From: Minisyncoccota bacterium
Lineage (GTDB): Bacteria > Patescibacteriota > Minisyncoccia > Minisyncoccales > RBG-13-42-11
NCBI GenBank assembly: GCA_016782605.1
Contig: JADHYE010000001.1
Coordinates: 11,128 to 75,127 of the forward strand
Length of the DNA stretch: 64,000 bases
Direction of reading: 5' to 3'
Position numbers and translations under genes: made by a program. Positions within the stretch are counted from its first letter, which is position 1. Each line of letters begins with the position of its first letter. Positions 1 through 64,000 of this stretch are shown one piece after another. The notes under the pieces were generated by a model. That model was not told the origin of the DNA. It was given only the letters and a program-made list of their open reading frames with translations, and searched no databases.

Positions 1-50
1 TTTCCGGGAAACTGGCAGAAAACGACATAATCGTAATCCTGAGCAAAGAG

Positions 51-1616
51 ATGGCTGACGCTTTCTTAAAAGAAAATCTTTTAAGCAAAATAGCAGCTAT
101 TTTCCCCTTCAGCCAAAGAAAGCTCAAAGAGGCCTTAAACGAAAAAAAAGAGCAATTAACCAAAACTTCCGGCCTCTGCCTGCTGATCGCCCTGACCAAA
201 CAAACAAGCTCAAAAGAAAAAGAAATGATGGCTGGAAAGAAAAGCTTCAAAATGTTTTCTCTGGTCAAAGAGGTCTCCGTCCTCTTTTCCCGCTTCGCTT
301 CCATAGGAAACTCAGCTAAAGAAGTTTTTAATCGCCGAGCTTTTATTCGTAAAAGCGAAGGCAAAGAAGAGATTTATCTCTTCGCTCCCCTGCTCAAACT
401 GGTCAAAAAAGCAAAGCTTCCAAAGCCTTCCTTCAGAATAAAAATACCTTTCAGAAAACCGCAGATAAAAATAGCAAAACTTAAATTATCTCTGCCGAAA
501 ATAAAAGTGCCGAATTTCAGCAAAAAAATAATCCTGATTTTAGCCTTAATCGCCTTCCTGGCTTTGGGCTTCTTCATTTTCCAAAATGAAGAAGAAAATG
601 ACATCCAAGAATACCAAAAACAGCTCAACCAGATTCAAGAAAAAATACACCAGGCAGAATCGTATCTGATTATCGCTGATTTCAATCCGCAGGCCAAAGA
701 AAACGCCAATAACATATATAAAGAGATCTGGGACGAGCTTTCCTCCCTGGAAAATATTTCATTGAATTTGCCCAAAACTGTCGCCAGCCAAGTCCAAGTT
801 TTAAGAAACACGGTTTCAGAAGATCTTTCTAAGTTGAACAATTTCGTACAAATACCAAAGCCAGAAGAAGTTTTTAAGTTTGAAGCGAAAACATTCATTC
901 CCCAGAAAATGATTTCATTTAACAATGAAATATATTGTTTCAGCTCTTTATCGAAAAACATACTTAAAATAAACCAGGAAAACAAAGACGAAATCCTGCA
1001 AATCAACGAGAAAATAAAATCAGCAACCCTGCTCTCAGATTCAATACTTTTTTTCTCAAAACCGAACAAACTAATTAATCTGAAAAACAGCCAATTCAGC
1101 GAAGCAATATTCCTTAAAGAGCCTTCAAATGACTTTGACTTTAACGCTTTGTCCTCTTTTCGCTCAAGCCTTTACTTTCTGGAAACCAAAAGCAATTCGA
1201 TTATAAGGTACCCTTTCTCCCAAGATCTAAGCTGGGGGAATCCTGAAGCCTGGATTTCTCCGGAAACAAAAACTGCTGTTGAGTTCAAATCAATAGCAGT
1301 TGACGGTTCTGTTTGGATTTTAACGAAGGAAAACACGATTGAAAGGTACTACAACGGCAAACTGCAAGAGACGATAAATATACAAACTTTTCCTTTCGTA
1401 AAAAACCTTTCAAAAATATTCACTTCCAACCAGCTCCAATATTTATATATCCTGGAGCCGGAGCAAAAAAGAATAATCATCTTAAATAAATCAGGACAAA
1501 CAATCAGACAATACCAAAGCGACAAATTCGACAATCTCTTGGACTTTTCAATTTCCCAAGACGGAAAAACAATCTGGCTTTTAAATGGCTTAACGCTTTA
1601 TAAACTAAATCTCTAA
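51..1616 (+). CDS. hypothetical protein with one predicted TM helix; may start upstream of the window, as there is no in-frame stop in bases 1-50
   Basis: long ORF; hydrophobic segment IILILALIAFLALGFFIF; no family recognised; contains one in-frame copy of the GAAGAG..CTCTTC hairpin motif at about 366-383. Confidence 0.4.
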   Translation: MADAFLKENLLSKIAAIFPFSQRKLKEALNEKKEQLTKTSGLCLLIALTKQTSSKEKEMMAGKKSFKMFSLVKEVSVLFSRFASIGNSAKEVFNRRAFIRKSEGKEEIYLFAPLLKLVKKAKLPKPSFRIKIPFRKPQIKIAKLKLSLPKIKVPNFSKKIILILALIAFLALGFFIFQNEEENDIQEYQKQLNQIQEKIHQAESYLIIADFNPQAKENANNIYKEIWDELSSLENISLNLPKTVASQVQVLRNTVSEDLSKLNNFVQIPKPEEVFKFEAKTFIPQKMISFNNEIYCFSSLSKNILKINQENKDEILQINEKIKSATLLSDSILFFSKPNKLINLKNSQFSEAIFLKEPSNDFDFNALSSFRSSLYFLETKSNSIIRYPFSQDLSWGNPEAWISPETKTAVEFKSIAVDGSVWILTKENTIERYYNGKLQETINIQTFPFVKNLSKIFTSNQLQYLYILEPEQKRIIILNKSGQTIRQYQSDKFDNLLDFSISQDGKTIWLLNGLTLYKLNL

Positions 1617-1653
1617 AAGAAAAAGGGTGGCCGGAAAAAGACACCAGCCACCC
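1615..1653 (-). terminator. intrinsic terminator for the 1739..2383 gene
   Basis: GGGTGGC..GCCACCC stem followed, on the minus strand, by a T-run. Confidence 0.5.
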
Positions 1654-1738
1654 TAAATAGATTCACAGGTGTTGACTAGAGTTAGCCATTTTTAAGCCAA
1701 TGGCTATATGGACGACCGTCGAGAGCGATGAACGCTCT

Positions 1739-2383
1739 TCAAGTTGCGCGTAGATGCGACAACAGTAACGGCGCCGACATAGACGATCTGGCTATTACTT
1801 CGGAAATACCATCAAATGTAATGCAATTACCAGAACAGGCTATAACTTCATGGCTTAAACTCTCACGGAAAAACATACCCGCGACAAATGCGCAGTCAAC
1901 CGAAACATCAGGGTGAAGCAGCCCGTGGCTTGTTGTTGTAGTAAGGCCGGGGCTGAACATTGGTGAATTGTCATGCATGGCAGAAGCCAGGTAGAGGGCA
2001 ACAAAATCGGCAGAAACGTTATCTGAATTCGCCGTAAGTCCTTGCTGCCCAATGGATACTCCTCCTTGCGTCATAGGCCGGAACACTGCAGCTCCCAGGG
2101 AGTCGGCTGTCGAACCGAATTGTATATAGTTTATGGAGCCGGAAAGCAAAACACCAGCGAGGTTCCTGCTTGACATATTTGATACCGACGGTGTGTAAGC
2201 GGAACCCAGGCCGTCAACAGGAATAGTGGCTACTGTCGGCCCACCATAGTCAGTTGGAACCATTTCGGGCGCGGCCGCTACCAGCCTTGGAGCAGCCATC
2301 GTCACGCATATGACGAAAACCAGAACAAGAATGCATACGAGAGACAATATTTTTCTCACTATGCTTATGACCCCCTTTTTCAT
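1739..2383 (-). CDS. hypothetical secreted or membrane-anchored Ala/Gly/Ser-rich protein; locally GC-rich (about 50%)
   Basis: 214-aa ORF with N-terminal hydrophobic signal-anchor; a TTGACA and extended -10-like promoter lies upstream; composition unlike its neighbours. Confidence 0.4.
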   Translation of the reverse strand: MKKGVISIVRKILSLVCILVLVFVICVTMAAPRLVAAAPEMVPTDYGGPTVATIPVDGLGSAYTPSVSNMSSRNLAGVLLSGSINYIQFGSTADSLGAAVFRPMTQGGVSIGQQGLTANSDNVSADFVALYLASAMHDNSPMFSPGLTTTTSHGLLHPDVSVDCAFVAGMFFRESLSHEVIACSGNCITFDGISEVIARSSMSAPLLLSHLRAT

Positions 2384-2537
2384 TTTTTCAGTCTCTTCCT
2401 GAAAGTCAGTATTACTTTTCTATATAATCACCCCCTTTTGTGAATCATTATGAAGTTGACAAAGCCAAAATTAGGCTACTAATTATATACATACGCTTAA
2501 ATAAAGCTATTGTCAATAGAAATTGTGGAAAAATAAA

Positions 2538-2572
2538 TTAAAAACAGCGCCTCTCAAAAAGCGCTGTTTCTA
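2538..2572 (-). terminator. intrinsic terminator downstream of rplL
   Basis: AAACAGCGC..GCGCTGTTT stem followed by T-run on the minus strand. Confidence 0.65.
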
Positions 2573-2585
2573 ATTCAAAGATAAT

Positions 2586-3002
2586 TTATTTCAATTCCAC
2601 TTTAGCTCCGGCCTCTTCAAACTTTTTCTTTAGTTCGTCAGCTTCTTCTTTCTTAGCATTCTCTTTGACTACCTGAGGGCCGGAAGCAGCTGCGTCAACC
2701 AGATCTTTAGCTTCTTTCAGTCCTTTCTGAGTGGCATCTCTGACAACTTTTATCACTTCAATCTTCTTTTCGCCGACAGCCGTTAAAACAACGTTGAACT
2801 CGCTCTTTTCTTCTTCTGCAGCTACGCCGGGAGCGGCAGCAACAGGAACAACAGCAACGGGAGCTAAAGCTGATACTCCAAACTTCTTTTCCAAAATCTT
2901 AACCAATTCAGCCAAGTCCAAAACAGACATCTTTTCAATTTCTTCAACTAGTTTTTTAAACTTTTCAGGAATCTTTACTTCTTTTTTTGTTTCTTCTGCC
3001 AT
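2586..3002 (-). CDS. rplL: 50S ribosomal protein L7/L12
   Basis: 138 aa; Ala/Glu/Lys-rich; C-terminal EAGAKVELK typical of L12. Confidence 0.9.
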
Positions 3003-3012
3003 ATTATTTGTC

Positions 3013-3047
3013 GATGAAGTTTCCCCCTTCGGGGTTTGCCTTCATCT
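3013..3047 (-). promoter_or_regulatory. stable GC-rich stem-loop in the rplJ-rplL spacer
   Basis: GATGAAGG..CCCCGAAGGGGG..CTTCATC nested hairpin with no U-tract; candidate processing or stability element. Confidence 0.4.
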
Positions 3048-3074
3048 TCACTTTCGTTTTTGCTCTGCAAAAAC

Positions 3075-3587
3075 TTAGTTTTTAATTATAGTTAATAAAT
3101 ATACCAGACCTTTAAGATTATATTGCAAAGAATATACAAGGTTTGAAACCGGAGCAGAAATGCTGCCCACCAGTTTTGCCAGAAGCTCTGGCTTTGTCGG
3201 AAGCTGAGCCAAAGCAATTATGTCCTCTTTATCTTTAAATGATCCTTCAACAAATCCGCCCAAAATCTTCAAATTCTCATTAGCCAACCCTGACTGATAA
3301 ACTGTTTTTGCCGGCATTATTTCGTCTTCAAATCCGAAAACCAAACCTATTTCCTCTTTGTATTTGTTCTTGTTAAAATCCAGCTTCTTTTCCTTTAAAG
3401 CTTTTTCTATCAATGTTTTCTTAGCTACCTGCAAATTACCTCCAATCTCTTTCAGTTTCTTCCTTAAATCAGACATATCTTTCACTTTTAAACCGGCAAT
3501 GCTAATAAAAATCATTGCTTTCTGCTTGGCAATTTTATCTTTCAAATCTTCAAGTATTTTTTGTTTTTGCAGTTTGGTTTGAGCCAT
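3075..3587 (-). CDS. rplJ: 50S ribosomal protein L10
   Basis: 170 aa; position immediately upstream of rplL; L10-like sequence. Confidence 0.85.
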   Translation of the reverse strand: MAQTKLQKQKILEDLKDKIAKQKAMIFISIAGLKVKDMSDLRKKLKEIGGNLQVAKKTLIEKALKEKKLDFNKNKYKEEIGLVFGFEDEIMPAKTVYQSGLANENLKILGGFVEGSFKDKEDIIALAQLPTKPELLAKLVGSISAPVSNLVYSLQYNLKGLVYLLTIIKN

Positions 3588-3850
3588 AGTGGTAATACTT
3601 AATTAATCGCGGCACGCGTCGCTTACGCTCCGCTAACACCGCTCTTTAGAAGACGAACGCAGTGAGGCGGGAAAAGAGATTTATCTCTTTGACCACTCTC
3701 GGTGCTCAATGAAGCTAAAGCTTCATTCCCCTTTCCGACATGGAATGGTTCTACTGAAACAAAAATGTCTGCTTTCCGCAGACAAAAATCAAGAAAAACT
3801 TAAAACTTTTCCTCGGCGGGTCTTATGGACGCCCACTGTCTGCGGATAAT
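3588..3850 (-). promoter_or_regulatory. long structured rplJ 5' leader with mutually exclusive terminator and antiterminator pairings
   Basis: On the gene strand, GTCTGCGGAAAGCAGAC followed by a U-run (plus coordinates 3761-3783) competes with pairing of CCGCAGACA (3837-3845) to TGTCTGCGG (3776-3784). An approximately 89-nt module (3639-3727) is near-identical to the rplK leader. Confidence 0.5.
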
Positions 3851-3852
3851 AC

Positions 3853-3882
3853 TAATTTATTATATATCCAGAATCTTGTCAA
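3853..3882 (-). promoter_or_regulatory. sigma70-like promoter for rplJ-rplL
   Basis: TTGACA (plus 3877-3882, minus strand), 16-17 bp spacer, then ATAAAT/TAAATT. Confidence 0.45.
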
Positions 3883-3992
3883 GTGTTTCAAAAAGAGTAA
3901 GGGATCCGGTATTAAGGGCTCCCTTATGATAAACATTATACCAGGCATCTTTTAGTGACCTAATAATACGTATTTTAGAATTTTTGTCAAGG

Positions 3993-5033
3993 TTATTTGA
4001 AATACTTTACCTTAGCCGTATTGTGTTCGTCCAAGGTTTTGCTAAAAATAGTTTCTCCTTCCCTGGTGGAAAGATAATACCAGTAATCGCTATCTTGAAG
4101 ATAAACAGCAGCGATAATGCTTTCAAGTCCAGGATTACAAATCGGACCCAAGGGAAGCCCTTTGTATTTGTAAGTATTGTAGGGAGAATCAATTTCTGTA
4201 CCAGAAGCGATCTCTGATCTCATTTCGTCAAACGTCCAGTTTTCTTTTCCTAAGATATAAGCAATGGTGGCGCAGCTGCGCAAGGGTTCGCTATTCTCAA
4301 TCTTTCCCCAGAAAATGCCAGAAACTATTTTTTTGTCCTCCAAAGTTATTACTTCCTTCTCAAGAATACTAGCCATGGTCACTATTTCAAAAATAGTTTT
4401 GCCTTGTTTCTTAATTTCCTCTCTTAATTCAGAATTCAATTTCTTATCGAAATTAATAAGCATTTTTTCAACAACGCTTTCCATGCTTTCTTTGCTGGTT
4501 TTCTCGTAAGTATCGGGAAAAAGATATCCTTCCAGACTTAAATTCTCAGGCTTATCTCTAAGAAAAGCAAAATCAGCAGAAAAATCTTTTGAAGAAGAAC
4601 CGGTTATCGGAGAACCGACCAATCCAAAAAAATCATCAGCCCCAAATAAACCTTTGCTTTCAAAATAAGAAGCGATATCCCTTAAACTCCATCCTTCAAT
4701 AATAGTGATCTTTTCCTTTATGACATTGCCGGAAAAAAGCTTGTCAGCAATCTGAGGCATATTCATTGAAGGAGACAAAATATATTCTCCTGCTTTTAAA
4801 TAAGAAGCCATTCCCACAGTCAAAACATAAACCCGGAAAACAGGAGACCACCTTATCAATCCCTGATTTTCCAAATTCAAGCCGATGTCCCTTGAACCCT
4901 GACCCTTTTCCACGCTGAAAATAACTTCTTTTTCAGAATTCTGTTCTACGGGCAAAATAACCAGCCAGGAAGCAATCAGAACAATAATAACGACAATAAT
5001 TAAAATTAAAGATTTTTTCACCCCGTATATCAA
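3993..5033 (-). CDS. mltG: endolytic murein transglycosylase MltG (YceG family)
   Basis: 346 aa; N-terminal TM segment; YceG-like sequence. The called TTG start and first four codons (MIYG) lie inside the adjacent repeat element. The true start may be the GTG spanning 5019-5021. Confidence 0.75.
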   Translation of the reverse strand: MIYGVKKSLILIIVVIIVLIASWLVILPVEQNSEKEVIFSVEKGQGSRDIGLNLENQGLIRWSPVFRVYVLTVGMASYLKAGEYILSPSMNMPQIADKLFSGNVIKEKITIIEGWSLRDIASYFESKGLFGADDFFGLVGSPITGSSSKDFSADFAFLRDKPENLSLEGYLFPDTYEKTSKESMESVVEKMLINFDKKLNSELREEIKKQGKTIFEIVTMASILEKEVITLEDKKIVSGIFWGKIENSEPLRSCATIAYILGKENWTFDEMRSEIASGTEIDSPYNTYKYKGLPLGPICNPGLESIIAAVYLQDSDYWYYLSTREGETIFSKTLDEHNTAKVKYFK

Positions 5034-5152
5034 CCTCCAAGCATTTTCAATGCGAAAATATCCTGAAGGCTGTCTTTATTTAATAATATATTCAACATAA
5101 TAACTTTGTTTGAGATTTTAATACGAAGTATTCTGGAAGTTGTATTACGGGG
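5021..5152 (+). mobile_element. Family-1 miniature inverted-repeat element, copy 1 (divergent inverted-repeat ends; flanked by TTCA direct repeats)
   Basis: ccccgtatatcaacctccaa ... ttggaagttgtattacgggg; shared core gcattttcaatgcgaaaa...; fills the pcm-mltG spacer. Confidence 0.8.
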
Positions 5153-5153
5153 T

Positions 5154-5789
5154 TCATTTTTTCAATAAAGGAACGAAAATAAACCCTGGATGTTCTTTTT
5201 CTTCAAAATCAGTTTCGTTCTTTTTAATTAAAAGCCAGATTGAAGAATCAACCGGAGCAACAATCCTGCCTCCGATTTTCAGCTGCTTTTTCCAAGAATC
5301 GGGAATATTAACAGCACTAGCAGATGCTAAAATCTTGTCAAACCCTTCGACAAACTCAGGGTGAGAGGAGATATTGGGATAACCGTTGTTTCCGTCAAGA
5401 CAGAAAAACTGAACAATCCCCTTTTTAACGAAATTATATTTTGAAACGTTTTTCTCGCCAAAGTCCTTCAATTCCTGGATTATATCAAGGGAAATAACCT
5501 TTCCTTTTTTACCGACAATTTCAGCTAACAAAGCGCTGGTCCAGCCAGAGCCTGAACCAACATCCAAAACCTTATCCCCTTCATGCAAATCCAGCAATTC
5601 CATCATAAAAGCAACAACCAAAGGCTGAGAAATGGTCTGGCCGAATCCTATAGGCAAAGCCTCGTTGATCTCTGCTAAATTCTTTGAGTCTTCCGGCAAA
5701 AAATCGCTTCTCTTTATTTTTTTAAAAGCTTCTATCACTTTCGGCGTTTTCAGCCAGTTATCTTTAATTAGCTCTTCAATAAGCGGCAT
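5154..5789 (-). CDS. pcm: protein-L-isoaspartate O-methyltransferase
   Basis: 211 aa; SAM-binding motif LDVGSGSGW. Confidence 0.85.
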   Translation of the reverse strand: MPLIEELIKDNWLKTPKVIEAFKKIKRSDFLPEDSKNLAEINEALPIGFGQTISQPLVVAFMMELLDLHEGDKVLDVGSGSGWTSALLAEIVGKKGKVISLDIIQELKDFGEKNVSKYNFVKKGIVQFFCLDGNNGYPNISSHPEFVEGFDKILASASAVNIPDSWKKQLKIGGRIVAPVDSSIWLLIKKNETDFEEKEHPGFIFVPLLKK

Positions 5790-5790
5790 A

Positions 5791-5860
5791 CTAGGTAGTA
5801 GAAATTCGACAAATTTATTTTTCTTTGCTGCCAGGCAGCAGTCGAATTTTCACTACCTGG
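5791..5860 (+). mobile_element. Family-2 miniature inverted-repeat element, copy A (flanked by CATA repeats)
   Basis: ctaggtagtagaaattcgac ... gtcgaattttcactacctgg inverted-repeat ends; its left end abuts the pcm ATG and the element overlaps the last approximately 15 codons and the stop of def. Confidence 0.75.
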
Positions 5861-6312
5861 CATAGTTTTTGTGGTAAACTCATTTTATCAATAAATAGTA
5901 TTCCGTCCAAGTGGTCAATCTCGTGCTGGAAAACCCTGGCTGACAATCCATCAACTTTCATTTTGATTTTTTCCCCCTGCAGATTAAGAAACTCCAGTTC
6001 CACTTCCTTAGCTCTTTTAATCTTTAAAAACAAACCAGGAAAACTCAAGCATCCCTCTTCCATGACTTCTGTCTTTCTGCTTTTCCGCACGATCTTTGGA
6101 TTTATGAAAACTTGCGACTTTCCTTCAAAAAAAGCAGCGATTATGCTTTTTGATTCGCCGATCTGAGAAGCAGCCAATCCAATGCCGTCTTTTTCCATCA
6201 TTATCTTTTTCATTTCTTCGGCCAATATCTTCACCTCCTCGGTTATCTCCTTGATCGCAGAAGATTTCTTTCTCAGTATTGGATTTGGATATTCTAATAT
6301 TTGCTTACTCAT
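5815..6312 (-). CDS. def: peptide deformylase
   Basis: 165 aa; motifs EGCLSFPG and HEIDHLDG; the C-terminal approximately 15 codons are encoded by the Family-2 element. Confidence 0.9.
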   Translation of the reverse strand: MSKQILEYPNPILRKKSSAIKEITEEVKILAEEMKKIMMEKDGIGLAASQIGESKSIIAAFFEGKSQVFINPKIVRKSRKTEVMEEGCLSFPGLFLKIKRAKEVELEFLNLQGEKIKMKVDGLSARVFQHEIDHLDGILFIDKMSLPQKLCQVVKIRLLPGSKEK

Positions 6313-7534
6313 GTCTTCTTAATGCATCAACTGGTTTTAATTTAGCAGCTGTCCTGGCCGGCAGAACTCCGGAAACGCAACCGATAATAAAAGAAAAAAC
6401 CAAGCCGAAAACAACCAAACCGAGGTTTACCGAAGCAGTAAAATAGAAAACAGGATGCACCTGTCCATAGAATTCAATACCTTTGGCCAGTAAGGAACCG
6501 AGCAGAGTGCCGCCTATCCCTCCAATTAAACCGACAATGCCCGCTTCAAAAAGAAATATCAAAAGGATAGCTGAGTTTTTCGCTCCAATTGCCTTCATGA
6601 TACCTATTTCTTTAGTCCTTTCTCTGACCGAAGTAAACATGCTGTTAGTAATTCCGATGCCCCCGACAATAATGGCAATGCTGGCAAAAGCAAAAATGAC
6701 CATCTGAATTATGCCCAAAATATTGCCGGCTATCGCCCCCATTTTTTCGGAAGTGATAACGGAAAAATCAGCCTCGTCGGTTCCTGACCTTCTCTTTCTT
6801 GTTTCGCTTAAGGCTTCTTCAATTTTTTGAGCCACGACATTCTCATCCACTCCGTCTTCAAGCTTAACCATGGCATAAGCAGCAGTGCCCCGCTTTTCTC
6901 CGGTAACGTCCTGGTAGACTTTCATATCCATATATACCATACTGTCGTCCTGCTTGCTGCCCAAGGAATCGAGCACTCCTGCCACCTGGAATTTTCTTCC
7001 CTTTATCGTTATTTCCGAACCGGCTTTCACTTCCTTTGAGAAAATTTCAGTGGCCACCTGGGAACCGATTAAAACTTCGTTTCCTTTGCTCGGCCACCTT
7101 CCTTCGGTCAAACTCCAGCCCTGAAAAATGCTCAAAATATCCAAACCTTCCTTCCACGGATCATAGCCGGCGATGGCTATTTGCTTTGATTCTTCCTTAA
7201 ACCTGGCAATAGCTCCGGTATAAGAAAATCCCAAAACCTTGTCTACGCCTTCTGCTTTTTTAATCGCTTCAATGTCTTCTTTCTGCAGCTTTGCGCCACC
7301 GAACATCATGGACGTAAGAAGATCTTCATCGCTGCCCGGCATAACCATAACCATTTCTCCGCCCATGGCCTGCAGCTGCTGGTTTATCGTTGATTTCAAT
7401 CCTTCTGACAGAGAAAGCAGGGAAATTATTAAAAAAACGCCAATGACAATGCCTAAAATAGTAAGAAAACTTCTCAATGACCTTGTTCTGATATTTCTGA
7501 CGGCAATATTAAAATATTCTTTTAATTCTTCCAT
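6305..7534 (-). CDS. ABC transporter permease (FtsX/MacB-type)
   Basis: 409 aa; N-terminal TM helix, large periplasmic domain, and C-terminal three-TM FtsX-like region. Confidence 0.8.
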   Translation of the reverse strand: MEELKEYFNIAVRNIRTRSLRSFLTILGIVIGVFLIISLLSLSEGLKSTINQQLQAMGGEMVMVMPGSDEDLLTSMMFGGAKLQKEDIEAIKKAEGVDKVLGFSYTGAIARFKEESKQIAIAGYDPWKEGLDILSIFQGWSLTEGRWPSKGNEVLIGSQVATEIFSKEVKAGSEITIKGRKFQVAGVLDSLGSKQDDSMVYMDMKVYQDVTGEKRGTAAYAMVKLEDGVDENVVAQKIEEALSETRKRRSGTDEADFSVITSEKMGAIAGNILGIIQMVIFAFASIAIIVGGIGITNSMFTSVRERTKEIGIMKAIGAKNSAILLIFLFEAGIVGLIGGIGGTLLGSLLAKGIEFYGQVHPVFYFTASVNLGLVVFGLVFSFIIGCVSGVLPARTAAKLKPVDALRRHE

Positions 7535-8235
7535 AAATAGTCTTTGGCAGTGGAATGGTTTTCAACTATCATGCCGTCTTCAATGTTTACTACCTGTTCG
7601 GCATAATTGGCGATCTTTGCATCATGGGTGACTACGACAACGGTCTTGCCCTCATTCTTGTGAAAATCGGTCAGCACTTCCATTATCTTTTCCCCGGTAA
7701 CAGAATCCAAATTTCCCGTCGGCTCGTCAGCGATAATCACTTCGGGATGATTGGCAAAAGCCCTGGCAATAGCCACTCTCTGGCGTTCGCCTCCGGAAAG
7801 CTCTCCTGGCCCATGGAAAATCCTATCCTCCAAATCAACGGAAACTAAAATGTCTTTTGCCCTCTTTTTTCTTTCTTCCTGGGCTATACCCTGAAAAGTC
7901 ATGGGTAGCATTACGTTTTCAATAGCTGAAAGATTAGAAAGTAAATTGAATTCCTGAAAAATAAAACCGAGTATCTTACCACGAAATTGAGCCAGTTGGC
8001 TTTCTGCCATTAAAGAAATGTCTTTGCCTTTTAAAAAAACTTTTCCCTTTGTCGGCGAATCCAAACAGCCGATAATATTTAAAAGAGTTGATTTGCCCGA
8101 GCCCGAAGACCCCATAATCGCCACAAAAGCGCCTGGAAAAATTTCCAGGCTCAATCCTCTTAAAGCGTGAACTTCTGTCTTTCCTAATTCGTAAGTTCTC
8201 CAGACATTATCCAGTTTAATAATTGGCTCTGCCAT
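7522..8235 (-). CDS. ABC transporter ATP-binding protein (MacB/LolD-like)
   Basis: 237 aa; Walker A GSSGSGKST; signature LSGGERQR; Walker B IIADEPT. Confidence 0.9.
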   Translation of the reverse strand: MAEPIIKLDNVWRTYELGKTEVHALRGLSLEIFPGAFVAIMGSSGSGKSTLLNIIGCLDSPTKGKVFLKGKDISLMAESQLAQFRGKILGFIFQEFNLLSNLSAIENVMLPMTFQGIAQEERKKRAKDILVSVDLEDRIFHGPGELSGGERQRVAIARAFANHPEVIIADEPTGNLDSVTGEKIMEVLTDFHKNEGKTVVVVTHDAKIANYAEQVVNIEDGMIVENHSTAKDYLWKN

Positions 8236-9776
8236 TATCTTAAAATTACTTTTTCTCCCTGCTCCAAACCAGAAACAATCTCCACCATATCATTACTACC
8301 TTTTAACCCGACTTCAATATCTTTTTCCTGAACGTTTCCGTCAACAAGAATTTCAACAAAATCTCTGGAATCCCTCGTACGGATTGCATCCTCAGGAAGA
8401 ATCAAAACATTGTCTTTTGTTTGGGCTTTAATGACAATATCAGCTGACATGCCAGACCTTATGCCTTCTGGAGTATCTTCAAATCCAATAATCGTCTCGT
8501 AATAAACCACTCCGTCAACTATTTTCTCCGCCGGGCTTATTAAAATAATCTTTCCTGTAAAAGTTTTTCCAGAAAAAGCAACCAAAGAAATATCAACAGA
8601 ATTACCGACAGCAATCTTAACCACGTCTTCTTCGTAAATATCTACTTTTATCTCGTAGGAAGCTGTTGGCAAAAGCACTATTACCGCTTCCTGTGAACCT
8701 GCTTGCGCTGACTCGCCTTCATTTTTATTTATCTCAGCAATCTTTCCTTCTACCGGACTGATAATCTTTGACTGCTCAATCTCGTTCTGATAAAGCTGCA
8801 CTTTAGTCAAAGCCTGCTTTACCTGGGTTGAATATAAATCAACGTCTACTTGTTTAGGATCGCCCGCCACCAGATCAAAATTATTCTCTGCTTCCTGGAG
8901 ACTTGCTCTCATCGTTTCAACGCCGGCTTCTGCAGAATAGATTGCCTGCTGATTGGTAATGATACTAGCTAAAGCAGTGTTAATATTTGTTTTTAAAGTA
9001 TCCAAAGAAGCTCTGTCAGCTGCTGAAACCTTGCTTTTATAAACAGGGGCTGTATCAACGACAGAACGTATTGTTTCTAGATGCAAAAATGTCTTCTCAA
9101 GATAATCTTTCATTATGGCCAAAGAAGCTTTGATATTTTCATTGGTCGGATTGGCTGCTAACGCATCTAAATTGCTTTCTGTCGCTTTTTCTACGCTTTC
9201 TATAGTATCCCTGGCTATCATTATTTTTCCGGCATCTGAATCAAAAGTACCAACATAACTGATGACAAACTGCTTCACAAAAACCAAAGCATTGTAAATG
9301 GAAGGATAAGAACTGTCCAAAACAGTCATGGCTGTCTGAAAGCTTTGCTGCAGATCATCTTGAGAGTTTTTAAAGGCAATTTGGGCGTTGTTAAGTTGTG
9401 CCTGGGAGATTTTAACTTCTTCAGTGCTAGCTCCTTCCAGCAGCTTTGTCAGATTTAACTGAGCTATCTCATAAGCAGCTCTCGCTTCCTGAAGCTGAAT
9501 ATTAATATCAGCTGTATCCAATATAGCCAATTCTTGTCCGGCCTGCACTTCATCGCCCACAGCAACATAAATCTTTTCAATTTTCCCGGTATTGCCGAAA
9601 TTAAGACTCAGCTTCTCTCCCTTTTCTACCTGTCCTGTTTCAAAAATCTCCTGACTGACGGTTCCTAAGGTTACTTCAACCAAATTAAACTCAGGCTTCT
9701 TTTCTTTCAAGAAAACCTGATAAACGAAAACTACTAGAACGATTACTGCGCCGATTATTAATATTTGTCTTTTCAT
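8235..9776 (-). CDS. efflux periplasmic adaptor (HlyD/MacA-like membrane fusion protein)
   Basis: 513 aa; N-terminal TM; biotin-lipoyl-like segments (AGQELAILDT); long coiled-coil middle region. Confidence 0.6.
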   Translation of the reverse strand: MKRQILIIGAVIVLVVFVYQVFLKEKKPEFNLVEVTLGTVSQEIFETGQVEKGEKLSLNFGNTGKIEKIYVAVGDEVQAGQELAILDTADINIQLQEARAAYEIAQLNLTKLLEGASTEEVKISQAQLNNAQIAFKNSQDDLQQSFQTAMTVLDSSYPSIYNALVFVKQFVISYVGTFDSDAGKIMIARDTIESVEKATESNLDALAANPTNENIKASLAIMKDYLEKTFLHLETIRSVVDTAPVYKSKVSAADRASLDTLKTNINTALASIITNQQAIYSAEAGVETMRASLQEAENNFDLVAGDPKQVDVDLYSTQVKQALTKVQLYQNEIEQSKIISPVEGKIAEINKNEGESAQAGSQEAVIVLLPTASYEIKVDIYEEDVVKIAVGNSVDISLVAFSGKTFTGKIILISPAEKIVDGVVYYETIIGFEDTPEGIRSGMSADIVIKAQTKDNVLILPEDAIRTRDSRDFVEILVDGNVQEKDIEVGLKGSNDMVEIVSGLEQGEKVILR

Positions 9777-10084
9777 ATGTTTTGCTTAATTATTATTTGA
9801 TGCCAGTCCTCGTAGCAATATATTCCCTGGAACATCCAACCGACGAGAAAACCGGCAGAAAGGGTAAAAAACAAAGGCGAAAATCGATATTTCTTTCTTA
9901 AAAAAAATATAAGAAAGCACAATAAAGTCATTGAAATCAGCCAGTGATGCAAATGAATATGCCATCCCCACACATTAAAAGCCAAACTAAACAAGCCGAT
10001 ATCTCCTGTTTTTTCTCCGGCTAAAAACTTGCCAGTAAAATATCCAGCTGATGAACCTGTAAAAAATCCTAATAAAGTTCCCAT
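9773..10084 (-). CDS. hypothetical small membrane protein
   Basis: 103 aa; two or three hydrophobic helices; 4-bp overlap with the upstream gene. Confidence 0.4.
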   Translation of the reverse strand: MGTLLGFFTGSSAGYFTGKFLAGEKTGDIGLFSLAFNVWGWHIHLHHWLISMTLLCFLIFFLRKKYRFSPLFFTLSAGFLVGWMFQGIYCYEDWHQIIIKQNI

Positions 10085-10091
10085 ATTTTTG

Positions 10092-10163
10092 CGGGGGCGC
10101 CAGGATTCGAACCTAGAACAGAAATTTTGGAGATTCCCATGATAGCCATTTCACCACGCCCCC
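10092..10163 (-). tRNA. tRNA-Trp (anticodon CCA); 3' CCA not encoded
   Basis: revcomp GGGGGCGTGGTGAAATGGCTATCATGGGAATCTCCAAAATTTCTGTTCTAGGTTCGAATCCTGGCGCCCCCG folds as a cloverleaf; anticodon loop CTCCAAA. Confidence 0.8.
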
Positions 10164-10167
10164 GTAT

Positions 10168-10500
10168 TTACATATTTCGTCTTGCGCAAAAAGCGTACTG
10201 CAAGAAATAATCATCAAGGTCTTTAAGCGAACTATTGTATTCTTTGCCACCGGTAACAGCATCGCAAAATAATTCTTTTACTCTGGCAATTTCCCTAATT
10301 CTTCCACTCAATCTTGGATCTATAAGAGTCAAATCAAACAACTCCAAAGCCCTGGCAACTGCTCCCCAAAAAGTATCTTCATCTTCCCCCTGCCATTTTC
10401 TAGCCCTGCTAACCTCACTACCGATATTAGCCATTTGCTCAATTAATGAAAGCTTGAACCATCTCCCCGATGAAAGGTCTTTGTGCAAGGTTTTTGTCAT
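10168..10500 (-). CDS. hypothetical protein (downstream member of an overlapping two-gene cassette)
   Basis: 110 aa; 4-bp ATGA overlap with the upstream ORF; no family recognised. Confidence 0.4.
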   Translation of the reverse strand: MTKTLHKDLSSGRWFKLSLIEQMANIGSEVSRARKWQGEDEDTFWGAVARALELFDLTLIDPRLSGRIREIARVKELFCDAVTGGKEYNSSLKDLDDYFLQYAFCARRNM

Positions 10501-10847
10501 TGTGAAATTAATTTCTCTACGATATTTCTAATTTTATTCTGGATTTCTGGATTATCAACACTACGAGAACGATTGCCGAATGACGGTTTCAGATTAATAA
10601 CCGAATCGAATTCTATCATTTCTTCTTTATTTTTTCCCGGATATATATTTATCCCCCATGTGCTTTCGCGCCTTGATGTTTCCTTTTCCATTAATATTGC
10701 TTCTTCGTCAGCATGCATTTCTCCGCCCACGGCCATTATCCCCTGATCAATATCAACAACCGCTTTTATCAAATCGCCAAACTGCTCTTTTGCCATGTCA
10801 ATAAGCTCTTTTTTACTTATTGGATCTTTAATAATTTTTATCTCCAT
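10497..10847 (-). CDS. hypothetical protein (upstream member of the overlapping two-gene cassette)
   Basis: The probable start is the ATG at 10845-10847 (MEIKIIKD...). The track's longer TTG-initiated version runs into the upstream repeat. Confidence 0.4.
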   Translation of the reverse strand: MEIKIIKDPISKKELIDMAKEQFGDLIKAVVDIDQGIMAVGGEMHADEEAILMEKETSRRESTWGINIYPGKNKEEMIEFDSVINLKPSFGNRSRSVDNPEIQNKIRNIVEKLISQ

Positions 10848-10915
10848 ATTGCTTATTTGCTTGCCGAGCTGCAGCAAGATAGAAGAAGAGATTTATCTCT
10901 TCGCTTCTTTGTGAA
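10848..10915 (+). repeat. Family-3 hairpin-pair element (GCTGCAGC palindrome plus GAAGAAGAGAT-TT-ATCTCTTCGC hairpin) abutting the start codon
   Basis: same two-hairpin layout as the 15138-15270 and 56365-56433 copies. Confidence 0.55.
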
Positions 10916-11021
10916 AACTAACTAAAAAGCACTTATATGAATATTATATCTAAAAAATAGATTATTACAAGCAATTTTTCTGTATTAATGTTTATTTAAT
11001 AAACACTAAAAAACCGTCTTC

Positions 11022-11046
11022 TTGAGAAAACGGCCGAAATCGGCTC
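11022..11046 (-). terminator. terminator-like hairpin with U-run after the small ORF 11106..11285
   Basis: GCCGA-TTT-CGGC stem followed by CGTTTTCTC on the minus strand. Confidence 0.35.
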
Positions 11047-11105
11047 CCCTGGTTGGACGATGCCTGTCCTGAGTCGCATCGAAGGGTTAGAACCTGGTTA
11101 AGAAC

Positions 11106-11285
11106 TGCTAATTGGTCTTTTTAATTTTTTTTCTCATGGCTAATAAACCAATAGTAATAAATAATACTCCTGTCAATATCCATAATAGTGATGCAACTCC
11201 CGACATAACAGCTGCTCCAATAACAATCCAAATAACTCCGATAGCTATGTGAATTTGAAAAGGAAATTCTCTTTTTTGTTTTTCC
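11106..11285 (-). CDS. small (59 aa) two-TM membrane protein, missed by the ORF track
   Basis: ATG..TAG ORF translating MEKQKREFPFQIHIAIGVIWIVIGAAVMSGVASLLWILTGVLFITIGLLAMRKKIKKTN; hydrophobic. Confidence 0.35.
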
Positions 11286-11380
11286 ATATGTTTAAAAATT
11301 AATTATTTATTCCTTTTTCAATTCTACCAAAAAACCGCCCAAAACAATAGACGGAATAGCTACATCTCCATTGTTCGATT

Positions 11381-11920
11381 CTATTTTGTAAAAGGTAAAT
11401 TTGTTATTATTCTTGTAATCGCTGGGTGTTGGCTACAAAGTCTATATTGAAGTAATTTTATCACTATAAAAAAATCTTCTATTTCTGAAGTTAGTTTTTC
11501 TGGCCCAGTAAATATTTCTTTCGCCTCTTCAAGTGTGTGTTTAAAATACTCGCCAAGTTTTTCAGTATTAACCTTATTCTTTAAATAAGCTATGATTTTT
11601 TTAAACTCTCCATCATCGAGCCAAATCCCTTTACATTTGTTACAAAAATCTACTCTAACATCAGAACCTCCATAATGAACCTCATATAAATTCACTTTAC
11701 ACGTGGGGCAGATTTTTGAGGAATGAGAAGGTTGAAATTTCTCACTGTCTTTCCAAAGGTCAATATCTAACCATTTTAAAAATTGGTCTTCTTCATCTTT
11801 TGCTTTTCTTAACTCATCCTGATTAAACCAAATTCCTTTACATTGACTACACCTCTCTATTTGGTTTTTATTAAAAGTGATTTTTTCTAACGTTTCTTGT
11901 TTACAATTTGGACAATTCAT
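11381..11920 (-). CDS. zinc-ribbon protein with two CxxC..CxxCxGxW(F/L)(N/D) units (TFIIB-type zinc-ribbon fold)
   Basis: 179 aa; CPNCKQ..CSQCKGIWFNQDE and CPTCKV..CNKCKGIWLDDGE. Confidence 0.5.
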   Translation of the reverse strand: MNCPNCKQETLEKITFNKNQIERCSQCKGIWFNQDELRKAKDEEDQFLKWLDIDLWKDSEKFQPSHSSKICPTCKVNLYEVHYGGSDVRVDFCNKCKGIWLDDGEFKKIIAYLKNKVNTEKLGEYFKHTLEEAKEIFTGPEKLTSEIEDFFIVIKLLQYRLCSQHPAITRIITNLPFTK

Positions 11921-11960
11921 ATAATTATATTTTTAAAAAAATAATCTTTTAATCAGTATA

Positions 11961-11988
11961 CCAAAAAACCGCCACCGCCGAAAGGCGG
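11961..11988 (-). terminator. intrinsic terminator (CCGCC-TTTC-GGCGG followed by a U-run)
   Basis: minus strand reads ccgcctttcggcggtggcggttttttgg. Confidence 0.6.
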
Positions 11989-12029
11989 ATTGGCGATTTT
12001 TATCGTGGCTTGCCCTGAGCGAGCGAAGC

Positions 12030-12066
12030 GAGTCGAATGGGCTCCGGAGGTAGGATTCGAACCTCT
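12030..12066 (-). other. tRNA-like fragment (T-arm-like GGTTCGAATCC plus CTCCGGAGCCCA) downstream of rpmG; not a complete tRNA
   Basis: no D-arm or anticodon arm could be folded; followed by 50 nt and then the terminator at 11961-11988. Confidence 0.3.
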
Positions 12067-12111
12067 ATTATTTTATGTTTATTATTTCCTCAAGCTCAAG
12101 ACAAAAAGCGC

Positions 12112-12276
12112 CTAACGCTTCCCTTCTTTGTGCAAGGTATGCTTTCTGCACCATTTGCAGAATTTCTTAAAACCCAACTTCTTCTCAACAGCTTCCTTTG
12201 ATTTCTTAGTAAAGTAATTAACCCTTTTGCATTCCTGGCATTGAAGTTTAGTAAATGGTCTTTTTTTAGCTGCCAT
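12112..12276 (-). CDS. rpmG: 50S ribosomal protein L33, missed by the ORF track (54 aa)
   Basis: translates MAAKKRPFTKLQCQECKRVNYFTKKSKEAVEKKLGFKKFCKWCRKHTLHKEGKR; lies upstream of the secE-nusG region as in many bacteria. Confidence 0.75.
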   Translation of the reverse strand: MAAKKRPFTKLQCQECKRVNYFTKKSKEAVEKKLGFKKFCKWCRKHTLHKEGKR

Positions 12277-12348
12277 ATGTTTTTATTGTTATTATTTGAT
12301 AAGGCGATGAAGATAAATCTTCATCTTCTCTCTTCTTTGCGACTCGAG

Positions 12349-12420
12349 AGCCTGAGGCCGGGATTGAACCGGCGGCCTCGTCTTTACCAAAGACGTGCTC
12401 TACCAACTGAGCTACCCAGG
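12349..12420 (-). tRNA. tRNA-Thr-like (GGT-type) with an atypical anticodon loop
   Basis: revcomp GCCTGGGTAGCTCAGTTGGTAGAGCACGTCTTGGTAAAGACGAGGCCGCCGGTTCAATCCCGGCCTCAGGCT. The acceptor, D, T and variable arms fold normally. The anticodon arm CGTCT-TGGTAA-AGACG gives a 6-nt loop, or CGTC-TTGGTAAA-GACG an 8-nt loop, instead of the canonical 7. Confidence 0.6.
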
Positions 12421-12432
12421 CAAAAAATAACA

Positions 12433-12517
12433 GTGGGTGTGGTCGGAGTCGAACCGACGGGATCTAATAAGACAGCGGTTTTACAGACCGTTCCCGCCCC
12501 CTACGGGACTACACACC
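12433..12517 (-). tRNA. tRNA-Tyr (anticodon GTA), type II with long variable arm; CCA not encoded
   Basis: revcomp GGGTGTGTAGTCCCGTAGGGGGCGGGAACGGTCTGTAAAACCGCTGTCTTATTAGATCCCGTCGGTTCGACTCCGACCACACCCA. Confidence 0.8.
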
Positions 12518-12690
12518 CTTTTCAGATAATAATCTTTTTGCTCTTTTTAAGTGCTTTGTATTGCCAAATCCGATTTCGTTTATATACCGATGTAAATCTA
12601 ATTAATATATAATTCTATCAATTCATCCTGTTTTTTCTGTTCTTCTTCAATTGTCCATCGTCGAGCCATTATTTAATTTTACTATAAAAA

Positions 12691-13347
12691 TTATAATTTT
12701 CCAATTGATTTGCCGTATTTTCTCCTCCAGGCTTCTATCATTTTGTGATTACCCGAAACCAAAACTTTAGGTACCCGCCATTTCTGGAAAACTTCAGGCC
12801 TGGTGTATTGCGGATATTCCATAAATCCCTTTTCCTTAGTTATCCTTTCTTTCAATAAAGCAGGTTTGCCCAAAACTCCAGGTATTAACCTTGTTATGGT
12901 TTCCATAACTATCATTCCAGGCAACTCCCCTCCCATCAAGTCGTAGTCGCCAACTGACAACTCCATATCAGCAATGTGTTTGGCTACTCTTTCATCAACC
13001 CCTTCATACCGGCCGCAAATCATAATTATCTGGTTTAATTTTGACAACTGATAAGCTGTTTTCTGATTGAATTTCTTTCCCCGGGGAGTAAATAATATGA
13101 CTTTTGTTTTGCCTTTGCCTTTTATCTTTCTAACAGCTTTATATATGGACTCTACCTTCAAAACCATACCCAGCCCTCCGCCAAAAGGCCTATCATCAAC
13201 TGTTTTGCGCTGATCTTTGGCCCAGTCCCTCAAATTATGGACATTTATCTTAATCAATTTCTTTTCCCTGGCTTTCTTAATAAAAGACTCCTTCAGATAA
13301 GAATCGAATATTTGGGGAAAGATTGTAATAATATCAAATTTAAGCAT
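12691..13347 (-). CDS. trmD: tRNA (guanine37-N1)-methyltransferase
   Basis: 218 aa; MLKFDIITIFPQ...; SPOUT-type TrmD motifs. Confidence 0.9.
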   Translation of the reverse strand: MLKFDIITIFPQIFDSYLKESFIKKAREKKLIKINVHNLRDWAKDQRKTVDDRPFGGGLGMVLKVESIYKAVRKIKGKGKTKVILFTPRGKKFNQKTAYQLSKLNQIIMICGRYEGVDERVAKHIADMELSVGDYDLMGGELPGMIVMETITRLIPGVLGKPALLKERITKEKGFMEYPQYTRPEVFQKWRVPKVLVSGNHKMIEAWRRKYGKSIGKL

Positions 13348-13348
13348 A

Positions 13349-13480
13349 CCCTGTATATCAACATCCAGGCATTTTCAATGCGAAAACACCCTGAAGATTG
13401 TCTTTATTTAATAATATATTTAACATAATAACTTTGTTTGAGATTTTAATACGAAGTATTCTGGATGTTGTATTACGGGG
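13349..13480 (+). mobile_element. Family-1 element, copy 2 (flanked by CATA repeats)
   Basis: ccctgtatatcaacatccag ... ctggatgttgtattacgggg; abuts the trmD ATG. Confidence 0.85.
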
Positions 13481-13544
13481 CATAAAAACAAAAACGGCCT
13501 ATTTTGAACAATAGCACCGTTTTTGCACTCTGTAAACTTAGAGT

Positions 13545-13856
13545 TTACAGTTTTAAATCTTCAATAGATTCAGACTTCCTTTCTCTCGTTGGCCTGCCGC
13601 CTTCTGGCTCTTCGATCTTCAAATTCACTCTTGCGTGATTTTTAAGACCGACAATTCTTACCAGATTTCTGATAGATCTGGCGGTAGAACCTTCTTTGCC
13701 GATAATCTGGCCCATGTCTTCAGGGTTCACTTTCAAAGAAAGCAGAACTCCCATCTCGTCAACCGTACGGTCAACTTTAACATCTCCAGGATTGTCGACT
13801 AAAGCTTTAATGAGATATTCAAGGAATTCTTTATCGTTTCCTTTTGTATCAGCCAT
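13545..13856 (-). CDS. KH-domain RNA-binding protein (YlqC/UPF0109-like)
   Basis: 103 aa; GKEGSTARSIRNLV KH motif; sits between rpsP and trmD. Confidence 0.8.
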   Translation of the reverse strand: MADTKGNDKEFLEYLIKALVDNPGDVKVDRTVDEMGVLLSLKVNPEDMGQIIGKEGSTARSIRNLVRIVGLKNHARVNLKIEEPEGGRPTRERKSESIEDLKL

Positions 13857-13947
13857 AGTTCTTTCTGAGTTTTAGTAATTACTGATATTTATTCGTTTCT
13901 AGTAGCGCCGACCTTTCAATAAATCTGAAATGTAGCTACTGATTAGT

Positions 13948-13975
13948 ATTATATTCATTTGAACCATTTTGTCAA
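13948..13975 (-). promoter_or_regulatory. near-consensus sigma70 promoter (TTGACA-N16-TATAAT) between rpsP and the KH gene
   Basis: minus strand reads TTGACAaaatggttcaaatgaaTATAAT. Confidence 0.5.
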
Positions 13976-13981
13976 GAAAAC

Positions 13982-14440
13982 TCATTTTTCAACTTCTTTT
14001 TTCTCTTTAACCTTCTCTTCTTTTTTCTCTTCGGCAGGTTCAGTTTTAATTTCTTCAACAGCCGCTTCAGCCGGCGCTACAACTTCAGCTTGTTTAGGCG
14101 AAGCCTCAACAGGTTTCTCAACAGGTTTCTCTTCGTGCCTCTCCGGCACATCCGCCGGAGAGGCGGACTTTTTTGATTTTTTATGCAAAGCAATCTTTTT
14201 CCCTTCAATGATTTTCTGAGAAATCAGCATATTATGGATGGTTTCAGAAGGATGGGCGCCGACTGAAATCCAGTATTTTATCCTTTCTGCCTTTAATTTC
14301 TTCTCTTTTGTCAAAGGATTATAAAAACCGACTTCTTCAATATATCTTCCTGAAGTCGAAGATTTCTCTTTTTCGACCACCACTATCTTGAATGATGGCT
14401 GATTCTTTTTTCCTGTTCTTAATAATCTAATAACTAACAT
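13982..14440 (-). CDS. rpsP: 30S ribosomal protein S16 with Lys/Glu-rich C-terminal extension
   Basis: N-terminus MLVIRLLRTGKKNQPSFKIVVV typical of S16. Confidence 0.85.
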   Translation of the reverse strand: MLVIRLLRTGKKNQPSFKIVVVEKEKSSTSGRYIEEVGFYNPLTKEKKLKAERIKYWISVGAHPSETIHNMLISQKIIEGKKIALHKKSKKSASPADVPERHEEKPVEKPVEASPKQAEVVAPAEAAVEEIKTEPAEEKKEEKVKEKKEVEK

Positions 14441-14447
14441 ATATATA

Positions 14448-15137
14448 TTACCAATGTTTGACTGCTAAAGCGTTTTTCGCTGCCTCAACTTCTGCTTCTT
14501 GTTTTGAAGATCCTTTGCCTTCGGCCACTAAATCCTTATCAAGGAAAACGCCGATAACGAAATTCTTTGCGTGATCCGGCCCGTGTTCTTTCAAAACTTT
14601 ATAGGTCGGAGTAATGCCCACTCTTTCTTGGGCTGCTTCCTGGAAAGTGGATTTAGCATCCCTGAAAAGACCTTTCTCAATGATTTCCGGCAATTTAACG
14701 ATTAAATTCTTTTTAATGAATTTTTCGCATGCTTTATAGCCTGAATCAAGGTAAGCTGAACCGATAAACGCTTCAAAAGTGTTGGCCAGGATATAATCCC
14801 TTGATTTGCCTGTTTCTTTCATTTCTCCTTTTGAAAGAAGCAAAAAATCATTAAAGCCCAATTCCTTAGCAACCTCAGCAAGCATTTTAGCATTAACCAG
14901 AGAAGCGCGCCAGTTGGTCAATTCGCCTTCCGGCTTTTTGGGATATTTGACAAAAAGGTGTTCGGTAATAATAAGTTCCAAAACCGCATCTCCCAAAAAT
15001 TCCAGTCTTTCATTGTTATCCAGATTGGCTTTCGGATTCTCGTTCAGATAGGAGCGATGGCAAAAAGCCTGAATCAATAAATCCTTGTTTTTGAATTTAA
15101 AATTTAATTGCTTTTCCAATATTGAAAAATCATTCAT
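14448..15137 (-). CDS. rnc: ribonuclease III
   Basis: 229 aa; catalytic signature ERLEFLGDAVLEL; C-terminal dsRBD. Confidence 0.9.
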   Translation of the reverse strand: MNDFSILEKQLNFKFKNKDLLIQAFCHRSYLNENPKANLDNNERLEFLGDAVLELIITEHLFVKYPKKPEGELTNWRASLVNAKMLAEVAKELGFNDFLLLSKGEMKETGKSRDYILANTFEAFIGSAYLDSGYKACEKFIKKNLIVKLPEIIEKGLFRDAKSTFQEAAQERVGITPTYKVLKEHGPDHAKNFVIGVFLDKDLVAEGKGSSKQEAEVEAAKNALAVKHW

Positions 15138-15270
15138 ATACCGAGTCCGCCCAAGGCGGGCGAAGGTGAAGAAGAGGTTTACCTCTTCGACTTACTTTTC
15201 TAATACCGAGTCCGCCCAAGGCGGGCGAAGGTGAAGAAGAGGTTTACCTCTTCGACTTACTTTTCTAATT
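15138..15270 (+). repeat. Family-3 hairpin-pair element present as a perfect 2 x 65-bp tandem duplication filling the nusB-rnc spacer
   Basis: The unit ccgagtccgcccaaggcgggcgaaggtgaagaagaggtttacctcttcgacttacttttctaata occurs twice with 100% identity (15141-15205 and 15206-15270). It starts right after the rnc ATG, and the last four codons and stop of nusB lie in the second unit. Confidence 0.85.
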
Positions 15271-15676
15271 CTTTATAAACGGTCCCCAAAACGCCATTGA
15301 TAAACCTGCCAGAACTCTCTCCGCCAAAAGATTTAGCCAGCTCAATGGCTTCGTTAATAGCCACTTTTGGAGGAACCTCTTCTTTATTAGAATACAGTAA
15401 TTCAAAAAGTCCCATCCTCAGAATATTCCTGTCAACAACCGTTATCTGGCTTATCGGCCATTCAGGGGCTGCCTGTTCAATAATCTTATCCAGCTTTGAA
15501 AGGTGCTTAACTACTCCGGTAATTATCTGCCAGACCAGGCTTAAGTCCTCCAAACCAGGACCGAACTCTTTGATGTTCTTTTCAACTATCTTTTCCAAAT
15601 CATTTTTCCTGCCGCTAAAATCCCACTCGTAAAGAGACTGCATAGCAATACTTCTTGATAAATGACGACTAGCCAT
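15257..15676 (-). CDS. nusB: transcription antitermination factor NusB
   Basis: 139 aa; NusB-like helical protein. Confidence 0.85.
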
Positions 15677-15693
15677 AATAAAATAACAATTAA

Positions 15694-15978
15694 CTATTTT
15701 TTGCTGAGACCTTCCCAGCTCAAAGGTTTTTTAGCTGAAGCTTTTTCATCCTTACCCTCAATCTCCTTTTCTTTCTTTTTTCTTGCTTTTCGGTCCAGCT
15801 TCTTTAAAACGTCAATCACTTCAACTCCCTTGTAATATCCGCAATTCAAACAAACAACGTGGGGCAAAACAGGTTTGCCGCATTTTACACACTTAGTTAA
15901 AACAGGCGCCTTTATGTGAATATGCATGCGGCGCTTGTTTCTTCTTGATTTGGTGTGTTTTTGTTTTGGAACAGCCAT
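15694..15978 (-). CDS. rpmF: 50S ribosomal protein L32 with Lys-rich C-terminal extension
   Basis: [19 protein letters not shown].. plus CxxC pairs. Confidence 0.75.
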
Positions 15979-15999
15979 ATCAATAAATATATTAACACA

Positions 16000-16626
16000 T
16001 CAATTAAATTTCTGCAATGGTTTAAAGGACATTCTGTGTATTTTACAGGGCCCGTGCTTTTTCAGTTGAATCTTGTGAAGCTTAGTGGGATATCCTTTGT
16101 GCTTATTAAAGCCGTACTTAGGATATTTTTTATCGTACCTGTCCATTATCCTGTCACGCGCCACTTTAGCAATAATTGAGGCGGCAGCGCAGGAAAACAC
16201 TTTATCGTCAGCTCCGACAATCAGCTTGTGATTAAAAGATTTCAGTTTATCAGAATTCAAATGGTTGCCGTCAACTAACAAAAAATCTGGTTTGAACTTC
16301 AAGCTCTTCAAGCTTTTCTCCATAGCCAGTTCAGCAGCGTTTTTAATATTAATTCTGTCAATCATACTTTCAGAAACCCTGCCTATCCCCCACCTGATAT
16401 TTTTATTCTTAGTCAAAAGCTTAAACAGTTTTTCTCTATTTTTAGAAGAAAGCTTTTTTGAATCTTTTACTTCCTGGAAAAGTTTTGAATCCAATGTCCT
16501 AACTAAAACTGCAGCTGCGGTCACGGGTCCTGCCAGAGGACCACGGCCTGCTTCGTCCAAGCCAACCACAAACTTAAAGCCCTTTTTACGTAATCTTCTC
16601 TCTTCTTGAAAAAATCCTTGTTTCAT
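16000..16626 (-). CDS. rnhB: ribonuclease HII
   Basis: motif VVGLDEAGRGPLAGPV. The start is taken at MKQGFF (ATG 16624-16626); the track's longer ORF would overlap the dnaE start. Confidence 0.85.
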   Translation of the reverse strand: MKQGFFQEERRLRKKGFKFVVGLDEAGRGPLAGPVTAAAVLVRTLDSKLFQEVKDSKKLSSKNREKLFKLLTKNKNIRWGIGRVSESMIDRINIKNAAELAMEKSLKSLKFKPDFLLVDGNHLNSDKLKSFNHKLIVGADDKVFSCAAASIIAKVARDRIMDRYDKKYPKYGFNKHKGYPTKLHKIQLKKHGPCKIHRMSFKPLQKFN

Positions 16627-16656
16627 AATATACTTAGATAATACTAACACAAAGTC

Positions 16657-19600
16657 ATGAAATTTACCCAGCACCACTTTCCAAAGGAAAAATCTATTCC
16701 CCAAGAAAAAGCCACAAAAAGTGGTGCGGTGTTTACTCATTTACACGTCCACTCCCACTACAGCCTATTGGATGGCTTACCGAAAATCGACCAACTTTTG
16801 GATTACGTAAAAGAACTGGGCATGGACTCTGTCGCTATCACTGACCACGGCAACATCTACGCTGCCGTGGAGTTTTATAAGAAGGCAAAAGAAAAAGGCA
16901 TAAAGCCGATTATCGGATGCGAGATGTATACGGCCCTTGAAAAGATGGCTGACAAAAGGCCAAATATTGACGACAAAAGACACCACCTTGTTTTATTGGT
17001 TAAAAACGAAAAGGGCTACAAGAATTTGGTAAAACTGATAACTAAAGCCCACTTGGACGGATTCTATTATAAGCCGAGGATCGACGATGAACTGCTCAGC
17101 CAATATTCCGAAGGCCTTATCGGCCTTTCTGCTTGTTTGGCCGGAAAAATACCAAAACTGATTCTGGCAAAAAAAATGGAAGAAGCTGAAAAAGTCGCCA
17201 AAAATTATCAGAAGATTTTTGGAAAAGATAATTTTTATCTTGACATACAGCACCATCCCAATTCCGCTGACCAAAAAACAGCAAACAAAGGATTAATCGA
17301 GCTTTCCAAAAAAACAGGCATTCCCTTGGTCGCTACCAATGACGTCCATTACTTGAGACCGGAAGACTCTGATGCCCAAGACATATTAATGTTAATCAAT
17401 ACAGGTTCTGACCCCAATGATCCTGAAAGATTAAGCTTGAAAATGGATGACTTTTCAATGAGAAGCCCGGAACAAATGGCAAAAGATTTCAAAGATCTGC
17501 CGGAAGCCATTGAAAACACGCAGAAAATCGCTGACCTTTGCAACTTCCAATTTGAACTGGATAAAGTAAAGCTTCCCCAATTTGCCGTACCAACCGGAGA
17601 AGATCCGAATACGTATATAGAAAAACTCTGCCAAAAAGGGCTGACTTCAAAATTCGGGGAAAAACCGGAAAAAGAAGTTATTGAAAGGATGAATTACGAA
17701 CTTTCCGTAATCAAACAAACAGGCTTTACTTCATATTTTTTAATTGTCCAGGATTTTGTCAACTGGGCCAAAGAAAACAGAATTGTTGTCGGGCCTGGCC
17801 GGGGCAGCGTCGGCGGATCTTTGGTCGCCTATCTTCTAAATATTACCAATATTGACCCTTTAAAGTACGATCTTTTATTTGAAAGATTTTTGAATCCGGA
17901 AAGAATTTCCATGCCTGATATTGATTTAGATTTTACAGACAGAAGAAGGGACGAAGTGATCCAGTATGTCAGCCAAAAATACGGCCGGGACAAAGTGGCC
18001 CAGATCATAACATTCGGGACCATGGCAGCCAGAGCAGTAGTCAGGGATGTTGGCAGAGCCATGGGACAACCTTACAGCTTTTGCGATCAGATTGCTAAAA
18101 TGATTCCTTTCGGCATGACGCTTGATGAAACGATGAAAAAAGTAAGCGAATTCAGTTCTTTATATGAATCAGACCAAGAAGCTAGAAAACTGATTGACGC
18201 TGCCAAAAAGTTGGAAGGAGTGGCCCGCCACGCCTCAACCCATGCCTGCGGAGTGGTAATCTCAAATACTCCTTTGGACGAAATCGTGCCTCTGCAGCAC
18301 CCTACCCAGAATGACCAAAACATTGTCACCCAGTATGAAATGCATTCTATTGAAGACTTGGGAATCTTGAAAATGGACTTTTTGGGATTGAAAAACCTGA
18401 CCATTATTGAAGACACCCTTTCCAGAATCTACGTCATTCATGGAACAAACCTTAATATTGAAAAGATTCCGACAGACGACAAAAAAACATACAAGCTTTT
18501 TCAAACCGGAGGAACAGTCGGCGTATTCCAGCTTGAGTCGGACGGCATGAGAAGATATCTAAAACAATTAAAGCCGACTGAGTTCGAAGACATTATTGCC
18601 ATGGTAGCGCTTTACCGCCCTGGCCCGATGCAGTTAATTCCCGACTATATCAGCAGAAAAAACAAAAAACAGAAAATAGAATACTTCCATCCTAAGTTGA
18701 AACCGATCCTGGAGAAAACCTACGGCATTGCCGTTTATCAAGAACAGATTATGCGAATCGCCAAAGATATGGCAGGATTCACATTAGCTGAAGCTGACGT
18801 TCTCAGAAAGGCAATCGGCAAAAAGATAAAAGAGCTTTTAATGTCTCAAAAGGAAAAATTCATAGCAGGAATGAAAAAAAACGAGATAAGCGAAAACATT
18901 GCCCAGCAAATCTGGTATTGGATTGAACCTTTCGCCAGCTACAGTTTTAACAGAAGCCATGCTGCTGCCTATGCCACTATCGCCTATCAGACAGCTTATT
19001 TGAAAACCCACTTCCCTGCAGAATTCATGTCGTCTCTTCTGACTTCAGAGAGAAACGATATTGAAAGAATCGCTGTCTTGATCGAAGAATGCAAGAAAAT
19101 GGGCCTGACCGTTCTGCCGCCGGATATAAATGAAAGTTTCACCTTTTTCAGCGTGGTGCCGAAAAAGAACCAGATAAGATTCGGGCTTTCAGCGATTAAA
19201 AATGTCGGTTCTAATATCGTGGAAGTGGTGGTCAATGAAAGAAAAGCAAACGGCCCTTTCATTTCAATCGATGATTTCCTTACCAGAACCAGCTCAAGAG
19301 ATCTCAATAAGAAGTCTTTGGAGAGTTTAATAAAAACCGGAGTTTTTGATAAAATGGCAGAAAGAAACCAGATGCTCTCTAACATTGAAAAGATTCTGGA
19401 ATACGCCAGAGAAAGCCAAAAAACCAAGACTAACGGCCAGACAGGCCTGTTTGACGGAATGAGTTTTAACAACCATATTCATTTGCCAGACACTACCCCA
19501 GCTTCGGAAAAAGAAAGATTGACCTGGGAAAAGGAACTGCTGGGACTCTTTATCAGCTCCCATCCTTTAAACGGATTCGAAAAGCTCCTGGAAAAGAAAG

Positions 19601-19905
19601 TGGTTTCCATAGCCAAGCTTTCAGGCAATGGCTTAAGAAGAAACGCCAGAGTCAAAATTGGAGGCATTATTTCGAATATTAAAAAAATAATAACCAGGAC
19701 GGGCAAACCAATGCTTTTTGTAAACGTGGAAGATTTAAGCAGCAAAATGGAAGTGATCGTCTTTCCGAACATAATCGCTAGAAACCCGTCAATTTTCCAG
19801 GAAAATAAGATTGTCATGGTTTCAGGCAGACTTGATTCAAAAGATGGCATCCAAAAAATAATCTGCGAAGAAATCGAAGAGATATTAGATATAAAAGAAA
19901 ATTAA
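16657..19905 (+). CDS. dnaE: DNA polymerase III alpha subunit
   Basis: 1082 aa; PHP domain HVHSHYSLLDG; polymerase core motifs. Confidence 0.9.
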   Translation: MKFTQHHFPKEKSIPQEKATKSGAVFTHLHVHSHYSLLDGLPKIDQLLDYVKELGMDSVAITDHGNIYAAVEFYKKAKEKGIKPIIGCEMYTALEKMADKRPNIDDKRHHLVLLVKNEKGYKNLVKLITKAHLDGFYYKPRIDDELLSQYSEGLIGLSACLAGKIPKLILAKKMEEAEKVAKNYQKIFGKDNFYLDIQHHPNSADQKTANKGLIELSKKTGIPLVATNDVHYLRPEDSDAQDILMLINTGSDPNDPERLSLKMDDFSMRSPEQMAKDFKDLPEAIENTQKIADLCNFQFELDKVKLPQFAVPTGEDPNTYIEKLCQKGLTSKFGEKPEKEVIERMNYELSVIKQTGFTSYFLIVQDFVNWAKENRIVVGPGRGSVGGSLVAYLLNITNIDPLKYDLLFERFLNPERISMPDIDLDFTDRRRDEVIQYVSQKYGRDKVAQIITFGTMAARAVVRDVGRAMGQPYSFCDQIAKMIPFGMTLDETMKKVSEFSSLYESDQEARKLIDAAKKLEGVARHASTHACGVVISNTPLDEIVPLQHPTQNDQNIVTQYEMHSIEDLGILKMDFLGLKNLTIIEDTLSRIYVIHGTNLNIEKIPTDDKKTYKLFQTGGTVGVFQLESDGMRRYLKQLKPTEFEDIIAMVALYRPGPMQLIPDYISRKNKKQKIEYFHPKLKPILEKTYGIAVYQEQIMRIAKDMAGFTLAEADVLRKAIGKKIKELLMSQKEKFIAGMKKNEISENIAQQIWYWIEPFASYSFNRSHAAAYATIAYQTAYLKTHFPAEFMSSLLTSERNDIERIAVLIEECKKMGLTVLPPDINESFTFFSVVPKKNQIRFGLSAIKNVGSNIVEVVVNERKANGPFISIDDFLTRTSSRDLNKKSLESLIKTGVFDKMAERNQMLSNIEKILEYARESQKTKTNGQTGLFDGMSFNNHIHLPDTTPASEKERLTWEKELLGLFISSHPLNGFEKLLEKKVVSIAKLSGNGLRRNARVKIGGIISNIKKIITRTGKPMLFVNVEDLSSKMEVIVFPNIIARNPSIFQENKIVMVSGRLDSKDGIQKIICEEIEEILDIKEN

Positions 19906-19976
19906 TATATCTCTTCTCCGCCTTCATTCCGTTACCGCGGAACTTGGCAATAGAAGAAATCGTTGAATCATAATAT

Positions 19977-21668
19977 ATGAAAATTGAAACAATACGCCAT
20001 TCTTTAGCCCACATATTAGCTTTTGCTGTCTGGGAACTGAATCCCAAGGTTAAGTTCGGCATGGGACCGGCAATTGAAAACGGCTTTTATTATGATTTTG
20101 ATTCTTCTTTCGTGCCGAAAGACTTGCCAAAAATAGAAAAAAGAATGAAAGAGCTGATAAAACAGAATATTTTATTTAAAAAGAAAATAATTACAAAAAC
20201 AGAGGCCAAAAAGATTTTTAAAGGACAGCCATACAAGCTGGAACTGATTAATGAATTGCCTGATAGCAAAGCCACTATTTATCAAAGCGGGAAATTCATT
20301 GATTTGTGCAAAGGACCCCACATTAAATCAACCAATGAAATAGACCCTGAATCTTTTAAATTGACAAAAATAGCTGGCGCATATTGGAAAGGTTCTGAAA
20401 AAAACCAGATGCTGACCAGAATCTACGGCTTGGCATTTACAAATAAAAAAGAATTGGCCCTTCGTCTTCAAAAAGAAGCTGAAGCTGAAAAAAGGGACCA
20501 CCGTCTTTTGGGACAAAAATTAGGATTGTTTCTTTTTGACGAGGAAGTCGGAGCCGGCCTGCCCATCTGGAAACCGAAAGGAACCATATTAAGGCAAATT
20601 ATCGAAGACTACCTGCACAAAGAATTAAGCTCGCAAGGCTACCAGTGGATAACCAGCCCCCATATCGGAAAATTAGAGCTTTGGAAAACTTCGGGCCATT
20701 GGAACCATTACCGCGAAAACATGTATTCCCCCATTAAAATCGAGGAAGAAGAATATATGTTAAAGCCGATGAACTGCCCTTTTGCTGTAAAGATTTACAA
20801 GTCAGAGATAAGAAGCTATAAAGACTTGCCGATAAAATATGCGGAATTGGGAACGGTTTACCGCTACGAAAGGTCAGGGGTGCTGCACGGCTTAACCCGA
20901 GTCAGGGGCTTTACCCAGGACGATGCCCACATTATCTGCACGCCGGACCAATTATCAAAAGAGATAGAAAACCTTTTGAAATTTAGCTTTAAAATATTAA
21001 AGACTTTCGGATTTAAAGACTATGACATTTATCTTTCCACAAGGCCGGAAAAATATGCGGGAAACTTAAAAGACTGGGAAAAAGCAACCAATGTTTTAAA
21101 ATATGCTCTTCAGAAATTAAAGCTGAAATGGCAGTTAGACCAAGGAGGAGGAGTGTTTTACGGACCGAAAATAGATATAAAAATTAAAGATTCTCTGGGC
21201 AGGCCTTGGCAATGCACGACAGTCCAGATTGACTTCAATTTGACCGAACGTTTCGATATAGCGTATATCAACGAAAAAGGAAAAAAGCAAAAACCTTTCA
21301 TGATTCATCGGGCTATCCTAGGTTCGCTTGAAAGGTTTATCGGAGTTTTGCTTGAACATTATGCCGGCTCTATGCCTTTATGGCTATCCCCCGAACAAAT
21401 CTGGGTTATTCCTTTGGGAGCAAAACATGAAAAATACGCAAAAATAATTACCGAAACCCTGCGAGCTGCCGGTTTTAGAACGCAACTCAAAAACGAAAAC
21501 GAAACCGTTTCAAAGAAAATCCGTACAGGAGAAATGCAAAAAATCCCCTATCTTTTGGTAGTCGGCGATAAAGAAATGAAAGCTAAATCAGTCAGAGTAA
21601 GGGAAAGACAAAAAGGAGATATCGGCGAAATAAAAGTCAATAAATTTATTGAAAAAATTAAAAAATAA
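19977..21668 (+). CDS. thrS: threonyl-tRNA synthetase lacking the N-terminal TGS domain
   Basis: 563 aa; editing-domain HSLAHIL motif; class II core and anticodon-binding domain. Confidence 0.9.
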   Translation: MKIETIRHSLAHILAFAVWELNPKVKFGMGPAIENGFYYDFDSSFVPKDLPKIEKRMKELIKQNILFKKKIITKTEAKKIFKGQPYKLELINELPDSKATIYQSGKFIDLCKGPHIKSTNEIDPESFKLTKIAGAYWKGSEKNQMLTRIYGLAFTNKKELALRLQKEAEAEKRDHRLLGQKLGLFLFDEEVGAGLPIWKPKGTILRQIIEDYLHKELSSQGYQWITSPHIGKLELWKTSGHWNHYRENMYSPIKIEEEEYMLKPMNCPFAVKIYKSEIRSYKDLPIKYAELGTVYRYERSGVLHGLTRVRGFTQDDAHIICTPDQLSKEIENLLKFSFKILKTFGFKDYDIYLSTRPEKYAGNLKDWEKATNVLKYALQKLKLKWQLDQGGGVFYGPKIDIKIKDSLGRPWQCTTVQIDFNLTERFDIAYINEKGKKQKPFMIHRAILGSLERFIGVLLEHYAGSMPLWLSPEQIWVIPLGAKHEKYAKIITETLRAAGFRTQLKNENETVSKKIRTGEMQKIPYLLVVGDKEMKAKSVRVRERQKGDIGEIKVNKFIEKIKK

Positions 21669-23268
21669 TAACCTTATGTCGGAATTATCCCAACAAACGC
21701 AAAAGCTAATTCAAAAATACCAGACCTGGCAAGATTCTTTACAGCCTAAACCGGAAATACCAACTATCCATGTTGACGAAGTTGCTTCAGCTGTTGCTGC
21801 TTTCTATGAAAAAATAAGAGGCGTCGTAGACTGGCGGGAAGAACATTTAATGAGAAGAGCAGCCATTGAAAGAATGTTAAAAAGAAGATTGCTTTTGACC
21901 AAAGACAGCCAGGAGGTTACTGAACCTTTAATACTGGAACTGATCAGAAGCGGACATTTCCCCAATGACAGAATACCGGAAACAGTGATCAGCCAAGTAA
22001 AGAAAATAATAGAAAAGTACGTCTTTATCTTGGAAAACGCTCCCCCGGCTCCAGCTGAAAAAATGAAAGCCCAGCTTTACGACTGGCTTTTATCGATTGC
22101 CGCCTGCGAAATAGAAGAAGAGCTTATTCCGCCTCACCGGGAAAGAGCGCTGATCGATTATATGACAGAAGCAATGACAGAAAAGATACAATTGAACAAC
22201 GGTATTTCTGAGGAACAAAAAAACATCTATATCCATATCGCCGTCCAAAGAGCTCTTTTCAAGCTGGATAATCCGATAATCATCTACAATCTTTTAAAAA
22301 GGCAGTATCCCCAGTGGCACGATCTGAAAAACGGAGACTCCCCGCTTCCGGAAATATCCCAAAATATTTATTCAAGCTGGAAAACTTTTGAAAAATATCT
22401 AAAACAACGCCTTTCGGAAAAATTCTATAAAGTTTGCGAAAGATACGATACTGCTTATTTGGTTCTGGGAGACGTAATTTCCGAAGAGCCGATGACCGCC
22501 CAGGAAAAGCTGTCTATACCAGAAGAGATGGAAAACAAAATATCAGCTGCTTACAAAAAAAGGTTAAAAACCCTGAAAAAGAGAATCAACCGGGCAGCTA
22601 TTTACGCCACTATTTCCATATTCGTCACCAAAATACTTTTGGCGTTGGCGATTGAGGTGCCTTTTGACAGATATGTAACCGGACAATTCAGCTACCAGGC
22701 ATTGGCTTTCAATATTCTGATCCCCGCCCTTTTAATGCTATTTCTAATCTCGACCATCAGGCCCCCTAAAAAGGAAAATCTGCAGCAGGTTGTCATGGAA
22801 ATAATGAAGATAGCCTACTCAACAGAAAGTAAAGACGTGTACACGATAAAAATCCCAAGAAAAAGAGGCTGGCTGATGAATGCCTTTATCACCAGTTTTT
22901 ATTCTTTCGGTTTTCTGACCTCTTTCGGATTAATAATCTTGGGCTTGTACAAATTGGACTTTGGCATACTTTCCATGATAATCTTCCTTGTCTTCATTTC
23001 CTTGATTTCTTTTGCCGGAACAAAACTCAGGGAAAGGTCACGCGAACTGGAAATAATGGAAAGAAAAGAATCGTTCCTAATGTTTATCATTGATCTTTTC
23101 TCTCTGCCGATCATCCGCATGGGCAAATGGCTTTCAGGCCAATGGGCAAAATACAACGTAATTGTCGTCTTTTTCAACTTTCTCATCGACATGCCACTGC
23201 AAACCTTTATTGAATTTCTGGAAAAATGGCGCGAATTCCTTAAAGAAAAGAAGGAAGAAATACACTAA
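21649..23268 (+). CDS. hypothetical protein, soluble N-terminal half plus multi-TM C-terminal half
   Basis: 539 aa; 20-nt overlap with the thrS stop; followed by an intrinsic terminator; no family recognised. Confidence 0.4.
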   Translation: MKKLKNNNLMSELSQQTQKLIQKYQTWQDSLQPKPEIPTIHVDEVASAVAAFYEKIRGVVDWREEHLMRRAAIERMLKRRLLLTKDSQEVTEPLILELIRSGHFPNDRIPETVISQVKKIIEKYVFILENAPPAPAEKMKAQLYDWLLSIAACEIEEELIPPHRERALIDYMTEAMTEKIQLNNGISEEQKNIYIHIAVQRALFKLDNPIIIYNLLKRQYPQWHDLKNGDSPLPEISQNIYSSWKTFEKYLKQRLSEKFYKVCERYDTAYLVLGDVISEEPMTAQEKLSIPEEMENKISAAYKKRLKTLKKRINRAAIYATISIFVTKILLALAIEVPFDRYVTGQFSYQALAFNILIPALLMLFLISTIRPPKKENLQQVVMEIMKIAYSTESKDVYTIKIPRKRGWLMNAFITSFYSFGFLTSFGLIILGLYKLDFGILSMIIFLVFISLISFAGTKLRERSRELEIMERKESFLMFIIDLFSLPIIRMGKWLSGQWAKYNVIVVFFNFLIDMPLQTFIEFLEKWREFLKEKKEEIH

Positions 23269-23288
23269 TTAAGAATTACAAATATGGA

Positions 23289-23318
23289 AAGCGGCCTTGA
23301 GAAGGCCGTTTTGCTGTT
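23289..23318 (+). terminator. intrinsic terminator (GCGGCCTT-GAGA-AGGCCG followed by TTTTGCTGTT)
   Basis: lies inside the track's N-terminal extension of the next ORF, which argues for the later start. Confidence 0.6.
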
Positions 23319-23332
23319 ATAGAATAAAAGAT

Positions 23333-24391
23333 ATGCTAAAGTACCAAATCATCACTTTCGGTTGCCAGATGAATAAAGCGGATTCAGAAAGAATTGCCAC
23401 GACATTAGAAAAGAAGGGCTATAAGCCGACAAAAGACTCAAACAAAGCCAATCTGGTTTTAATTAACATGTGCTCTGTCAGACAGTCAGCAGTCGATAGG
23501 GTCTATGGTAAAATCAACAATTTGAAAAAGATTAAAGTAAAAAATCCAAAACTTAAAACTATTCTTACTGGCTGTATTCTTAAAAAAGACAAAAGAAAGT
23601 TTGAAAAGTTTTTCGATGAAATTTGGAGCAATAAGAACCATTTCAAAGAAAAAGCCAAATGTCAAAACAAGTCCTTAGCTTTCGTGCCAATTTCCAACGG
23701 CTGCAATAATGCCTGTACTTACTGCGTTGTCCCATATACCAGAGGCGCTTTGAACTGCCGAAGCCATAAAGAAATACTGAAAGAAGCTAAAAGTTTTATT
23801 AAAAAAGGATTAAACCCCATTAGAAATGCGATTTCTAACGGGGCAAGGGAAATCTGGCTTTTGGGGCAGAACGTTAACGATTATCATTCGCCAACGAATA
23901 AAACAATAAATTTTGCCAGGCTTTTGGATCTGATAAATGACATTCCAGGAAACTTTAGGATTCTCTTCACATCTCCCCATCCCAAGAACTTTTCCGACGA
24001 ATTGATTGAGTCTTTAGATCGCTGCCAGAAATTCGGCAATTACCTTAACATACCCGTCCAATCGGGAAATGACCAGATATTAAAGAAAATGAACCGTAAT
24101 TATACGGCCAAAGAATATAGAAAGCTAATAGAAAAAATAAAGAAAAAGATACCGAAAATAAAGTTATCTACCGATATTATCGTCGGCTTTCCAGGAGAAA
24201 CCAAAAAACAGTTCCAAGATACGGTAAAACTGTTTAAAGAGATTAAATTTAACTGGGCCTATATTTCAAAATACTCTCCTCGTCCAGGCACCGCTGCCTT
24301 TAAATTAAAAGATGACATCTCCCTGTCAGAAAAAAAGAAAAGAGAAACCATTTTAAGAGAAATTTTAAAAAAAGCATGGAAAATAAACTAA
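23333..24391 (+). CDS. radical-SAM methylthiotransferase (MiaB/RimO family)
   Basis: N-terminal MTTase domain ITFGCQMN; CNNACTYC radical-SAM motif; start moved to MLKYQ because of the terminator upstream. Confidence 0.8.
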   Translation: MLKYQIITFGCQMNKADSERIATTLEKKGYKPTKDSNKANLVLINMCSVRQSAVDRVYGKINNLKKIKVKNPKLKTILTGCILKKDKRKFEKFFDEIWSNKNHFKEKAKCQNKSLAFVPISNGCNNACTYCVVPYTRGALNCRSHKEILKEAKSFIKKGLNPIRNAISNGAREIWLLGQNVNDYHSPTNKTINFARLLDLINDIPGNFRILFTSPHPKNFSDELIESLDRCQKFGNYLNIPVQSGNDQILKKMNRNYTAKEYRKLIEKIKKKIPKIKLSTDIIVGFPGETKKQFQDTVKLFKEIKFNWAYISKYSPRPGTAAFKLKDDISLSEKKKRETILREILKKAWKIN

Positions 24392-25260
24392 TCGTCATAT
24401 TGGGACCGACGGCTTCCGGCAAGTCGGATTTGGCCGTTAAAATAGCCAGAAAAATCAAAGCTGAAGTCATATCTGCTGATTCTAGGCAAGTCTACAAGGG
24501 AATGGATATTGGCAGCGGCAAGATAACCAAAAAAGAAATGAAAGGCATCCCCCACCACCTGCTAAACGTTGCTTCACCCAAAAAAAGATTCACGGTCAGC
24601 CAATATCAAATATTAGCAAAAAAAGCAATAAACAAAGTTTTAAAGAAAGGAAAAATCCCAATTTTATGCGGCGGAAGCGGCTTTTACATTCAAGCAGTAA
24701 TCGACGGTATAGCTATTCCAGAAGTAAAACCAGATTATACCTTAAGAATAAAACTTGAAAAGTTTACAACTGAAGAGTTATTCAAAGAATTAAAAAAACT
24801 GGACAAAGAAAGGGCGAAAAACATTGATAAAAACAACAGAAGAAGACTGATTAGAGCTTTGGAGATAGCGATTAAAACAAAAAAACCTATTCCTTCTTTA
24901 AAAAAGAATCCCCTAGCCTATCCTGTTTTGATTATCGGCATTCAAAAAGAAAAAGAAGAACTAAAAAAACTAATACAAAAAAGACTCTCAAAAAGATTAA
25001 AACAAGGAATGATTGAGGAGACAAAGAAACTCCATAAATCAGGAATCTCTTGGCAAAGACTGGAAGAATTTGGCCTGGAATACCGCTTTATCGCTCAATA
25101 TCTCCAGAATAAGATAAACTATGAAGAAGTGGTAGAACGCATACAGAAAGAAAGCGAACAGTTTGTTAAACGCCAAATGACCTGGTTTAAAAGAGATAAA
25201 CGTATTAACTGGATTAAAAACTATTCTGAAGTTGAAAAATTGATAAAAGAATTTATATAA
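24376..25260 (+). CDS. miaA: tRNA dimethylallyltransferase
   Basis: 294 aa; P-loop ILGPTASGKS. Confidence 0.9.
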   Translation: MENKLIVILGPTASGKSDLAVKIARKIKAEVISADSRQVYKGMDIGSGKITKKEMKGIPHHLLNVASPKKRFTVSQYQILAKKAINKVLKKGKIPILCGGSGFYIQAVIDGIAIPEVKPDYTLRIKLEKFTTEELFKELKKLDKERAKNIDKNNRRRLIRALEIAIKTKKPIPSLKKNPLAYPVLIIGIQKEKEELKKLIQKRLSKRLKQGMIEETKKLHKSGISWQRLEEFGLEYRFIAQYLQNKINYEEVVERIQKESEQFVKRQMTWFKRDKRINWIKNYSEVEKLIKEFI

Positions 25261-25346
25261 AAATATATTTATTATCCAAATTTAAAGGGCTAAGTTTTAT
25301 ACTTGATACTTAGCCCTCCGATGTTCATCTACCCAGATGTCTGGTT

Positions 25347-25532
25347 CTATAAAACCTGACAAATCTGATTAGTAGGTACAAAAAGATTAATTTCATCGGT
25401 TATCCCTGGGATTCCGGTCTTTACAATAACCGACTCAAGGCCGATGAAAACTACTTCTCCGATTTGTGGATGGGCATCGGTGAACATACGGCGGAATGTT
25501 GCCAAACCGCCCACTTTAAGATTTTGTGGCAC
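25347..25532 (-). CDS. small hypothetical protein (about 61 aa) with a strong AAGGAGG Shine-Dalgarno sequence
   Basis: ORF sits in the miaA/gatB convergent spacer; a GTG start lies 9 nt downstream of AAGGAGG; no family recognised. Confidence 0.25.
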   Translation of the reverse strand: MPQNLKVGGLATFRRMFTDAHPQIGEVVFIGLESVIVKTGIPGITDEINLFVPTNQICQVL

Positions 25533-25653
25533 GAATACCACCTCCTTATATATTAAATTATACTACTTTTTTCTACTTTGTCAACCCGGTAGTAGGTTTT
25601 GGACTCATTCGCCGAAGGCGAATAAAAGAAAGCGTGGCTTTGTCCAAAATTCA

Positions 25654-27087
25654 CTACCGTGTCAATATAGCTTTGAGAAGCTTATTAACTGTCTGGGGAT
25701 TGGCTTTTCCCTTTGATTTTGCCATAACTTGGCCGACTAAAAACTGAAGGACACTTTCTTTGCCCCCTTGATAATCTTGAACTACTTTTTGGTTTTCAGA
25801 AATTACTTCTTTAATAATCTTCTCAATTTCAGCTTCATCGCTAATTTGAACCAAACCTTCCTCTTGTATAATCTGCGAAGGGTCTTTCCTATTTTTTAAC
25901 ATCTCCTCCAAAACCATCTTTGCTCCCTTGCTTGAAATTTTATCTTCGGGAATGGAAATAATAAATTTAGCAAAAAGCTCCAGTGAAGGCCTATTCGGAA
26001 TATTATTTTTCTTCATTAGTCCTGGTAAGTCAGTAATCAGATAATTAGTAGCTCGCTTAATTGCTTTTACTAATTCCTTTTTTGAAACGGAAGCTTTAAT
26101 TTCTTGAATAACTCCCTCAAAATATTCCCCTAAATTCTTATTGTATACGAAAATATTAACGCTATTTTTATCCAATCCGTATTCTTTTAATAATCTTTCC
26201 TTTCTTTTCTGAGGAAGTTCGGGAATTTCATCTCTAATCTCTTCTATTTCCTTTTTAGTAAAATGCAGAGGCGGTAAGTCGGGCTCTGGAAAATATCGAT
26301 AATCATGAGCTTCTTCTTTCTGCCTTTGACTAAAGGTTACTTCTTTAATATCGTCCCATCCCCTAGTTTCTTGGATAATCTTTTCTCCTTTATTTAATAA
26401 ATCAATCTGCCTTTTAATCTCATAATCAATTGAGTGTTCTACTGACCTGAAAGAATTGAGGTTTTTAATCTCAACTTTTGTCCCCAATTCCTTTCCCTTG
26501 GTTACAGAAATATTCACTTCCACCCTCATCTGTCCCTTTTCCATATCAGCATCAGAAATATCCAAATAATGCACGATTAAATGAAGCTCTTCGGCAAATT
26601 CCTTTGCTTCTTTGGCTGAAGAAATATCAGGTTCTGTCACTAACTCCATCAAAGGAATGCCGGCTCTGTTAAAATCAACCAGAGAATAATCAGCTCCTTG
26701 AGGATGTAAAAGCTTACCCGTATCTTCTTCCAGATGAATCCTTCTGATTTTTATTTTTTTCCCCCCAATTTCTAAAAATCCTTCTTTACAGAAAGGCTGA
26801 TGCCATTGAGAGATCTGATAACCCTTTGGTAAATCAGGATAAAAATAACTTTTTCGCTCAAATTTTGAATATTCGGCAATCTGACAGTTTAAAGCTAAAC
26901 CAGTCTTTATCACCTTTTTTACAGCTTCCTCGTTAATGACCGGCAAAGTACCAGGATGACCCATACAAACAGGACAAACATTAACATTGGGCTGTTTTTC
27001 ATCTGGATCATTTAAACAACCACAAAACATCTTAGTTTTGGTTTTTAATTCAATGTGTATTTCAAGACCGATTGTCGGCTTATACAT
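25654..27087 (-). CDS. gatB: Asp/Glu-tRNA amidotransferase subunit B
   Basis: GatB N-terminus YKPTIGLEIHIEL; start moved to MYKPT (27085-27087) to remove the overlap with deoC. Confidence 0.9.
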   Translation of the reverse strand: MYKPTIGLEIHIELKTKTKMFCGCLNDPDEKQPNVNVCPVCMGHPGTLPVINEEAVKKVIKTGLALNCQIAEYSKFERKSYFYPDLPKGYQISQWHQPFCKEGFLEIGGKKIKIRRIHLEEDTGKLLHPQGADYSLVDFNRAGIPLMELVTEPDISSAKEAKEFAEELHLIVHYLDISDADMEKGQMRVEVNISVTKGKELGTKVEIKNLNSFRSVEHSIDYEIKRQIDLLNKGEKIIQETRGWDDIKEVTFSQRQKEEAHDYRYFPEPDLPPLHFTKKEIEEIRDEIPELPQKRKERLLKEYGLDKNSVNIFVYNKNLGEYFEGVIQEIKASVSKKELVKAIKRATNYLITDLPGLMKKNNIPNRPSLELFAKFIISIPEDKISSKGAKMVLEEMLKNRKDPSQIIQEEGLVQISDEAEIEKIIKEVISENQKVVQDYQGGKESVLQFLVGQVMAKSKGKANPQTVNKLLKAILTR

Positions 27088-27091
27088 AGAT

Positions 27092-27790
27092 TTACTCAGT
27101 TTTTCTCCAATCTTCTTTGGCTGAAATATCTTTTCCTTTTTCTTCATTAACTATTTCCACTCCGGAACTAGTGCCGATAATATCAGCTCCAGCTTTAATC
27201 ATCATTTCCAAATCAGCAAGAGTCCTAATAAAGCCTGCTACTTTAACCAGTATGCCGGGAGCTGATTCGCGCATTATCCTGACGTGCTTTGCTTTTTCAG
27301 CTAGTTCTGAATGGTCTAAAGGATCTTCAACCGTGGCTGTCTTAACACAAATTGCCCTAGCTTCCTTGACAATCTCTGAAGCTTTTTTAATTTCCTCGTC
27401 AGTCAAATAGCCAGAGCCGATTATCACTTTTGTCGGCAAAACAGCACAAATCTCTTTCAAATCAGACAAAACCTCGTCATATTTACCGTTCTTGAAATCA
27501 TCTATCTTCATTACCACGTCAACCTCGTCAGACCAATCTTCTTTAGCTCTCAAAACCTTTTTCATCCTGATTTCATGAGGGCTGGCTCCTGTTGGCTCAT
27601 CAATCAAAGTGGTAACCTTAACATCGCTGTCTAACAATGATTCTTTGGCTAATTTGGTGTGTTCTGGATAAACGCAAAGTCCCCGGAAACCGTATTCTCT
27701 TGTTTCCTGGCAAACCTTCTTAATCTCCTGTTCTAAAGCTCCTTTTTTAAGAAATGTCTGGTCTATTAATTTAGCTGTGTTTGGCTGCAT
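27092..27790 (-). CDS. deoC: deoxyribose-phosphate aldolase-like (DeoC family)
   Basis: 232 aa; N-terminus LIDQTFLKKGALEQEIKKVCQETREYGF resembles DeoC; TIM-barrel aldolase signature. Confidence 0.6.
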   Translation of the reverse strand: MQPNTAKLIDQTFLKKGALEQEIKKVCQETREYGFRGLCVYPEHTKLAKESLLDSDVKVTTLIDEPTGASPHEIRMKKVLRAKEDWSDEVDVVMKIDDFKNGKYDEVLSDLKEICAVLPTKVIIGSGYLTDEEIKKASEIVKEARAICVKTATVEDPLDHSELAEKAKHVRIMRESAPGILVKVAGFIRTLADLEMMIKAGADIIGTSSGVEIVNEEKGKDISAKEDWRKTE

Positions 27791-28565
27791 AATAAACGTT
27801 TTTTAATAATAAGGCGACTGTTAAGGGGCCCAAGCCTCCTGGCACTGGTGTTAAAAAATCAGCTTTGCCAGCTACGCTTTTTCTGTCCACATCCCCTACT
27901 ACTTTTTTATTCTTCAAAACAACAATGCCTCCATCAATCAAAACAACACCTTTTTTAATCATATCCCCTTTTATATAATTAGGAAATCCACAAGCTGAAA
28001 TAACAATATCAGCTGATTTAATCTCAGGGCTTTTCCTGTTTTTAAGATAACTAATTTTAATTCTCTCTTTTATAAGAGAAGATTTTAGAACATTGCCGAA
28101 AAAATCAGAATTAACCAAAGCAATAATCTTTTTACCTTTAAGGTTTTTGGATGAATCTTTTAAGGCGATAAGAATGGCCGAAATCAAAGGAGAAGAAAAA
28201 TGTGTTTTCTTCTGGAAACCGTCAACATCTTTGTGAAAATCTATCTTTTCTGTAATCTTCCTTGCTTTTAACTTAGAGGGTAATGGCAATTGGACAATGA
28301 TTCCTGCAACGTCTTTATCTTTATTCAATGCTTCAATCTGCCGCACAATCTCTTTTTCCTTAACTTTGCTGTTAAATTTAGAATAGAGAATTCCAATACC
28401 CACTTCTTCAGCCGCCCTTTTTTTGTTCCTAATAAAAAGCTCTGAAGCAGGATCTTTTCCGACTGAAATTACCGCCAGCTTTAATTTCATTCTTTCTTTC
28501 CTGATTCTTTTTTTCAAATCCGACAAGATTTTATCCGCTTTCTTTTTACCATCGAAAATTATCAT
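27771..28565 (-). CDS. folD: methylenetetrahydrofolate dehydrogenase/cyclohydrolase
   Basis: 264 aa; C-terminal TPVPGGLGPLTVALLL. Confidence 0.85.
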   Translation of the reverse strand: MIIFDGKKKADKILSDLKKRIRKERMKLKLAVISVGKDPASELFIRNKKRAAEEVGIGILYSKFNSKVKEKEIVRQIEALNKDKDVAGIIVQLPLPSKLKARKITEKIDFHKDVDGFQKKTHFSSPLISAILIALKDSSKNLKGKKIIALVNSDFFGNVLKSSLIKERIKISYLKNRKSPEIKSADIVISACGFPNYIKGDMIKKGVVLIDGGIVVLKNKKVVGDVDRKSVAGKADFLTPVPGGLGPLTVALLLKNVYYAAKHS

Positions 28566-28597
28566 AAATTGAAGATTTATTAAAATCTTAGATGAGT

Positions 28598-29872
28598 TTA
28601 AAATTTGAACTCATCGTAAATGGGAAACTTCTTGGTTATTCTTTCCACCTCGCTCTTAATCAAATTTTTAATTTTCCGGCTATCAATATTTTTAATAAGC
28701 TTGACGATAAGGCGAGTAATCTCCCTTGATTCTTTCTCTTCCAAGCCCCTAGTGGTGATTGCCGGCGTTCCCAACCTAATACCCGAAGGAAAATAAGGAG
28801 GTTTTTTATCAAAAGGAATGGCGCTTCTGTTAACGTAAATGCCAACCTTATCCAATTCGTTCTGAATTTCCTTCGAGCCAACGCTAAAAGGAGAAACGTC
28901 TATTACCATCAAATGATTATCTGTTCCCCCGCTGATTACCCTGATTCCCTGCTTCTGGAATTCATCAGCCATGGCTTTGGCATTCAGAATAATCTGTTTT
29001 TGGTACTTCCTAAAAGAGGGTTTCATTGCTTCCAAAAAGCAAACAGCTTTAGCAGCAATAACATGTTCCATCGGCCCACCCTGGATACCAGGAAAAACAG
29101 CTTTGTCGATTTTTTGCGCTAAATTTAATTTGCTCTTAAGATTAAATCTGTCTTTAATTTTGCAAAGAATCAGTCCTCCGCGAGGGCCCCTAAGAGTTTT
29201 ATGAGTAGTCGTTGTCACGATATCGCACCAGGGGAAAGGATTGGGATGAACACCAGCAATAACCAAACCGGCGATATGAGCGATATCAGCCATTAAATAT
29301 GCTTTAGCTTTATCAGCAATCTTCCTGAACGCTTTAAAATCAAGAGTTCTTGAATATGAGGTTGTGCTGACAATGATTAATTTCGGCTTGAACTTTAAAG
29401 CTATTTTTTTCACTTCTTTCAAATCAATCTTTTCCGTTTCCCGATCAACCCCGTAATGGGAAAAATTATACAATTTTCCGGAAAAATTAACCGGCGAGCC
29501 GTGCGTCAGATGACCACCAGCCGACAAATCAATGCCCAGTACTCTATCCTTATAGTCCAACAACGCTAAATAAACGGCTGCATTCGCCTGGGAACCAGAA
29601 TGGGGCTGAACATTGGCATGTTCTGCCCCAAACAACTTCTTGGCCCTTTCTATGGCTGTCTGTTCAACCTCATCAATGAATTCATTGCCGCTGTAATACC
29701 TTTTATATGGATAACCTTCAGAATATTTATTGCTCAAAGGCGTGCCCATAACAGACAAGACCTCAGGACTGGCGTAATTTTCCGAGGGAATCAAAACAAG
29801 GCCCTGTTTCTGGCGCAAAATCTCCTTTTTAACCAAGTTATATATTTTAGAATCTGATTTTAAAAGCTTCAT
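28598..29872 (-). CDS. glyA: serine hydroxymethyltransferase
   Basis: 424 aa; PLP-lysine motif TTTTHKTLRGPRGG. Confidence 0.9.
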   Translation of the reverse strand: MKLLKSDSKIYNLVKKEILRQKQGLVLIPSENYASPEVLSVMGTPLSNKYSEGYPYKRYYSGNEFIDEVEQTAIERAKKLFGAEHANVQPHSGSQANAAVYLALLDYKDRVLGIDLSAGGHLTHGSPVNFSGKLYNFSHYGVDRETEKIDLKEVKKIALKFKPKLIIVSTTSYSRTLDFKAFRKIADKAKAYLMADIAHIAGLVIAGVHPNPFPWCDIVTTTTHKTLRGPRGGLILCKIKDRFNLKSKLNLAQKIDKAVFPGIQGGPMEHVIAAKAVCFLEAMKPSFRKYQKQIILNAKAMADEFQKQGIRVISGGTDNHLMVIDVSPFSVGSKEIQNELDKVGIYVNRSAIPFDKKPPYFPSGIRLGTPAITTRGLEEKESREITRLIVKLIKNIDSRKIKNLIKSEVERITKKFPIYDEFKF

Positions 29873-29889
29873 TTCACTTCCCTAATTTT

Positions 29890-30408
29890 TTAAGATTTTT
29901 CTCGAATTTTTCTTTCCAAGGTTACAAAGTTATATTTATAAGAATTATCTTTATCAGGGTTATTTTCAATTCTTCCAATTTCTATCCAATCATTCCAATC
30001 AAATTCTGGGAAATAAGCATCAGCTTCGAACTCTCCCTCAATTAAAGTTAGATACATTCTATCGGCTAATAGTAAAAATTGACGATAAATTGACACTCCG
30101 CCACAAATCATTACCTCATCAAAATTTTTGGCAGCTTCTAACGCCCCTTCTATTGAATGAGTAACTAAGCAATCAGGTGGAATAAAATTTTTATCCAAAG
30201 TTAAAATAATATTAGTCCGCCCTGGTAACGGCTTACCGATGGATTCAAAAGTTTTTTGCCCCATAATTACTGGTTTCCCCATAGTCAGTTGACGAAAATG
30301 TTTCATATCGGCCGGCAAATTCCAAGGCAACTTATTTTTGATACCAACTACCCAATTATTACCTACGGCTGCAATTATTGAAATTAGACACTTGTCCTTT
30401 TTTTTCAT
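29890..30408 (-). CDS. folA: dihydrofolate reductase
   Basis: 172 aa; ISIIAAVGNNWVVGIKNKLPW.. Confidence 0.85.
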   Translation of the reverse strand: MKKKDKCLISIIAAVGNNWVVGIKNKLPWNLPADMKHFRQLTMGKPVIMGQKTFESIGKPLPGRTNIILTLDKNFIPPDCLVTHSIEGALEAAKNFDEVMICGGVSIYRQFLLLADRMYLTLIEGEFEADAYFPEFDWNDWIEIGRIENNPDKDNSYKYNFVTLERKIREKS

Positions 30409-30487
30409 TATATGATATTATATCCTAAGGTTAGAAAATATACAACGTTAAAAATCTTATTTTTTAAATTTAGATTAAATTCTTATT

Positions 30488-31030
30488 ATGAATAAAAAAC
30501 ACAAATGCATTATATTAAACTATTCAGAGCTTAAAAGGGTTGTTGATGCCCACAAAACTTTAGAGCATAAAATTATCTGCACTGTTGGTTCCTGGGATAT
30601 GCTTCATATAGGGCACTTGCGTTATCTTATTAAAGCGAAGGGACAAGGCGATGTGCTCGTTGTAGGAGTGGATAATGATAGGGGAATAAAGTTGTATAAA
30701 AAGAATGAGTTGAGACCTGTTATCCCCCAAGAAGAAAGAATGGAAATGCTTAGTTATCAAGACTGTGTTGACTACGTTACCTTGATAGAGGATATAGATG
30801 ATAACGGCGAATGGCAGTATGAATTAATAAAGACAATAAAACCCCATCTTTTTGTCACAACCACGGACAGCTACCCAGAAGAACAAATTAAAGATATTGG
30901 GCTACACGTTGATAATGTTTTAATTTTGCCAAGACAGGCAGAAAACACTTCGACTACACAAATTATAGAAAGAATGATAAAAAAACATTTAGAAGTAATG
31001 CTCTCTAATATAACAAAGAAAGGAAAATGA
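30488..31030 (+). CDS. cytidylyltransferase-superfamily nucleotidyltransferase (RfaE domain II / HldE C-terminal-like)
   Basis: 180 aa; GSWDMLHIGH HxGH motif and LVVGVDND segment. Confidence 0.6.
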   Translation: MNKKHKCIILNYSELKRVVDAHKTLEHKIICTVGSWDMLHIGHLRYLIKAKGQGDVLVVGVDNDRGIKLYKKNELRPVIPQEERMEMLSYQDCVDYVTLIEDIDDNGEWQYELIKTIKPHLFVTTTDSYPEEQIKDIGLHVDNVLILPRQAENTSTTQIIERMIKKHLEVMLSNITKKGK

Positions 31031-31467
31031 AAAAGTTTGTTAATATAAAAAATGCAAGACGCGGAGAATATCGAAAAGTAATAAAGGAAATAGCCCTAAA
31101 GGGCGAATGTCCTTTCTGCCCAGAAAATTTCAAATATCACAAAAAACCAATCTTCAAACGAAAGGAAGATTGGTTTTTAACAAATGATAGCTGGCCCTAT
31201 AAAAATACCAGTTGCCATCTTATTATCTTGGGGAAAAAACATAAAGAAAAATTTCAAGAATTAACAAAAAAAGATTTAGAATCTGTAGCTTACTTAACTC
31301 GCTGGGCAATTAAAAAATACAAAATTAAAGGAGGTGGATTGGCGATAAGATTTGGCAATACGGATTTTACTGGAGCTTCCGTTACTCATATTCACTTCCA
31401 CTTAATTTCACCAAAAATAGATAAAAAAACAAAATACGCAAAAACAGTGAATTTTCCTATAGGATAA
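31027..31467 (+). CDS. HIT-superfamily protein (GalT-like branch) with CPFC zinc-site-like motif
   Basis: 146 aa; HIHFHLI histidine-triad; ECPFCPENF; 4-bp overlap with the upstream nucleotidyltransferase. Confidence 0.55.
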   Translation: MKKFVNIKNARRGEYRKVIKEIALKGECPFCPENFKYHKKPIFKRKEDWFLTNDSWPYKNTSCHLIILGKKHKEKFQELTKKDLESVAYLTRWAIKKYKIKGGGLAIRFGNTDFTGASVTHIHFHLISPKIDKKTKYAKTVNFPIG

Positions 31468-31469
31468 AT

Positions 31470-32291
31470 TCAAACAGCTATCTCCCCTTTAATCGGTGGA
31501 TAAGGATTATATCCCTCAAGTTGAAAATTTTCATAATCAAAATCAAAGATGTTTTTTATTTTAGGGTTAAGAATCATTTTAGGTAAAGGTCTGGGTTCGC
31601 GGGTTAATTGAAGTTTAACTTGTTCAATATGGTTGAGATAAAGATGGGTGTCAGATAAGGTATGCACAAATTCATAGGCTTTTAATCCAGTAACCTGTGC
31701 CATCATCATCAACAATAAAGAATAAGAAGCGATATTAAAGGGGATACCAAGGAAAACGTCGCAGCTCCGCTGAAAAAGATGCAAAGATAATTTTCCCTGT
31801 ACGTGAAAAAATTTAAAAAAACAGTGGCAAGGAGCAACAAAAACTTTATCAACATCTTCCGGATCCCAAGAGGTAACAACTAAACGTCGGGAATCAGGAA
31901 AATTTTTAAGCTCTTCAATAACATTTGATATTTGGTCAATTACTCTACCGTCTCGAGTTTTCCAACAACGCCATTTCTCGCCGTAAATCGGACCCAGTTC
32001 ACCAGGAGGCAAATTATACTTAGCCGTAGCCTCTGGCATTGCCCACTCATCCCAAATTGTCACTCCATGGTCTTGCAAATACTTTACATTGGTATCTCCT
32101 CGTAAAAACCATAATAATTCATAAATAATTGATTTTAAGGACATCTTTTTTGTGGTAAGTAAAGGGAAACCATCATCCATTTTAAATCGCATCTGATAAC
32201 CACAAACAGCAATATTCCCTATGCCTTGTGGGTCGTTTTTTCTTTCTCCATTTTCTAAAACATATTTTAATAAATCTAAATACTGCTTCAT
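31470..32291 (-). CDS. thyA: thymidylate synthase
   Basis: 273 aa; active-site PCH region [10 protein letters not shown]. Confidence 0.9.
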
Positions 32292-32297
32292 GATTTT

Positions 32298-33149
32298 TTA
32301 TTGTAAAAGATTTTGAGGAATATGTATAATTTCGACCCCAGCTGCCTCTAAGGTTTTTCTCCCATCAAGATTTGAAGCTCCTTCAGAAAAATAGACTTCC
32401 TTAATCCCAGCCCAAGCAATAAGTTTTGCACACAATGAACAGGGAAAATGAGTAAGATAAAGAAATAAACCCTCTAATTTAATTCCGTTTTTAGCGGATT
32501 CGGAAATAAGTTTTTGCTCGGCATGAATAGTTGGAGAAAAATCTTGTTTCTCCCCGGCTTGAAAAAAATCTCTTACTGAGCCAACCTGATAAGGAGTACT
32601 ATCGTTTGGTACCCCTTGGTTATAAGAACGAGCTATTATTTTTTTATTCTTTAGCAAGACCGCTCCAATTTGACGCCACCAATCACTACTTTTTTGAGCT
32701 TCTTTATAAGCTTCTTTCATTATTTCTATGTCAAAATTATCCGTCGAAACCTTAATATCGTCTATCGGTAAATCGGCCACAACTTTTTCCTTATCCCATC
32801 GAAGAAAAACTGATTCCCATTCTATGTTTTCTCCTTTTAAATATTTTTCTTCCAAATTTCGGGAAATTTCGTCTTGGATAAGAATGATTTCTTTGCCCTT
32901 CAGCTCTCCAATGCTGTTTTTGGAAAGAATTGAAACATTTTTAAAATCGAATTTTTCTAATAAATCCTTCACTGTATTTACATCTAAAGAAGCAATATCC
33001 TGTTTAATATCAGAAAGTTCTTTTTGAAAAGTTTCATCAATGATATATATATTAGAAATTCTATCTAATTTTTTTTTAAAAAAATCTAAATAACCCTTAT
33101 GGATTACAGGAATATGAATAATGAGATTTTTATTTCTCATAAAATACAA
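32298..33149 (-). CDS. dCMP/cytidine deaminase-domain protein with about 140-aa N-terminal domain of unknown function
   Basis: 283 aa; zinc motifs HAEQ and PCSLCAKLI in the C-terminal half. Confidence 0.7.
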   Translation of the reverse strand: MYFMRNKNLIIHIPVIHKGYLDFFKKKLDRISNIYIIDETFQKELSDIKQDIASLDVNTVKDLLEKFDFKNVSILSKNSIGELKGKEIILIQDEISRNLEEKYLKGENIEWESVFLRWDKEKVVADLPIDDIKVSTDNFDIEIMKEAYKEAQKSSDWWRQIGAVLLKNKKIIARSYNQGVPNDSTPYQVGSVRDFFQAGEKQDFSPTIHAEQKLISESAKNGIKLEGLFLYLTHFPCSLCAKLIAWAGIKEVYFSEGASNLDGRKTLEAAGVEIIHIPQNLLQ

Positions 33150-33152
33150 GTA

Positions 33153-33575
33153 TCACTCAATGGTAATGCCCATGTTCTTAGCCGTACCCTCAATTATTTT
33201 CATTGCCTGTTCGATGTCATCTGCGTTCAAATCAGGCATCTTTTTCAAAGCTATTTCTTTCAATTGTGCCCTTGAAATCTTGGCCACTTTAGTTTTATTG
33301 GGAGTGCCAGAGCCCTTTTCAATGCCAGCTGCTTTTTTCAATAATTCGGAAGCTGGCGGCTGCTTCAAGATAAAAGTATAGGTTCTGTCCTCAAAAACCG
33401 TGATTTCAACCGGAATAACGAAACCCTGGTTGTTTTTGGTCGCATCGTTGAACCTCTGGCAGAACTCGGATATGTTCACTCCGTATTGAGCCAAAACAGG
33501 ACCGACCGGAGGAGCCGGAGTCGCCAGAGCTGCTTTAATTTGAAGTTTTACGATTGCTTTTACTTTTTTTGCCAT
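33153..33575 (-). CDS. rplK: 50S ribosomal protein L11
   Basis: 140 aa; L11 N-terminus [34 protein letters not shown]. Confidence 0.9.
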
Positions 33576-34031
33576 AGTGGTAATACCTAATTAAGTCGCG
33601 GCTCGCGCATATTATATATTAATATATTGCCTTCGGCGAATGTGCTACTGCCGCTCTTTAGAAGACGAACGCAGTGAGGCGGGAAAAAAGATTTATCTCT
33701 TTGACCACTCTCGGTGCTCAATGAAGCTAAAGCTTCATTTCGGTCTGCGCTTCCGTGAACGGAAGCTTGCCTTCTAACGTTTTCCACCTCATCGGCGGAA
33801 ATCCTGTTTTCCTATACGGAAGAACCTGATGGTTCTTCCGACCCATCTCCGATATGGGATACTATTACGTTAATTATTAATTGTTCAAGCGAGGCAACAA
33901 GTTTTAAAGTAGCTCTCGGAAGCCTATTTGCATGGTTCGCCGGAAGCGAAAATAGGCTGAGAGCGCAACTCCCAAAATCTCGCAGGGATTTTGAGAAGCG
34001 GTACTTTCAAAACTTAGTTGCCGAGCACCCC
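33576..34031 (-). promoter_or_regulatory. 456-nt rplK leader built from modules shared with the rplJ and rpsK leaders
   Basis: 33651-33739 is near-identical to 3639-3727; 33820-33870 (GGAAGAACC..GGTTCTTCC and CCCATATCGGAGATGGG hairpins) is shared with 57721-57790; the approximately 30 nt before the ATG are shared by all three. Confidence 0.5.
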
Positions 34032-34577
34032 TTATAGTTTCTTTATCTGTAAAGAATCCAGTTCAACGGGAGTATCTCTGCCAAACATATTAACCAATAC
34101 CTTTACCTTTCCCCTCTCCTGGTCAACCTCTGAAACCTTTCCGTCAAAATCCTTGAATGGGCCGTCAATAATTTTAACCAAATCCCCTGGCTTGGCTTCT
34201 ATCTTGAAATGCGGCTCATCTCCGGCAATACGCTTCTTTAAAGTTTCAATCTCTTCTACGGAAACTGGCACTGGTGTTGTGCCTGCTCCGACAAAACCAG
34301 TAACATTAGGCGTGTTTCTAACCACGTACCAGGAATCATCGGTCACGATCATTTCCACCAAAACGTAGCCAGGATAAATCTTTTCTTCTATCGTTTTTCT
34401 TTTGCCGTTCTTAATCTTAATCTTTTTCTCTTTGGGAACGATGACGTTGAATATCTTGTCTTCCATGCCCAAAGATTCAACCCTTTGCTTTAAAGCTTTG
34501 GCCACAGCGTCCTCATACCCGGAATAAGTATGGAGAACATACCAATTTTTTTCTGTGCTGATTTGCTGTTTTGGCAT
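34032..34577 (-). CDS. nusG: transcription termination/antitermination factor NusG
   Basis: 181 aa; NGN domain KNWYVLHTYSGYE; KOW motif. Confidence 0.9.
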   Translation of the reverse strand: MPKQQISTEKNWYVLHTYSGYEDAVAKALKQRVESLGMEDKIFNVIVPKEKKIKIKNGKRKTIEEKIYPGYVLVEMIVTDDSWYVVRNTPNVTGFVGAGTTPVPVSVEEIETLKKRIAGDEPHFKIEAKPGDLVKIIDGPFKDFDGKVSEVDQERGKVKVLVNMFGRDTPVELDSLQIKKL

Positions 34578-34582
34578 ATAAT

Positions 34583-34777
34583 TTAAAAAACAAACTTCTC
34601 CAGCAAAGTGGTAAACAAAACGTCAAGCCCTCCCAAATAGGCAGCGACAACCGCTGAAACACCGACCACAATCAAAGTGTATCTTATGGTCGTTTCTCTG
34701 GTCGGCCAATTAACCTTCCTCATCTCCAATCTTACTTCTTTTAAAAAAGTAATAAGTTTATTAATAATTTTTCCCAT
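34583..34777 (-). CDS. secE: preprotein translocase subunit SecE
   Basis: single TM helix; start taken at the ATG for MGKIINK; the track's GTG-extended version runs through the 5' hairpin. Confidence 0.75.
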   Translation of the reverse strand: MGKIINKLITFLKEVRLEMRKVNWPTRETTIRYTLIVVGVSAVVAAYLGGLDVLFTTLLEKFVF

Positions 34778-34796
34778 GTTTTTGAGTCTAAAAAAC

Positions 34797-34845
34797 GGCC
34801 TAACGGCCACAAGTTAAACTTAGCCGAAAACAAACTAGATGTCAA
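34797..34845 (-). promoter_or_regulatory. secE promoter (TTGACA-N17-TAAGTT) followed by a 5'-proximal hairpin plus U6
   Basis: minus strand reads TTGACAtctagtttgttttcggcTAAGTT, then GGCCGTTAGGCCGTTTTTT, then 12 nt to the ATG. Confidence 0.45.
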
Positions 34846-34930
34846 CCCCGCACCACTTTGCAGAAGAAATCTTCTTTTTAATATTTTGAAACAACTAATG
34901 AGATTTAAGTTGCATCAAAGTGGTGCGGGG
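34846..34930. repeat. 15-bp perfect GC-rich inverted repeat (CCCCGCACCACTTTG) with a 55-nt spacer between gyrB and secE
   Basis: arms at 34846-34860 and 34916-34930; one arm lies next to the secE -35. Confidence 0.6.
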
Positions 34931-34939
34931 TCAAGGTTT

Positions 34940-36871
34940 CTAAATGTCTAAATTCTTAACGCCTTTGGCATGCGTCTGGATGAATTTCTTTCGGGGCAGC
35001 ACTTCATCTCCCATCAAGATATCGAAAATTCTGTCAGCTTCCTTGACATCTTCAATATCTACCCTTAATAAAGTCCTTTTTTCAGGATTCATGGTGGTTT
35101 CCCAAAGCTGATCCGGATTCATTTCTCCCAAACCCTTGTATCTTTGTATCGAAACATTCAAGATTTTCTCTTTCTTCAATTTCATTAAAACCTTGTCTTT
35201 TTCCTCTTCGGTATATGCATATTCTATCTTTTTGCCTGACTGTAAACGGTAAAGAGGAGGCTGAGCAATATATATGAAGCCTTTTTCAATCAGCAGCTTG
35301 AAATAGCGGTAAAAAAGAGTTAAAAGAAGAGTTCTTATATGGGAACCGTCAACATCAGCATCAGTCATTATAATAATGCGGTGGTATCTGGCCTTTTCAA
35401 TTTTAAAATCATCAGCCACTGCCGTACCCAAAGCAATGATCAATGATTTTATCTCTTTGGAAGAAAGCATCTTGTCCAGACGGGCGCGCTCAACATTCAA
35501 TATCTTTCCCCTTAAAGGCAGAATAGCCTGGAATCTTCTGTCCCTAGCCTGGCGAGAACTGCCGCCAGCTGACTCACCCTCAACTATGTAAAGTTCTGAG
35601 TCTTCGGGATTTCGAGAACTGCAGTCAGCCAATTTGCCCGGCAAAGCCAATCCCTCTAATGCTCCCTTGCGCAAAACAGTCTCACGCGCCACCCTAGCTG
35701 CTTTCCTGGCTTTTGAAGAAAGAATACATTTTTCAATAATCGCCCGGGCATCCTGCGGATTCCTTTCCAAAAAATCAGTCAGGGTTTCCGAAACAACTGC
35801 TTCCACTGCTGTTTTGGCCTCAGGATTACCTAACTTTGCTTTGGTCTGTCCTTCAAATTGCGGCTCTTTGATTTTTACGGAAACCACGCCGGTAAATCCC
35901 TCTCTGACGTCTTCACCCGACAAATTCTCATCGCTTTCTTTAAGAATGCCGTTCTTTTTGGCGTAATCGTTAAAAGTCCTGGTTAAAGCGGTTCTAAAGC
36001 CGGTCAAGTGATTTCCCCCCTCTCCGGTAAAAATGTTATTGGCAAAACTTTCTTCAAAACATTCATATTCTTCAGTATATTGGAAAGCTGCCTCAACCAG
36101 AATTCCTTCTTTTTCCCCGATACCGTAATAGATATTGGGATGGCGCTTAACCACGTCTCTGGTCAGATATTTGACGTATGAAGACAGTCCGCCCTCAAAA
36201 TAAAAAGCGTAGAACTTTTCCGGTTTTTCCCTTTGGTCAATGGCAGTGATTCTTATCTTTTTTGTCAGGTAAGCCTGCTGCCTGAGATGTTTCAGAATCT
36301 TATTAAAATCGAATTTGATTTCGCTGAATATCTCAGGATCCGGTTCAAAGTAAACCGTGGTGCCTGTCTGCCTGCATTTGCCGTCTTTTTTAACGGCTGT
36401 TTTAGGCTTTCCTTTGGCATATTCCTGGCAATACCTAATGTTATCTCGGCAGACTTCAACCCTCATCCATTTTGAAAGCGCGCAGACCACGGAAACTCCC
36501 ACGCCGTGCAAACCGCCAGCCACCTGGTAAGCTTTGCCTCCGAATTTAGCTCCGGCATGCAATGTTGTCATTACGGTTTCCAAAGCTGATTTTTTAGTTT
36601 GCCAGTGCCTTTCAACCGGAATTCCCCTGCCATCGTCAGTTGTCTTCACTTTGTTGCCTGGCGAAAGAATAACTTCAATGTTTTTTGCATGCCCGGCCAT
36701 TGCCTCATCCAAACTGTTATCAATGCATTCCCAAATCAAATGATGAAGTCCCTCTGGACCGGTTGAACCGATATACATGCCGGGCCTTTTCCTGACAGGA
36801 TCAAGGCCTTCCAAAACATAAATGTCTTTGGCAGTATAATCTTTTTCAGTTTTTTTAGGTTTTTGTAGCAT
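34940..36871 (-). CDS. gyrB: DNA gyrase subunit B
   Basis: The GHKL ATPase, TOPRIM and C-terminal gyrase B domains are present. The start is taken at MLQKPKK (36869-36871). The track's MVLEVDIRG extension comes from the adjacent repeat element. Confidence 0.9.
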   Translation of the reverse strand: MLQKPKKTEKDYTAKDIYVLEGLDPVRKRPGMYIGSTGPEGLHHLIWECIDNSLDEAMAGHAKNIEVILSPGNKVKTTDDGRGIPVERHWQTKKSALETVMTTLHAGAKFGGKAYQVAGGLHGVGVSVVCALSKWMRVEVCRDNIRYCQEYAKGKPKTAVKKDGKCRQTGTTVYFEPDPEIFSEIKFDFNKILKHLRQQAYLTKKIRITAIDQREKPEKFYAFYFEGGLSSYVKYLTRDVVKRHPNIYYGIGEKEGILVEAAFQYTEEYECFEESFANNIFTGEGGNHLTGFRTALTRTFNDYAKKNGILKESDENLSGEDVREGFTGVVSVKIKEPQFEGQTKAKLGNPEAKTAVEAVVSETLTDFLERNPQDARAIIEKCILSSKARKAARVARETVLRKGALEGLALPGKLADCSSRNPEDSELYIVEGESAGGSSRQARDRRFQAILPLRGKILNVERARLDKMLSSKEIKSLIIALGTAVADDFKIEKARYHRIIIMTDADVDGSHIRTLLLTLFYRYFKLLIEKGFIYIAQPPLYRLQSGKKIEYAYTEEEKDKVLMKLKKEKILNVSIQRYKGLGEMNPDQLWETTMNPEKRTLLRVDIEDVKEADRIFDILMGDEVLPRKKFIQTHAKGVKNLDI

Positions 36872-36872
36872 A

Positions 36873-37019
36873 CCCCGTATATCAACTTCCAGAACCAAAC
36901 GCCGTTAGGTGCGTTTTAGCCTGTAAGCGGTTATTTGATAATAATTTCATATTTACAACCATTTGAGTTATGCCCGGCGTTTGTTTAGAACGCACCTTAC
37001 TGGAAGTTGTATTACGGGG
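36873..37019 (+). mobile_element. Family-1b element (copy 3): Family-1 inverted-repeat ends with an unrelated palindromic core
   Basis: ccccgtatatcaacttccag ... ctggaagttgtattacgggg; the core has its own inverted repeat (aaacgccg..ggtgcgtt / aacgcacc..cggcgttt); left flank cata, right flank catt. Confidence 0.75.
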
Positions 37020-37031
37020 CATTTTTTAAAA

Positions 37032-39050
37032 TTATTTTCTAACTTTCCATCCTTGCTCTTTTTCCAAGGATTTAATAACTTTTCTCTGCAAAGAATCAAT
37101 TTCAGAAGAGGAAAGAGTCCTGTCCTCAGCTTGGTAAATTATATGAAAGGCCAAATTCTTTTTGCCCTCTGGCATTTCCATGCCCTCGTAAAGATCAAAT
37201 AATTCAACATTCCGTACTGCCTTTCCACCAGCTTCATAAATTTTATTCAAAATTTCAGCCACTTTCACGTCTTTAGGAACCAGAACAGCTATATCCCTGA
37301 TAGCTGAAGGAAATTTGGAAATCGGCCGGTACTCCTGTTCTTCAGAAGATAATTGTGATAGTTTTTCAAAATCGATATCAAAGAGAATCACTTTGTTTTT
37401 AATTCCCAAAACACTGAGGATTTTAGGAGAAATCTCACCCAAAAACCCTATTTCCTTACCATTGACCTTTATTTCAGCGCACTTGCGAGCATGCCAGATT
37501 GATTGGCTGCTTTGTTCGGGAGTCGGTTGATGTTCGTCGTACCAAACGTCTCCTATACCCAATTTTTCAAAAATCAGATCAACCACGCCCTTCAAATAAT
37601 AAAACTCTTCATCTAGAATCAATCCGGAAAGCTGCCTCTTCTCTATTAAAGGATATTTGAAAACCTTACCCAGCTCAAAAATCTTAAAATTATTAAAATT
37701 ACTGATGTTTTTTTCAACGTTCTTTAACAGCCCTGGAATTAAACTGGCTCTGAGATACTCGTATTCCTGGTTTAAAGGATTTTCCACTTGCACCAGTTCT
37801 TTTTCTTTGTAACCAAACAACTTTGCTTCCTTTTCTCCGAAAAAAGAATAATTATATGTCTCAATAAACCTGGCTTCTTTTAAAACGTTTTTAACGAAAT
37901 CTTCCCAGAAAACATTCAGATTTCTTTTAGCGGGTATTAAATATGATATCGGAGAAACCAAAGGAATTCTATCATAGCCGTAAATCCTGCCGATTTCTTC
38001 AATCAGGTCTTCTGGCAAAGAAACATCCAGCCTGAAAGTCGGCACTTTAACGTAAAATATCTTTGACTGTGAATTCTTAATTTCAAAACCCAATCTTTCC
38101 AATATTTTCTTAATCTCAATTGAAGATATCTTTATCCCCAATAATCTCTCAACATAAGCCAAATCCAATTTTATCATTTTGGCTAAAACTTTTTTAGGAT
38201 AAACGTCAATCACTGAACCAGCCATCTTGCCGCCGGCAATCTCTTCTATCAAAAAAGCTGCCCTGTTGATTGCTGGTTCTGTCAGGCCAGGGTCTATACT
38301 GTGTTCAAATCTCAAAGAAGCGTCTGTCCTAAGATTCAATTTCTTGGAACTCTTTCTGATAACCTGAGGATTGAAGTTGGCTGATTCCAAAACTATTGTT
38401 TTTGTTGATTTGCCAATTTCAGGAGATTTCCCTCCTTTTATGCCGGCAATGGCTATGGGATGATTGCTGTCGGCAATAACCAAAACATCTGGGCTTAAAT
38501 TAAATTTCTGGTCCTCAAGCGTCACAATCTTTTCTTTATCTTTGGCAAACCTTACTACGATTTTTCCTCCGGCAAGCTTTTCCGCGTCAAAAGCGTGCAA
38601 GGGCTGGCCGGTCTCCAACATCACATAATTGGCAATATCCACTATGTTGTTTATCGGCCCTAACCCGCAAATCTTCAGTTCGTCGCTCAGCCATTTGGGA
38701 GAAGGCCCGACTTTAATGTCTTTTACCAGTCTGGCAGTATATCTTAAACAAGCGCTCTTTGCCAGGACTTCCACTTTAACAGAAGCTTGTTTGCCAGCTG
38801 TATTTTTTACCGAAGGAAAACGCTTAATTTGATAGTTTAAAATAGCGGATATTTCCCTGGCAATTCCCATGTGAGAAAAGCAATCCGATGCCCTATTCGG
38901 CCTGATATCAATGTCAAAAATATAATCATTGCCGTTTTTCTTAATTTCTTCAACTTCGGCAAAGTGTTTTGTCAAAAGTTCAGACAAATGTTTTGCCTGA
39001 GGTAATTTTTTATCAAAAAAAGATTGTAACCAATTATATGAAAACAACAT
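37032..39050 (-). CDS. pheT: phenylalanyl-tRNA synthetase beta subunit
   Basis: 672 aa; B3/B4, B5 and FDX-ACB domains. Confidence 0.9.
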   Translation of the reverse strand: MLFSYNWLQSFFDKKLPQAKHLSELLTKHFAEVEEIKKNGNDYIFDIDIRPNRASDCFSHMGIAREISAILNYQIKRFPSVKNTAGKQASVKVEVLAKSACLRYTARLVKDIKVGPSPKWLSDELKICGLGPINNIVDIANYVMLETGQPLHAFDAEKLAGGKIVVRFAKDKEKIVTLEDQKFNLSPDVLVIADSNHPIAIAGIKGGKSPEIGKSTKTIVLESANFNPQVIRKSSKKLNLRTDASLRFEHSIDPGLTEPAINRAAFLIEEIAGGKMAGSVIDVYPKKVLAKMIKLDLAYVERLLGIKISSIEIKKILERLGFEIKNSQSKIFYVKVPTFRLDVSLPEDLIEEIGRIYGYDRIPLVSPISYLIPAKRNLNVFWEDFVKNVLKEARFIETYNYSFFGEKEAKLFGYKEKELVQVENPLNQEYEYLRASLIPGLLKNVEKNISNFNNFKIFELGKVFKYPLIEKRQLSGLILDEEFYYLKGVVDLIFEKLGIGDVWYDEHQPTPEQSSQSIWHARKCAEIKVNGKEIGFLGEISPKILSVLGIKNKVILFDIDFEKLSQLSSEEQEYRPISKFPSAIRDIAVLVPKDVKVAEILNKIYEAGGKAVRNVELFDLYEGMEMPEGKKNLAFHIIYQAEDRTLSSSEIDSLQRKVIKSLEKEQGWKVRK

Positions 39051-39052
39051 AA

Positions 39053-40072
39053 TTAAAATTGATTTAAAAACCTTAAATCTCCCGAACGAAACAACCTGAT
39101 ATCGTTAATCTTGTATTTAAGCATGGCCAGTCTTTCTAAACCAAACCCGAACGCCCAACCCTGCCAGTTTTTAGGAACGAGTTTGGAATTCTTGAAAACA
39201 TTAGGATGAACCATTCCAGCACCAGCCACTTCCAACCAACCTGTACCTTTGCAAACAGAACATCCCTTGCCCTGGCAAACAAAACAGCTTATGGCGATAT
39301 CAAAAGACGGTTCAGTAAAAGGAAAATAATCCGGCCTCAAGCGGAACTTAACGTCTTTCTCAAAAAATCTGCGGAAGAATTCTCCGACAATGGCTTTCAA
39401 ATTGGCTACTGATATATTCCTATCAACCATCAATCCTTCAACTTGGAATAATTGAAATTCATGGGAAGAATCTGTTGCCTCATGCCTGAAAACATTTCCC
39501 GGAACAATTATCCTTAAGGGTGGATTATTCTTTTCCATATAGCGGACCTGGACAGGACTGGTATGAGCTCTAAGCAAACGTTTGTTTTTAAGATAGAAAG
39601 TATCCCAGACATCTCTGGCAGGATGGTCTTTAGGGATATTCAAAGCATCGAAATTATACCATTCTGTTTCCATATCAGGCCCCTCAACAATTAAAAATCC
39701 CATTGATTGGAAAATCTCTTCCACTTTTCTTTTGGTCAAGGTTAAAGGATGCAGATGGCCGGAAAAAGGCTTTTTCCCGGGAATAGTTATATCAATCCAT
39801 TCTGATTCTTTGAGAGAGGTTCCGGTAAAACGCACCTCTTCCATTTTTACTTGTATCTTCTCCTTTAAAAAATCCTTTAGTTTATTTGCTTCGCTGCCGA
39901 TTTTTCTTCTTTCGTCTTTTGAAAGTTTAACCAAAGAACGCAAAACTAAAGTAAGCTCTCCTTTCTTTCCTAAATACTTTTTTAAAACTTCATTCAAAAG
40001 CTCGGCATTTCCTGCACTGTCTATTTCCTTTTCTACTTGTTTTTTAAGCGATTTTAAGTCAATTTGTACCAT
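39053..40072 (-). CDS. pheS: phenylalanyl-tRNA synthetase alpha subunit
   Basis: 339 aa; class II motifs. Confidence 0.9.
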   Translation of the reverse strand: MVQIDLKSLKKQVEKEIDSAGNAELLNEVLKKYLGKKGELTLVLRSLVKLSKDERRKIGSEANKLKDFLKEKIQVKMEEVRFTGTSLKESEWIDITIPGKKPFSGHLHPLTLTKRKVEEIFQSMGFLIVEGPDMETEWYNFDALNIPKDHPARDVWDTFYLKNKRLLRAHTSPVQVRYMEKNNPPLRIIVPGNVFRHEATDSSHEFQLFQVEGLMVDRNISVANLKAIVGEFFRRFFEKDVKFRLRPDYFPFTEPSFDIAISCFVCQGKGCSVCKGTGWLEVAGAGMVHPNVFKNSKLVPKNWQGWAFGFGLERLAMLKYKINDIRLFRSGDLRFLNQF

Positions 40073-40172
40073 ACCTGTTCTTTAATTTTACCTTAAATTT
40101 ACCTTAGAATCAAGCAAAAATCTGGGGAAAACTCAAAGAAAAAACCCACTAAATTAGCTTAAAAAAGCGCAT

Positions 40173-40856
40173 CTAATGGGTTTTTCTAGTAGATTCTATA
40201 TAGGCGATAATTTGATCATGTTTTTCTCGACTGATTCTCCCTTTGGCGAGGCAGCGATGGATAACAAACCACAGAGAAATAGCAGAATGGATTCTACAAT
40301 CGAGACGCTCCATTTCTTTTTTGCCACCCTGCTCTCTATCAAGAAAAATTACCAAATCAGAAACAATCAACCCAGCTTTTCTTATGGCCAAAATCGCCTC
40401 TTCTTTGGTTTCCCCAAAACTAAGCACATCATCAATCAATAAAACAACTTGGCCTAGAGAAAACTTTCCCTCAGCAATGCCAGTTATTCTGCGTTTGCCA
40501 TCGATAACTTCCTTTTTTAATTTCAAAAGGGGCTTTCCTGATAATCGTGAAATTGCCTCGGCGAAAGGTTCGCCAGCCTGAGGAACACCAGCTACCAAAT
40601 CGAACTGAAATCTTTCTCCTTTAATCAAATGAAACATAACTTCGGCAATCGCTTCCACAGCATCGGGAATTAAAGGTCCCCCATACTCTCTTGTTCTTAA
40701 ATTAATCTTAAAGGGAGATTTCGGAGCTGTGGGATCGCCTTCATGATGTTTCAATTTAAATTCTCCAAGTTCAAGTATCCCCAAATTTGCCAAATTATCG
40801 ATCAACAATTTCAGTTCATCGACTATATACCCTTTAACATGCCATTTCTTTGTCAT
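40173..40856 (-). CDS. type I phosphoribosyltransferase (orotate-PRTase-like)
   Basis: PRPP-binding motif VVLLIDDVLSFGET; start taken at MTKKWHVKGY. Confidence 0.55.
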   Translation of the reverse strand: MTKKWHVKGYIVDELKLLIDNLANLGILELGEFKLKHHEGDPTAPKSPFKINLRTREYGGPLIPDAVEAIAEVMFHLIKGERFQFDLVAGVPQAGEPFAEAISRLSGKPLLKLKKEVIDGKRRITGIAEGKFSLGQVVLLIDDVLSFGETKEEAILAIRKAGLIVSDLVIFLDREQGGKKEMERLDCRIHSAISLWFVIHRCLAKGRISREKHDQIIAYIESTRKTH

Positions 40857-40947
40857 TTTACCTCCCATCCTATATGAAATTAGAAAATAGCTGTTTATAT
40901 GCCTCCTTTCTGTACTAATACTATTCAATTTTCAATAAGGCGTCAAA

Positions 40948-40978
40948 CCAAAACCCGCCATTAATATAGGCGGGAAAT
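40948..40978 (-). terminator. intrinsic terminator after the tRNA operon
   Basis: CCCGCC..GGCGGG stem followed by TTTTGGTTTG on the minus strand. Confidence 0.55.
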
Positions 40979-40981
40979 TTA

Positions 40982-41059
40982 TGGCGGACCCGACCGGATT
41001 TGAACCGGCGATCTCCTTCGTGACAGGAAGGCGTGTTAACCAGGCTACACTACAGGTCC
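40982..41059 (-). tRNA. tRNA-Asp (anticodon GTC), CCA encoded
   Basis: revcomp GGACCTGTAGTGTAGCCTGGTTAACACGCCTTCCTGTCACGAAGGAGATCGCCGGTTCAAATCCGGTCGGGTCCGCCA. Confidence 0.85.
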
Positions 41060-41060
41060 G

Positions 41061-41136
41061 TGGTGCCGAGGGTGAGAGTTGAACTCACGACCCCTGCCTT
41101 ATGAAGGCATTGCTCTAACCACTGAGCTACCCCGGC
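41061..41136 (-). tRNA. tRNA-Met (anticodon CAT), elongator type (G1-C72 paired), CCA encoded
   Basis: revcomp GCCGGGGTAGCTCAGTGGTTAGAGCAATGCCTTCATAAGGCAGGGGTCGTGAGTTCAACTCTCACCCTCGGCACCA. Confidence 0.8.
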
Positions 41137-41144
41137 TAATGTTG

Positions 41145-41215
41145 TTGCGGGGGCCGGAATTGCACCGGCGTCTCGAGGTTATGGGCCTCGCAAGGTACTA
41201 CTCCTCCACCCCGCG
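41145..41215 (-). tRNA. initiator tRNA-fMet (anticodon CAT) with C1-A72 mismatch; C at position 33; CCA not encoded
   Basis: revcomp CGCGGGGTGGAGGAGTAGTACCTTGCGAGGCCCATAACCTCGAGACGCCGGTGCAATTCCGGCCCCCGCAA; close to E. coli tRNA-fMet at the acceptor and T arms. Confidence 0.75.
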
Positions 41216-41258
41216 GCAAAACATTTTAATTATACTTTCTTTTTCAAAAAAATCAAGG

Positions 41259-41789
41259 CTAAAAAGCATCCAAATCTCTAAGCGCTTTCTCATAAATGCC
41301 CAGTGCCTTTTTAGTCTCATCCAAAGTTAACTTGTAATCAGGATCGCGAACAATATTGTTGCGAATCTGGTGTGCTTCTTTTAACTCTTCGATATTGGAA
41401 AGAGTGGCGACGGTTAGCTTTTCCAAGCTCTCTTCTAAAGAAGCGCCTCCGTACCCCATCTTTTTCAAAATATCATTCATTGTATTGTCCGCTTCAATAA
41501 CCGTTAACTTGTATTCCGATTCCAAACCAGTATCTAATCTAGCAAGAATCTTCCGCCAATCCCTTTCCATTCTTTTTACGCCAAAAGGCTTGTATCTGAA
41601 GAATTCAGCTGCGTCATAAAGAACATACATTCTCAGCCAAGAAGACTTAAAAAGCGCGAAAATTATGAAGCCCACTGCAAATACGCCAAAAACCATAAAA
41701 GCTATCTTTAAATAGAAAAGCAAATCGTCAAAAGCGGCGGAAGAAAAAAACGGCATGAAACTATTTGTAAATCCTTCAATTATTTCCAT
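41259..41789 (-). CDS. hypothetical membrane protein
   Basis: 176 aa; two TM helices; the ATG is flush with Family-1 copy 4. Confidence 0.4.
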   Translation of the reverse strand: MEIIEGFTNSFMPFFSSAAFDDLLFYLKIAFMVFGVFAVGFIIFALFKSSWLRMYVLYDAAEFFRYKPFGVKRMERDWRKILARLDTGLESEYKLTVIEADNTMNDILKKMGYGGASLEESLEKLTVATLSNIEELKEAHQIRNNIVRDPDYKLTLDETKKALGIYEKALRDLDAF

Positions 41790-41790
41790 A

Positions 41791-41922
41791 CCCCGTATAT
41801 CAACATCCAGGCATTTTCAATGCGAAAACACCCTGAAGATTGTCTTTATTTAATAATATATTCAACATAATAACTTTGTTTGAGATTTTAATACGAAGTA
41901 TTCTGGATGTTGTATTACAAGG
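41791..41922 (+). mobile_element. Family-1 element, copy 4 (flanked by CATA; variant right end ..ttacaagg)
   Basis: its terminal 8 bp supply the last codon and TAA stop of gatA. Confidence 0.85.
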
Positions 41923-43345
41923 CATATAATTTTGATATTTCTAAAATTTTATCTTCTTCGAACGGCTTGCCGATTATCTGAAGTCCGACAGGAAGATTGT
42001 CTATCTTACCGACAGGCAAGGAAACAGCCGGCAATCCAGCCAAACTGACAGGACCGGTAAAAACATCGCAAAGATACATTTGAAGCGGGTCTTTAATCTT
42101 TTCTCCGAGCTTGAAAGCCGGAGTCGGCGCAACGGGTGTCATTAAAACGTCTACCTTTTTAAACGCCTTTTCAAAATCCTGTCTTACCAAAGTCCTTACT
42201 TTCTGGGCTTTCAAATAATAAGCGTCGTAATAACCGCTGGACAAAGCATATGTTCCCAAAATAATCCTGCGGCGTACCTCGTCTCCCAATCCCCTGCCCC
42301 TTGAACGCAAATAAACTTCCATTAAATCATTACTGCTTTTGTCCTGGTGTCCGTATTTTATGCCATCGTATCTTGCCAAATTAGCAGAAATCTCACAAGG
42401 CATAATTATGTAATAAGTAGCTATAGCGTAATCAGTATGAGGTAAACTTACTTCCATTATCTTTGCGCCCATTGCCTCGTATTTCTTTATCGCCTCTTTC
42501 ACTATTTTTTCCACTTCCTTATCAACTTCTTTGACAAAATATTCTTTGGGAACGCCTATTTTCAAGCCCTTGATTTTCAATCCATTGTTTTCAACCCTCA
42601 TATCAACCGAAGTTGAATCCATCTGATCTTTGCCCCTTATTACATCAAAAACAATCTTGCAGTCATCTATATTCTTGGTTAAAGGCCCTATCTGGTCAAG
42701 AGAAGAAGCCATAGCAATCAGTCCGAAGCGGGAAACTGCGCCGTAAGTCGGCCTTAACCCGACCACTCCGCAAAGAGAAGCAGGGTAACGTATCGAACCA
42801 GCTGTATCAGAACCCAAAGCGTAAACTGCCATGTCTGCGGCAACAGCAGCTGCTGAACCAGATGAAGAGCCGCCTGTTACCCTGGTTAAATCGCAAGGAT
42901 TCTTTGTCGGACCGAAGGCTGAATTCTCTCCGGAAGCTCCCATGGCAAACTCATCCAAATTGGTTTTTCCCAAAATAACCGCCTTTTCCTTTTTCAATTT
43001 CCTGACAACCGTAGCCTCATAAAGAGCAACGTAGTTTTCTAAAATCTTTGAAGCAGCCGTACACTTCAACCCTTCAACCATAATATTGTCTTTTACAGCG
43101 CAAGGAATGCCTGCCAGAACCGGTATGTTCTCGCCTCTCTTGATTATATCATCAACTTCTTCTGCTTGCTTTAAAGCTGTTTCCTCGATAACGGACAAAA
43201 AAGCAAAAATGTCTTTGTCTTTTTCCCTTATCTTTTCCAGATAAGCTTTGCACAATTCAACAGATGAGAACTCTTTGTTGACTAATCCTTGATGCGCCTG
43301 AGCAATGGTTAGATCCTGTATCTTCACCCCGTTAGAAGTTTGCAT
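41915..43345 (-). CDS. gatA: Glu-tRNA(Gln) amidotransferase subunit A
   Basis: Amidase signature is present. The first 6 codons (MQTSNG) fall inside the left inverted-repeat end of the element at 43327-43455, and the last codon plus stop fall inside Family-1 copy 4. Confidence 0.9.
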   Translation of the reverse strand: MQTSNGVKIQDLTIAQAHQGLVNKEFSSVELCKAYLEKIREKDKDIFAFLSVIEETALKQAEEVDDIIKRGENIPVLAGIPCAVKDNIMVEGLKCTAASKILENYVALYEATVVRKLKKEKAVILGKTNLDEFAMGASGENSAFGPTKNPCDLTRVTGGSSSGSAAAVAADMAVYALGSDTAGSIRYPASLCGVVGLRPTYGAVSRFGLIAMASSLDQIGPLTKNIDDCKIVFDVIRGKDQMDSTSVDMRVENNGLKIKGLKIGVPKEYFVKEVDKEVEKIVKEAIKKYEAMGAKIMEVSLPHTDYAIATYYIIMPCEISANLARYDGIKYGHQDKSSNDLMEVYLRSRGRGLGDEVRRRIILGTYALSSGYYDAYYLKAQKVRTLVRQDFEKAFKKVDVLMTPVAPTPAFKLGEKIKDPLQMYLCDVFTGPVSLAGLPAVSLPVGKIDNLPVGLQIIGKPFEEDKILEISKLYAL

Positions 43346-43455
43346 ATGTATTATTGGCCAAAAAAGACCAAAGGTTCTTTTTTGGCGGAAGTTTAACGAA
43401 ATAAAGTAATTGTTTAATCTTTAGCATGTTTAACCGTGGCAAACTTCTAACGGGG
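43327..43455 (+). mobile_element. Family-1c-like element: 17-bp perfect inverted-repeat ends (CCCCGTTAGAAGTTTGC) flanked by TTCA repeats, spanning the gatC-gatA spacer and the gatA start
   Basis: ends at 43327-43343 and 43439-43455 with TTCA on both sides; an internal CCAAAAAAGACC..GGTTCTTTTTTGG hairpin; the gatA ATG lies inside the left end. Confidence 0.6.
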
Positions 43456-43456
43456 T

Positions 43457-43741
43457 TCATTTCAAAATTGATTTTACTTTTAAATAATCTTCTTTTTTAT
43501 CGGGAAACGATTCTATTAATTTCCTGCTGCTCCCCTTTCCTTTTGGCTCATCTTTCCTTAATACGTTTTCAACTTTGATCGAATGGCTGGTCGGCTCAAT
43601 GCCGGAAATATTCACTTCTTTCAGTTTTTCAAAATAATCCAAAATCGAAGAAAGCTCTTTCTGATATTTTTCAATTTCTTGATCAGTTAAGCCCAATCTG
43701 GCAAGTTTAGCTATATGTTGTACTTCTTCTTTAGAAATCAT
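43457..43741 (-). CDS. gatC: Asp/Glu-tRNA amidotransferase subunit C
   Basis: 94 aa GatC-like. Confidence 0.8.
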   Translation of the reverse strand: MISKEEVQHIAKLARLGLTDQEIEKYQKELSSILDYFEKLKEVNISGIEPTSHSIKVENVLRKDEPKGKGSSRKLIESFPDKKEDYLKVKSILK

Positions 43742-44790
43742 CTTGGCGGTTCCAAATATTCTGTTTCAACTAATACTTCGTGAAGCTGATCAAGGTTTTC
43801 CAATACCATGCCTGCTCCCCTAACCACAGCTGTTGTCGGGTCTTCAATAACCTTGGTCGGAATCTTGGTTTCTTTTTGAATTAGAGTAGCCAACCCCCTT
43901 AAAAGAGAGCCGCCCCCTGCCATCTGAATCCCTGAAACCATGATATCAGCCAGTAATTCTGGCGGAGTTTCCTCGACAGCTGTTTTCGTTTCGGCAATTA
44001 TCTGTTTTATTGATTTTTCCAAAGCTTTTCTGATATCCTCGTCAGAAACTAGAATTTCCTCGGGCAATCCCGTTACCAAATTCCTCCCCCTCATTGGCAA
44101 CTGCTTTTTCTCTTTTAAAGGATAAGCTGAACCTATTATTATTTTAAGCATTTCTGCTGTTCTTTCGCCGATCAGCAGCTTGTATTCATCTTGGGCGAAC
44201 TGAATAATGTCCTGGTTTAATCTGTCTCCGGCAATCCGGAGAGTTTTTGACAAAACTATTCCTCCCAGAGAAATCACGGCAATATCCGTTGTCCCTCCGC
44301 CAATATCAACTATAAGGTTTCCTCCTGCTTCTTGTATGGGTAAACGAGCGCCCAAAGCTGCAGCCATGGGTTCCTCAATAATGAATACCTCCCTGGCACC
44401 TGCGTTCTTAGCTGCATCAGAAACAGCTTTTTTCTCAACTTCTGTTACTCCGCAGGGAATGCCGATAATCACCCTGGGCCTTGGATTCAAAAGAAACTTT
44501 TTCTGGTGCGCTTTATCAATAAAATACTTTAACATCTGCTCTGTTACTTCAAAATTAGAAACAACGCCGGAAACCAAAGGCCTGGTGGCCACAATATGGG
44601 CTGGCGTACGGCCTACCATTTTCTTTGCTTCATCTCCAATAGCCAAAACCTGGCCTGTTTTCTGATTTATGGCAACAACCGAAGGCTCAGTAATAATGAT
44701 TCCCCTACCCCGAACGTAAACCCGAGAATTAGCTGTTCCTAAATCAATAGCAATATCTTCTGAAAGTATTCTCCAGAGTTTATTAAACAT
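43738..44790 (-). CDS. mreB: rod-shape protein MreB
   Basis: 350 aa actin-fold ATPase; DLGTANSRVYV. Confidence 0.9.
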   Translation of the reverse strand: MFNKLWRILSEDIAIDLGTANSRVYVRGRGIIITEPSVVAINQKTGQVLAIGDEAKKMVGRTPAHIVATRPLVSGVVSNFEVTEQMLKYFIDKAHQKKFLLNPRPRVIIGIPCGVTEVEKKAVSDAAKNAGAREVFIIEEPMAAALGARLPIQEAGGNLIVDIGGGTTDIAVISLGGIVLSKTLRIAGDRLNQDIIQFAQDEYKLLIGERTAEMLKIIIGSAYPLKEKKQLPMRGRNLVTGLPEEILVSDEDIRKALEKSIKQIIAETKTAVEETPPELLADIMVSGIQMAGGGSLLRGLATLIQKETKIPTKVIEDPTTAVVRGAGMVLENLDQLHEVLVETEYLEPPR

Positions 44791-46033
44791 AATTATTTAA
44801 AAATTTACCTAAGTCTTTGATTTTCATCAACTTTGTTTCTTTTTTGTCCCTGAATTTTAATTCAACGGAATTCACCTTCAATGTCCTTTCGCTGACAACG
44901 ATTCTTAAGGGCAAACCGATCAAGTCAGCATCAACGAATTTTTCACCAACGCTCTTATCCTGCCTATCGTCATATAATACTTCAATTCCCTGCTTTTGAA
45001 AATTCTCATATAAACCAAAAGCTGCTTTGCTAACTTTCTGATTGTTTTCTACCTGAATTAGATGAATTAAGAAAGGAGCAACTTCTTTCGGCCAAATAAT
45101 GCCTTTATCGTCATGATTAATTTCGACAATAGCTCCCATTAATCTGCTCAAGCCTATTCCATAACAACCCATGGAAACAAGCTTTTCTTTTTTATCCTTT
45201 CCAACAAAATTAAGATTAAAAACCTTAGAAAACTTGTCTTTTAATTGGAAAATGTTTCCTATCTCAATCGCTTTTTCAACTGATAAAGACTTATTGCCGC
45301 ATTTCGGGCATTTATTCTTTTCCTGCTTGATTATTTCCTTATTTACGGCCAATCTACACTTCTTACAAAGAAAGATTTCGTCTTCGCCAAAAGGCGTCAC
45401 TGTCTGAAATTCATGGGAATACTTGGAAAAGGTACCACCGGCAGCCAGGGTCAAAAATGTCTTGGTGCTTAAACCGCATTTATCAAATATATTAAAGTAA
45501 GCTTTTTTCATTTTCTCGTAATAACCATCAAGGTCTTTTTCATCGGCGTGGAAAGAATATAAATCTTTCATCAAAAACTCCACTCCCCTTAAAAGTCCTG
45601 ATTTCACCCGTAATTCATCTCGAAACTTATCCTGAATCTGATAAGCATAAAAAGGCAGGTCTTTGTACGAGTTAATAAATTCTTTGACTAAGGGAGTAAT
45701 GATTTCCTCGTGAGTCCAGCCAAGGGAAAAGTCTTTGTCTGAACGGTTTTTCAATTTAAACATTTCAGGATACTTCCATCTGCCTGTCGTTTCCCAATTC
45801 TTCTTAGAATGCAAAGCTGGCATTAAAATCTCCTGACCACCAACTGAATTCATTTCATTACGGATAATCTCTTCAATCTTTTTTTGGACCAAAAATCCCA
45901 AAGGTAAAAATGTATATACCCCCGCCATTAATTTACGGACAAAGCCGCCTCTTGTCAAAAACTTGGCATTAATGCTCTGCTCGTCTTTTGGCGCTTCCCT
46001 GATTGTTTTTGTGAAAAGTTGAGATTGTTTCAT
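44783..46033 (-). CDS. proS: prolyl-tRNA synthetase (short form with inserted CxxC..CxxC zinc ribbon)
   Basis: 416 aa; class II core; CKKCR..CPKCG. Confidence 0.85.
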   Translation of the reverse strand: MKQSQLFTKTIREAPKDEQSINAKFLTRGGFVRKLMAGVYTFLPLGFLVQKKIEEIIRNEMNSVGGQEILMPALHSKKNWETTGRWKYPEMFKLKNRSDKDFSLGWTHEEIITPLVKEFINSYKDLPFYAYQIQDKFRDELRVKSGLLRGVEFLMKDLYSFHADEKDLDGYYEKMKKAYFNIFDKCGLSTKTFLTLAAGGTFSKYSHEFQTVTPFGEDEIFLCKKCRLAVNKEIIKQEKNKCPKCGNKSLSVEKAIEIGNIFQLKDKFSKVFNLNFVGKDKKEKLVSMGCYGIGLSRLMGAIVEINHDDKGIIWPKEVAPFLIHLIQVENNQKVSKAAFGLYENFQKQGIEVLYDDRQDKSVGEKFVDADLIGLPLRIVVSERTLKVNSVELKFRDKKETKLMKIKDLGKFLNNYV

Positions 46034-46035
46034 AA

Positions 46036-47112
46036 TTAAAATAATCTGGCAACGTCTTTTATCGTCACCAAAACCATTAATAAAAGTAATAAACTGAAAA
46101 ATACAGCTGTTATGTTCTGCTCCACTTTTTCGCTAATCGGCCTTCTCCTGATAGCTTCAATCCCCAGAAATAATATCTTGCCTCCGTCAACTGCTGGAAT
46201 GGGCAGAATATTGAAAATAGCGATATAAATGGCCACTATGCCGACAAATTGCAGAAAATAATTCGTTCCCATCTGGCTAGCCTGAGTAAAAAGATGAACG
46301 ACCCCTACCGGACCCATCAGTTCAACTCCCGAAGACTGGCCTTGAACAATATTGCTTATCACTTGGCCGTAACCTTTAATTATTGCTCCTGTCATATTAA
46401 CCGTTGCCACCAATCCCTGCCAAGGAGCCTGGTACCAGGAAAAAGACTGCATTGCTGTTCTGACTAAAGCTACGCCCAAAGGACCTTCTCCTGCTGGCGG
46501 CGAAACTCGAGGTACGACTTTGACGTCAAAAACTTCATTCCCCCTTTCAACCGTCAAAACAATCTCTTCTCCTAAATGAGTATTACTGAACTCCTGCACT
46601 TCCCGTATTTTACCAACAGCCAATTGCTCCTCGCTAATTGCCATTCCTTTTATCGTATCCCCAGGTTGTAAGCCAGCAAGTTTTGCCGGAGAGCCAGCAG
46701 AAATGCTAGCAATCTGCACTCTTGGATTAACTAAACCAGAAGCTTCATCGTCTACAGCCACTGCTGTTCCTAAATTGAAAACAATAGCAAATAGAATTGC
46801 TGCCACTATCCAAAAAGAAAGCACTCCGGCAAAAGCAATTAAAGCCCTTTTCCAGACAGCCTGACCTGAAAAACTGCGAGGGTCATTTACCTGACCTATT
46901 TCGCCCGGCATTTTTACGAAAGCACCTAGGGGCAGAAGATTTAAAGAATAAATAGTATCGCCAATTTTTTTTCCGAATATCCTGGGAGGGAAACCTATGC
47001 CAAATTCTTCAACTTTTACTCCGAATTTCTTTGCTACGATAAAATGGCCGAATTCGTGAAGAGTTACTAGCCCTATTAAGCTTAAAGAAGCGATAAGAAT
47101 TGTTAAAAACAT
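46036..47112 (-). CDS. rseP: site-2 protease RseP (M50 family)
   Basis: HEFGHFIVAKKFGV HExxH motif, PDZ segment, multi-TM. Confidence 0.8.
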   Translation of the reverse strand: MFLTILIASLSLIGLVTLHEFGHFIVAKKFGVKVEEFGIGFPPRIFGKKIGDTIYSLNLLPLGAFVKMPGEIGQVNDPRSFSGQAVWKRALIAFAGVLSFWIVAAILFAIVFNLGTAVAVDDEASGLVNPRVQIASISAGSPAKLAGLQPGDTIKGMAISEEQLAVGKIREVQEFSNTHLGEEIVLTVERGNEVFDVKVVPRVSPPAGEGPLGVALVRTAMQSFSWYQAPWQGLVATVNMTGAIIKGYGQVISNIVQGQSSGVELMGPVGVVHLFTQASQMGTNYFLQFVGIVAIYIAIFNILPIPAVDGGKILFLGIEAIRRRPISEKVEQNITAVFFSLLLLLMVLVTIKDVARLF

Positions 47113-47113
47113 A

Positions 47114-47245
47114 CCCTGTATATCAACATCCAGGCATTTTCAATGCGAAAACACCCTGAAGATTGTCTTTATTTAATAATATATTTAACATAATAACTTT
47201 GTTTGAGATTTTAATACGAAGTATTCTGGATGTTGTATCACGGGG
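47114..47245 (+). mobile_element. Family-1 element, copy 5 (flanked by CATA)
   Basis: abuts the rseP ATG and fills the frr-rseP spacer. Confidence 0.85.
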
Positions 47246-47249
47246 CATA

Positions 47250-47810
47250 TTATTCTGATATTTCTTTTTTCTTATTCTCTCCCATTTCTTCTATCTTTTT
47301 ATTGTAATCGTCAACCAACTCCTGAAGCTCGTCTTTAGCCCGGAACTTGTCATCCTCCCTGATTTCTCCCTGTTTTGTTTTATCCTGGATTTCACTCCAA
47401 ACCTCTTCCCTCCACTTTCTAATAGTCCTTCTTGACTGTTCTTCTTTTTCCGCAATGGTCCTGGTTAAATTCTTCCTGTATTCTTCGTTCAAAGGCGGCA
47501 AATTAATCCTGACTGCATCCTTGTCAACAATTGGATTAGCGCCGATTCCCGTCTTTTCCAAAGCTGAAACAATGCCTTCGATATAAGACTTATCCCAAGG
47601 CTGAATTAAAATCTGCTTTGCCTCAGGTGTAGAAATGGCAGCCAATTGTTTTAAAGGAAACTTCTGGCCGAAACAGTCAACAACAACATCCTCCACCAAA
47701 GAAGGCGTTGCCCTGCTGGTACGAATCTTATTCATTTCCTTTTCTAAAAAGCCGATTACCTTGTCTAATTCCGGTTTAATATTTTGAATGATTGTTTTGT
47801 AGCTATCCAT
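47250..47810 (-). CDS. frr: ribosome recycling factor
   Basis: 186 aa RRF-like. Confidence 0.9.
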   Translation of the reverse strand: MDSYKTIIQNIKPELDKVIGFLEKEMNKIRTSRATPSLVEDVVVDCFGQKFPLKQLAAISTPEAKQILIQPWDKSYIEGIVSALEKTGIGANPIVDKDAVRINLPPLNEEYRKNLTRTIAEKEEQSRRTIRKWREEVWSEIQDKTKQGEIREDDKFRAKDELQELVDDYNKKIEEMGENKKKEISE

Positions 47811-47811
47811 A

Positions 47812-47943
47812 CCCTGTGTATCAACATCCAGGCATTTTCAATGCGAAAACATCCTGAAGATTGTTTTTATTTAATAATATATTTAACATAATAACTTTGT
47901 TTGAGATTTTAATACGAAGTATTCTGGATGTTGTATTACGGGG
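47812..47943 (+). mobile_element. Family-1 element, copy 6 (flanked by CATA)
   Basis: abuts the frr ATG and fills the holB-frr spacer. Confidence 0.85.
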
Positions 47944-47951
47944 CATAAAAA

Positions 47952-48842
47952 TTACATTTCCATTACCAGTCTTTCCAGAGCCAATCTGGCGTTAACATTG
48001 GTCTGGGCAAGCAGTAATTTTGTCGTTTGAATTAGATTAATAATATTTTTTAATTTATCAGCTGAATAACTTTTAAAGCTAATATCGGAATTGCCAGAAG
48101 AAAAACGGGCAAGCAGAATGTCCCTGAAATAATTAAGCCAGACATCCAGGGTTTTTTGCGTTTCTATCGGCTCTTCGCTCAAATCTTTTACGTACTGGAA
48201 ACGGGAATAAAGCATTGATTTTGAAAGATTTTTAACTTCTTCTATTTTTTTCTTGAACGCTCCAACCGCTTTTTTATCGGAAACGAAATCCATAACCAGT
48301 CCCGGTTTCCCAGAAGAAATGGAAGAAAGCTCTTCTGCCTCTTTTTTCAAAAACCCTTTGTCTAATAGATAGCGATTGATTTCTTCTTCTTTGACCGGAT
48401 TAAACTTTACAACCTGAACGCGGGAAAGAATGGTCGGTAAAAGATAATGTATTTTGTCGCTGATTAAGATTAAAACGCTGTCACCCCTCGGCTCTTCCAA
48501 TGTTTTTAAAAGCGCTGTCTGTGCCTCCTGATTCATTAAGTGGGCATTATCTATAACAGCTGCTTTCACCGAATTAAAAGAGCTTTTAAGCGAAAATCTG
48601 CGAATCAAATCCCTTATCTGGGAAATCTTTATCTCTTTTTCCTCAGGCGTAACAAGAACAAAATCTGGATGATTGCCAAAATCCTTACTGACTTTATCGC
48701 CAAAAAGCAGCGAAACCCATTGTAAAGCCAAAGTCCTTTTCCCTAATTTTTCGGAACCGGCAAATAAATAAGCGTGGGAAAAAGTCTTAGTCTCAGCCAA
48801 TTTTTTCAAAAGATTCCATTGTTTTTGGTGTCCGACCAACAT
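47952..48842 (-). CDS. holB: DNA polymerase III delta-prime subunit
   Basis: 296 aa; AAA+ clamp-loader N-terminus HAYLFAGSEKLGKRTLA. Confidence 0.65.
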   Translation of the reverse strand: MLVGHQKQWNLLKKLAETKTFSHAYLFAGSEKLGKRTLALQWVSLLFGDKVSKDFGNHPDFVLVTPEEKEIKISQIRDLIRRFSLKSSFNSVKAAVIDNAHLMNQEAQTALLKTLEEPRGDSVLILISDKIHYLLPTILSRVQVVKFNPVKEEEINRYLLDKGFLKKEAEELSSISSGKPGLVMDFVSDKKAVGAFKKKIEEVKNLSKSMLYSRFQYVKDLSEEPIETQKTLDVWLNYFRDILLARFSSGNSDISFKSYSADKLKNIINLIQTTKLLLAQTNVNARLALERLVMEM

Positions 48843-48845
48843 AGC

Positions 48846-49847
48846 TTATCTTTTATTCATTATGCTCTTTTTGTAAACATCAAGGTTTTCCAAAACTACG
48901 CCCGTTCCTTTGGCCACGCAAAGCAAAGGGTCTTCAGCCAGAAAGCAAGGGACGCCTGTTTCCCGGGAAATCATTTCTGTAATATTTCTTAACAATGCGC
49001 CGCCACCAGAAACGATCATGCCTTTGTCGATTATGTCGGCTGACAATTCAGGCGGCGTATCCCTTAATACAGTTTTAATAACATGGATAATATCTCCCAA
49101 GATTTCAGAGATCGCTTCGGCAATTTCGTTGGAAGAAATTTTAACTGTCCGGGGCAAACCGGAAACCAAATCCCTGCCGCGAATTTCTATAAATCTTGGC
49201 TCTTTTTCCGGTATAGCTGTACCTATTTTCATTTTAACCTCCTCTGCTGTCTGTTCTCCGATAGCTAAATTGTATTTTTTCTTTATATAATCTGAAATGG
49301 CAAAATCCATTTTGTCTCCGCCGATCCTGATAGAATTACAAGTGACTATTCCCCCCAAAGATATGACAGCTATTTCAGAAGTCCCGCCGCCGATATCAAC
49401 AATCATATTGCCAGAACAGGAATTAATCGGAATGCCAGCGCCAATGGCTGCTAAAATCGGCTCTTTTGCCAAATATGCCTGTTTGGCACCCGCATTCAAA
49501 GCAGCTTCAATTACCGCTCTTTTCTCGGTTGAGGTAATGCCAGCTGGCACGCCTATCATTAATTCAGGTTTTAAGAAACGCCAAAAACCGCATACTTTAT
49601 CAATAAAATGCCTTAGCATTGCCTGAGTCACCCTGAAATCAGCAATCACCCCGTCTTTTAAAGGACGATAAACCCTAATTGTGTCTGGAGTACGACCGAT
49701 CATTTCTTTTGCTTCTTCCCCGATTGCCAGAATTCTGTTCTCTTCTAGGGCAACAGCAACAACTGAAGGCTCTTGCAAAACCACTCCTTTACCGGGAAGA
49801 AAAACCAAAGAATTGGCAGTACCCAAATCTATACCTATTTTTCTCAT
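48846..49847 (-). CDS. second MreB-like actin homolog
   Basis: 333 aa; IGIDLGTANSLVF; paralog of the 43738..44790 gene. Confidence 0.8.
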   Translation of the reverse strand: MRKIGIDLGTANSLVFLPGKGVVLQEPSVVAVALEENRILAIGEEAKEMIGRTPDTIRVYRPLKDGVIADFRVTQAMLRHFIDKVCGFWRFLKPELMIGVPAGITSTEKRAVIEAALNAGAKQAYLAKEPILAAIGAGIPINSCSGNMIVDIGGGTSEIAVISLGGIVTCNSIRIGGDKMDFAISDYIKKKYNLAIGEQTAEEVKMKIGTAIPEKEPRFIEIRGRDLVSGLPRTVKISSNEIAEAISEILGDIIHVIKTVLRDTPPELSADIIDKGMIVSGGGALLRNITEMISRETGVPCFLAEDPLLCVAKGTGVVLENLDVYKKSIMNKR

Positions 49848-49877
49848 AAATATATTAACAATTAATTCAAATCTATC

Positions 49878-51074
49878 TTATCTTAATTCCCGTCTTTTGA
49901 CAAATATACCAACTATCAAAACTACAATAACTACGAAAATACCGCCGAAAATAAACACTAAATCATATCCCAGAAAACCAATAAGCAAGCCGGAAACCAA
50001 AGCTCCTAAAGCAACGCCTAAAGGAGCAAAAACAGTATCAATGGCACTGGCTTCTTCCGGCTCTGTCTTAAAGCTTCTGGAGACCAATCCTGAACGGCCA
50101 GAATTGCAAATTAAAGCGCCAGCAGAACGTAAAACATTAATCAGCAAAACGCTGAAAAAATTCAAAAAGCCACTAGCTAGACCAAAGACAATCGATAATA
50201 GTCCAGCAATTAATCCGCCCCGAAAAATACTTGCTCTACTATTGCTCTTTTCTAAATATTTAATAAGTAAGAAAGATAAGGGAAGAAACAAAACTGAAAA
50301 AACTGAAATAAAAATCAGAATTAAATTCTGCGACCAGACCAATTGCTCTTTTAAAAATAAAACGAAGAAAGCATGGTAAAAACCGGCCAAAAGCAAAACG
50401 GAAAAAGAAATCAAAAGAAAAGGCAGAATACTTCTCTTTTTTAAAAGTTGAAAAATCTTTTGGTAGTTATTCTGGGAATCCCTGACCTTAAAGCCTGCAT
50501 CCGTTAAAGTTCTCGCTGGTTTCCTTAGTTTAAAAAAGCAAAAAAAGGCGGTAAAAAGATGAAGTGCCATGCTTAAAATAAACACGCCGACAAAATTAAA
50601 CTGCCAGACAAAAAAAGCGCCGATAGCCGGAGCAATGGCATCAGCATAAAAAGGAGCAGAATAAAACCAACCGAAAGACCTGTCAGCATTCTCTAAAGGA
50701 AAACCCATTAAAATAGACCTAATTGAAACAAAAAACAAGGCAGCAGAAACCCCTAGCAAAACCTGCCAGAAATAAAACAATGCCTGGTTTTGAATTAAAA
50801 TCATACCCAGAGCGTAAAGAGCGTAACCAAAAATTCCAATAGCTGAAAGTATGGCCGGATTAATCTTGTGATTCAAAAAACCGGCAATCGGAGCGAATAA
50901 AGCAAGAGGCAAATAAATAAGCAGAAAAGCATAACCAACCTCAGGTAAAGACAAACCACGAGTAACCAAAAACAAAGGGAAATACAAAGAAAATGTTTTG
51001 TAGCCAAACAATAAAAAGAAATGGACTATGGTTGCGTCCATGGTTATCTTTTCTATCTTGGGAATGAAAAACAT
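49878..51074 (-). CDS. MFS-type transporter
   Basis: 398 aa; about 12 predicted TM helices. Confidence 0.5.
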   Translation of the reverse strand: MFFIPKIEKITMDATIVHFFLLFGYKTFSLYFPLFLVTRGLSLPEVGYAFLLIYLPLALFAPIAGFLNHKINPAILSAIGIFGYALYALGMILIQNQALFYFWQVLLGVSAALFFVSIRSILMGFPLENADRSFGWFYSAPFYADAIAPAIGAFFVWQFNFVGVFILSMALHLFTAFFCFFKLRKPARTLTDAGFKVRDSQNNYQKIFQLLKKRSILPFLLISFSVLLLAGFYHAFFVLFLKEQLVWSQNLILIFISVFSVLFLPLSFLLIKYLEKSNSRASIFRGGLIAGLLSIVFGLASGFLNFFSVLLINVLRSAGALICNSGRSGLVSRSFKTEPEEASAIDTVFAPLGVALGALVSGLLIGFLGYDLVFIFGGIFVVIVVLIVGIFVKRRELR

Positions 51075-51090
51075 ATTCAGTTATTCTAGC

Positions 51091-51129
51091 AAAAAAAATA
51101 GCGGGTAGCCATTACAATTGACTACCCGC
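51091..51129 (-). terminator. intrinsic terminator after the TPR gene
   Basis: GCGGGTAG..CTACCCGC stem followed by TATTTTTTTT on the minus strand. Confidence 0.6.
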
Positions 51130-51134
51130 ACTGC

Positions 51135-51893
51135 TCACAGAGCAGATAACTTCTCCTCAACTCCACTGATGTGGAATTTAGCACTCAGCCCAGTCTCCTT
51201 CTGAGACCTCTCATATAACTTTATGGCCGTTCTGTACTCCGTCTTTGCTCTTCGTGTCTCTCCGATTTCCCTAAGGGCATCGGCCTTGTTCTGTTTGGCA
51301 TGCCCCGCTGTTCGGAGATCTCCCTTTGCCAAAGCAGTCTTATGCACCTTTTCGCACACTTGAACACTCTCAGCGAACCTTCCCTCACGACGAAGGGTAA
51401 TGGCCTTGGTATTCCAAACCGATGGCTCTTCGGAGAATGATGCAACAGCCTTATTGATAACTGACCAAGTCTCTGGCTTTTTATCTAAAAGCCAAAGTGC
51501 CAAGGGCAGCCCATTCAAACAGGAAATTTTCCTGCTTTTGTTTCTGGTATTAAGAGCTTCCCGAAACGAAAGCTCTGCTAGTTTAAGGTTGCCCTTCCTG
51601 GTTGCGACCGGGCCTTTGATTGAGATATAATAGTAATCCCATCCCAATATCCGGTTAGCCTCGGCAATCTCTTCTTTGCCGGTTAAACTTACTTTGTTCT
51701 TCTTGATCAAGGCAACTGACTCATCATATTTACCATCTGCATACAATTTCTTAGCCAGTTTCAAGATCTTTTGGGCCGGCATCGCTTTGGCAATTTCCTG
51801 CTCTTTTTTAAAGAACAGATAAACCATTGCATTGCAACCGGTAACAAAGCCCAATAGCAAGATAAATCCTGCTGAAAGAAAAAACTCTGCCAT
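51135..51893 (-). CDS. TPR-repeat protein with N-terminal TM helix
   Basis: 252 aa; tetratricopeptide-like repeats. Confidence 0.5.
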   Translation of the reverse strand: MAEFFLSAGFILLLGFVTGCNAMVYLFFKKEQEIAKAMPAQKILKLAKKLYADGKYDESVALIKKNKVSLTGKEEIAEANRILGWDYYYISIKGPVATRKGNLKLAELSFREALNTRNKSRKISCLNGLPLALWLLDKKPETWSVINKAVASFSEEPSVWNTKAITLRREGRFAESVQVCEKVHKTALAKGDLRTAGHAKQNKADALREIGETRRAKTEYRTAIKLYERSQKETGLSAKFHISGVEEKLSAL

Positions 51894-52192
51894 CTCGGCA
51901 CCTCCTTTCTTTATTTCTTATCTTTCGTTAATATATTAATCAAATCCTTACCTTGCAGGATATAATATGAATTCAACCTCCATCTCTCTTCTCTGCTCCT
52001 CACCATATATATCAACCCATATTGGACATAAAATGAACCACCGCTCCCCTCCTTCTACAATCACATATATTACCACGCTCTTTCCAAAATGTCAACCCCA
52101 TTAGAAGTCCGCCTTGCCGGAGGCATGGCGACAGCCACCAAGGGGGCAGCTTACTTCTAACGGAGTCAAGATTGAGGTATAATAATCATATG

Positions 52193-52264
52193 CCAGGTAG
52201 TGAAAATTCAACCACTGCCGCGGCAGTGAAAAAAATAATAATTTGTCGAATTTCTACTACCTAG
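52193..52264 (-). mobile_element. Family-2 element, copy C, inverted relative to copies A and B and abutting a plus-strand gene (flanked by TATG)
   Basis: ccaggtagtgaaaattcaac cactgccgcggcagtg ... tcgaatttctactacctag; the ATG at 52266. Confidence 0.75.
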
Positions 52265-52265
52265 T

Positions 52266-53570
52266 ATGACCAAAAAGACAAAAACAATACTGTTTTTAGC
52301 CTGCTTACTTGCATTCATCCTGTTAGCTCCCTCAATAGTCCTGTACTCCCAAGGATACAGAATTGATTTTAATCCTCCAGAAGGCGGAAAAATGATTACC
52401 CAAACCGGAGGCCTTTTTTTGAAAGTCACGCCCAAACAAACAGATATTTATATTGACGGCAAACCTAAAAAAAGAACTGATTTTCTATTCGGTTCTGTTT
52501 TAATTGAAAACCTCATTCCTGGAAAGTACAAAGTAGAAATCAAAAAATTAACCAGCCAGGAAGAATACTATCCCTGGGAGAAAAACCTGGAAATACGGGA
52601 AAAACAGGTAACTGAAGCCAAGAACGTTGTCCTTTTCCCGAAAAACGTTAATTTCAACGTCTTATCAACCAACGTAGAACAGCTTTGGCTTTCTCTGGAC
52701 CAAAAGAAACTAATCTTAAAGGAAAATGAAAAAGCCAGCTGGTCCTTAAAGCTTTACGACCCGGAAAAGAATATAAAAAGCTATTTAATAAGCGACGAGG
52801 ATTTCTTCACGAAAGAACCCCAATTAATCAATCTGAAATTCTCGGGAGACTCAAGAAGTATTAATCTGGAAGTCAGCATAAAAGAAGCAATACAATCTTT
52901 TTCTCTGCAACTTGACCAAGCAAAACCAACTTTAAATAAAAAAACAGCAGCCACAACGACAACTGGAAACGCTGCTATCTCGCAACAAGCAGGCAATGAT
53001 ATATATTATCTGGACAGTTTCGGCTATCTTTTCAGGAATAAAGAAAAGCTGGCAGAAACTCCCTTTCAAACAAAACAAGAAACAGAATATGCTTTAGATA
53101 TTTTCAACGGCAACATATTCTTAAAAGAAAACGACAAACTGTACAAATTCAATTACAATCTGAAAACATTTGAACATTTCTTTGACGGAATCAATATCTT
53201 AAAGCTTTCTCCGGACAATAAAAAACTGCTTTACGCTTCAAACAATGAAATGTGGATTCTTTTCCTGGAAGACAAAATCGACCAGCCGCAGAAAAAATCA
53301 GGAGAGAAAATCTTTTTAATCCGCTTATCAGACCAAATCACAAGCATCTCCTGGATAAACGACAATTACCTGGCTTTTCTTGCCGGCAATACCGTTAAAA
53401 TCATTGAAATAGACGACAGGGACAGAATAAACGTTATAGACATCTTTGAAACAAAAAACCTCCCTCAAGAAGGAAGCATTAATGAAATGTCCTGGAACAG
53501 GTTTGACAATAAAATCTATCTCTTGGACGAAAACGGCTATTTATATAGCTCTAACGTCCTGCTCCCGTAA
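52266..53570 (+). CDS. hypothetical secreted or anchored protein (N-terminal TM, PEGA-like segment, beta-rich C-terminal region)
   Basis: 434 aa; no family recognised. Confidence 0.4.
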   Translation: MTKKTKTILFLACLLAFILLAPSIVLYSQGYRIDFNPPEGGKMITQTGGLFLKVTPKQTDIYIDGKPKKRTDFLFGSVLIENLIPGKYKVEIKKLTSQEEYYPWEKNLEIREKQVTEAKNVVLFPKNVNFNVLSTNVEQLWLSLDQKKLILKENEKASWSLKLYDPEKNIKSYLISDEDFFTKEPQLINLKFSGDSRSINLEVSIKEAIQSFSLQLDQAKPTLNKKTAATTTTGNAAISQQAGNDIYYLDSFGYLFRNKEKLAETPFQTKQETEYALDIFNGNIFLKENDKLYKFNYNLKTFEHFFDGINILKLSPDNKKLLYASNNEMWILFLEDKIDQPQKKSGEKIFLIRLSDQITSISWINDNYLAFLAGNTVKIIEIDDRDRINVIDIFETKNLPQEGSINEMSWNRFDNKIYLLDENGYLYSSNVLLP

Positions 53571-54269
53571 TTTGATTTTCTTTTTAAAAGCTTCCCAGCC
53601 CATTTCTCCGGTATTGGCTATAACGCAAACTTCCTTGAACTGGCAATAACGACACTGCCAATTATCGGGGTAATCCGATAATCTGTCGGGAATAACGTTC
53701 TTATCAATCTTCTTTCTAATACCAGCCAAAAAGTCCAAAAGAGAAAGGGCGCATTTTTTATCGTATTTTACGACAAAATCCTTCAGCTGCTGGTTATCTT
53801 TATTAACGTAAAGCAGTATTCCTTTAGGAATCTTAAAATAATGGAGATAAAGCTGAAGCTGAGCAATATTTTCCTCCTTTGGCTCAGTTAACTTACCAAA
53901 AATCATGCTGTTCATACTTTTAATATCCAAAACATATAGTTCCTTGCCATCGCTGATTATGGCATCAGCCCTGCCTGAAATCAGTTCCTGAGGAGGAATA
54001 TTAACTTCGGCAGCCACCACATGGATTTCCCTGGTGCTCAAAAGCGGCTTCATAATAAGCTGATGGATGTGGTCGCCATGGTCAAACAGCCTTAGAATAT
54101 TGGCCTCCATCTCCTTTCTGGGAACATTCTTGAACTTAAAAAACAAAGCTCTGCCGCATTTGCCTGCGTCAGTAATATAAAAGTGATGCTGCTCTTTATC
54201 TCTTTGCCTGTCCAAATAGAATTTATCGATTATATCTTTAAGAAACATAGAGTTTATCTCTTCTGCCAC
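53541..54269 (-). CDS. Cas4-like PD-(D/E)xK nuclease with 4Fe-4S cysteine cluster, stand-alone
   Basis: N-terminal Cys (ITDAGKCGRALFF); GDHIHQ; D..ELYVLDIK; QLQLYLHYF; C-terminal CRYCQFKEVC (Cx2Cx5C); overlaps the rpsI stop by 16 nt. Confidence 0.6.
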   Translation of the reverse strand: MAEEINSMFLKDIIDKFYLDRQRDKEQHHFYITDAGKCGRALFFKFKNVPRKEMEANILRLFDHGDHIHQLIMKPLLSTREIHVVAAEVNIPPQELISGRADAIISDGKELYVLDIKSMNSMIFGKLTEPKEENIAQLQLYLHYFKIPKGILLYVNKDNQQLKDFVVKYDKKCALSLLDFLAGIRKKIDKNVIPDRLSDYPDNWQCRYCQFKEVCVIANTGEMGWEAFKKKIKLREQDVRAI

Positions 54270-54739
54270 TGAGGAGCACGACGAGCGCGCTTCAATCCGA
54301 ACTTCTTTCTTTCCCTCATCCTCGGGTCTCTTTTCAAAAAACCAGCTTTTTTCAACTGTTTCCTCAATTCTGGATCGAATAAAACTAAAGCGCGAGTTAA
54401 ACCGTGCCTGACAGCTTCAGCCTGGGAAGTCGTCCCTCCCCCTTTAACTTTTACTGAAACCTGAAATTTGTCAGAATAATCAGTCAAAATCAAAGGAGAA
54501 AAAATAATACGCTGAAGGTATTTTGTCGGAAAATAATTTTCAAAAGTCCTTGTATTTATTAAAAAGGTCTTTTCTTTTTGAACAGAAATTCTCACCCTGG
54601 CTACAGCTGTCTTTCTCCTGCCTATGCCCTCAAAATACCTGGCTACTTTAGGTTTAACTGTTACTTTGGCAGTTTTTTTAGCTGGAGCTTTTTTGACTTT
54701 CTTTACTGTTTCTTTTTTTGTTTTTTTAGCCTTTGGCAT
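54254..54739 (-). CDS. rpsI: 30S ribosomal protein S9 with lysine-rich N-terminal extension
   Basis: C-terminal GGGTTSQAEAVRHGL..KKFGLKRARRAPQWQKR; start taken at MPKAKK; the track's MDVDIRG extension is derived from the repeat element. Confidence 0.9.
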   Translation of the reverse strand: MPKAKKTKKETVKKVKKAPAKKTAKVTVKPKVARYFEGIGRRKTAVARVRISVQKEKTFLINTRTFENYFPTKYLQRIIFSPLILTDYSDKFQVSVKVKGGGTTSQAEAVRHGLTRALVLFDPELRKQLKKAGFLKRDPRMRERKKFGLKRARRAPQWQKR

Positions 54740-54740
54740 A

Positions 54741-54872
54741 CCCCGTATATCAACATCCAAGCATTTTCAATGCGAAAACACTCTGAAGGCTGTTTTTATT
54801 TAATAATATATTCAACATAATAACTTTGTTTGATATTTTAATACGAAGTATTCTGGATGTTGTATTACAGGG
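54741..54872 (+). mobile_element. Family-1 element, copy 7 (flanked by CATA; variant right end ..ttacaggg)
   Basis: abuts the rpsI ATG; its last 8 bp supply the final codon and TAA stop of rplM. Confidence 0.85.
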
Positions 54873-55215
54873 CATATTTTAATCTTTTAATCATTTTTGC
54901 TCTTAATTTATTCTTGGGCAGCATGCCAAAAACCGCTTTCCTCAAAACTTCTTCCGGATTCTTCTCAAATAACTTCTCCAAAGTTATCTCCTTCAAGCTT
55001 CCCAGATATCCAGAATGACGGTAGTATTTCTTCTGTTTGGCTTTTTTGCCGGTGAATTTCAACTTATCAACGTTTTGGACAATAACAACATCGCCGATAT
55101 CTTTGTACGGCGCAAAGTCTGCTTTCTGTTTCCCCCTCAAAAGCAAAGCTATTTCAACAGCCAGTCTGCCTAAAACCTTATCAGTAGCGTCTATTTTGTG
55201 GGTTTTGCGTTCCAT
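54865..55215 (-). CDS. rplM: 50S ribosomal protein L13
   Basis: 116 aa L13-like. Confidence 0.85.
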   Translation of the reverse strand: MERKTHKIDATDKVLGRLAVEIALLLRGKQKADFAPYKDIGDVVIVQNVDKLKFTGKKAKQKKYYRHSGYLGSLKEITLEKLFEKNPEEVLRKAVFGMLPKNKLRAKMIKRLKYAL

Positions 55216-55217
55216 AG

Positions 55218-55568
55218 TTATTTAACCAATTCTATTATGGCTATTTTGGCAGCATCTACTTTTCTTTGGCCAAGCTTAATAATCCTGGTATATCCTCCTT
55301 TTCTTTCTTTGAATCTCGGGGCGATCTCATCAACCAATTTCTTAACCACTTTTCCAGTAAAAAACTTTGCCAATAATCTGCGCGAAGCCAAAGTGCCGAC
55401 TTTCGCTTTGGTAATCTTTTTTTCAACGAAAGAGGAAACCTCTTTTGCCTTAGCTTCTGTTGTTTTAACTTTTTCTTTCAATATCAAAGCAGCAGCTAAA
55501 GATCTTAAAAGAGCGTTTCTTTGGTCTTTTTCCCTATTTAGTTTTTTCCCTTTTTTTCTTTTTCTCAT
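55218..55568 (-). CDS. rplQ: 50S ribosomal protein L17
   Basis: MRKRKKGKKLNREKDQRNALLRSL.. Confidence 0.85.
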   Translation of the reverse strand: MRKRKKGKKLNREKDQRNALLRSLAAALILKEKVKTTEAKAKEVSSFVEKKITKAKVGTLASRRLLAKFFTGKVVKKLVDEIAPRFKERKGGYTRIIKLGQRKVDAAKIAIIELVK

Positions 55569-56364
55569 TTTTTACTTTTTTGCTTACTGCTTTCTTTTCT
55601 TTTTTCGGCTTCTTGGCCGCTTTTTTCTTTTCTTTGTCTTCCGGTTCTACAGATGCAGCTTTCGGCTGGAAAGCTGTAGCCAGCAACGAAAAGTGGCTAA
55701 TCAAAATTTCCGAAGCCTGATAAAATGCCTGTTCCGGATCGATAATGCCGTCTGTTTCAATTTCCAGAAACAATCTGTCAAAGTCAGTTCTTTCTCCGAC
55801 ACGCATATTCTCAACCCTGGAACTTACCCTTTTTACAGGAGTAAAGCTGGCATCCAGCAGAATAGCTCCTATCTCTAATTTTTCAGGCATGGAGCCTGCT
55901 GTTTTTTTCCTTGTTTCGCGGCTGGAATAGCCAATTCCCTTTTCAATCTGGATTTCCATTTCCAGTTCAGCGGATTTTGAATTCAAAGTGGCAATATGGC
56001 AGTTTTTATTTACCAATTCCACTTGGCTGGGCAGCTTGAAATCAAAGCCCTTCACTGCTTTTTCTCCCTTAACTTTCAGGGTCGCTTTCTGTGGCTCGTC
56101 GCTAAAAAGCTTAAATCTCAATTGCTTCAAATTAAGCATTATAGTGATAACGTCTTCTAAAACTCCTGAAATCGTTGAGAACTCATGGGAAACTCCCTTG
56201 ATTTTGACTTGGGTAATAGCAGCTCCTTCAAGCGAAGAAAGCAAAACCCTTCTCAAAGAATTGCCGACGGTTACTCCGTAGCCAGGACGCAAAGCTTCTA
56301 TTTCAAAAACAGCTTTGTTCCCTTCTTTTTTAACTATTTTGGGAGCGTGAGGTAAATTAATCAT
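55534..56364 (-). CDS. rpoA: RNA polymerase alpha subunit (N-terminal domain plus lysine-rich tail; no recognisable alpha-CTD)
   Basis: 276 aa; alpha-NTD motifs; C-terminal KEKKKAAKKPKKEKK..; overlaps rplQ by 35 nt. Confidence 0.85.
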   Translation of the reverse strand: MINLPHAPKIVKKEGNKAVFEIEALRPGYGVTVGNSLRRVLLSSLEGAAITQVKIKGVSHEFSTISGVLEDVITIMLNLKQLRFKLFSDEPQKATLKVKGEKAVKGFDFKLPSQVELVNKNCHIATLNSKSAELEMEIQIEKGIGYSSRETRKKTAGSMPEKLEIGAILLDASFTPVKRVSSRVENMRVGERTDFDRLFLEIETDGIIDPEQAFYQASEILISHFSLLATAFQPKAASVEPEDKEKKKAAKKPKKEKKAVSKKVKNEKKKKREKTK

Positions 56365-56433
56365 ATAGCGAGTCCCGCAACAACGGGACGAAGGTTAAGA
56401 AGAGGATGAATTCCTCTTCGATTTATTTTGAGT
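56365..56433 (+). repeat. Family-3 hairpin-pair element filling the rpsD-rpoA spacer
   Basis: atagcgagtcccgcaacaacgggacgaaggttaagaagaggatgaattcctcttcgatttattttgag; starts right after the rpoA ATG and contains the rpsD stop. Confidence 0.7.
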
Positions 56434-57052
56434 AAAACTCGAAAATTGCGGAGAGTTCTGCCGGTGGGACAGCCTCTTCTAAATTTGGTGAATCGATGAC
56501 CTTTGCCTCCAGCTTCTCAGCGTCTAATTTGAGCCAAGACGGAGGATTATATTTTTTTAAAGTAGATGATAATTTCTGGAAAATTGTTTTTTTTAAAGAA
56601 TTGGGGTTAACGCTTATTTTGTCCCCTTTCTTAACCAGATAGCTGGAAATATTAATCGGCCTGTCGTTAACCATAAGATGGCTGTGGGAAACCATTTGTC
56701 TGGCAGCAAATTTGGAAGGAGCGAAACCTAATCTGAAAACTACATTGTCCAAGCGGCTCTCCAAAGTTTTAATTAAAGCAGCGCCGGCATCCGTCACCTT
56801 TCCCCTGGCCTTTAAAATATCTTTGACGTAGTTCCTGAATTGCTTCTCTTCCAAATTATACCAGTTCTTTAATTTTTGTTTTTCCCTTAATTCTTTACCG
56901 TATTCAGAAAGCGATTTCACTCTTTTTTTAGCTTTTGGCCCTGGCGGATAAGGTTTTTTGATCATTGGGCATTTCTGCGATGAGCACCTTTCGCCTCTCA
57001 AAAAAAGCTTAATTCCTGCACGACGGCAAATTTTGCATTTAGAAACATTCAT
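56423..57052 (-). CDS. rpsD: 30S ribosomal protein S4
   Basis: 209 aa; N-terminal zinc ribbon CKICRR..C..C; S4 domain. Confidence 0.9.
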   Translation of the reverse strand: MNVSKCKICRRAGIKLFLRGERCSSQKCPMIKKPYPPGPKAKKRVKSLSEYGKELREKQKLKNWYNLEEKQFRNYVKDILKARGKVTDAGAALIKTLESRLDNVVFRLGFAPSKFAARQMVSHSHLMVNDRPINISSYLVKKGDKISVNPNSLKKTIFQKLSSTLKKYNPPSWLKLDAEKLEAKVIDSPNLEEAVPPAELSAIFEFYSK

Positions 57053-57053
57053 A

Positions 57054-57185
57054 CCCTGTATATCAACATCCAGGCATTTTCAATGCGAAAATATCCTGAA
57101 GGCTGTCTTTATTTAATAATATATTTAACATAATAACTTTGTTTGATATTTTAATACGAAGTATTCTGGATGTTGTATTACAAGG
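57054..57185 (+). mobile_element. Family-1 element, copy 8 (flanked by CATA; right end ..ttacaagg)
   Basis: abuts the rpsD ATG and fills the rpsK-rpsD spacer. Confidence 0.85.
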
Positions 57186-57192
57186 CATAAGT

Positions 57193-57642
57193 TTATACCC
57201 TTCTTACTTTTGGCTTACGACAGCCGTTATGCGGAACTGGAGTCATATCCTTAATTGAAACTATTTCCAAACCCCTGGCAGCCAATGACCTAATAGCTGA
57301 ATCTCTGCCAGAACCTATCCCCTTTACGAAAATCTCTATCTTTTCAATCCCTATTTTCTCGGCAATCTGGACGATTGCTTCAGCTACCTTGGAAGCAGCA
57401 AAAGGCGTTGCTTTTTTTGCTCCTTTGAAACCGATATTGCCAGCGCTAGTCCAGCCCAAAACATTACCCTTTGGATCTGTCAAAGTAAGGATGGTGTTGT
57501 TATAAGAAGAAGCAATGTAAATTCTGCCCTCTTGTATCCTTTTAAGGGTTTCTTTGGCCTGCTCTTTCACTTTCGTTTCCATGGCTTCACCTTCTTTCAA
57601 AATCTCTTCTTCAGTTTGTCGTATAACACGTTTTTTACCCAT
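57193..57642 (-). CDS. rpsK: 30S ribosomal protein S11
   Basis: 149 aa S11-like. Confidence 0.9.
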   Translation of the reverse strand: MGKKRVIRQTEEEILKEGEAMETKVKEQAKETLKRIQEGRIYIASSYNNTILTLTDPKGNVLGWTSAGNIGFKGAKKATPFAASKVAEAIVQIAEKIGIEKIEIFVKGIGSGRDSAIRSLAARGLEIVSIKDMTPVPHNGCRKPKVRRV

Positions 57643-57794
57643 AATGGTAATACCTAATTAGGTCGCGGCACGTCCCACTTGCAGCGGGACTAACACCGCT
57701 CTTTAAAAACCCTCGGTTTTTAATATTTTCCTACACGGAAGAACCAAAGGGTTCTTCCGACCCATCTCCGATATGGGACGTTATTACTGAATTA
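57643..57794 (-). promoter_or_regulatory. rpsK leader sharing hairpin modules with the rplK and rplJ leaders
   Basis: 57721-57790 matches 33820-33870; 57691-57705 (taacaccgctcttta) matches the rplJ leader; the approximately 30 nt before the ATG are shared. Confidence 0.5.
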
Positions 57795-58184
57795 TTATGT
57801 AGGTCCCGGAGGCGGCTTTCTGCCAGAACCAACTGTCTTTCTTATATTTCCCCTGGCAGTTCTCGTATTGGTTTTGGTTCTCTGCCCCCGCACAGGCAGG
57901 CCTTTAATGTGCCTGATGCCTATCCAGGTTCCTGCGTCCTTCAACCTTTTAATATTCATCATAATTTCTCTTTTCAAATCGCCCTCTGTCTTATAATTCT
58001 TCTCAATAATGTCTTTTAAGGTAGACACTTCCTGAGTGGTCAATTCTGAAGCTTTTTTTGTTTCTCCAATACCAGCTTCCTCTAAAATTTTCTTGCTCAA
58101 AGAGCGGCCTATTCCGAAAATATAGGTTAGGGCTATTTGTATTTGTTTTTTTTCAGGGATGTTAATCCCGGCAATACGTGGCAT
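57795..58184 (-). CDS. rpsM: 30S ribosomal protein S13
   Basis: MPRIAGINIPEKKQIQIALTYIFGIG. Confidence 0.9.
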   Translation of the reverse strand: MPRIAGINIPEKKQIQIALTYIFGIGRSLSKKILEEAGIGETKKASELTTQEVSTLKDIIEKNYKTEGDLKREIMMNIKRLKDAGTWIGIRHIKGLPVRGQRTKTNTRTARGNIRKTVGSGRKPPPGPT

Positions 58185-58189
58185 AAGTT

Positions 58190-58306
58190 TTATCCTTGAC
58201 GCTGCTTATGTTTGGGATTTTTTTTGCAAATAACATAAATTCGTCCTGATCTTCGGACGATTTTACAGTCTTTGCAAATTTTCTTGACCGATGGACGTAC
58301 TTTCAT
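58190..58306 (-). CDS. rpmJ: 50S ribosomal protein L36, missed by the ORF track (38 aa)
   Basis: translates [38 protein letters not shown]. Confidence 0.8.
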
Positions 58307-58339
58307 AATAAAAAAACAATAATGACTTATTGCGCGAAA

Positions 58340-58555
58340 CTATTTTCCGCGGTATGTTATTCTTCCTTTTTTCAGATCATAGGGGCTTAATTCAACCGTC
58401 ACCCTGTCGCCCGGCAAAACCTTTATCCTGAACATCCTTAATTTACCTGCCAAATGGCACGAAACCTCCTCCCCGTCATCCAGCTTAACTTTAAAATGCG
58501 TGCTGGGAAGAGCTTCTGTGATTATTCCGGTTTTTATTAAGTCATTCTTATCCAT
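58340..58555 (-). CDS. infA: translation initiation factor IF-1
   Basis: 71 aa S1-like OB fold; ..[30 protein letters not shown]. Confidence 0.9.
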
Positions 58556-58603
58556 TAAATAGGCAATTTTTTAGTTTATCAGAAATTAGTTATTTGGTCA
58601 ATG

Positions 58604-59905
58604 CTAATCAATGACCAGATTGAATTTAATCTTACTTAGGTCTTCTGGCACCTTATTGACCCAGAATGGCCAAAACTTGACGCTGGCCCTGGTAATCTTA
58701 GGATAGTTTTCCAAGAAGAGCTTAGCCTCGAGCAAAGACTTTCCTTTTAAGGCGTTTTTAAAGCTGAAAATGTCAACGTCAGCATAGATTTTAGCTGAAA
58801 TTGTCAAAGAAACAGCAATTTTGCCGGTCTCTAAATCAACATCGTCAATAGAATAATTTATTTTCAAACTTTCCTCATAAAGCTTTTTATCCTGGGGAAT
58901 TTGAAAAGTAATCGCTTCTTTAACGTAATTCCTAATATCTTCTTTCTTAAACACTACGACTTGGCATTGCGCTTTCACCTGATAATTAAAGTCTTTTGCT
59001 TCTGTTTCAGCAGAAGTCAAAGAAAAGTTCTCAATAATTTCTGTCTGGATGCTGTCTGGCAAATAATCGAACTTGGAAGAAATCGCTTCTGACTGCAGTT
59101 CTTTCTGCAGCAGTTCATTGCATTCTTTCTCCGCTTGTTTTGTTAAAGTTTCTTCAGCTTGAGATAAATCCTTTTCTGTCACTTTAGCAATTTCTTCATG
59201 GAAGCCGCCTGCCATTGCTTCAAAAGATTCGCCGTAGAATTTAGTATACCTGTCTGTGCCGGCAAATCCCGGTACGGAGAACTTGGTCAAAGCGATATTG
59301 TATTCTTCGCCAGGCTGATCTGCCACCACTTTTACATCTATTTCTCCTGGAACAAGCTTTCCTTTCTCATAAGTACCTCCAGGAACAGTAACTTTGATTG
59401 GCGTGCGGAATACCTTTCCGTCAGCTGAAACAAAACGGGTAGTGGCTATTAAAACCTGCTGCGAAGTTGAATAGGCATTGTACACTTTTATTGTGCCTTG
59501 CGCCTTCTCCTCTTTCATAATTTTACCGGAAGCCGGAAAAGTCTGAACAATGGTTTTTTCTTTCTGAAGCGTTTCTGCCGGAATAATCTTTAAAAGAGAA
59601 TCAATAGCTGTTGCGTTTTTGTCGATATTCGTTTCTTCTATAAGATTAAAAACTTCTGTCTCCGGCCAAACGCTTATTTCAGCTTTAGACAAAGCAATGT
59701 AGCAAAACGCTCCCAATAAAACCAAAAAAAGCAAAGAAAAAGTCAAACCCTTTTTAAAGGGTGGATTAGGAGCTTTTTTAGGAAAACCCCACAAAGGAAC
59801 CTTGGGCTTTTGCTCTAGTTCTATCTTTACTTCTGGCTCTTTGTGCTCCTCCTTTTTTTTCTCTTTTTTCGAAGGAGGGAAAACGTCTATTACTTTTTTG
59901 CTCAT
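58604..59905 (-). CDS. hypothetical protein with Lys-rich N-terminus and one TM helix
   Basis: 433 aa; no family recognised; the ATG is flush with Family-2 copy B. Confidence 0.4.
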   Translation of the reverse strand: MSKKVIDVFPPSKKEKKKEEHKEPEVKIELEQKPKVPLWGFPKKAPNPPFKKGLTFSLLFLVLLGAFCYIALSKAEISVWPETEVFNLIEETNIDKNATAIDSLLKIIPAETLQKEKTIVQTFPASGKIMKEEKAQGTIKVYNAYSTSQQVLIATTRFVSADGKVFRTPIKVTVPGGTYEKGKLVPGEIDVKVVADQPGEEYNIALTKFSVPGFAGTDRYTKFYGESFEAMAGGFHEEIAKVTEKDLSQAEETLTKQAEKECNELLQKELQSEAISSKFDYLPDSIQTEIIENFSLTSAETEAKDFNYQVKAQCQVVVFKKEDIRNYVKEAITFQIPQDKKLYEESLKINYSIDDVDLETGKIAVSLTISAKIYADVDIFSFKNALKGKSLLEAKLFLENYPKITRASVKFWPFWVNKVPEDLSKIKFNLVID

Positions 59906-59906
59906 A

Positions 59907-59979
59907 CCAGGTAGTAGAAATTCGACTAATTAAACATTATTATCACTGCCGCGGTAGTGGTCGAATTTTCACTACCTGG
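59907..59979 (+). mobile_element. Family-2 element, copy B (flanked by CATA)
   Basis: ccaggtagtagaaattcgac .. cactgccgcggtagtg .. gtcgaattttcactacctgg. Confidence 0.75.
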
Positions 59980-60006
59980 CATAATAATATTATACACTAT
60001 TTATGC

Positions 60007-61665
60007 TTATTCCAAAACAGCTCTGATCCTTCTAATGCCAGCGCTGGAAGATTCTTCCTTAACAATCTTGAAATGGCCGAGCTCGCCAGTGCGGCGAACG
60101 TGAGGTCCGCCGCATATTTCCTTTGAAAAATCGCTGATACTGTAAACTTTTACTTTCTCTTCATATTTATCTTCGAAAACTCCGGTCGCTCCCTTCCCCT
60201 TCGCTTCCTCTAAACTCATTTTTTCACAGACCACAGGCAAATCCTCTTTGATTTTCTGGTTAACAATCTCTTCAACTTCTTTAATCTCTTTTTCTGTCAT
60301 CTTTCCTGGATGAACAAAATCAAATCTTAATCTCTCAGTTGTGATATTGCTTCCTTTTTGAGAAACCTGGTTGCCTAAAACCTGCCTCAAGGCAGCTAAC
60401 AACAAATGATTAGCAGTGTGATATTCAACTACTTGCTCAGAATTATCAGCTAATCCTCCTTTGAACATGCCAGAAGAAGAAGTTCTTGAAAGGTCCTGAT
60501 GTTCTTTGAACTTTTTATTAAATTCTTCCACGTTAATATCCCTCCCTCTTTCTTTAGCCAATTCTAAGGTCAATTCTAAAGGAAACCCGTAACTGGTATA
60601 TAATTCAAAAGCGTCTGTGCCTTTTTCAAACTGTTTCAATCCCTCCTCTAATGTCTTCTCAAATTTCTCCTCTTCATTTTGAATTGCTGTTAAAATATCA
60701 GTTTCTTTTGATTTCAACTCAGGATAAACATCTGTGTACATTTCAATCGCTTTTTGAGCTAAAGGAATCAAGAAATTCTCCGGCAAATTAAGCAGTTTGC
60801 CATATCTTATCGCCCTCCTTAAAACTCTTCTCAAAACGTATCCTCTTTCAACATTAGAAGGTAGAATCCCGTCTGAAATTAAAAAAACCGAGCCCTTAAC
60901 ATGATCAGAGATAATTCTTTTTGCTCTTTCATTATCACCCGGAATCTCATTAATAATCGGTAAAAACAAATCAGTCTCAAAAACTGATTTTTTGCCCTGA
61001 ACAACCGTTGCTAATCTCTCTAATCCCATACCAGTATCAACGCCTTTCTGTTTTAAAGAAGTAAGTTTTCCTGTTTTATCCTGGTAATATTCGTTAAATA
61101 CCAGATTCCAAACTTCAATACCGTTAAAATGAATTTCAGTTGTCGGGCCGCAAGGCCCCTCTTCGCCTGTCGGTCCCCAGAAATTATCTTCCCTGCCGCA
61201 CTTTTTAATTTTATTCTCCGGAACACCAAGTTTTTGCCAAATCTCAGATGACTCTTTATCCTCAGAGACCTTCCCATCTCCTTCAAAAACAGTAAAAACA
61301 GCCTTATCTAATGGCAGTTTCAACTCTTTAAAAAGAAATTCATAAGCCAATTTTATCGCTTCCTTTTTAAAATATCCTCCGAAAGAAAAATTTCCAAGCA
61401 TTTCCAAAAAAGTCAAATGGCTATCATCTCCCACCTCTTCAATATCTGACGTCCTGAAGCACTTCTGGCAGGAACAGACATTCTGGCCAAGAGGAGATTT
61501 TTCACCGAGATAATACGGCTTGAACTGCTGCATGCCGGCCGTAGTAAACAAAACACTTGTGTCAGTCGGTATAAGCGAAGAGGAAGGCACTATTTTGTGT
61601 CCCTTTTTTTCAAAAAATTCTAAAAACTTTCTCCTCAGGTCTTTTGAGTTCATTAAAGTTTCCAT
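60007..61665 (-). CDS. alaS: alanyl-tRNA synthetase, short form (catalytic core plus editing-domain region; no C-terminal C-Ala domain)
   Basis: 552 aa; AlaRS N-terminal motifs; HTANHLLLAAL editing-domain histidines. Confidence 0.8.
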   Translation of the reverse strand: METLMNSKDLRRKFLEFFEKKGHKIVPSSSLIPTDTSVLFTTAGMQQFKPYYLGEKSPLGQNVCSCQKCFRTSDIEEVGDDSHLTFLEMLGNFSFGGYFKKEAIKLAYEFLFKELKLPLDKAVFTVFEGDGKVSEDKESSEIWQKLGVPENKIKKCGREDNFWGPTGEEGPCGPTTEIHFNGIEVWNLVFNEYYQDKTGKLTSLKQKGVDTGMGLERLATVVQGKKSVFETDLFLPIINEIPGDNERAKRIISDHVKGSVFLISDGILPSNVERGYVLRRVLRRAIRYGKLLNLPENFLIPLAQKAIEMYTDVYPELKSKETDILTAIQNEEEKFEKTLEEGLKQFEKGTDAFELYTSYGFPLELTLELAKERGRDINVEEFNKKFKEHQDLSRTSSSGMFKGGLADNSEQVVEYHTANHLLLAALRQVLGNQVSQKGSNITTERLRFDFVHPGKMTEKEIKEVEEIVNQKIKEDLPVVCEKMSLEEAKGKGATGVFEDKYEEKVKVYSISDFSKEICGGPHVRRTGELGHFKIVKEESSSAGIRRIRAVLE

Positions 61666-62177
61666 TAGCTGTATCTGTCAGCTACTGATGAAGCAGCGAA
61701 AGATTCCGGCTTGATTTTCGGCTCAAAACCGTTCCCTTTTATCAAACCGGTAACCTCTTTAATCATGTCCCTAGTTTTTCCGTTCTCACCGACATCGGCA
61801 TGAATGTAGCGAAACTGATAGTTAAGATTTGCTTTTCCGGGCTTTTGAATCACCTTTTCAAAGCTTTCTCTCAGATATAAAGCAAATTGGCAGGAAAGAT
61901 AAACTTCTTCTAAAATTCTCTGTTTCCAGTTATAGAAAATCCTTCCTTTATAATCTATCTTTTTAAGAAAAAATCTGCCCCCCTCGCCCACTCTCAAAAC
62001 AACTACTGCCAAAGGAAAATGCGGCTCTGTACCGGAGGAGGAATCGCAACCAACGATAACATCGTAAAACTTTTCAGGTTTTTCGGAAATATAATTAATT
62101 ATCTCCTCAAGCACCTTCTCAATCTTAAGATCGCCCTTGGTCGGATTAAAAAAATAGCCGTTTAGAATCTTATCCAT
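61665..62177 (-). CDS. hypothetical protein (possibly YkuK/DUF458-like RNase H-fold; weak)
   Basis: 170 aa; VIVGCDSS motif; assignment uncertain. Confidence 0.35.
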   Translation of the reverse strand: MDKILNGYFFNPTKGDLKIEKVLEEIINYISEKPEKFYDVIVGCDSSSGTEPHFPLAVVVLRVGEGGRFFLKKIDYKGRIFYNWKQRILEEVYLSCQFALYLRESFEKVIQKPGKANLNYQFRYIHADVGENGKTRDMIKEVTGLIKGNGFEPKIKPESFAASSVADRYS

Positions 62178-62215
62178 AATTTAATGGTTAAAAATAACAA
62201 AAATACCCAATAAGG

Positions 62216-62947
62216 TCAACTTTTCCTCACGCTCTCAATAAAGTCTTTGGCGTTCAGAGAGGCTGCGCCGATTAAAGCGCCGTTTATACCATCAACAGCA
62301 ACAAACTCTTGAATGTTCCTGCTGTTTACGCTCCCGCCGTACAATATCCTCAATTTCTGAGCAATATTTTTACCAAATAATTTAAACAAATTCTCCCGAA
62401 TAAAAGCTGCTCCTTGTTCAGCTTGTTTTGGAGTAGCTACTTTTCCTCCTTTTGTCGTACTTATCGCCCAAACAGGCTCGTAAACAACAACTAAATTCTT
62501 AACCTCATTTTTATTAATTCCAGATAAAGCTATTTCTAGCTGTTTCTTGATTTCTTTGAATTCCTGCTTCTGATTCTTGCTCTTGCTACCAATACAAAGA
62601 ATTGGCTTCAAACCAGCTTTTAAAACCGCCTTTAATTTCCTATTAACTATTTCATCTGTCTCTTTCAGAACTTCTCTTCTCTTAGAATGGCCAAGAATGA
62701 CATATTTTACACCAATGCTTTTCAACATTAAAGGAGAAATTTCCCCGGTAAAAGGCCCTCCGCAACAAAAACAATCCTGGGCTCCCAGTTCCAAACCGGG
62801 ACTGAGAGAAGCAATATATAAAAAAGGAGGGCAGATAACCACCTCTGCTTTTTTAATGTTTTTTACCCCTTTAGCAACAGAATTAAAAAGCTTTTTAGCT
62901 TCTGTCAAACTTTTAGGGTTGCATTTCCAGTTTGCGACAATCAACAT
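62216..62947 (-). CDS. tpiA: triosephosphate isomerase
   Basis: 243 aa; N-terminal ANWKCN; active-site-like YEPVWAI. Confidence 0.9.
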   Translation of the reverse strand: MLIVANWKCNPKSLTEAKKLFNSVAKGVKNIKKAEVVICPPFLYIASLSPGLELGAQDCFCCGGPFTGEISPLMLKSIGVKYVILGHSKRREVLKETDEIVNRKLKAVLKAGLKPILCIGSKSKNQKQEFKEIKKQLEIALSGINKNEVKNLVVVYEPVWAISTTKGGKVATPKQAEQGAAFIRENLFKLFGKNIAQKLRILYGGSVNSRNIQEFVAVDGINGALIGAASLNAKDFIESVRKS

Positions 62948-62973
62948 AATCGTTGTTTTATTATAGAACTTTT

Positions 62974-63720
62974 TTAAGCTTCTGTTAATATTTTGCAGCC
63001 CTTTTCCGCTACAACAATAGTATGTTCAAAATGGCAGGATAAAGAATTATCAGCAGTTTTATAAGCGTGCCCGTCAGAAGCCAATTTGATTTTCCAGTCG
63101 CCTACGGCCAGCATCGGCTCAATGCAGAAAACCATTCCTTCTTTTATTTCAGGACCGCTCCTTCTTTTTCCGTAATTCAATATTTGCGGCTCTTCGTGAA
63201 CTTCTCTGCCAATTCCATGACCGCATAAGTCCTGTATAACGCTGAATCCCTGCGACTCAGCAAATCTCTGGATAGTATTGCCAATATCGCCAAAAGTATT
63301 GCCCGGCCTGACTTTTTTCAACCCTCTCTTTAAAGCTTTCTTCGTTGTGCGGATAAGCCTAGAAACTTCAGAGCTAACCTTGCCGACGGGCAAAGTCACT
63401 GCCATATCAGTATGAAAACCCTTATAAAGCATTCCTAAATCAAGGGAAATTATCTCTCCCTCTTTCAAGACACGATCTGAAGGAATAGCATGGACTATTT
63501 CCTCGTTTATCGAAGTACACAAACAATTAGGATAACCATCGTGTCCCTTAAAAGAACATTTTCCTCCGGATTTTAAAATCAGACTCTCGCTGAGCCTGTC
63601 TAATTCTTTAGTGGTAATTCCTGGCTTCACTTTCTTCTCCAACTCCTGCATAATCTTTGCCAGAATTTTACCGCCTGCTGCCATTATCTTAATTTCCTCT
63701 TTTGTTTTTATCGGAATCAT
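62974..63720 (-). CDS. map: methionine aminopeptidase type I
   Basis: 248 aa; metal-ligand pita-bread fold residues. Confidence 0.9.
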   Translation of the reverse strand: MIPIKTKEEIKIMAAGGKILAKIMQELEKKVKPGITTKELDRLSESLILKSGGKCSFKGHDGYPNCLCTSINEEIVHAIPSDRVLKEGEIISLDLGMLYKGFHTDMAVTLPVGKVSSEVSRLIRTTKKALKRGLKKVRPGNTFGDIGNTIQRFAESQGFSVIQDLCGHGIGREVHEEPQILNYGKRRSGPEIKEGMVFCIEPMLAVGDWKIKLASDGHAYKTADNSLSCHFEHTIVVAEKGCKILTEA

Positions 63721-63829
63721 TTACCAAGTTTTTATTTATAAGTTCGATGAGATGAATCTCATTTCTCGCTCAATTTATATTTATCTCTCAAACGCGAAAT
63801 GAAATAAATATTTCATTGAGCAAACGCAG

Positions 63830-63970
63830 GTGGAAAAGAAGCTTTAGCTTCTTTGACCAAGCCGAGCTTCCGAAAGAGTCAAAGAGATAAATCTCTTTTC
63901 CATCTTTGTTTTCGCTATGCGAAAACTTGATAAACGAAGATGAAGAAGAGGATTTGTCCTCTTCGCTTAC
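63830..63970 (+). repeat. two Family-3-type hairpin modules upstream of map, in plus orientation (GAAGCTTTAGCTTC, AAAGAGATAAATCTCTTT, GAAGAAGAGGATTTGTCCTCTTCGC)
   Basis: reverse-complement relatives of the rplJ/rplK leader hairpins at 3671-3727. Confidence 0.5.
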
Positions 63971-64000
63971 AGAGCTTTTAAAATATCTTTAAAAACATCT

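Follow-up and report, generated by a model that had tools for sequence, protein, structure and literature searches.

Three copies of the Family 2 element, of 70 (A), 73 (B) and 72 bp (C), are present in the window, that is, the whole 64-kb stretch of DNA analysed here, and each ends in 20-bp terminal inverted repeats (Table 1). A search of the window with the pattern CCAGGTAGTGAAAATTCGAC, allowing up to three mismatches, returned exactly six matches, which are the six repeats of the table; none of 100 shuffled sequences reached this number (mean 0.01). Copies A and B are flanked on both sides by CATA and copy C by TATG, and all three pairs represent one duplication of 4 bp, which in the sense of the adjoining gene reads TATG. 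The sequence-only reading had placed three inverted-repeat elements here, flush against start codons, and the pattern search and the flanks bear this out, the ATG of a long ORF adjoining each copy. It had also described copy C as inverted; relative to its host gene it is not, since the orientation is common to all three. For each whole element a long hairpin is the predicted structure (z-score -6.8 to -8.5). Copy A had been thought to carry a degenerate form of the core of copies B and C, yet its TGCTGCCTGGCAGCA is the commoner variant in other genomes. Nor does the CACTGCCGCGGCAGTG core define the family, the conserved trait being a GC-rich hairpin near the upstream repeat rather than the sequence of that hairpin. 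The upstream def ORF (5815–6312) now runs into copy A, with its stop codon at 5817..5815.

Table 1. Features of the three Family 2 copies and of the adjoining promoter-like boxes
Feature	Position	Strand	Remarks
Copy A, gene-proximal TATG	5787..5790	-	its ATG (5789..5787) starts ORF 5154-5789 (PCMT/pcm)
Copy A, gene-proximal terminal inverted repeat	5791..5810	-	GTCGAATTTCTACTACCTAG in gene sense
Copy A, GC-rich hairpin TGCTGCCTGGCAGCA	5826..5840	-	adjoins upstream repeat
Copy A, upstream terminal inverted repeat	5841..5860	-	CCAGGTAGTGAAAATTCGAC in gene sense, 0 mismatches
Copy A, upstream TATG duplication	5861..5864	-	
Copy C, TATAAT -10-like box	52178..52183	+	6 nt before A of upstream TATG; read from the sequence
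Copy C, upstream TATG duplication	52189..52192	+	
Copy C, upstream terminal inverted repeat	52193..52212	+	CCAGGTAGTGAAAATTCAAC
Copy C, GC-rich palindrome/hairpin CACTGCCGCGGCAGTG	52213..52228	+	terminator-like on antisense strand
Copy C, gene-proximal terminal inverted repeat	52245..52264	+	GTCGAATTTCTACTACCTAG
Copy C, gene-proximal TATG	52265..52268	+	ATG 52266-52268 starts ORF 52266-53570 (434 aa)
Copy B, gene-proximal TATG	59903..59906	-	ATG starts ORF 58604-59905 (433 aa)
Copy B, gene-proximal terminal inverted repeat	59907..59926	-	
Copy B, GC-rich hairpin	59944..59959	-	CACTACCGCGGCAGTG in gene sense
Copy B, upstream terminal inverted repeat	59960..59979	-	0 mismatches
Copy B, upstream TATG	59980..59983	-	single (T)ATG here in element-free orthologous loci
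Copy B, TATAAT -10-like box	59989..59994	-	6 nt upstream of upstream ATG's A

That these copies were inserted is evident from the locus of copy B. Orthologues of the ORF behind it (93, 77 and 69% identity) are preceded by ...GTGTATAAT(G/A)TTAT(T/A)T-ATG, without the element; where the window has TATG, 73 bp and TATG, the 93%-identical relative has one TATG only. The copies in the window are therefore true insertions, i.e. a MITE. In other genomes small copies with TTTT/AAAA duplications lie inside the repeat of other copies, for which intact relatives provide the empty sites. Together with the empty orthologous site these nested insertions support the earlier proposal that the element is mobile, is bounded by inverted repeats and duplicates a TATG target of 4 bp. 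Tandem copies also exist, and some copies are found inside coding regions or at the 3′ ends of genes. The TATAAT box upstream of copy B is conserved in the empty orthologous sites; that upstream of copy C may belong to a host promoter of the leaderless type, which the insertion has since split from its gene. No convincing outward promoter was found in the MITEs, and the stops of the upstream ORFs are not suitably positioned for translational coupling to the host gene behind the MITE.

A genome scan for the repeat returned at least 120 loci, mostly from MAGs of Patescibacteria, with at least 102 distinct elements of about 67–80, about 112–155 and 306–323 bp. Many genomes of this group contain coding versions (307–366 bp), the ORF of which specifies a GIY-YIG nuclease of 86–91 aa resembling SLX1/UPF0213; in the 306–323-bp copies it matches Pfam GIY-YIG (E 3e-13 to 2e-17). 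The coding form, about 307–330 bp long, has a 20-bp repeat at either end and between them 7 nt followed by an ORF of 86–91 codons, with no further content. Among the 80 closest nuclease loci (the best 80 of more than 526, from metagenomes) 67 possess both repeats, and TATG/TATG flanks predominate. The spacing between left repeat and ORF ATG is 7 nt in 46 of 54 distinct elements, and in 48 the flanking ATG shares the reading frame of the ORF, no stop lying between them; the stop codon of the ORF adjoins the right repeat. Database gene calls of 97–103 aa begin at the flanking ATG, and two relatives (L218 and L219) lack any in-frame start ATG besides it, while in another (L220) the end of the ORF and the host start overlap as ATGA. 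The GIY-YIG motif residues are invariant or nearly so across 116 homologues, the median dN/dS of 0.105 denotes purifying selection, and the nuclease is found in more than 2,000 clusters at 90% identity. The nearest solved structures are those of UPF0213 proteins and SLX1 (best PDB matches 1zg2 and 1ywl, then SLX1).

The MAG LBYG01 contains a full-length copy (L089) together with at least 17 MITE loci. The interiors of most MITEs show no relation to the nuclease ORF, so that an origin by simple deletion is demonstrated for a few copies only (L009, L070). The sequence-only reading had proposed to look for transposase signatures; the enzyme that now stands as candidate is no classical transposase, and no gene for the nuclease lies within the 64-kb window. 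We found no published description of such an element, and this mobile element of about 315 bp from the ultra-small CPR/Patescibacteria bacteria is apparently undescribed so far.

Insertion follows a strict orientation. The nuclease ORF is always co-directional with the host gene, and of 57 full-length copies, read on the ORF strand, 56 have a downstream flank that either ends in a start codon or is TGGA (the remaining one is TACG); the reverse complements, CATA or TCCA, were not seen among these 57. When MITEs are oriented by their duplication alone the GC hairpin is near the upstream end in 45 and near the opposite end in seven (p = 7e-8). At 68 of 77 non-redundant, non-tandem insertion sites elsewhere, an ORF of at least 50 codons follows from the duplicated ATG. 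The target follows the element lineage, CCAGG ends going with TATG and CCGGG ends with TGGA at one conserved gene-end motif. It had been held that copies lacking the flanking repeat or the adjacent start codon would tell against the rule. A minority of this kind exists, with TATA, TTTT, CAA or CTC flanks, and a TGGA subfamily lies at the 3′ ends of genes; in these the choice of target is relaxed or altered, which is not the same as the absence of a rule. T precedes the ATG at 47 of the 66 predicted gene starts of the window, so that "TATG-targeting" and "start-codon-associated" are inseparable on sequence alone. CC after the ATG is modestly enriched (12/77 insertion sites versus 4/66) and, T-ATG being the norm, much of the pattern of TATG at start codons could reflect a survival filter rather than enzyme specificity.

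Family 1, the other element of the window, had been regarded as unrelated. Its terminal repeats nevertheless share 11 of 20 positions with those of Family 2, and the coding version of each family encodes a GIY-YIG nuclease, the two being 52% identical; the repeats of the coding sister element of the window's Family 1 are 18/20 identical to it. Their common insertion geometry, noted earlier, is real, but a single mobilising enzyme is not what the evidence points to: since Family 1 has a sister element with its own nuclease, the enzymes are two in number, related to one another and each matched to its cognate ends. Family 1 ends are almost absent from about 200 loci rich in Family 2, so that the two families do not simply co-occur. 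In all, three diverged repeat lineages (Family 2, the Family 1 type of L218/L219 and the L220 type) have their own GIY-YIG variant, which means that ends and nuclease co-diverge.

These ends are physically linked to the nuclease ORF at dozens of unrelated loci, and the in-frame arrangement, the orientation rule and the purifying selection are likewise matters of observation. On balance we think it probable that Family 2 is the MITE of a group of tiny Patescibacteria/CPR mobile elements whose coding form carries only a GIY-YIG nuclease and borrows the ATG of its host. The nuclease would be the enzyme which cuts ends and target and thus moves the elements, the putative roles of its 88-aa domain being repeat recognition, cutting of both ends and promotion of integration. 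Insertion duplicates 4 bp of the target, has a single orientation and falls overwhelmingly on (T)ATG start codons. The upstream ATG copy, together with host promoter and ribosome-binding signals, would then allow translation to read through the repeat into the nuclease ORF, and the downstream copy would restore the host gene's own start. We suggest that the nuclease makes cuts staggered by 4 nt, leaving non-palindromic overhangs (TATG/CATA); such cuts would account for the duplication as well as for the fixed orientation. We know of no GIY-YIG enzyme with covalent intermediates or strand transfer, and rejoining must therefore fall to the host, presumably its ligase or repair functions. In the window copies the ORF would have been replaced by the GC hairpin and AT-rich filler, and their movement would depend on a nuclease acting in trans, whether its gene lies in another part of the genome or was present in the past.

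Inverted repeats and a target duplication of fixed length are the classical signature of DDE transposition, and the elements might be conventional MITEs bearing the ends of an ordinary IS (IS5-, IS701- or IS1380-like) which moves all of them in trans, with the nuclease as cargo. The ends of the IS1380 family start with CC and give duplications of 4–5 bp, and the nuclease ORF is unrelated to most MITE interiors, both of which speak for such an origin. Among the matches listed (about 280 repeat matches in about 220 loci) no other transposase with these ends and no such IS adjoins the repeats; IS copies are often lost from MAGs at assembly, however, and beyond these matches there may be a scarcer, longer element in which a DDE transposase is joined to the same ends. 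We nonetheless consider this unlikely, given the separate nuclease variant in each of the three repeat lineages, the nucleotide-exact fit of the ORF (7-nt spacer, frame of the flanking ATG, stop abutting or inside the right repeat) and the strong purifying selection on a protein of more than 2,000 clusters; strict orientation versus a non-palindromic duplication is also unexpected from DDE chemistry. It is more doubtful still that the nuclease acts as a homing-type trigger, cutting the empty (T)ATG so that host repair copies the element through the 4-nt microhomology while the donor is not excised. GIY-YIG enzymes are the classical homing endonucleases, copy numbers are high, the targets modestly resemble the nuclease's own left junction (CC after ATG), and the bases downstream of the TGGA-subfamily target (CCGGA, CAGGC) resemble the repeat start CCGGG. 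Homing, however, needs long flanking homology, absent between unrelated loci, templated repair over 4 nt is inefficient, and the strong conservation of the 20-bp inverted repeats would be left unaccounted for.

Single-strand "peel-and-paste" of the IS200/IS605 or IS91 kind would place the element 3′ of a tetranucleotide, the right-hand TATG then belonging to the element and the duplication being only apparent. Orientation-specific insertion next to a 4-nt motif, the hairpin fold of the whole element on either strand and a lineage-dependent target, as in guide-based target recognition, would agree with this; we judge it very improbable. Flanks other than TATG are faithfully duplicated (CGTG/CGTG, CATG/CATG, AATG/AATG, TGGA/TGGA, TTTT/TTTT and TATA/TATA), from which it follows that the right-hand 4-mer is target-derived. 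Moreover, the ends are true terminal inverted repeats rather than separate subterminal hairpins, and no Y1/HUH transposase or TnpB is associated with the matches listed. Finally, a conserved hairpin with a regulatory role, as 5′ leader, translational operator or terminator, which many genes had in common by descent or convergence and which was not mobile at all, would suit the position just before an ATG, the strong predicted fold, which sequesters the start codon region, and the terminator-like GC hairpin with T-rich tract on the antisense strand. We give this almost no credence: presence and absence at orthologous sites with an exact 4-bp duplication contradict it, as do nested and tandem copies, copies within coding regions and at gene 3′ ends, and the coding versions; nor does the element match any Rfam family.

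Among prokaryotic MITEs, Family 2 resembles the Correia/NEMIS elements of Neisseria and RUP of Streptococcus pneumoniae, which are likewise non-coding, about 70–150 bp long and present in many gene-adjoining copies, with terminal inverted repeats, a short target duplication and a transcript that would form a long hairpin. In Correia/NEMIS and RUP the duplicated target is TA, and the associated transposases are of the DDE type (IS630-like in the case of RUP). Family 2 differs in its 4-bp duplication, usually TATG, in lying exactly on the start codon in one orientation, and in having its ends in common with an element whose sole gene is that of a GIY-YIG nuclease. The use of host translation signals is shared with the mycobacterial MIRUs, short intergenic repeats whose small ORFs overlap neighbouring stop and start codons; MIRUs are, however, units of tandem repeats and lack inverted repeats, target duplications and any coding master copy. 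The mobile insertion cassettes (MICs) of Bacillus cereus also carry a non-transposase gene between inverted repeats, but their ends are those of a known IS (IS231) that mobilises them, whereas no IS of this kind was found among the matches listed for the present element, whose gene is itself that of a nuclease and fits exactly between the repeats. piggyBac duplicates a specific 4-bp target (TTAA), and in both cases the duplication could permit precise excision; it is nevertheless eukaryotic, kilobases long, dependent on a DDE transposase and, its target being palindromic, random in orientation. IS200/IS605 and its palindrome-associated derivatives share very small size, hairpin-forming ends, abundant non-autonomous derivatives and orientation-specific insertion adjoining a 4–5-nt motif, yet have a Y1 HUH transposase with a covalent intermediate and neither target duplication nor terminal inverted repeats.

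Like the element, the GIY-YIG homing endonucleases, whether intron-encoded or free-standing (I-TevI, Seg proteins), are selfish, with a GIY-YIG nuclease as sole gene and site-preferential insertion. They possess a large DNA-binding domain and long recognition sites and enter one cognate site by homologous repair, with no inverted repeats, target duplication or MITE derivatives, whereas the element has a protein of about 88 aa and hundreds of different gene starts as its sites. In fold and minimal single-domain architecture its nuclease is closest to the SLX1/UPF0213 proteins (COG2827, YhbQ-type), prokaryotic Slx1-family members being minimal stand-alone GIY-YIG domains (PMC1564403). The genes of such stand-alone bacterial proteins have been regarded as normal cellular ones, with a role in repair or of unknown function; the clade described here differs from them in being surrounded by inverted repeats and target duplications at many unrelated loci.

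The three Family 2 copies lie exactly at the positions reported in the sequence-only reading, as read directly from the sequence. A search of the window for CCAGGTAGTGAAAATTCGAC with up to three mismatches recovered six sites, two for each of three elements and marking their ends. After shuffling the mean was 0.01 matches, so that none is expected by chance. In the sense of the gene all three copies have one layout: TATG, repeat, hairpin, filler, repeat, TATG. The terminal inverted repeats measure 20 bp and carry a conserved internal 2-nt swap (GTGAAAA versus GTAGAAA), which makes left and right ends distinguishable. Copy C had been described as inverted. It does lie on the opposite strand of the window, but relative to its gene it has the same layout as A and B, and it looks inverted because its gene is on the plus strand. 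Nor is the core of copy A degenerate, as had been thought: TGCTGCCTGGCAGCA is the commoner variant across elements of other genomes. Throughout the family the GC hairpin varies in sequence and is constant in position.

Positions and parts of the elements and neighbouring repeats (window coordinates, except where an L number marks a locus or contig from another genome or metagenome)
Feature	Position or extent	Remarks
Family 2 copy A	5791-5860	gene-proximal ATG opens ORF 5154-5789 (PCMT family)
Family 2 copy B	59907-59979	gene-proximal ATG opens ORF 58604-59905
Family 2 copy C	52193-52264	gene-proximal ATG opens ORF 52266-53570
Upstream end, gene sense		CCAGGTAGTGAAAATTC(G/A)AC, preceded by TATG
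GC-rich hairpin	15-16 nt	adjoins upstream repeat
A/T-rich filler	15-17 nt	between hairpin and gene-proximal repeat
Gene-proximal end, gene sense		GTCGAATTTCTACTACCT(A/G)G, then TATG whose ATG opens the long ORF
def ORF	5815-6312, minus strand	region 5815-5864
Family 1 copies	5017-5187, 13345-13515, 36867-37029, 41787-41957, 47110-47280, 47808-47978, 54737-54907, 57050-57220	ends CCCCGTAATACAACATCCAG / CTGGATGTTGATATACRGGG
Family 1-type coding element	L218, 340-650	before pheS
Short Family-1-like MITE	L138, 640-730	in type IV pilin-like gene
TGGA sites, CCGGG-ended subfamily	L127, L146, L148, L175, L177, L188, L193	
GIY-YIG ORF between tRNA-Met(CAT) halves	L059, 5720-6120	
Third repeated block	3576-3740, 33564-33870, 57631-57790; L216, 1340-1503	~150-300 nt
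S11-like host gene of third block	57193-57642	
AAGAGATTTATCTCTT-type palindromes	15133-15262, 364-409, 10883-10928, 3670-3693, 63878-63901	65-bp tandem duplication at 15133-15262

On either strand each whole element folds into a long hairpin (z-score -6.8 to -8.5). Rfam at gathering thresholds matched six tRNAs alone in the window, so that the elements match no known structured RNA family. A search of the window copies for an outward promoter gave weak consensus matches only, and a search for a terminator gave a single terminator-like call, on the antisense strand. Direct reading shows a TATAAT box ahead of copies B and C; 6 nt separate it from the A of their upstream ATG, the geometry of a leaderless-type gene start. 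The def frame enters copy A and ends at a TAA inside it, and its C-terminal residues are therefore encoded by the element; minus copy A the frame would end ~20 nt inside pcm.

[quoted passage not shown] Orthologues 93, 77 and 69% identical to the ORF 58604-59905 protein lie on contigs which keep the synteny (an alanyl-tRNA-synthetase-like gene upstream, infA and rpsM downstream). These orthologous loci (L206-L215) lack copy B and have a single ATG; they read ...AATAGTGTATAAT(G/A)TTAT(T/A)T ATG AGC/GCC..., and the occupied window site reads ...GTGTATAATATTAT TATG [73 bp] TATG AGC.... Since the empty site has one (T)ATG, the flank is a true 4-bp target duplication. Empty sites came from more distant orthologues only; look-ups for pcm and ORF 58604-59905 returned just the same strain with elements present, and an exact-protein look-up of ORF 52266-53570 returned no record. 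Elements are present on every same-strain contig from other samples, and these contigs often end in a Family 1 repeat. Elsewhere ~70-bp copies are nested inside the repeats of other copies with TTTT/AAAA duplications, and there are tandem arrays whose elements have one TATG in common. By its size, ends, fixed-length duplication, empty and occupied sites and coding relative (below), Family 2 of the window is a MITE.

Scanning a collection with one genome per species for the repeat gave at least 120 loci. About 70 matches are expected by chance in the whole collection, and the single matches in unrelated phyla fit that number; paired matches, among those listed, belong to Patescibacteria MAGs (Parcubacteria; Portnoy-, Yanofsky-, Lipton- and Nealsonbacteria). 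At least 102 distinct elements were extracted, in classes of ~67-80 bp, ~112-155 bp and 306-323 bp. TATG flanks both sides of 38 of 66 copies, and most of the others have one degenerate flank, again among the matches listed. Over all loci, 83 non-redundant insertion sites end in ATG, 77 of which do not precede another element; from the downstream ATG of 68 of these 77 runs an ORF of at least 50 codons. MITEs of ~130 bp (L022, L018, L065, L089, L115 and others) hold internal partial copies of both repeat halves (...TATCTGG..., ...AGAAATTCGA...), which suggests that they may have arisen from fused or nested short MITEs, or that each end has a local hairpin.

The 306-323-bp copies, one of which shares a MAG full of MITEs, encode an ORF of 86-91 codons matching the Pfam GIY-YIG family (PF01541, 50-63 bits against a curated cut-off of 22.6). 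A metagenome search with four such nuclease proteins found more than 526 relatives; in 67 of the best 80 loci, which were examined, both Family 2 repeats bracket the ORF, giving elements of 307-366 bp, mostly with TATG/TATG flanks. The window itself, searched by tblastn with six nucleases, has no GIY-YIG gene, its sole match being a repeat-encoded peptide. Of 54 distinct coding elements, 46 have the ATG of the ORF 7 nt past the left repeat, 48 keep the ORF in frame with the flanking ATG and free of stops between the two, and 41 have the stop codon 19-20 nt from the right end, in contact with the right repeat. So tight a fit of ORF to ends leaves no space for a promoter, for a ribosome-binding site or for any further part. 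In databases the gene is often called at 97-103 aa, with the flanking ATG as its start and MPGSENST... as translated repeat. The duplicated ATG is left for the host gene 13-24 nt after the nuclease stop, or overlaps it as ATGA. The coding form is arranged to have the nuclease translated from the host start codon, by whatever drives that codon.

Of the catalytic motif residues (Tyr of GIY, Tyr-x-Gly, Arg, His, Glu), in the numbering of the nuclease P0001, Y14, Y16, R37 and H41 are invariant in 116 homologues, and 90% or more of these also have Y27, G29 and E61 conserved. The median dN/dS of the nuclease ORF is 0.105, at a dS near saturation. The closest solved relatives by sequence are the UPF0213 proteins BH0048 and EF2693 and the structure-specific nuclease SLX1. 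The predicted alpha/beta fold agrees, the AF2 model (pLDDT 84) having 1zg2, SLX1 (7cq4, 4xm5, 6seh) and 1ywl as its top Foldseek matches. Pfam score, motif residues and predicted fold all place the protein in the GIY-YIG superfamily. A profile search at E ≤ 1e-3 collected 14,736 representatives at 50% identity, so that the element clade forms one branch within a very large family. The members of that family, minimal stand-alone GIY-YIG proteins, have been treated as ordinary genes (PMC1564403). On L059 the 5' half of a tRNA-Met(CAT) gene is present twice, with a different small GIY-YIG ORF in between; the first copy breaks right after the anticodon-loop CTCATA, and CATA is the reverse complement of TATG.

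Full-length copies are strictly directional. On the ORF strand the downstream flank ends in a start codon (ATG, once GTG) or is TGGA in 56 of 57; the remaining one has TACG, and the reverse complements CATA and TCCA occur in none of the 57. With the orientation of MITEs set solely by the non-palindromic duplication, the GC hairpin stands beside the upstream repeat in 45 and beside the gene-proximal repeat in seven, with ten ties (p = 7e-8), a bias which argues that direction, at least, is set at insertion or strongly selected. Flanks other than TATG (CGTG, TGGA, TTTT, TATA) are likewise duplicated on both sides, and duplications such as CGTG/CGTG at a GTG start mean that the 4-mer derives from the target and is not carried by the element. 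The elements insert on start codons, in one direction and with a 4-bp duplication.

The target differs by lineage: CCAGG ends go with TATG (60 of 85) and CCGGG ends with TGGA. Insertions at TGGA always hit the final codons of a conserved gene of the host (...DFSIM.Y.W TG*), whose original C-terminus and stop are restored by the CCGGG-type repeat (CC GGG TAG). Just past the end of this DFSIM gene, L140, L164, L165, L180, L189, L191, L192 and L196-L198 mostly have a close GIY-YIG homologue free of repeats, sometimes preceded by a TATAAT box (e.g. L189, L191) and often with a MITE at TGGA; these homologues may be immobile resident copies.

Each of the 11 Family 1 and Family 2 insertions of the window has a start-codon TATG as its site. 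Start codons account for 47 of the ~82 TATGs outside gene bodies, the ~35 others being an estimate which discounts element-derived ones from 59 counted, and random choice among the ~82 would give this result with a probability of ~0.002. The pattern reflects either enzyme preference or the survival of harmless insertions, which cannot be separated here. A T precedes the first ATG in 47 of the 66 predicted window genes, and since this background is already 71% (~30% expected from composition) the T is unusable as evidence of enzyme specificity; this context bias could belong to the host and be exploited by the elements, or could reflect how long they have been there. The sole extra target signal found is a CC that follows the ATG modestly more often (12 of 77 sites versus 4 of 66, p = 0.002). 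As for translational coupling, the upstream ORFs borne by MITEs do not stop close to the host ATG; their stops lie at a median of ~70 nt upstream of it, no better than in other frames.

Family 1 (eight copies) has the same layout, TATG, CCCCGTAATACAACATCCAG ... CTGGATGTTGATATACAGGG, TATG-gene, and the common insertion geometry noted for the two families is real. Seven copies are ~171 bp and one, at 36867-37029, is a variant; most have TATG on both sides (the 5017 copy excepted), and all stand in the same orientation at or beside an ATG. Some matches of the profile search have N-termini that spell other repeats. One of these, P0284 (MPSNTTS...), is encoded on L218 in the arrangement TATG|CCCAGTAATACAACTTCCAG-ORF-CTGGAAGTTGATATACTGGG|TATG, and at both ends its repeats are identical to those of Family 1 in the window at 18 of 20 positions. 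The L218 ORF does not itself contain an in-frame ATG, and its stop falls inside the right repeat; the same holds for L219; L220 has a third repeat type, and the end of its ORF overlaps the host start as ATGA. P0284 and the Family 2 nuclease share 52% identity, the two repeat types agree at 11 of 20 positions, and Family 1 ends are nearly absent from Family 2-rich loci. With a separate nuclease and separate ends for each family, the earlier proposal of one mobilising enzyme for both gives way to two sister GIY-YIG nucleases with cognate ends. On L138 an ~80-bp Family-1-like MITE (CCCCGTATATCATTTTCCAG...CTGGAAGTTGTATTACGGGG) with a TTTA duplication lies between KGF and TLIEM of a pilin-like gene that also has a full-length Family 2 element on its start codon.

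Two other kinds of repeat occur nearby. A third block, with several hairpins, ends in ...GCCGCGA(C/T)(C/T)TAATTA(G/A)GTATTACCA(C/T)T and adjoins the ATG of three genes on its upstream side; on L216 it occupies the ATG that carries Family 2 copy B in the window. With no consistent inverted repeats, duplication or Rfam match it was rejected as a family member, and may represent either a structured leader or a further mobile family. The AAGAGATTTATCTCTT-type palindromes look like terminator-type hairpins common to several intergenic regions.

We consider the GIY-YIG nuclease to be probably the mobilising enzyme. The main alternative, to which we give a rather small chance, is that a hidden DDE insertion sequence mobilises both MITEs and cassettes. 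Against it, the ORF fits the ends to the nucleotide, ends and nuclease co-diverge in three lineages, and neither such an insertion sequence nor a DDE transposase (IS5, IS701, IS1380 groups) between the same ends was seen in the ~220 loci among the matches listed. Pairs of repeats 400-4000 bp apart and lone repeats in the first 120 loci likewise revealed no longer element with these ends and a conventional transposase; they were one-end-degenerate MITEs, neighbouring MITEs or chance matches in unrelated phyla. An element of the IS200/IS605 type would make no duplication and would own its right-end tetranucleotide, whereas here the variant flanks are found on both sides, and there is no Y1 HUH (TnpA) or TnpB, the GIY-YIG frame being the only ORF between the ends. 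A homing endonuclease gene would have a single long cognate target, spread through homologous repair and lack inverted repeats and duplications; the elements occupy dozens of unrelated host genes and have repeats and duplications. A regulatory-hairpin reading is contradicted by the empty site, the unrelated host loci and the true duplications.

How the nuclease might act can be sketched only tentatively. It would cut with a 4-nt stagger at the target as well as at both junctions; being non-palindromic, the overhangs would fix orientation and allow precise excision, and host ligase or repair would seal the joints. We know of no strand transfer by GIY-YIG enzymes. Taken as a whole, we lean slightly towards a new class of prokaryotic DNA transposon whose sole protein would be an SLX1-like GIY-YIG nuclease of ~88 residues, lacking promoter and ribosome-binding site and in some lineages a start codon, which inserts directionally at host starts, has its translation initiated by the host and returns a duplicated ATG. 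Parasitism of this kind, in which insertion at a start codon lets the ORF inherit host transcription and translation signals and duplication regenerates the host start, has to our knowledge not been described.

Annotation of CPR/Patescibacteria is affected. Family 1 and Family 2 copies occupy 11 of the ~66 gene starts of the window, about one in six; they give rise to spurious N-terminal extensions and to changed C-termini, as in def of the window, and break assemblies, contigs L202-L205 ending in Family 1 repeats. If confirmed, a very small nuclease cutting a defined junction with a 4-nt stagger could be of practical interest. If the nuclease is the mobilising enzyme, part of the very large uncharacterised bacterial stand-alone GIY-YIG (UPF0213/YhbQ-like) family would gain a function.

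The open-access literature yielded no description of bacterial GIY-YIG elements with inverted repeats, nor of start-codon MITEs in CPR, an absence which is not proof. Taken as a MITE, the feature of the window has a familiar form; for an inverted-repeat element with a GIY-YIG nuclease as its sole gene, capturing start codons, we know of no precedent. The known transposase classes are DDE, DEDD, HUH, serine, tyrosine and Cas1. If the nuclease mobilises these elements it would represent a new catalytic class in DNA transposition outside all of them, and the coding forms, at ~310 bp and with one 88-aa protein, would be the smallest autonomous mobile elements known.

Follow-up and report, generated by a model that had tools for sequence, protein, structure and literature searches.

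Small elements at start codons in a Minisyncoccota genome and their full-length relatives encoding a GIY-YIG nuclease

RESULTS

Inventory of elements in the window

The small elements scattered through the window, i.e., the whole stretch of 64,000 nucleotides analyzed here, are best explained overall as members of a start-codon-inserting superfamily that is mobilized by a nuclease and hijacks host starts, a reading that we consider somewhat probable. The chief result is the existence of full-length relatives that encode a GIY-YIG nuclease, and these are located outside the window. No published description of these elements was found in the literature.

The elements of the window have TIRs and 4-bp TSDs and comprise Family-1, Family-2, and one further family. 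The genome is that of an uncultured CPR bacterium, a Nealsonbacteria-like member of the Patescibacteria. At least 14 elements were found, all classed as nonautonomous, over a total span of approximately 5017 to 59983, which extends beyond the range first noted. The copy at 36873-37019, Fam4, Fam4b, Fam6, and Family-2 copy C are additional to those listed in the first-pass annotation. The individual elements are as follows.

5021-5152, minus strand: Family-1 copy 1 (132 nt), TSD TGAA (5153-5156 and 5017-5020), at the PCMT/mltG stop/start ATGA overlap; empty site AAAAAATGAAAAAAT in L121
5791-5860, minus strand: Family-2 copy A (70 nt), TSD TATG (5861-5864 and 5787-5790), at def/PCMT; empty site AAAAACTATGCCGCTTATTG in L121
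13349-13480, minus strand: Family-1 copy 2, TSD TATG, on the start codon of trmD; the empty site in L121 reads GTTTTTATGCTTAAA
34846-34930, minus strand: Fam6 (85 nt), TIR CCCCGCACCACTTTG, TSD TTGA, in a TTGACA-like sequence upstream of secE; start codon not involved
36873-37019, minus strand: Family-1 TIR variant of 147 nt whose interior differs, between AATG and TATG flanks, at the gyrB start
41791-41922, minus strand: Family-1 copy 3, TSD TATG, at the gatA 3' end
43327-43455, minus strand: Fam4 (129 nt), TIR CCCCGTTAGAAGTTTGC, TSD TGAA, at the gatC/gatA ATGA overlap
47114-47245, minus strand: Family-1 copy 4, TSD TATG, at the rseP (M50 protease) start; absent in L247
47812-47943, minus strand: Family-1 copy 5, TSD TATG, at the frr start; absent in L247
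52096-52165, plus strand: Fam4b (70 nt), Fam4-like TIR, TSD TCAA, in the upstream region of a 434-aa gene, start codon not involved; empty site AAATGTCAAGATTG in L247
52193-52264, plus strand: Family-2 copy B (72 nt), TSD TATG, on the start codon of the plus-strand gene 52266-53570, whose orientation it matches; empty site AATCATATGACCAAAAAG in L247
54741-54872, minus strand: Family-1 copy 6, TSD TATG, at rplM/rpsI; empty site AAAATATGCCAAAGGTTAA in L247
57054-57185, minus strand: Family-1 copy 7, TSD TATG, at the rpsD start; absent in L247
59907-59979, minus strand: Family-2 copy C (73 nt), TSD TATG, on the start codon of the 433-aa gene 58604-59905, with a TATAAT-N6-ATG context upstream; empty site TATAATGTTATTATGAGCAAAAAAG in L247

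All Family-1 and Family-2 copies are bracketed by direct repeats of 4 bp in which the start codon is included, and the position at the start codon is exact for 12 of the 14 elements, the TSD being TATG or, at ATGA overlaps, TGAA. The orientation of the elements tracks the gene, a plus-strand gene having a plus-oriented copy. The seven Family-1 copies are 92 to 98% identical and lie at unrelated genes. By operational definition the window copies are MITEs, and no GIY-YIG ORF was found within the window.

Two genomes served as references for empty sites, namely, the syntenic relative L121 and L247, which is 93 to 97% identical to the window. Precise empty sites at element positions were present in both, and L247 is free of eight window elements over an alignment of approximately 20 kb. 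The window elements are thus precise mobile insertions with TSDs.

Insertion at start codons

Each of the 10 window insertions with TATG flanks occupies a start codon, but starts make up only 46 of the 363 TATG sites of the window (p ~ 1e-9). In metagenomes, for which all counts refer to the matches listed by the TIR scan, the TSD was TATG in 48 of 50 cases, and 40 of 48 insertion sites were ORF 5' ends, compared with 14% of all TATG sites (p ~ 8e-27).

Such a distribution could also arise without any targeting of starts, if the enzyme prefers TATG or NTG-like sites and selection, in a genome that is more than 90% coding, leaves only insertions that duplicate a start codon and spare the genes. 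We regard this as possible but rather unlikely. It finds support in three observations: (i) genes of this lineage usually start in a TATG context (39 of the 64 starts predicted by the gene caller in relatives and 46 of the 67 first in-frame ATGs in the window), so the preference for start codons may in part reflect selection; (ii) the target logo carries little information beyond TATG; and (iii) two window copies and a class of 66 to 70 nt are found at other tetranucleotides, in promoter-like DNA. Yet the same contigs contain 382 intergenic nonstart TATGs, close to the 448 unoccupied start-like ones, and against this restricted background, 54% of which is start-like, the 40 of 48 insertions among the matches listed remain in excess (p ~ 2e-5). 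The orientation relative to the nonpalindromic TATG is also invariant, with no flipped copy among the approximately 50 unique metagenome sites listed, and the def/PCMT start has been occupied independently in a lineage of 62% identity.

Full-length relatives encode a GIY-YIG nuclease

The same TIRs bracket elements of 309 to 354 nt in many Patescibacteria metagenomes. The 5' TIR was set by the search pattern, so its conservation is partly an ascertainment effect. All 17 elements of this size among the matches listed contain an ORF of 100 to 115 codons that stops 10 nt before the host ATG. This single ORF lacks an initiation codon of its own: the reading frame opens with the duplicated host ATG, crosses the 5' TIR (MP[R/S]NTTSS), and closes with a TGA in the 3' TIR, although codon 9 is often ATG or GTG, so that translation of some copies could begin internally. 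The product is an Slx1/UPF0213-like GIY-YIG nuclease of approximately 101 aa (Pfam GIY-YIG, E values of 1e-16 to 1e-18), a single domain of about 100 aa without accessory domain in which the GIY, YIG, Arg, and Glu motifs are conserved. Its closest PDB matches are the UPF0213 structures 1ZG2 and 1YWL, and Slx1; the AlphaFold model is of low confidence (pLDDT of 62). Relatives amount to 826 protein clusters, the top 120 of which measure 93 to 144 aa, mostly 100 to 103 aa. The identical 101-aa protein recurs ahead of no fewer than three distinct host genes. A dN/dS ratio of approximately 0.09 at a dS of at least 0.7 points to purifying selection on the ORF, and the protein ends that are encoded by the TIRs are conserved across 34 aligned sequences. 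Elements with other TIRs encode GIY-YIG proteins of their own, namely, one with Family-2 TIRs in L209 (51% identical) and one with a third TIR type in L197 (57% identical).

An alternative that we judge unlikely is that a conventional DDE transposase encoded elsewhere mobilizes these elements, as ordinary MITEs, in trans. It would come, for instance, from an IS family (IS1380-, IS701-, or IS5-like) that has CC ends and makes 4-bp TSDs, the GIY-YIG gene being cargo or a separate selfish colonizer. TIRs of 20 nt and a TSD fixed at 4 bp but varying in sequence (TATG, TGAA, TTGA, TCAA, CTTG, and TAAA were seen) are classic hallmarks of DDE transposition, a 4-bp TSD is a signature of it, and IS1380 elements have CC ends and TSDs of 4 to 5 bp in the ISfinder family tables. 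Furthermore, no known GIY-YIG transposase was found in the literature; to our knowledge, GIY-YIG enzymes are nickases or double-strand cutters that leave 1- to 2-nt overhangs, and strand transfer is not among their activities. Against this alternative, the approximately 125 TIR matches listed, from more than 120 loci, include neither a DDE transposase nor, nested copies aside, any element longer than 379 nt, although a rare DDE partner may have been missed since the scan covers the matches listed. Each of the three TIR families instead encloses its own divergent GIY-YIG gene, which fills the element from TIR to TIR, and both the conserved TIR-encoded protein ends and the strong purifying selection on the ORF also speak against it. 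We therefore favor the nuclease as the probable mobilizing enzyme, one that would also act in trans in the window genome.

Effects on the ends of neighboring genes

The first-pass annotation proposed that the insertions have remodeled protein termini, which holds for C termini but not for N termini, which are essentially preserved. Since elements insert at start codons, an upstream gene that overlaps the targeted start loses its last codons. As had been noted, gatA (41915..) ends in TAT GCC TTG TAA and rplM (54865-55215) in TAT GCC CTG TAA, both reading ..YAL*, and the codons past TAT-G belong to the Family-1 5' TIR; the TIR of copy 3 thus contains the gatA stop (41915-41917) and last two codons, and that of copy 6 the rplM stop (54865-54867) and last codon. 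Similarly, def (5815-6312) ends in ..QKLC QVVKIRLLPGSKEK*, with Family-2 copy A supplying the stop and the 14 residues before it. Element-free orthologs, the comparison on which the proposal was to stand or fall, end differently and as reconstructed. Def orthologs (P0002-P0007) have 156 aa and end in ..QKLCRLLKN, and in silico removal of the element and one TSD copy restores ..CRLLKS*, indicating a change from ..CRLLK(N/S) to ..CQVVKIRLLPGSKEK. RplM orthologs of 117 aa end in ..KYAKG, as does the reconstruction, in place of ..KYAL. For GatA, reconstruction alone suggests an ancestral end ..KLYGNN*, now ..KLYAL. These comparisons confirm that insertions have rewritten the C termini of Def and RplM and, by inference, GatA. 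The frr, holB, and rpsK stops beside Family-1 copies 4, 5, and 7, respectively, are native, and the PCMT stop is retained in the left TSD copy of Family-1 copy 1.

N termini survive insertion, either through duplication of the ATG in the TSD or through a GTG recreated where G meets TG at the junction. Element sequence provides the ORF-track starts of mltG (TTG, MIYG), gyrB (MVLEVDIRG), rpsI (MDVDIRG), and gatA (MQTSNG), and the extensions of gyrB and rpsI are artifacts, as had been stated: gyrB starts at the flush ATG (36871-36869) and rpsI at the right TSD ATG (54739), the flush ATG from which the 161-aa RpsI of L247 is called. The 36873-37019 element, a member of a widespread class of 147 to 150 nt, carries a 46-codon upstream ORF that stops 10 nt ahead of the gyrB ATG. 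PCMT and the 176-aa ORF downstream of Family-1 copy 3 likewise begin at the ATG in the right TSD copy. The element-internal starts once considered possibly real for gatA (ATG at 43345, within Fam4) and mltG are less likely than a GTG formed by the last G of the element and the TG of the TGAA duplication. This junction GTG would restore the ancestral N termini, MKKS.. for mltG (5021-5019; L121 MltG begins MKK..) and MKIQDL.. for gatA (43327-43325; Met1 of the GatA ortholog aligns to window residue 7).

Family-3 is a separate two-hairpin module without TSD and not a TIR/TSD element.

15138-15269, minus strand: Family-3 tandem, whose duplication includes the final 12 nt of nusB, after the nusB TAA and ahead of the rnc TATG
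56367-56422, minus strand: Family-3 copy (56 nt), no TSD, after the native TAA stop of rpsD and ahead of the rpoA TATG

The tandem, with a unit of 65 to 67 nt, is absent in L121, and hairpin 2 shows covariation; the second copy is absent in L247. Family-3 had been credited with the last four codons and stop of nusB and with the rpsD stop, but it has donated neither. The nusB end amounts to three codons and a stop (TTA GAA AAG TAA), which are native and were duplicated together with the module, and the other copy begins past the rpsD TAA, the 96%-identical L247 having AAAATAA followed directly by TATG.

That the elements are immobile host regulatory modules (leader ORFs or hairpins) with ancestral terminal overlaps is highly improbable: full-length copies do share orthologous positions, for instance, ahead of DUF134, DUF72, and an 81-aa HTH gene, across genomes so diverged that dS is saturated or nearly so, and the elements fold into stable hairpins (z of -3.0 and -4.4), but the empty sites contradict it by presence/absence polymorphism with exact TSDs between genomes of 93 to 97% identity, as do near-identical Family-1 copies at unrelated genes, tandem arrays that share a single TSD, and element-free orthologs with the reconstructed termini.

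DISCUSSION

The elements resemble several known systems. Like bacterial MITEs (Neisseria Correia elements, Rickettsia palindromic elements [RPEs], and ERIC/RUP/BOX), they are short and multicopy, with TIRs, TSDs, and RNA hairpins but no transposase, and such MITEs may also add codons or stops to neighbors or be cotranscribed. Correia elements have TA as their target, and RPEs are in-frame insertions within genes, whereas the window elements target the start codon itself with fixed orientation and form an ORF that opens with the duplicated ATG and closes shortly ahead of the host ATG. Among the matches listed, their sole longer relatives encode a GIY-YIG nuclease and not a DDE transposase. The best sequence and fold matches of this nuclease, prokaryotic Slx1-like UPF0213 proteins (BH0048, 1ZG2; EF2693, 1YWL) and eukaryotic Slx1, share its lone domain and motifs. 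The Slx1 lineage is considered vertically inherited and nonselfish, selfish GIY-YIG enzymes being assigned to the UvrC+ lineage (PMC1564403), but the element gene is bounded by TIRs and TSDs, multicopy, and devoid of its own start codon. GIY-YIG homing endonucleases of the free-standing type (I-TevI and phage Seg/Mob) are also selfish intergenic genes whose host sites are reoccupied across genomes. They spread only to allelic sites via recombinational repair and do not recognize their own ends (PMC1564403), and they carry large DNA-binding domains but neither TIRs nor TSDs. The present elements, by contrast, occur at dozens of unrelated genes and have nonautonomous derivatives. From the same phylum, Tsurumaki et al. 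(2024) described nonintron insertion sequences encoding GIY-YIG proteins in CPR rRNA genes (PMC11270868); the excerpt of that description compared here places them in rRNA genes and does not mention TIRs, TSDs, start-codon targeting, or MITE derivatives. IS200/IS605 elements and IStrons share strict orientation to a short nonpalindromic target and many short nonautonomous derivatives, but they have subterminal hairpins, no TSD, an HUH TnpA, and an orientation set by replication direction, as opposed to a real TSD, 20-nt TIRs, and an orientation by gene and not by strand.

Taken together, the elements look like an undescribed kind of transposon. The nuclease would be expressed from a hijacked host promoter, ribosome-binding site, and start codon, and would act on its cognate TIRs to mobilize full-length and short copies. 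Translation of the host gene from the second ATG may proceed by termination-reinitiation, or it may follow once the TIR hairpin has been unwound or processed. The upstream ORF is truncated in many short copies (5 of the 12 members of the 150-nt class and every one with a length that is not a multiple of 3), and Family-2 upstream ORFs stop at variable positions; reinitiation therefore cannot be the sole route. The elements insert in fixed orientation at start codons, with the host ATG copied to both sides, and the downstream gene retains its N terminus, while an upstream gene formerly overlapping that start runs into the 5' TIR and gains element residues and a stop. The terminal effects, earlier treated as incidental, are thus a consequence of systematic insertion at start codons.

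Element inventory of the window

The window has a GC content of ~39% and carries most of its genes on the minus strand; the best matches of Def, RplM, and other encoded proteins are in metagenome-assembled genomes (MAGs) of Candidatus Nealsonbacteria/Patescibacteria. Repeat searches of the window recovered the three families described in the first-pass annotation, and four further elements are absent from its list.

Repeat elements of the window
Family-1: seven copies, 132 nt, identity 92-98% (repeat searches of the window)
Family-2: three copies, 70-73 nt (repeat searches of the window)
Family-3: a tandem pair plus one more copy (repeat searches of the window)
Family-1-TIR variant: 147 nt, interior differs, 5' of gyrB (additional)
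Fam4: between gatC and gatA (additional)
Fam6: upstream of secE (additional)
Fam4b: upstream of the gene at 52266 (additional)

Terminal inverted repeats (TIRs) of 15 to 20 nt are present in Family-1, Family-2, Fam4, and Fam6. None of the 14 window elements (70 to 147 nt) contains a long open reading frame (ORF), and a tblastn search of the whole window found no GIY-YIG nuclease, the protein encoded by the full-length form found elsewhere; all window copies are therefore non-autonomous. Operationally they are MITEs, since they have TIRs, show target-site duplications (TSDs) relative to empty sites, and are small, multicopy, and transposase free. At gathering thresholds, Rfam matched only tRNAs in the window, so the elements do not belong to any RNA family curated there. 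Scanning the 16-mer TTCGCATTGAAAATGC against genome contigs gave only chance matches in unrelated taxa, and the IMG/VR matches to the TIR pattern were likewise due to chance, none having a partner TIR.

Insertion with 4-bp target-site duplications

On the strand of the adjacent gene, Family-1 reads 5'-TATG-CCCCGTAATACAAC.TCCAG ... CTGGA.GTTGATATACRGGG-TATG-3', and Family-2, with the ends CCAGGTAGTGAAAATTCGAC ... GTCGAATTTCTACTACCTRG, has the same TATG-bounded layout. The ATG of the right-hand flank is in both cases the start codon of the downstream gene. Around Family-1 copy 1 and Fam4 the flanking repeat is TGAA, and both elements lie within an ATGA stop/start overlap. Comparison with two relatives settled that the window elements are insertions with 4-bp TSDs. 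(i) L121, a contig that is syntenic with the window and encodes a Def of 77% identity, is uninterrupted at the corresponding junctions.

Empty sites in L121
def/PCMT junction: AAAAACTATGCCGCTTATTG
PCMT/mltG junction: AAAAAATGAAAAAAT
5' of trmD: GTTTTTATGCTTAAA

(ii) In L247 (GCA_964481125.1), the DNA of which is 93-97% identical to window positions 43462-63722, the alignment breaks exactly at the elements, and the flanking alignments have 4 nt in common. This genome lacks Family-1 copies 4 to 7, Family-2 copies B and C, and Fam4b, and also the Family-3 copy at 56367 and a 150-nt block 5' of rpsK. The empty sites in both relatives prove TATG, TGAA, and TCAA as TSDs. Eight presence/absence differences over a ~20-kb alignment at ~5% divergence indicate that the elements moved recently. 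An element that brings its own ATG and generates no TSD is ruled out by the TGAA, CATG, TGTG, TCAA, and TTGA duplications and by the empty sites. The window and L257, the genome of the window itself, share a block of ~1 kb (51093-52088) that contains a TPR-repeat gene (51135-51893, minus strand) and is missing from L247.

Family-3 has neither a TIR nor a TSD and is thus not an element of the same kind. It is a conserved two-hairpin module seen in many CPR contigs, and 5 of the 6 pairs of its hairpin 2 show compensatory changes among nine copies. The module consists of GAAGAGG..CCTCTTC, TTCACCTTCG, a variable hairpin, and CTCGGTA, in this order, and is located between stop codons and TATG starts (window 15138-15269, 56367-56422, and ~63895-63962; also in contigs L155, L144, L122, L168, L152, and L164); at rpsD/rpoA it is missing in the 96%-identical L247. 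Family-3 had been proposed to supply the stop codons of rpsD and nusB, which is not borne out: L247 lacks the module at this site and has the rpsD TAA all the same, and the module starts after this TAA with no TSD; in nusB the native TTA GAA AAG TAA was co-duplicated by the tandem unit. Composite blocks of 150 to 320 nt at 57644-57792, 33576-33880, and 3589-3806 share hairpin modules and lie directly 5' of the ATG of rpsK, rplK, and rplJ. The rpsK block is missing in L247 and the rplJ block in L121, and related sequences are found in L155, L140, L220, and L237. The blocks may represent either ribosomal-protein leaders or nested small elements.

Termini of neighboring proteins

Ancestral protein ends were predicted by deleting the element together with one TSD copy.

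Current and predicted ancestral C-termini
Def: now ..QKLCQVVKIRLLPGSKEK-stop, 165 aa; predicted ancestor ..QKLCRLLKS-stop, 156 aa
RplM: now ..KYAL-stop; predicted ancestor ..KYAKG-stop
GatA: now ..KLYAL-stop; predicted ancestor ..KLYGNN-stop, reconstruction only

The closest Def orthologs have 156 aa and end in ..QKLCRLLKN, and RplM orthologs at 87-97% identity end in ..KYAKG. The ortholog ends match the predicted ancestors (for Def, with a final N in place of S) and bear out the proposal of the first-pass annotation that the C-termini of Def and RplM are element encoded. The GatA ending ..YAL is element encoded as well, its ancestral ..KLYGNN being a reconstruction: an exact-protein look-up of GatC led to the genome of the window itself, with no empty site, and no close element-free GatA relative was found. 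An exact-protein look-up of PheT gave no match. These three C-termini were replaced because the upstream gene formerly overlapped the targeted start codon.

The claim of remodeled protein termini is correct for three C-termini, and the N-termini are essentially unchanged. The TATG duplication places an ATG flush with the host gene, and rpsI of L247 is called from that ATG. At both TGAA sites, the terminal G of the element and the TG of the duplication form a GTG, which restores the MltG N-terminus MKK.., as in L121, and the GatA N-terminus MKIQDL.. (in the alignment, Met1 of the orthologs corresponds to window residue 7). The element-derived starts of mltG and gatA had been considered possibly real; the junction GTG, which gives the ancestral N-termini, is the more likely start. 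Since ancestral N-termini are retained through the flush ATG or the junction GTG, the starts placed inside elements by the ORF track are artifacts or at best alternatives. MITEs are known to add codons or stops to genes, and the remodeling seen here is ordinary in kind.

An independent, decayed Family-2-like insertion is found at the same def/PCMT start in a 62%-identical lineage (L122-L124, 10430-10530). The corresponding Def proteins (P0010-P0014; 165 aa) have the element-derived tail ..QKLCQIMKFRFLGCRSKG, which is conserved across many contigs. This insertion is an old, independent hit of which the coding half was retained, and the Def of one whole clade carries a C-terminal tail from a decayed element. 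Public gene calls (L249-L256 and L260-L269) run host genes into the 3' TIR; DUF134, for example, is called at 100-103 aa, although counting from the flush ATG gives 89-94 aa (the contig end truncates the protein of 89 aa). In the same gene calls, upstream genes stop inside the 5' TIR; both artifacts are also those of the ORF track of the window. Since gene callers run host genes into the 3' TIR and take element-encoded C-termini at face value, database entries for CPR proteins have systematic errors in their termini wherever such elements occur.

Target choice in metagenomes

A metagenome scan with the 5' TIR returned at least 120 loci, and each match was then paired with the 3' TIR. The matches listed contained at least 76 unique insertions (5'/3' TIR pairs) in size classes of 66-70, 135-155, 225-237, 309-315, and 354 nt. 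A number of conclusions on target choice can be drawn. (i) Among the matches listed, the TSD was TATG at 48 of 50 unique sites of elements of at least 130 nt, and after in silico excision 40 of these 48 sites fell on the 5' end of an ORF that was 60 codons or longer. By comparison, across the same contigs such ORF 5' ends account for 14% of TATG sites overall (P ~ 8e-27), and when only start-like and intergenic TATGs are considered, the expected share is 54% (P ~ 2e-5). The host genes are diverse housekeeping genes. The elements insert precisely with a 4-bp TSD, are located at start codons, and have a fixed orientation. (ii) TATG is the usual start context in this lineage, in which T at position -1 of the start codon is strongly favored. 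Of 64 gene-caller starts in relatives (L121, L122, and L247), 39 have this context, and in the window T precedes 46 of 67 first in-frame ATGs, giving the same tetranucleotide that the elements duplicate. (iii) For the smallest size class and for two window copies, the target is another tetranucleotide, located in promoter-like DNA, so start-codon use is strong but not absolute. These sites (window 34846-34930 and 52096-52165, and the metagenomic 66-70-nt class) all show a CC..GG TIR and a 4-bp TSD, and the duplicated tetranucleotides are TTGA (before CA, giving TTGACA), TCAA, and CTTG (then AC). Judged from these sequences, a second preferred target resembling a -35 box is suggested.

Tandem arrays of elements with a single TSD copy (TAAA or TATG) between them occur in L155 (130-270), L194, L203, and L138, which implies repeated insertion into a regenerated target. 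At the sites of Family-2 copies B and C (52170-52192 and 59984-60000), as well as in L247, TATAAT is found 6 nt 5' of the ATG. This context resembles a promoter of the leaderless type, in which case the leaderless position would at present be taken by the element ORF.

The full-length form and its nuclease

All 17 elements of 309-354 nt among the matches listed contain one ORF of 100-115 codons, which runs from the ATG of the left TSD to a TGA in the 3' TIR, 10 nt 5' of the host ATG. Its product is a GIY-YIG nuclease (Pfam PF01541; E values of 1e-16 to 1e-18), and residues Y14, Y25, R35, E38, and E71 are invariant in 34 aligned sequences. In the same alignment the protein begins with MP[R/S]NTTSS.. 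and ends with ..FG.GS; both stretches are encoded by the TIRs, and the cognate nuclease ORF is framed by them. A search of PDB with hmmsearch retrieved 1ZG2 (E value of 1.6e-7), followed by 1YWL and the SLX1 structure 7WME, 1ZG2 and 1YWL being UPF0213 proteins. The top three Foldseek matches were 1ZG2, 1YWL, and Slx1 6SEI; because the query was a low-confidence AlphaFold model (pLDDT of 62), we relied on the sequence-based matches. The nuclease belongs to the Slx1/UPF0213 branch and is a minimal, single-domain protein of ~101 aa.

The dN/dS ratio among nuclease copies is ~0.09, with synonymous sites near saturation. The protein database contains at least 826 clusters of this nuclease, whose annotation goes no further than "GIY-YIG nuclease family protein" or "excinuclease ABC subunit C"; the best 120 have lengths of 93-144 aa, mostly 100-103 aa. 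Other TIR types carry their own versions: L209 contains an element with Family-2 TIRs and a 51%-identical GIY-YIG nuclease that starts at the TSD ATG, its N-terminus MPGSENS.. being that of the upstream ORFs of Family-2 in the window, and L197 has a third TIR type with a 57%-identical nuclease. An identical 101-aa protein was found 5' of at least 3 different host genes, with mixed flank combinations, which indicates several identical copies per population. In L260-L268 these combinations are A-X, B-X', B-Y, and A-Z, the result of either ectopic recombination among the copies or chimeric assembly of the repeat. LAGLIDADG endonuclease genes, which are further selfish nuclease genes in related genomes, adjoin trmD in L123 (4524-5327) and a GIY-YIG element in L260 (442-1488).

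Mobilization, host gene expression, and relation to known systems

Polymorphic insertions and identical copies at different host genes constitute comparative evidence for mobility. The longer elements with the same TIRs encode the GIY-YIG nuclease, which is a putative partner transposase that would mobilize the whole family. The main rival is a conventional DDE transposase encoded outside the loci listed. DDE insertion sequences of the IS1380, IS701, and IS5-like types also generate 4-bp TSDs, but they carry a transposase gene between their TIRs, whereas among the matches listed (at least 120 loci) we found no transposase ORF, DDE or other, between these TIRs and nothing longer than 379 nt.

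As to expression, the nuclease would be translated from the captured host ATG, and the host gene at the second ATG by termination-reinitiation. In the window, an upstream ORF of 41-46 codons with a stop 10 nt before the host ATG is retained in the gyrB variant and in all six Family-1 copies flanked by TATG. Owing to two mismatches between the TIRs, the TGA is confined to the 3' TIR, so that the observed orientation would be the sole one that stops before the host gene. Obligatory termination-reinitiation is weakened by the truncated upstream ORFs of many short copies elsewhere, which makes RNase III-type processing of the TIR hairpin to a near-leaderless mRNA a live alternative. The TIR hairpin is stable (z of -3 to -4.4), and inspection by eye found no convincing Shine-Dalgarno sequence or outward promoter in the 3' TIR.

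The element protein has the catalytic domain of the GIY-YIG superfamily with its conserved Tyr, Tyr, Arg, and Glu. I-TevI-like homing endonucleases have in addition a C-terminal DNA-binding module (NUMOD, zinc finger, or HTH), lack terminal repeats, and spread by homing, whereas the element nuclease (~101 aa) is the catalytic domain alone, and its elements have TIRs and TSDs and occupy many unrelated genes. IS200/IS605 elements have an HUH TnpA and neither TIRs nor TSDs; the present elements have both, and no TnpA was found. With a start-codon target, an ORF beginning at the captured ATG, and a partner encoding only a minimal Slx1-like GIY-YIG domain, they fall outside the described families. 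A survey of the superfamily placed selfish members in the UvrC+ lineage and described Slx1-like proteins as vertically inherited (PMC1564403). The nearest published hint concerns GIY-YIG-encoding non-intron insertions in CPR rRNA genes (PMC11270868). We found no description of GIY-YIG elements with TIRs and TSDs in a full-text literature search of mainly non-subscription journals. The enzymology of the family is inferred. Taken together, we hold it to be an even call that these elements represent a previously undescribed class of prokaryotic transposable element, in which the sole gene, a minimal Slx1-like GIY-YIG nuclease, mobilizes the element itself and a swarm of MITEs. Such an element would target the start codon, borrow the promoter, ribosome-binding site, and ATG of the host gene, and return translation at the duplicated ATG 10 nt past its stop.

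If the 101-aa GIY-YIG protein mobilizes the elements, it would add a new enzyme superfamily to the few transposase types, and few autonomous mobile elements known would be as small as this one of ~310 nt. Such a nuclease, compact and with a short, defined target and ends cognate to it, could also be of interest for tool development. For the element, start-codon capture with translation returned to the host gene would be an unusual way to live in a streamlined genome that is >90% coding and, if true, would explain the abundance of tiny "GIY-YIG nuclease" and "excinuclease ABC subunit C" genes in Patescibacteria MAGs.

Follow-up and report, generated by a model that had tools for sequence, protein, structure and literature searches.

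A candidate mobile palindromic repeat of Candidatus Nealsonbacteria, duplicated in tandem between nusB and rnc

Between nusB and rnc, a 64,000-nt stretch of a Minisyncoccota contig (the whole stretch analysed, hereafter the window) carries two identical units that contain hairpins. The locus raises the question of what such a unit is, why it is present twice and whether it has anything to do with the RNase III gene that follows it.

The tandem array between nusB and rnc

The perfect 65-bp tandem duplication reported in the first-pass annotation is real. TRF returned positions 15138-15269 with a period of 65, 2.0 copies, 100% matches and a score of 264; together with the sequence this gives 2.03 x 65 nt, and the duplication is identical in the ENA contig (L001/L003). 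Both neighbouring genes are on the minus strand, namely nusB upstream (15257-15676, Pfam NusB with 1.8e-34) and rnc downstream (14448-15137, Pfam Ribonuclease_3 and dsrm). The array had been described as filling the spacer between them. It does fill the spacer but is not purely spacer, because the unit holds the last nusB codons and the stop (..TTAGAAAAGTAA): it consists of the final 12 nt of nusB and one element, and the final nusB codons thus lie within the duplicated unit.

A covariance model (R1) placed the two element copies at 15135-15193 (-), adjoining rnc, with 56.4 bits and E=1.6e-14, and at 15200-15258 (-), adjoining nusB, with 54.2 bits. The rnc-side copy ends with ..CTCGGT-AT-ATG, where the ATG, 2 nt past the element tail, is the rnc start codon. 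The nusB-side copy begins within or directly past the nusB stop codon (TA|AGTCGAAG). The units meet at GGTAT|TAGAAAAG with an AT microhomology of 2 nt. Both hairpins of the earlier description were found in the sequence, but their order (1, then 2) is reversed in gene orientation, where hairpin 2 comes first. This conserved hairpin h2, GAAGAGG-UAAA-CCUCUUC, was located by sequence and fold at 15171-15188 (-) in the rnc-proximal copy and by sequence at 15236-15253 (-) in the second one. The variable hairpin h1, GCCCGCC-UUG-GGCGGAC, follows at 15145-15161 (-; sequence and fold) and 15210-15226 (-; sequence), respectively. Around the rnc-proximal h1, covariation points to a closing helix of ACC (complement of 15165-15167) and GGU (complement of 15140-15142).

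Three observations would suit an assembly artefact of a metagenome-assembled genome: the sequence comes from a metagenomic SPAdes contig, its two units match at 100% and the sister sample (L002) has one unit in an otherwise identical sequence. This explanation is very improbable. The k-mer at the junction is not one that a de Bruijn assembler could make up, and other genomes also contain tandem arrays of this family, one of 4.2 x 57 nt (100%) and one of 4.1 x 48 nt (90%). Moreover, three independent k=31 Logan assemblies, one of them from a different study (ERR13325277, ERR13325278 and SRR12042682), all stop at AATTAGAAAAGTAAGTCGAAGAGGTAAACCT, exactly the last 31-mer ahead of the k-mer predicted to have two predecessors. 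Since two predecessors arise only if the junction GGT|ATTAGAAAAG is present, the break indicates that this junction is in the reads, and the break k-mer does not stem from another genomic copy because it includes 12 nt of nusB. The single-unit sequence L002 is a 3.9x SPAdes contig in which a two-unit array may have been collapsed. The duplication is real and probably polymorphic, with one- and two-unit versions coexisting. As proposed earlier from the identity of the units, and now also from the one-unit version in the sister sample, it is probably recent.

A folded repeat family in the window and beyond

The family unit measures 51-57 nt and comprises the conserved hairpin GAAGAGG/CCUCUUC, the linker UUCACCUUCG, the variable hairpin and a 3-bp closing helix ACC/GGU. 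The latter had been missed in the original two-hairpin layout and emerged from covariation, which was observed in all three helices; 109 copies have C-G at its key pair and 23 have U-A. Stem cells were paired in 95.8% compared to 79.3% in shuffles and not more than 55% in slid-partner controls, and double-change cells numbered 516 versus 158 in shuffles. This compensatory change bears out the first half of the earlier claim that structure and not sequence is conserved. The second half does not hold, as only hairpin 1 is free, while hairpin 2, the linker and several unpaired bases (C5, U50, U51, U59-C61 and U141) are near-invariant in sequence. The fold is stable with z-scores between -2.8 and -6.1, and the element is predicted to fold on either strand into two hairpins, the second one closed by the 3-bp ACC/GGT helix. 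Wobble in the stems gave 40 G.U against 48 A.C, and because G.U is not in excess there is no evidence that one RNA strand is selected. Copy lengths modulo 3 were distributed 73/37/34; this modest excess of multiples of 3 is compatible with in-frame survivors or subfamily structure and not decisive.

Two other roles of the sequence were rejected. As coding sequence or upstream ORF, the frame leading to the 3' TGA/TAA is open in 60 of 98 copies, but it has no start codon and runs into a long upstream ORF in only three cases. A promoter within the element (TTCACC..TATATG) would have a spacing of 22-25 nt, too long by inspection. As a separate observation, UCACCUUC resembles the 16S 3' end, which would be a possible SD/anti-SD mimicry; the window itself contains no 16S rRNA gene.

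At least ten family copies were detected in the window with the covariance model, and a strict core pattern matched five times against 0.00 expected in shuffles. Relatives in other spacers and in ribosomal-protein leaders, as announced in the first-pass annotation, were thereby confirmed, though with several changes of detail. The best-scoring copy mentioned there, in the rpsD-rpoA spacer, lies at 56362-56424 (-) with 68.6 bits and exactly fills the space from the rpsD stop to the rpoA start (Pfam S4 and RpoA). What had been taken for hairpin 2 alone in ORF1 (366-383) is a whole element at 329-388 (-; 56.7 bits), antisense and read in-frame as ..SEGKEEIYLFAP.., accompanied by a diverged sense copy with an AAAGAGG stem at 262-322 (+; 33.8 bits) that corresponds to a gap in the L091 homologue. 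Upstream of map, copies in both orientations were found as claimed. A composite spans 63721-63969 (-), recognised by its sequence and by 32.2 bits over 63897-63969; its h2 and linker (63935-63965) are parted by nested modules from the tail CTTGGT-AA-ATG (63721-63728). An inverted copy at 63876-63936 (+; 39.1 bits) has its h1 in common with this composite. The isolated hairpins listed at 3671 and 33685 are diverged AAAGAG variants of only 11.9 and 7 bits, but other copies lie next to them: a GAUGAAG-subfamily copy in the rplJ-rplL spacer at 3008-3084 (+; 37.2 bits; Pfam L10 and L12), antisense to the genes, and a diverged antisense copy in the rplK (L11) leader at 33715-33776 (+; 27.8 bits; Pfam L11). 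The relative given at 10848-10915, upstream of a DUF5674 gene, was matched at 10858-10907 (-) as a degenerate copy with 17.6 bits and E of about 0.003. At the dnaE-thrS junction there is a further copy (19871-19953, +; 31.3-42.2 bits), and dnaE ends within its h2, with the C-terminus and the stop codon falling in the 5' arm and the loop.

The covariance-model search suggested at the outset yielded 311 R1 matches (E<1e-3) across 772 kb of DNA from Nealsonbacteria/Parcubacteria. More than 120 pattern-bearing stretches, nearly all from Patescibacteria, were present in genome_contigs; these loci were chosen for containing the pattern and copy densities are therefore biased upward. The family, a genome-wide repeat, occurs in about 25 Patescibacteria genomes, and its carriers include a complete Nealsonbacteria genome and a single-cell genome. 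The core pattern had 0 matches in viral_contigs and thus gave no sign of a phage vector. An Rfam cmscan of the whole window, at the gathering threshold and at E<=5, produced no match on any copy and returned only tRNAs, a sub-threshold L10 leader and noise. No description of the family was found in the literature searched on repeats, MITEs and palindromes of CPR, Patescibacteria, Parcubacteria or Nealsonbacteria.

Insertion sites and the stop-start junction

At nusB-rnc itself, the junction is empty in the closest relatives (about 95% DNA identity) and reads TAAT-ATG with a 1-nt spacer. The same spacer was seen in relatives with 97, 92 and 90% Rnc identity as well as in an 80% relative sharing the same NusB C-terminus; the junction is empty in L127-L129 and L131/L132, and many relatives, including the closest, have spacers of 1-10 nt without hairpin. 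Different subfamily variants occupy this junction in different lineages, a pattern that calls either for several independent insertions or for old copies that were cleanly lost more than once. Elsewhere, copies in L135, L133 and L142 are each missing from one to five relatives at 94-98% flank identity and with exact boundaries, and singleton insertions stand opposite two to five empty relatives. The filled/empty pairs define insertions of 51-57 nt without terminal inverted repeats or target duplication, and in the four exact pairs the boundary is ambiguous by 1 nt or less, with no flank duplicated. The inserted DNA reads G(G/T)-C-[h2 GAAGAGG..CCTCTTC]-TTCACCTTCG-[h1, any stable 6-7-bp hairpin]-CTCGGT; its ends, GGCGAAGAG.. 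and ..GCTCGGT, are not reverse complements. Copies nested in one another and inverted copies exist. Insertions also occur in-frame within coding sequence (L067 compared to L029/L111, and L070 compared to L020), ORF1 carries two in-frame copies where the L091 homologue lacks about 30 aa, and four of the six frames of the element consensus are open. The unit is likely to belong to a family of small palindromic repeats, mobile but non-autonomous, that is native to Candidatus Nealsonbacteria and related Parcubacteria, and the best reading of this family is a new, previously undescribed selfish repeat of the REP/RPE/MITE kind. A weak test for a mobilising enzyme, tblastn with approximate E. coli RAYT and IS608 TnpA queries against 1.3 Mb of loci and the window, gave a best hit of E=0.26 in ftsA and thus neither a transposase nor any other partner.

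The element is inserted behind an A of the host, with a host T-R-A beginning 3 nt further on (W-A^NNN-TRA), and NNN-TRA was present at the right offset in all five exact empty sites. In 110 copies away from start codons, the last base of the model (the G of its terminal ATG) was a purine in 97% and the next base an A in 92%, while the three bases between the CTCGGT end and T-R-A are not conserved. Guide-like covariation between flank bases and internal columns was restricted to one association, in which one of these three bases, G at flank base -4, goes with T in element column 53 (mutual information 0.23 compared to a null maximum of 0.14), which may be subfamily linkage. An ATG is located exactly 2 nt past CTCGGT in 43 of 113 strict copies, including the true N-termini of GroEL, GatC, RpoA, Map and RpsD. 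Of the best 150 copies, 40 adjoin, in a fixed register, the start codon of an ORF with 60 or more codons, 26 of them without an abutting upstream stop. Host stop-start junctions of the form TAA-N-ATGA appear to match the target, so that the element would enter within the stop codon or just after it, with 2 nt left ahead of the ATG. With the stop codon restored by its 5' purine, both ORFs would survive. Selection in a very compact genome would mainly leave copies at junctions, just downstream of promoters and in-frame in coding sequence.

At nusB-rnc, the empty-site comparison shows that a single element was first inserted as AAAAGTA^[AGTCG..CTCGGT]ATATGA. Probably very recently, a 65-nt segment of 12 nt of the nusB 3' end and the element was then duplicated in tandem, presumably through slippage during replication, or else through unequal exchange, at the hairpins on the AT microhomology. 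Short tandem duplications commonly arise from hairpin-stimulated slippage on microhomology. The second unit could instead derive from the element's own mobility machinery, with a second event, one-ended or read-through, hitting the same target and taking along 12-14 nt of nusB flank. The 2-nt AT ambiguity allows the 3' edge of the unit to coincide with that of the element (..CTCGGT^ATATGA), the target point of the first insertion; flanking DNA is also carried in another array (L112, 79-nt period), and head-to-tail arrays with the element's own period exist. Such an edge coincidence has a chance of roughly 1 in 20, however, the left flank at that point is T in place of the usual A, the family has no known enzyme and slippage on microhomology suffices. 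We consider this second route unlikely.

The position directly upstream of rnc and the stable hairpins recall the E. coli rnc leader, an RNase III substrate with an autoregulatory role. That the hairpins form a comparable rnc-specific site is hardly credible, as the same element stands ahead of rpoA, map, groEL, gatC, rpsD and many others, the closest rnc relatives are without any leader and the stems measure merely 7-9 bp. The element is not specific to rnc, and nothing ties it to rnc or RNase III. A broader function deserves more weight but is still rather doubtful: the element might be, or have become, a functional RNA module of operon mRNAs, with the doubled copy modulating rnc expression. 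REP elements and 5' stem-loops protect mRNA ends, and such a module might likewise act in end protection, in translational coupling through stop-start proximity or as an endonuclease processing mark. Besides the fixed register to start codons and the stable fold, intergenic copies are preferentially co-oriented with the downstream gene (73 versus 30), and 10 of 150 copies have a -10-like box some 7 nt upstream of the conserved A in AGGC, a place from which the element could be the whole 5' UTR. Together with the near-invariant unpaired bases, the orientation bias and the -10-like hexamer would also fit a functional RNA leader. Against such a module, the same junction is filled in some and empty in other relatives that are about 95% identical, numerous copies lie antisense or within ORFs (23 sense, 18 antisense), G.U pairs are not in excess over A.C and Rfam gave no match. 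The T-R-A at the 3' end belongs to the host and is there in empty sites too, and in conjunction with compact junctions it explains register and orientation bias without RNA function. Under the preferred reading as a mobile repeat, an effect on rnc expression, if any, would be a side effect and not the reason for the element's presence.

A more far-reaching proposal is tentative, with a probability clearly below even. The family may be a mobile element of a new type whose target W-A^NNN-TRA and 5' purine evolved to fit the host's TAA-N-ATGA, allowing insertion between translationally coupled essential genes with the stop rebuilt. It would be moved by a machinery undescribed for elements that lack terminal inverted repeats and target duplication, combine a constant hairpin with a free one and possibly undergo one-ended, flank-carrying events. 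In addition or alternatively, Nealsonbacteria mRNAs may have adopted junction copies as their standard folded 5' UTR or as intercistronic punctuation.

Significance and comparison with known repeat systems

Candidate Phyla Radiation genomes of about 0.6 Mb are usually called streamlined and poor in mobile DNA. In such a genome, a folded 55-nt repeat occurs about every 3-5 kb, a density biased upward by the pattern-selected loci, and it sits in ribosomal-protein, RNA polymerase, chaperone and RNase operons as well as within ORFs. The family offers a defined, testable target rule, a natural series of zero, one and two copies upstream of an essential gene and a ready marker for strain typing. It is also a practical problem, as short-k assemblies break at the element and gene callers may read through it; some Rnc homologues, with 238-250 aa compared to 229, are candidate cases. 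If junction copies act in translation or mRNA processing, they would show how operon expression is organised in SD-poor, near-leaderless CPR genomes.

Among known systems, Rickettsia palindromic elements (RPEs) are short, occur between genes and in-frame in genes that are left intact, and have an unknown mobilising enzyme (PMC10969869). The family shares with them the short palindromic form, the reduced host genome and the intergenic as well as in-frame coding sites, and an enzyme is known for neither. It differs in length (51-57 nt compared to about 100-150 bp), in its Patescibacteria hosts (RPEs are confined to Rickettsia), in the combination of one sequence-conserved and one free hairpin, in the W-A^NNN-TRA target and in the strong stop/start preference. 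The two are probably unrelated in sequence.

REP sequences are single imperfect palindromes of 20-40 bp, one end of which bears an unpaired GTAG or CGTC tag (PMC3733652), and their genomes contain a RAYT (Y1 HUH transposase) gene flanked by the repeats. Like REP, BIME and REPIN sequences, the family forms high-copy hairpins between co-transcribed genes, mosaic clusters in both orientations and sometimes intragenic copies, without target duplication (PMC3733652). It has, however, two hairpins and a closing helix in 51-57 nt, and no conserved GTAG/CGTC tag was found in its copies, the bases 5' of h2 being (A)GG-C or GT-C. No RAYT was detected in 1.3 Mb, in a weak test with approximate queries. 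Correia, ERIC and BOX/RUP/SPRITE elements are non-autonomous, abundant, transcribed with their neighbours and prone to nesting; the internal module of BOX is tandemly multiplied, and Correia hairpins are RNase III substrates (PMC10969869). Classical MITEs resemble the family in being non-autonomous, abundant and mutually nested, but they measure 100-200 bp, and the family lacks both their terminal inverted repeats and their target-site duplications, which in Correia are TA. A true MITE with both features, the 131-nt D1 family, is present in the same window and also targets start codons.

In IS200/IS605 elements, TnpA recognises both hairpins, and insertion is directly 3' of a fixed 4-5-nt target that adjoins the left end. 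The PATEs derived from them share with the present family the lack of inverted terminal repeats and target duplication, hairpins near both ends, orientation-specific insertion by a short conserved host motif and a single-strand fold on either strand. The family differs from PATEs in that the host triplet is 3 nt away from the end, one hairpin is freely variable and a weak search found no TnpA.

The tandem units between nusB and rnc

The first-pass annotation had described a perfect tandem duplication of a 65-bp two-hairpin unit in the spacer between nusB and rnc. Both genes (nusB at 15257-15676, rnc at 14448-15137) were assigned to the minus strand from ORFs and Pfam. With Tandem Repeats Finder, 15138-15269 was the sole strong array of the window (period 65, 2.0 copies, 100% matches, 0 indels, score 264). 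The layout on the plus strand was as reported, namely hairpin 1 (GTCCGCC-CAA-GGCGGGC, 15145-15161 and 15210-15226), the linker GAAGGTGAA, hairpin 2 (GAAGAGG-TTTA-CCTCTTC, 15171-15188 and 15236-15253) and the tail GACTTACTTTTCTA. The array is genuine, and there is more to it than first described. In gene orientation the unit reads ..TTAGAAAAG, TAA, GTC, GAAGAGG UAAA CCUCUUC, UUCACCUUCG, CCCGCC UUG GGCGG and ACUCGGUAU, so that the final nusB codons and the stop belong to the unit. The rnc ATG follows the second unit, with the array end 0-2 nt upstream of this start codon.

Exact-protein look-ups for Rnc and NusB returned three kinds of contigs. Two units were present in a 77-kb ENA contig, from which the window probably derives, and one unit (54-nt spacer) in a 2.6-kb contig of a sister sample (ERZ24794672, k-mer coverage 3.9), the rest of the sequence being identical. 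Logan contigs (k=31) of ERR13325277, ERR13325278 and SRR12042682 all stop at ..AATTAGAAAAGTAAGTCGAAGAGGTAAACCT, 17 nt beyond the nusB stop. The following 31-mer, ATTAGAAAAGTAAGTCGAAGAGGTAAACCTC, holds 12 nt of nusB and can have a second predecessor only via the junction of GGT with ATTAGAAAAG. If the reads contain this junction, contigs are expected to end at this point of the graph; thus, the two-unit form is very probably real, in at least two studies, the reads supporting the junction indirectly. A one-unit form probably exists as well, its contig stemming from a 3.9x assembly where a collapsed array would look alike.

The perfect tandem is a recent local duplication of one element copy and is probably polymorphic. 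As the duplicated segment includes those 12 nt of nusB, it is no clean second transposition. Slippage is the probable cause; the borders of the segment have only the dinucleotide AT in common. Within this ambiguity the 3' edge of the segment can be phased onto the element's own 3' edge, which leaves room for an element-mediated event that carried flanking DNA along, although such an origin is considered quite improbable.

The NusB C-terminus reads ..YKELEK before the stop in the window (15257-15290) and ..YKNLTPVT in locus L127 (1340-1372; L numbers denote public loci used for comparison), the DNA of which is ~95% identical to the window over 4.5 kb. The window's version also occurs in the more distant relative L131, and this split suggests a recombination tract ending at the nusB-rnc junction.

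A family of folded repeats

The unit belongs to a new repeat family of Nealsonbacteria-like bacteria, the members of which are small, folded and mobile. A strict pattern of hairpin 2 plus linker (CGAAGAGR-N4-7-YCTCTTCTTNNNCTTSG) matched the window five times, always on the minus strand, with 0.00 matches expected from shuffles. In one-genome-per-species collections it occurred in >120 stretches, nearly all from Patescibacteria among the matches listed. These included five Candidatus Nealsonbacteria assemblies (one of them, CP179888.1, a complete genome of 639,534 bp), several MAGs labelled Parcubacteria group, Patescibacteria group or 'Saccharibacteria', and the Ca. Paceibacter normanii single-cell genome. 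Chance evidently explains six of the listed matches, which lie in GC-rich organisms. The window's RNase III shares 92% identity with a Nealsonbacteria protein.

A covariance model built from 32 equal-length copies (R1) gave 13 window hits at E<0.01 with filters off. The best were both nusB-rnc units, 56362-56424, 329-388 and 63897-63969 on the minus strand, and 63876-63936, 3008-3084, 262-322, 19871-19948 and 33715-33776 on the plus strand. In 772 kb of fetched Patescibacteria loci, some chosen for containing the pattern and hence biased upward in density, 311 hits were obtained at E<1e-3. Among rnc relatives, hits were confined to loci with an Rnc at least about 72% identical, with 0 in ~40 more distant loci. 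Rfam matched none of the copies, even at E<=5, the viral contig collection held 0 copies, and such repeats were not described from CPR bacteria in the literature searched.

When 149 pattern matches were inspected, a third helix emerged, formed with the constant CTCGGT tail after the variable second hairpin. The linker ACC covaries with the tail GGT: 51 copies have CACC..GGT, 24 have CATC, AATC or TATC with GAT, and few are mixed. For the 150 best hits (148 distinct rows), standard pairs filled 95.8% of stem cells versus 79.3% in column shuffles (0/500 as high), and sliding the 3' partner by 1-3 columns left only 47-55% pairing. The compensatory stem changes noticed at first sight were borne out in these hits, with 516 cells changed on both sides versus 158 in shuffles and such changes in all pairs of both hairpin 1 and the 3-bp helix. 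The accompanying view that structure and not sequence is conserved applies to hairpin 1 only, since hairpin 2 is mostly constant in sequence and the unpaired C5, U50, U51, U59, U60, C61 and U141 are each conserved at >90%. Single units fold stably (z-scores -2.8 to -6.1). The stems hold 40 G.U and 48 A.C; without a G.U excess, there is no sign of selection on one transcribed strand. Where linker column 53 of the family alignment A2 is T, the first base after CTCGGT is G in 15/22 copies (mutual information 0.23, null maximum 0.14), which could stem from linkage within subfamilies, from a guide-like contact or from a closing helix extended by a U.G pair.

Insertion sites and the host target

The nusB-rnc spacer is extremely variable among 80 rnc relatives. 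The three closest (Rnc 97, 92 and 90% identical; L127 is among them) have TAAT-ATG or TAAC-ATG and no element, and in L131 and L132 (80%) the window's NusB C-terminus is followed at once by TAATATG. Other lineages carry subfamily variants with GAUGAG or GAUGAAG stems, an AT-rich degenerate form or a nested 90-nt module at this junction. When the flanks of each copy were joined and searched against all loci, exact filled/empty pairs were found at 94-98% flank identity. A 51-nt insert (AGTCGATGAG..CTCGAT) between CTAAA and AAATAATTC in L135 is missing in five relatives, a 57-nt insert (CAGGCGAAG..GCTCAG) between ATCAA and TTTTTAA in L133 in two, and a 55-nt insert (GGCGAAG..CTTGAT) between TAAAA and ACTTGATGA, within another copy in L142, in L141. 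A copy at L133:839, directly ahead of CCATGAAA of dnaE, is missing in L068. None of these four pairs has terminal inverted repeats or duplicated flanks. Their direction is probably gain and not loss.

The host sequence right of the insert was NNN-T-R-A in all exact cases, and the base to the left is usually A. In 110 copies away from start codons, the model's final-G position was a purine in 97% and the following base A in 92%; the latter lies outside the model, so that no alignment bias is possible. The target rule is W-A^NNN-TRA. The window fits it exactly, with AAAAGTA^ATATGAAA in the empty form (L131) and AAAAGTA, the insert AGTCGAAG..CTCGGT and ATATGAAT in the filled form. This insertion point falls within the stop codon, which is restored as TAA or TAG by the first purine of the element; this accounts for the TAGG/TAAG consensus of stop-abutting copies.

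In-frame insertions into coding genes are real. In L067, 19-21 codons are inserted (..KLISK, KAKRDSLSSSTSFPQSGNS, LVDYVAM..) that are absent in the L029 and L111 orthologues, and L070 versus L020 is comparable. ORF1 (51-1616) is a real membrane protein; its L091 homologue aligns from residue 8, with 18- and 12-residue gaps exactly at the translated copies 262-322 and 329-388. Altogether, 41 of the 150 best hits lie inside naive ORFs (23 sense, 18 antisense). In the copy at 19871-19953 (plus strand), the 5' arm and loop of hairpin 2 encode the last 12 dnaE codons and the stop (..EEIEEILDIKEN), so that the present DnaE C-terminus is supplied by the element. Some Rnc homologues are annotated with 238-250 instead of 229 aa (P0022, P0029, P0080, P0116 and others), which would fit gene callers reading in-frame through an upstream element.

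On the naive ORF map, 109 of the 150 best hits are intergenic; 73 share the orientation of the downstream gene and 30 are opposed to it. Forty of the 150 adjoin a start codon opening at least 60 codons; 14 of these also adjoin an upstream stop codon, the element thus being the entire spacer, and 26 do not. ATG stands exactly 2 nt past CTCGGT in 43/113 strict copies with a recognisable tail. ATG, GTG or TTG occupies that site in 57, of which 33 begin ORFs of 60 or more codons, including bona fide N-termini of GroEL (MAKQILFNEAAR), GatC (three genomes), RpoA (two), Map, RpsD, TsaD, RsmH and MreB/DnaK-like proteins. A TATAAT-like hexamer begins exactly 15 nt upstream of the conserved C in 10 of the 150 best hits; judged from this hexamer, transcription would start at the A of the conserved AGGC.

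Junction copies might function in translational coupling or in the end protection or processing of mRNA. This is rather unlikely, and the evidence does not call for such a role. Gene junctions of this genome are ATGA overlaps, TAATG or TAA-N2-7-ATG, and ATGA is then often the sole T-R-A with an insertion point outside both ORFs. This, and selection acting on a very compact genome (the likely source of the junction enrichment), would yield the start-codon register and the orientation bias, and no RNA function is needed. The family behaves as mobile DNA, and its insertion rule places copies at start codons.

Inverted copies are nested in the hairpin 1 loop in L024, L032 and L104, and two opposed copies upstream of map have one hairpin 1 in common. 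Head-to-tail arrays occur in L097 (4.2 x 57 nt, 100%, running into a scaffold gap) and L095 (4.1 x 48 nt, 90%), and identical hairpin-1 variants recur in several genomes, e.g. GCTTCCTTCGGAAGC in 10 loci. A ~83-nt composite module (TTTGCTCAATGAA..ATTGAGCGAGAAATGAGATTCATCTCATCGAAC; 63742-63824, minus strand) splits the map-upstream copy between linker and tail; copies in L118 and L138 carry this module at the corresponding position.

Other repeats of the window and known systems

A second, unrelated family of ~131 nt has TIRs of roughly 22 bp and a 5-nt target duplication, GCATA (= TATGC, which holds the start codon). All seven window copies (13349-13479 and near 5017, 41787, 47110, 47808, 54737 and 57050) adjoin a start codon (trmD, frr, rpsI, rpsD and others) and contain a 41-aa ORF; the trmD copy is missing in the relatives L127-L129. 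A third repeated leader motif, GTCGAATTTCTACTACCTRGTATG, is sometimes doubled and always ends in a gene start codon on either strand (5787-5826, 5834-5864, 52177-52276, 59895-59995). The rplJ and rplK leaders, 30 kb apart, have a 96-nt segment in common (3632-3727 and 33644-33739, 96% identity), and further repeats are common to them and a third ribosomal-protein gene leader (3576/33564/57631; 33807-33868/57726-57787). An L10_leader match at 3751-3863 (minus strand) was just below threshold (40.9 vs 44 bits). The rpoA product (55534-56364) has only 276 aa; its Pfam matches cover the N-terminal and insert domains, and the alpha C-terminal domain is not among them.

A weak search found no mobilising transposase for the two-hairpin family. 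Classical MITEs have TIRs and TSDs, both of which it lacks, and it does not seem to fit the IS200/IS605 rule of a target abutting the left end, its conserved host T-R-A lying 3 nt past the CTCGGT end. REP/BIME are hairpin repeats between co-transcribed genes with mosaics in both orientations (PMC3733652); the new family resembles them in these traits, but has neither the REP tag nor the single-palindrome format. The closest match in behaviour is provided by the Rickettsia palindromic elements, which insert in-frame in coding sequences of a reduced genome (PMC10969869), as this family likewise does.
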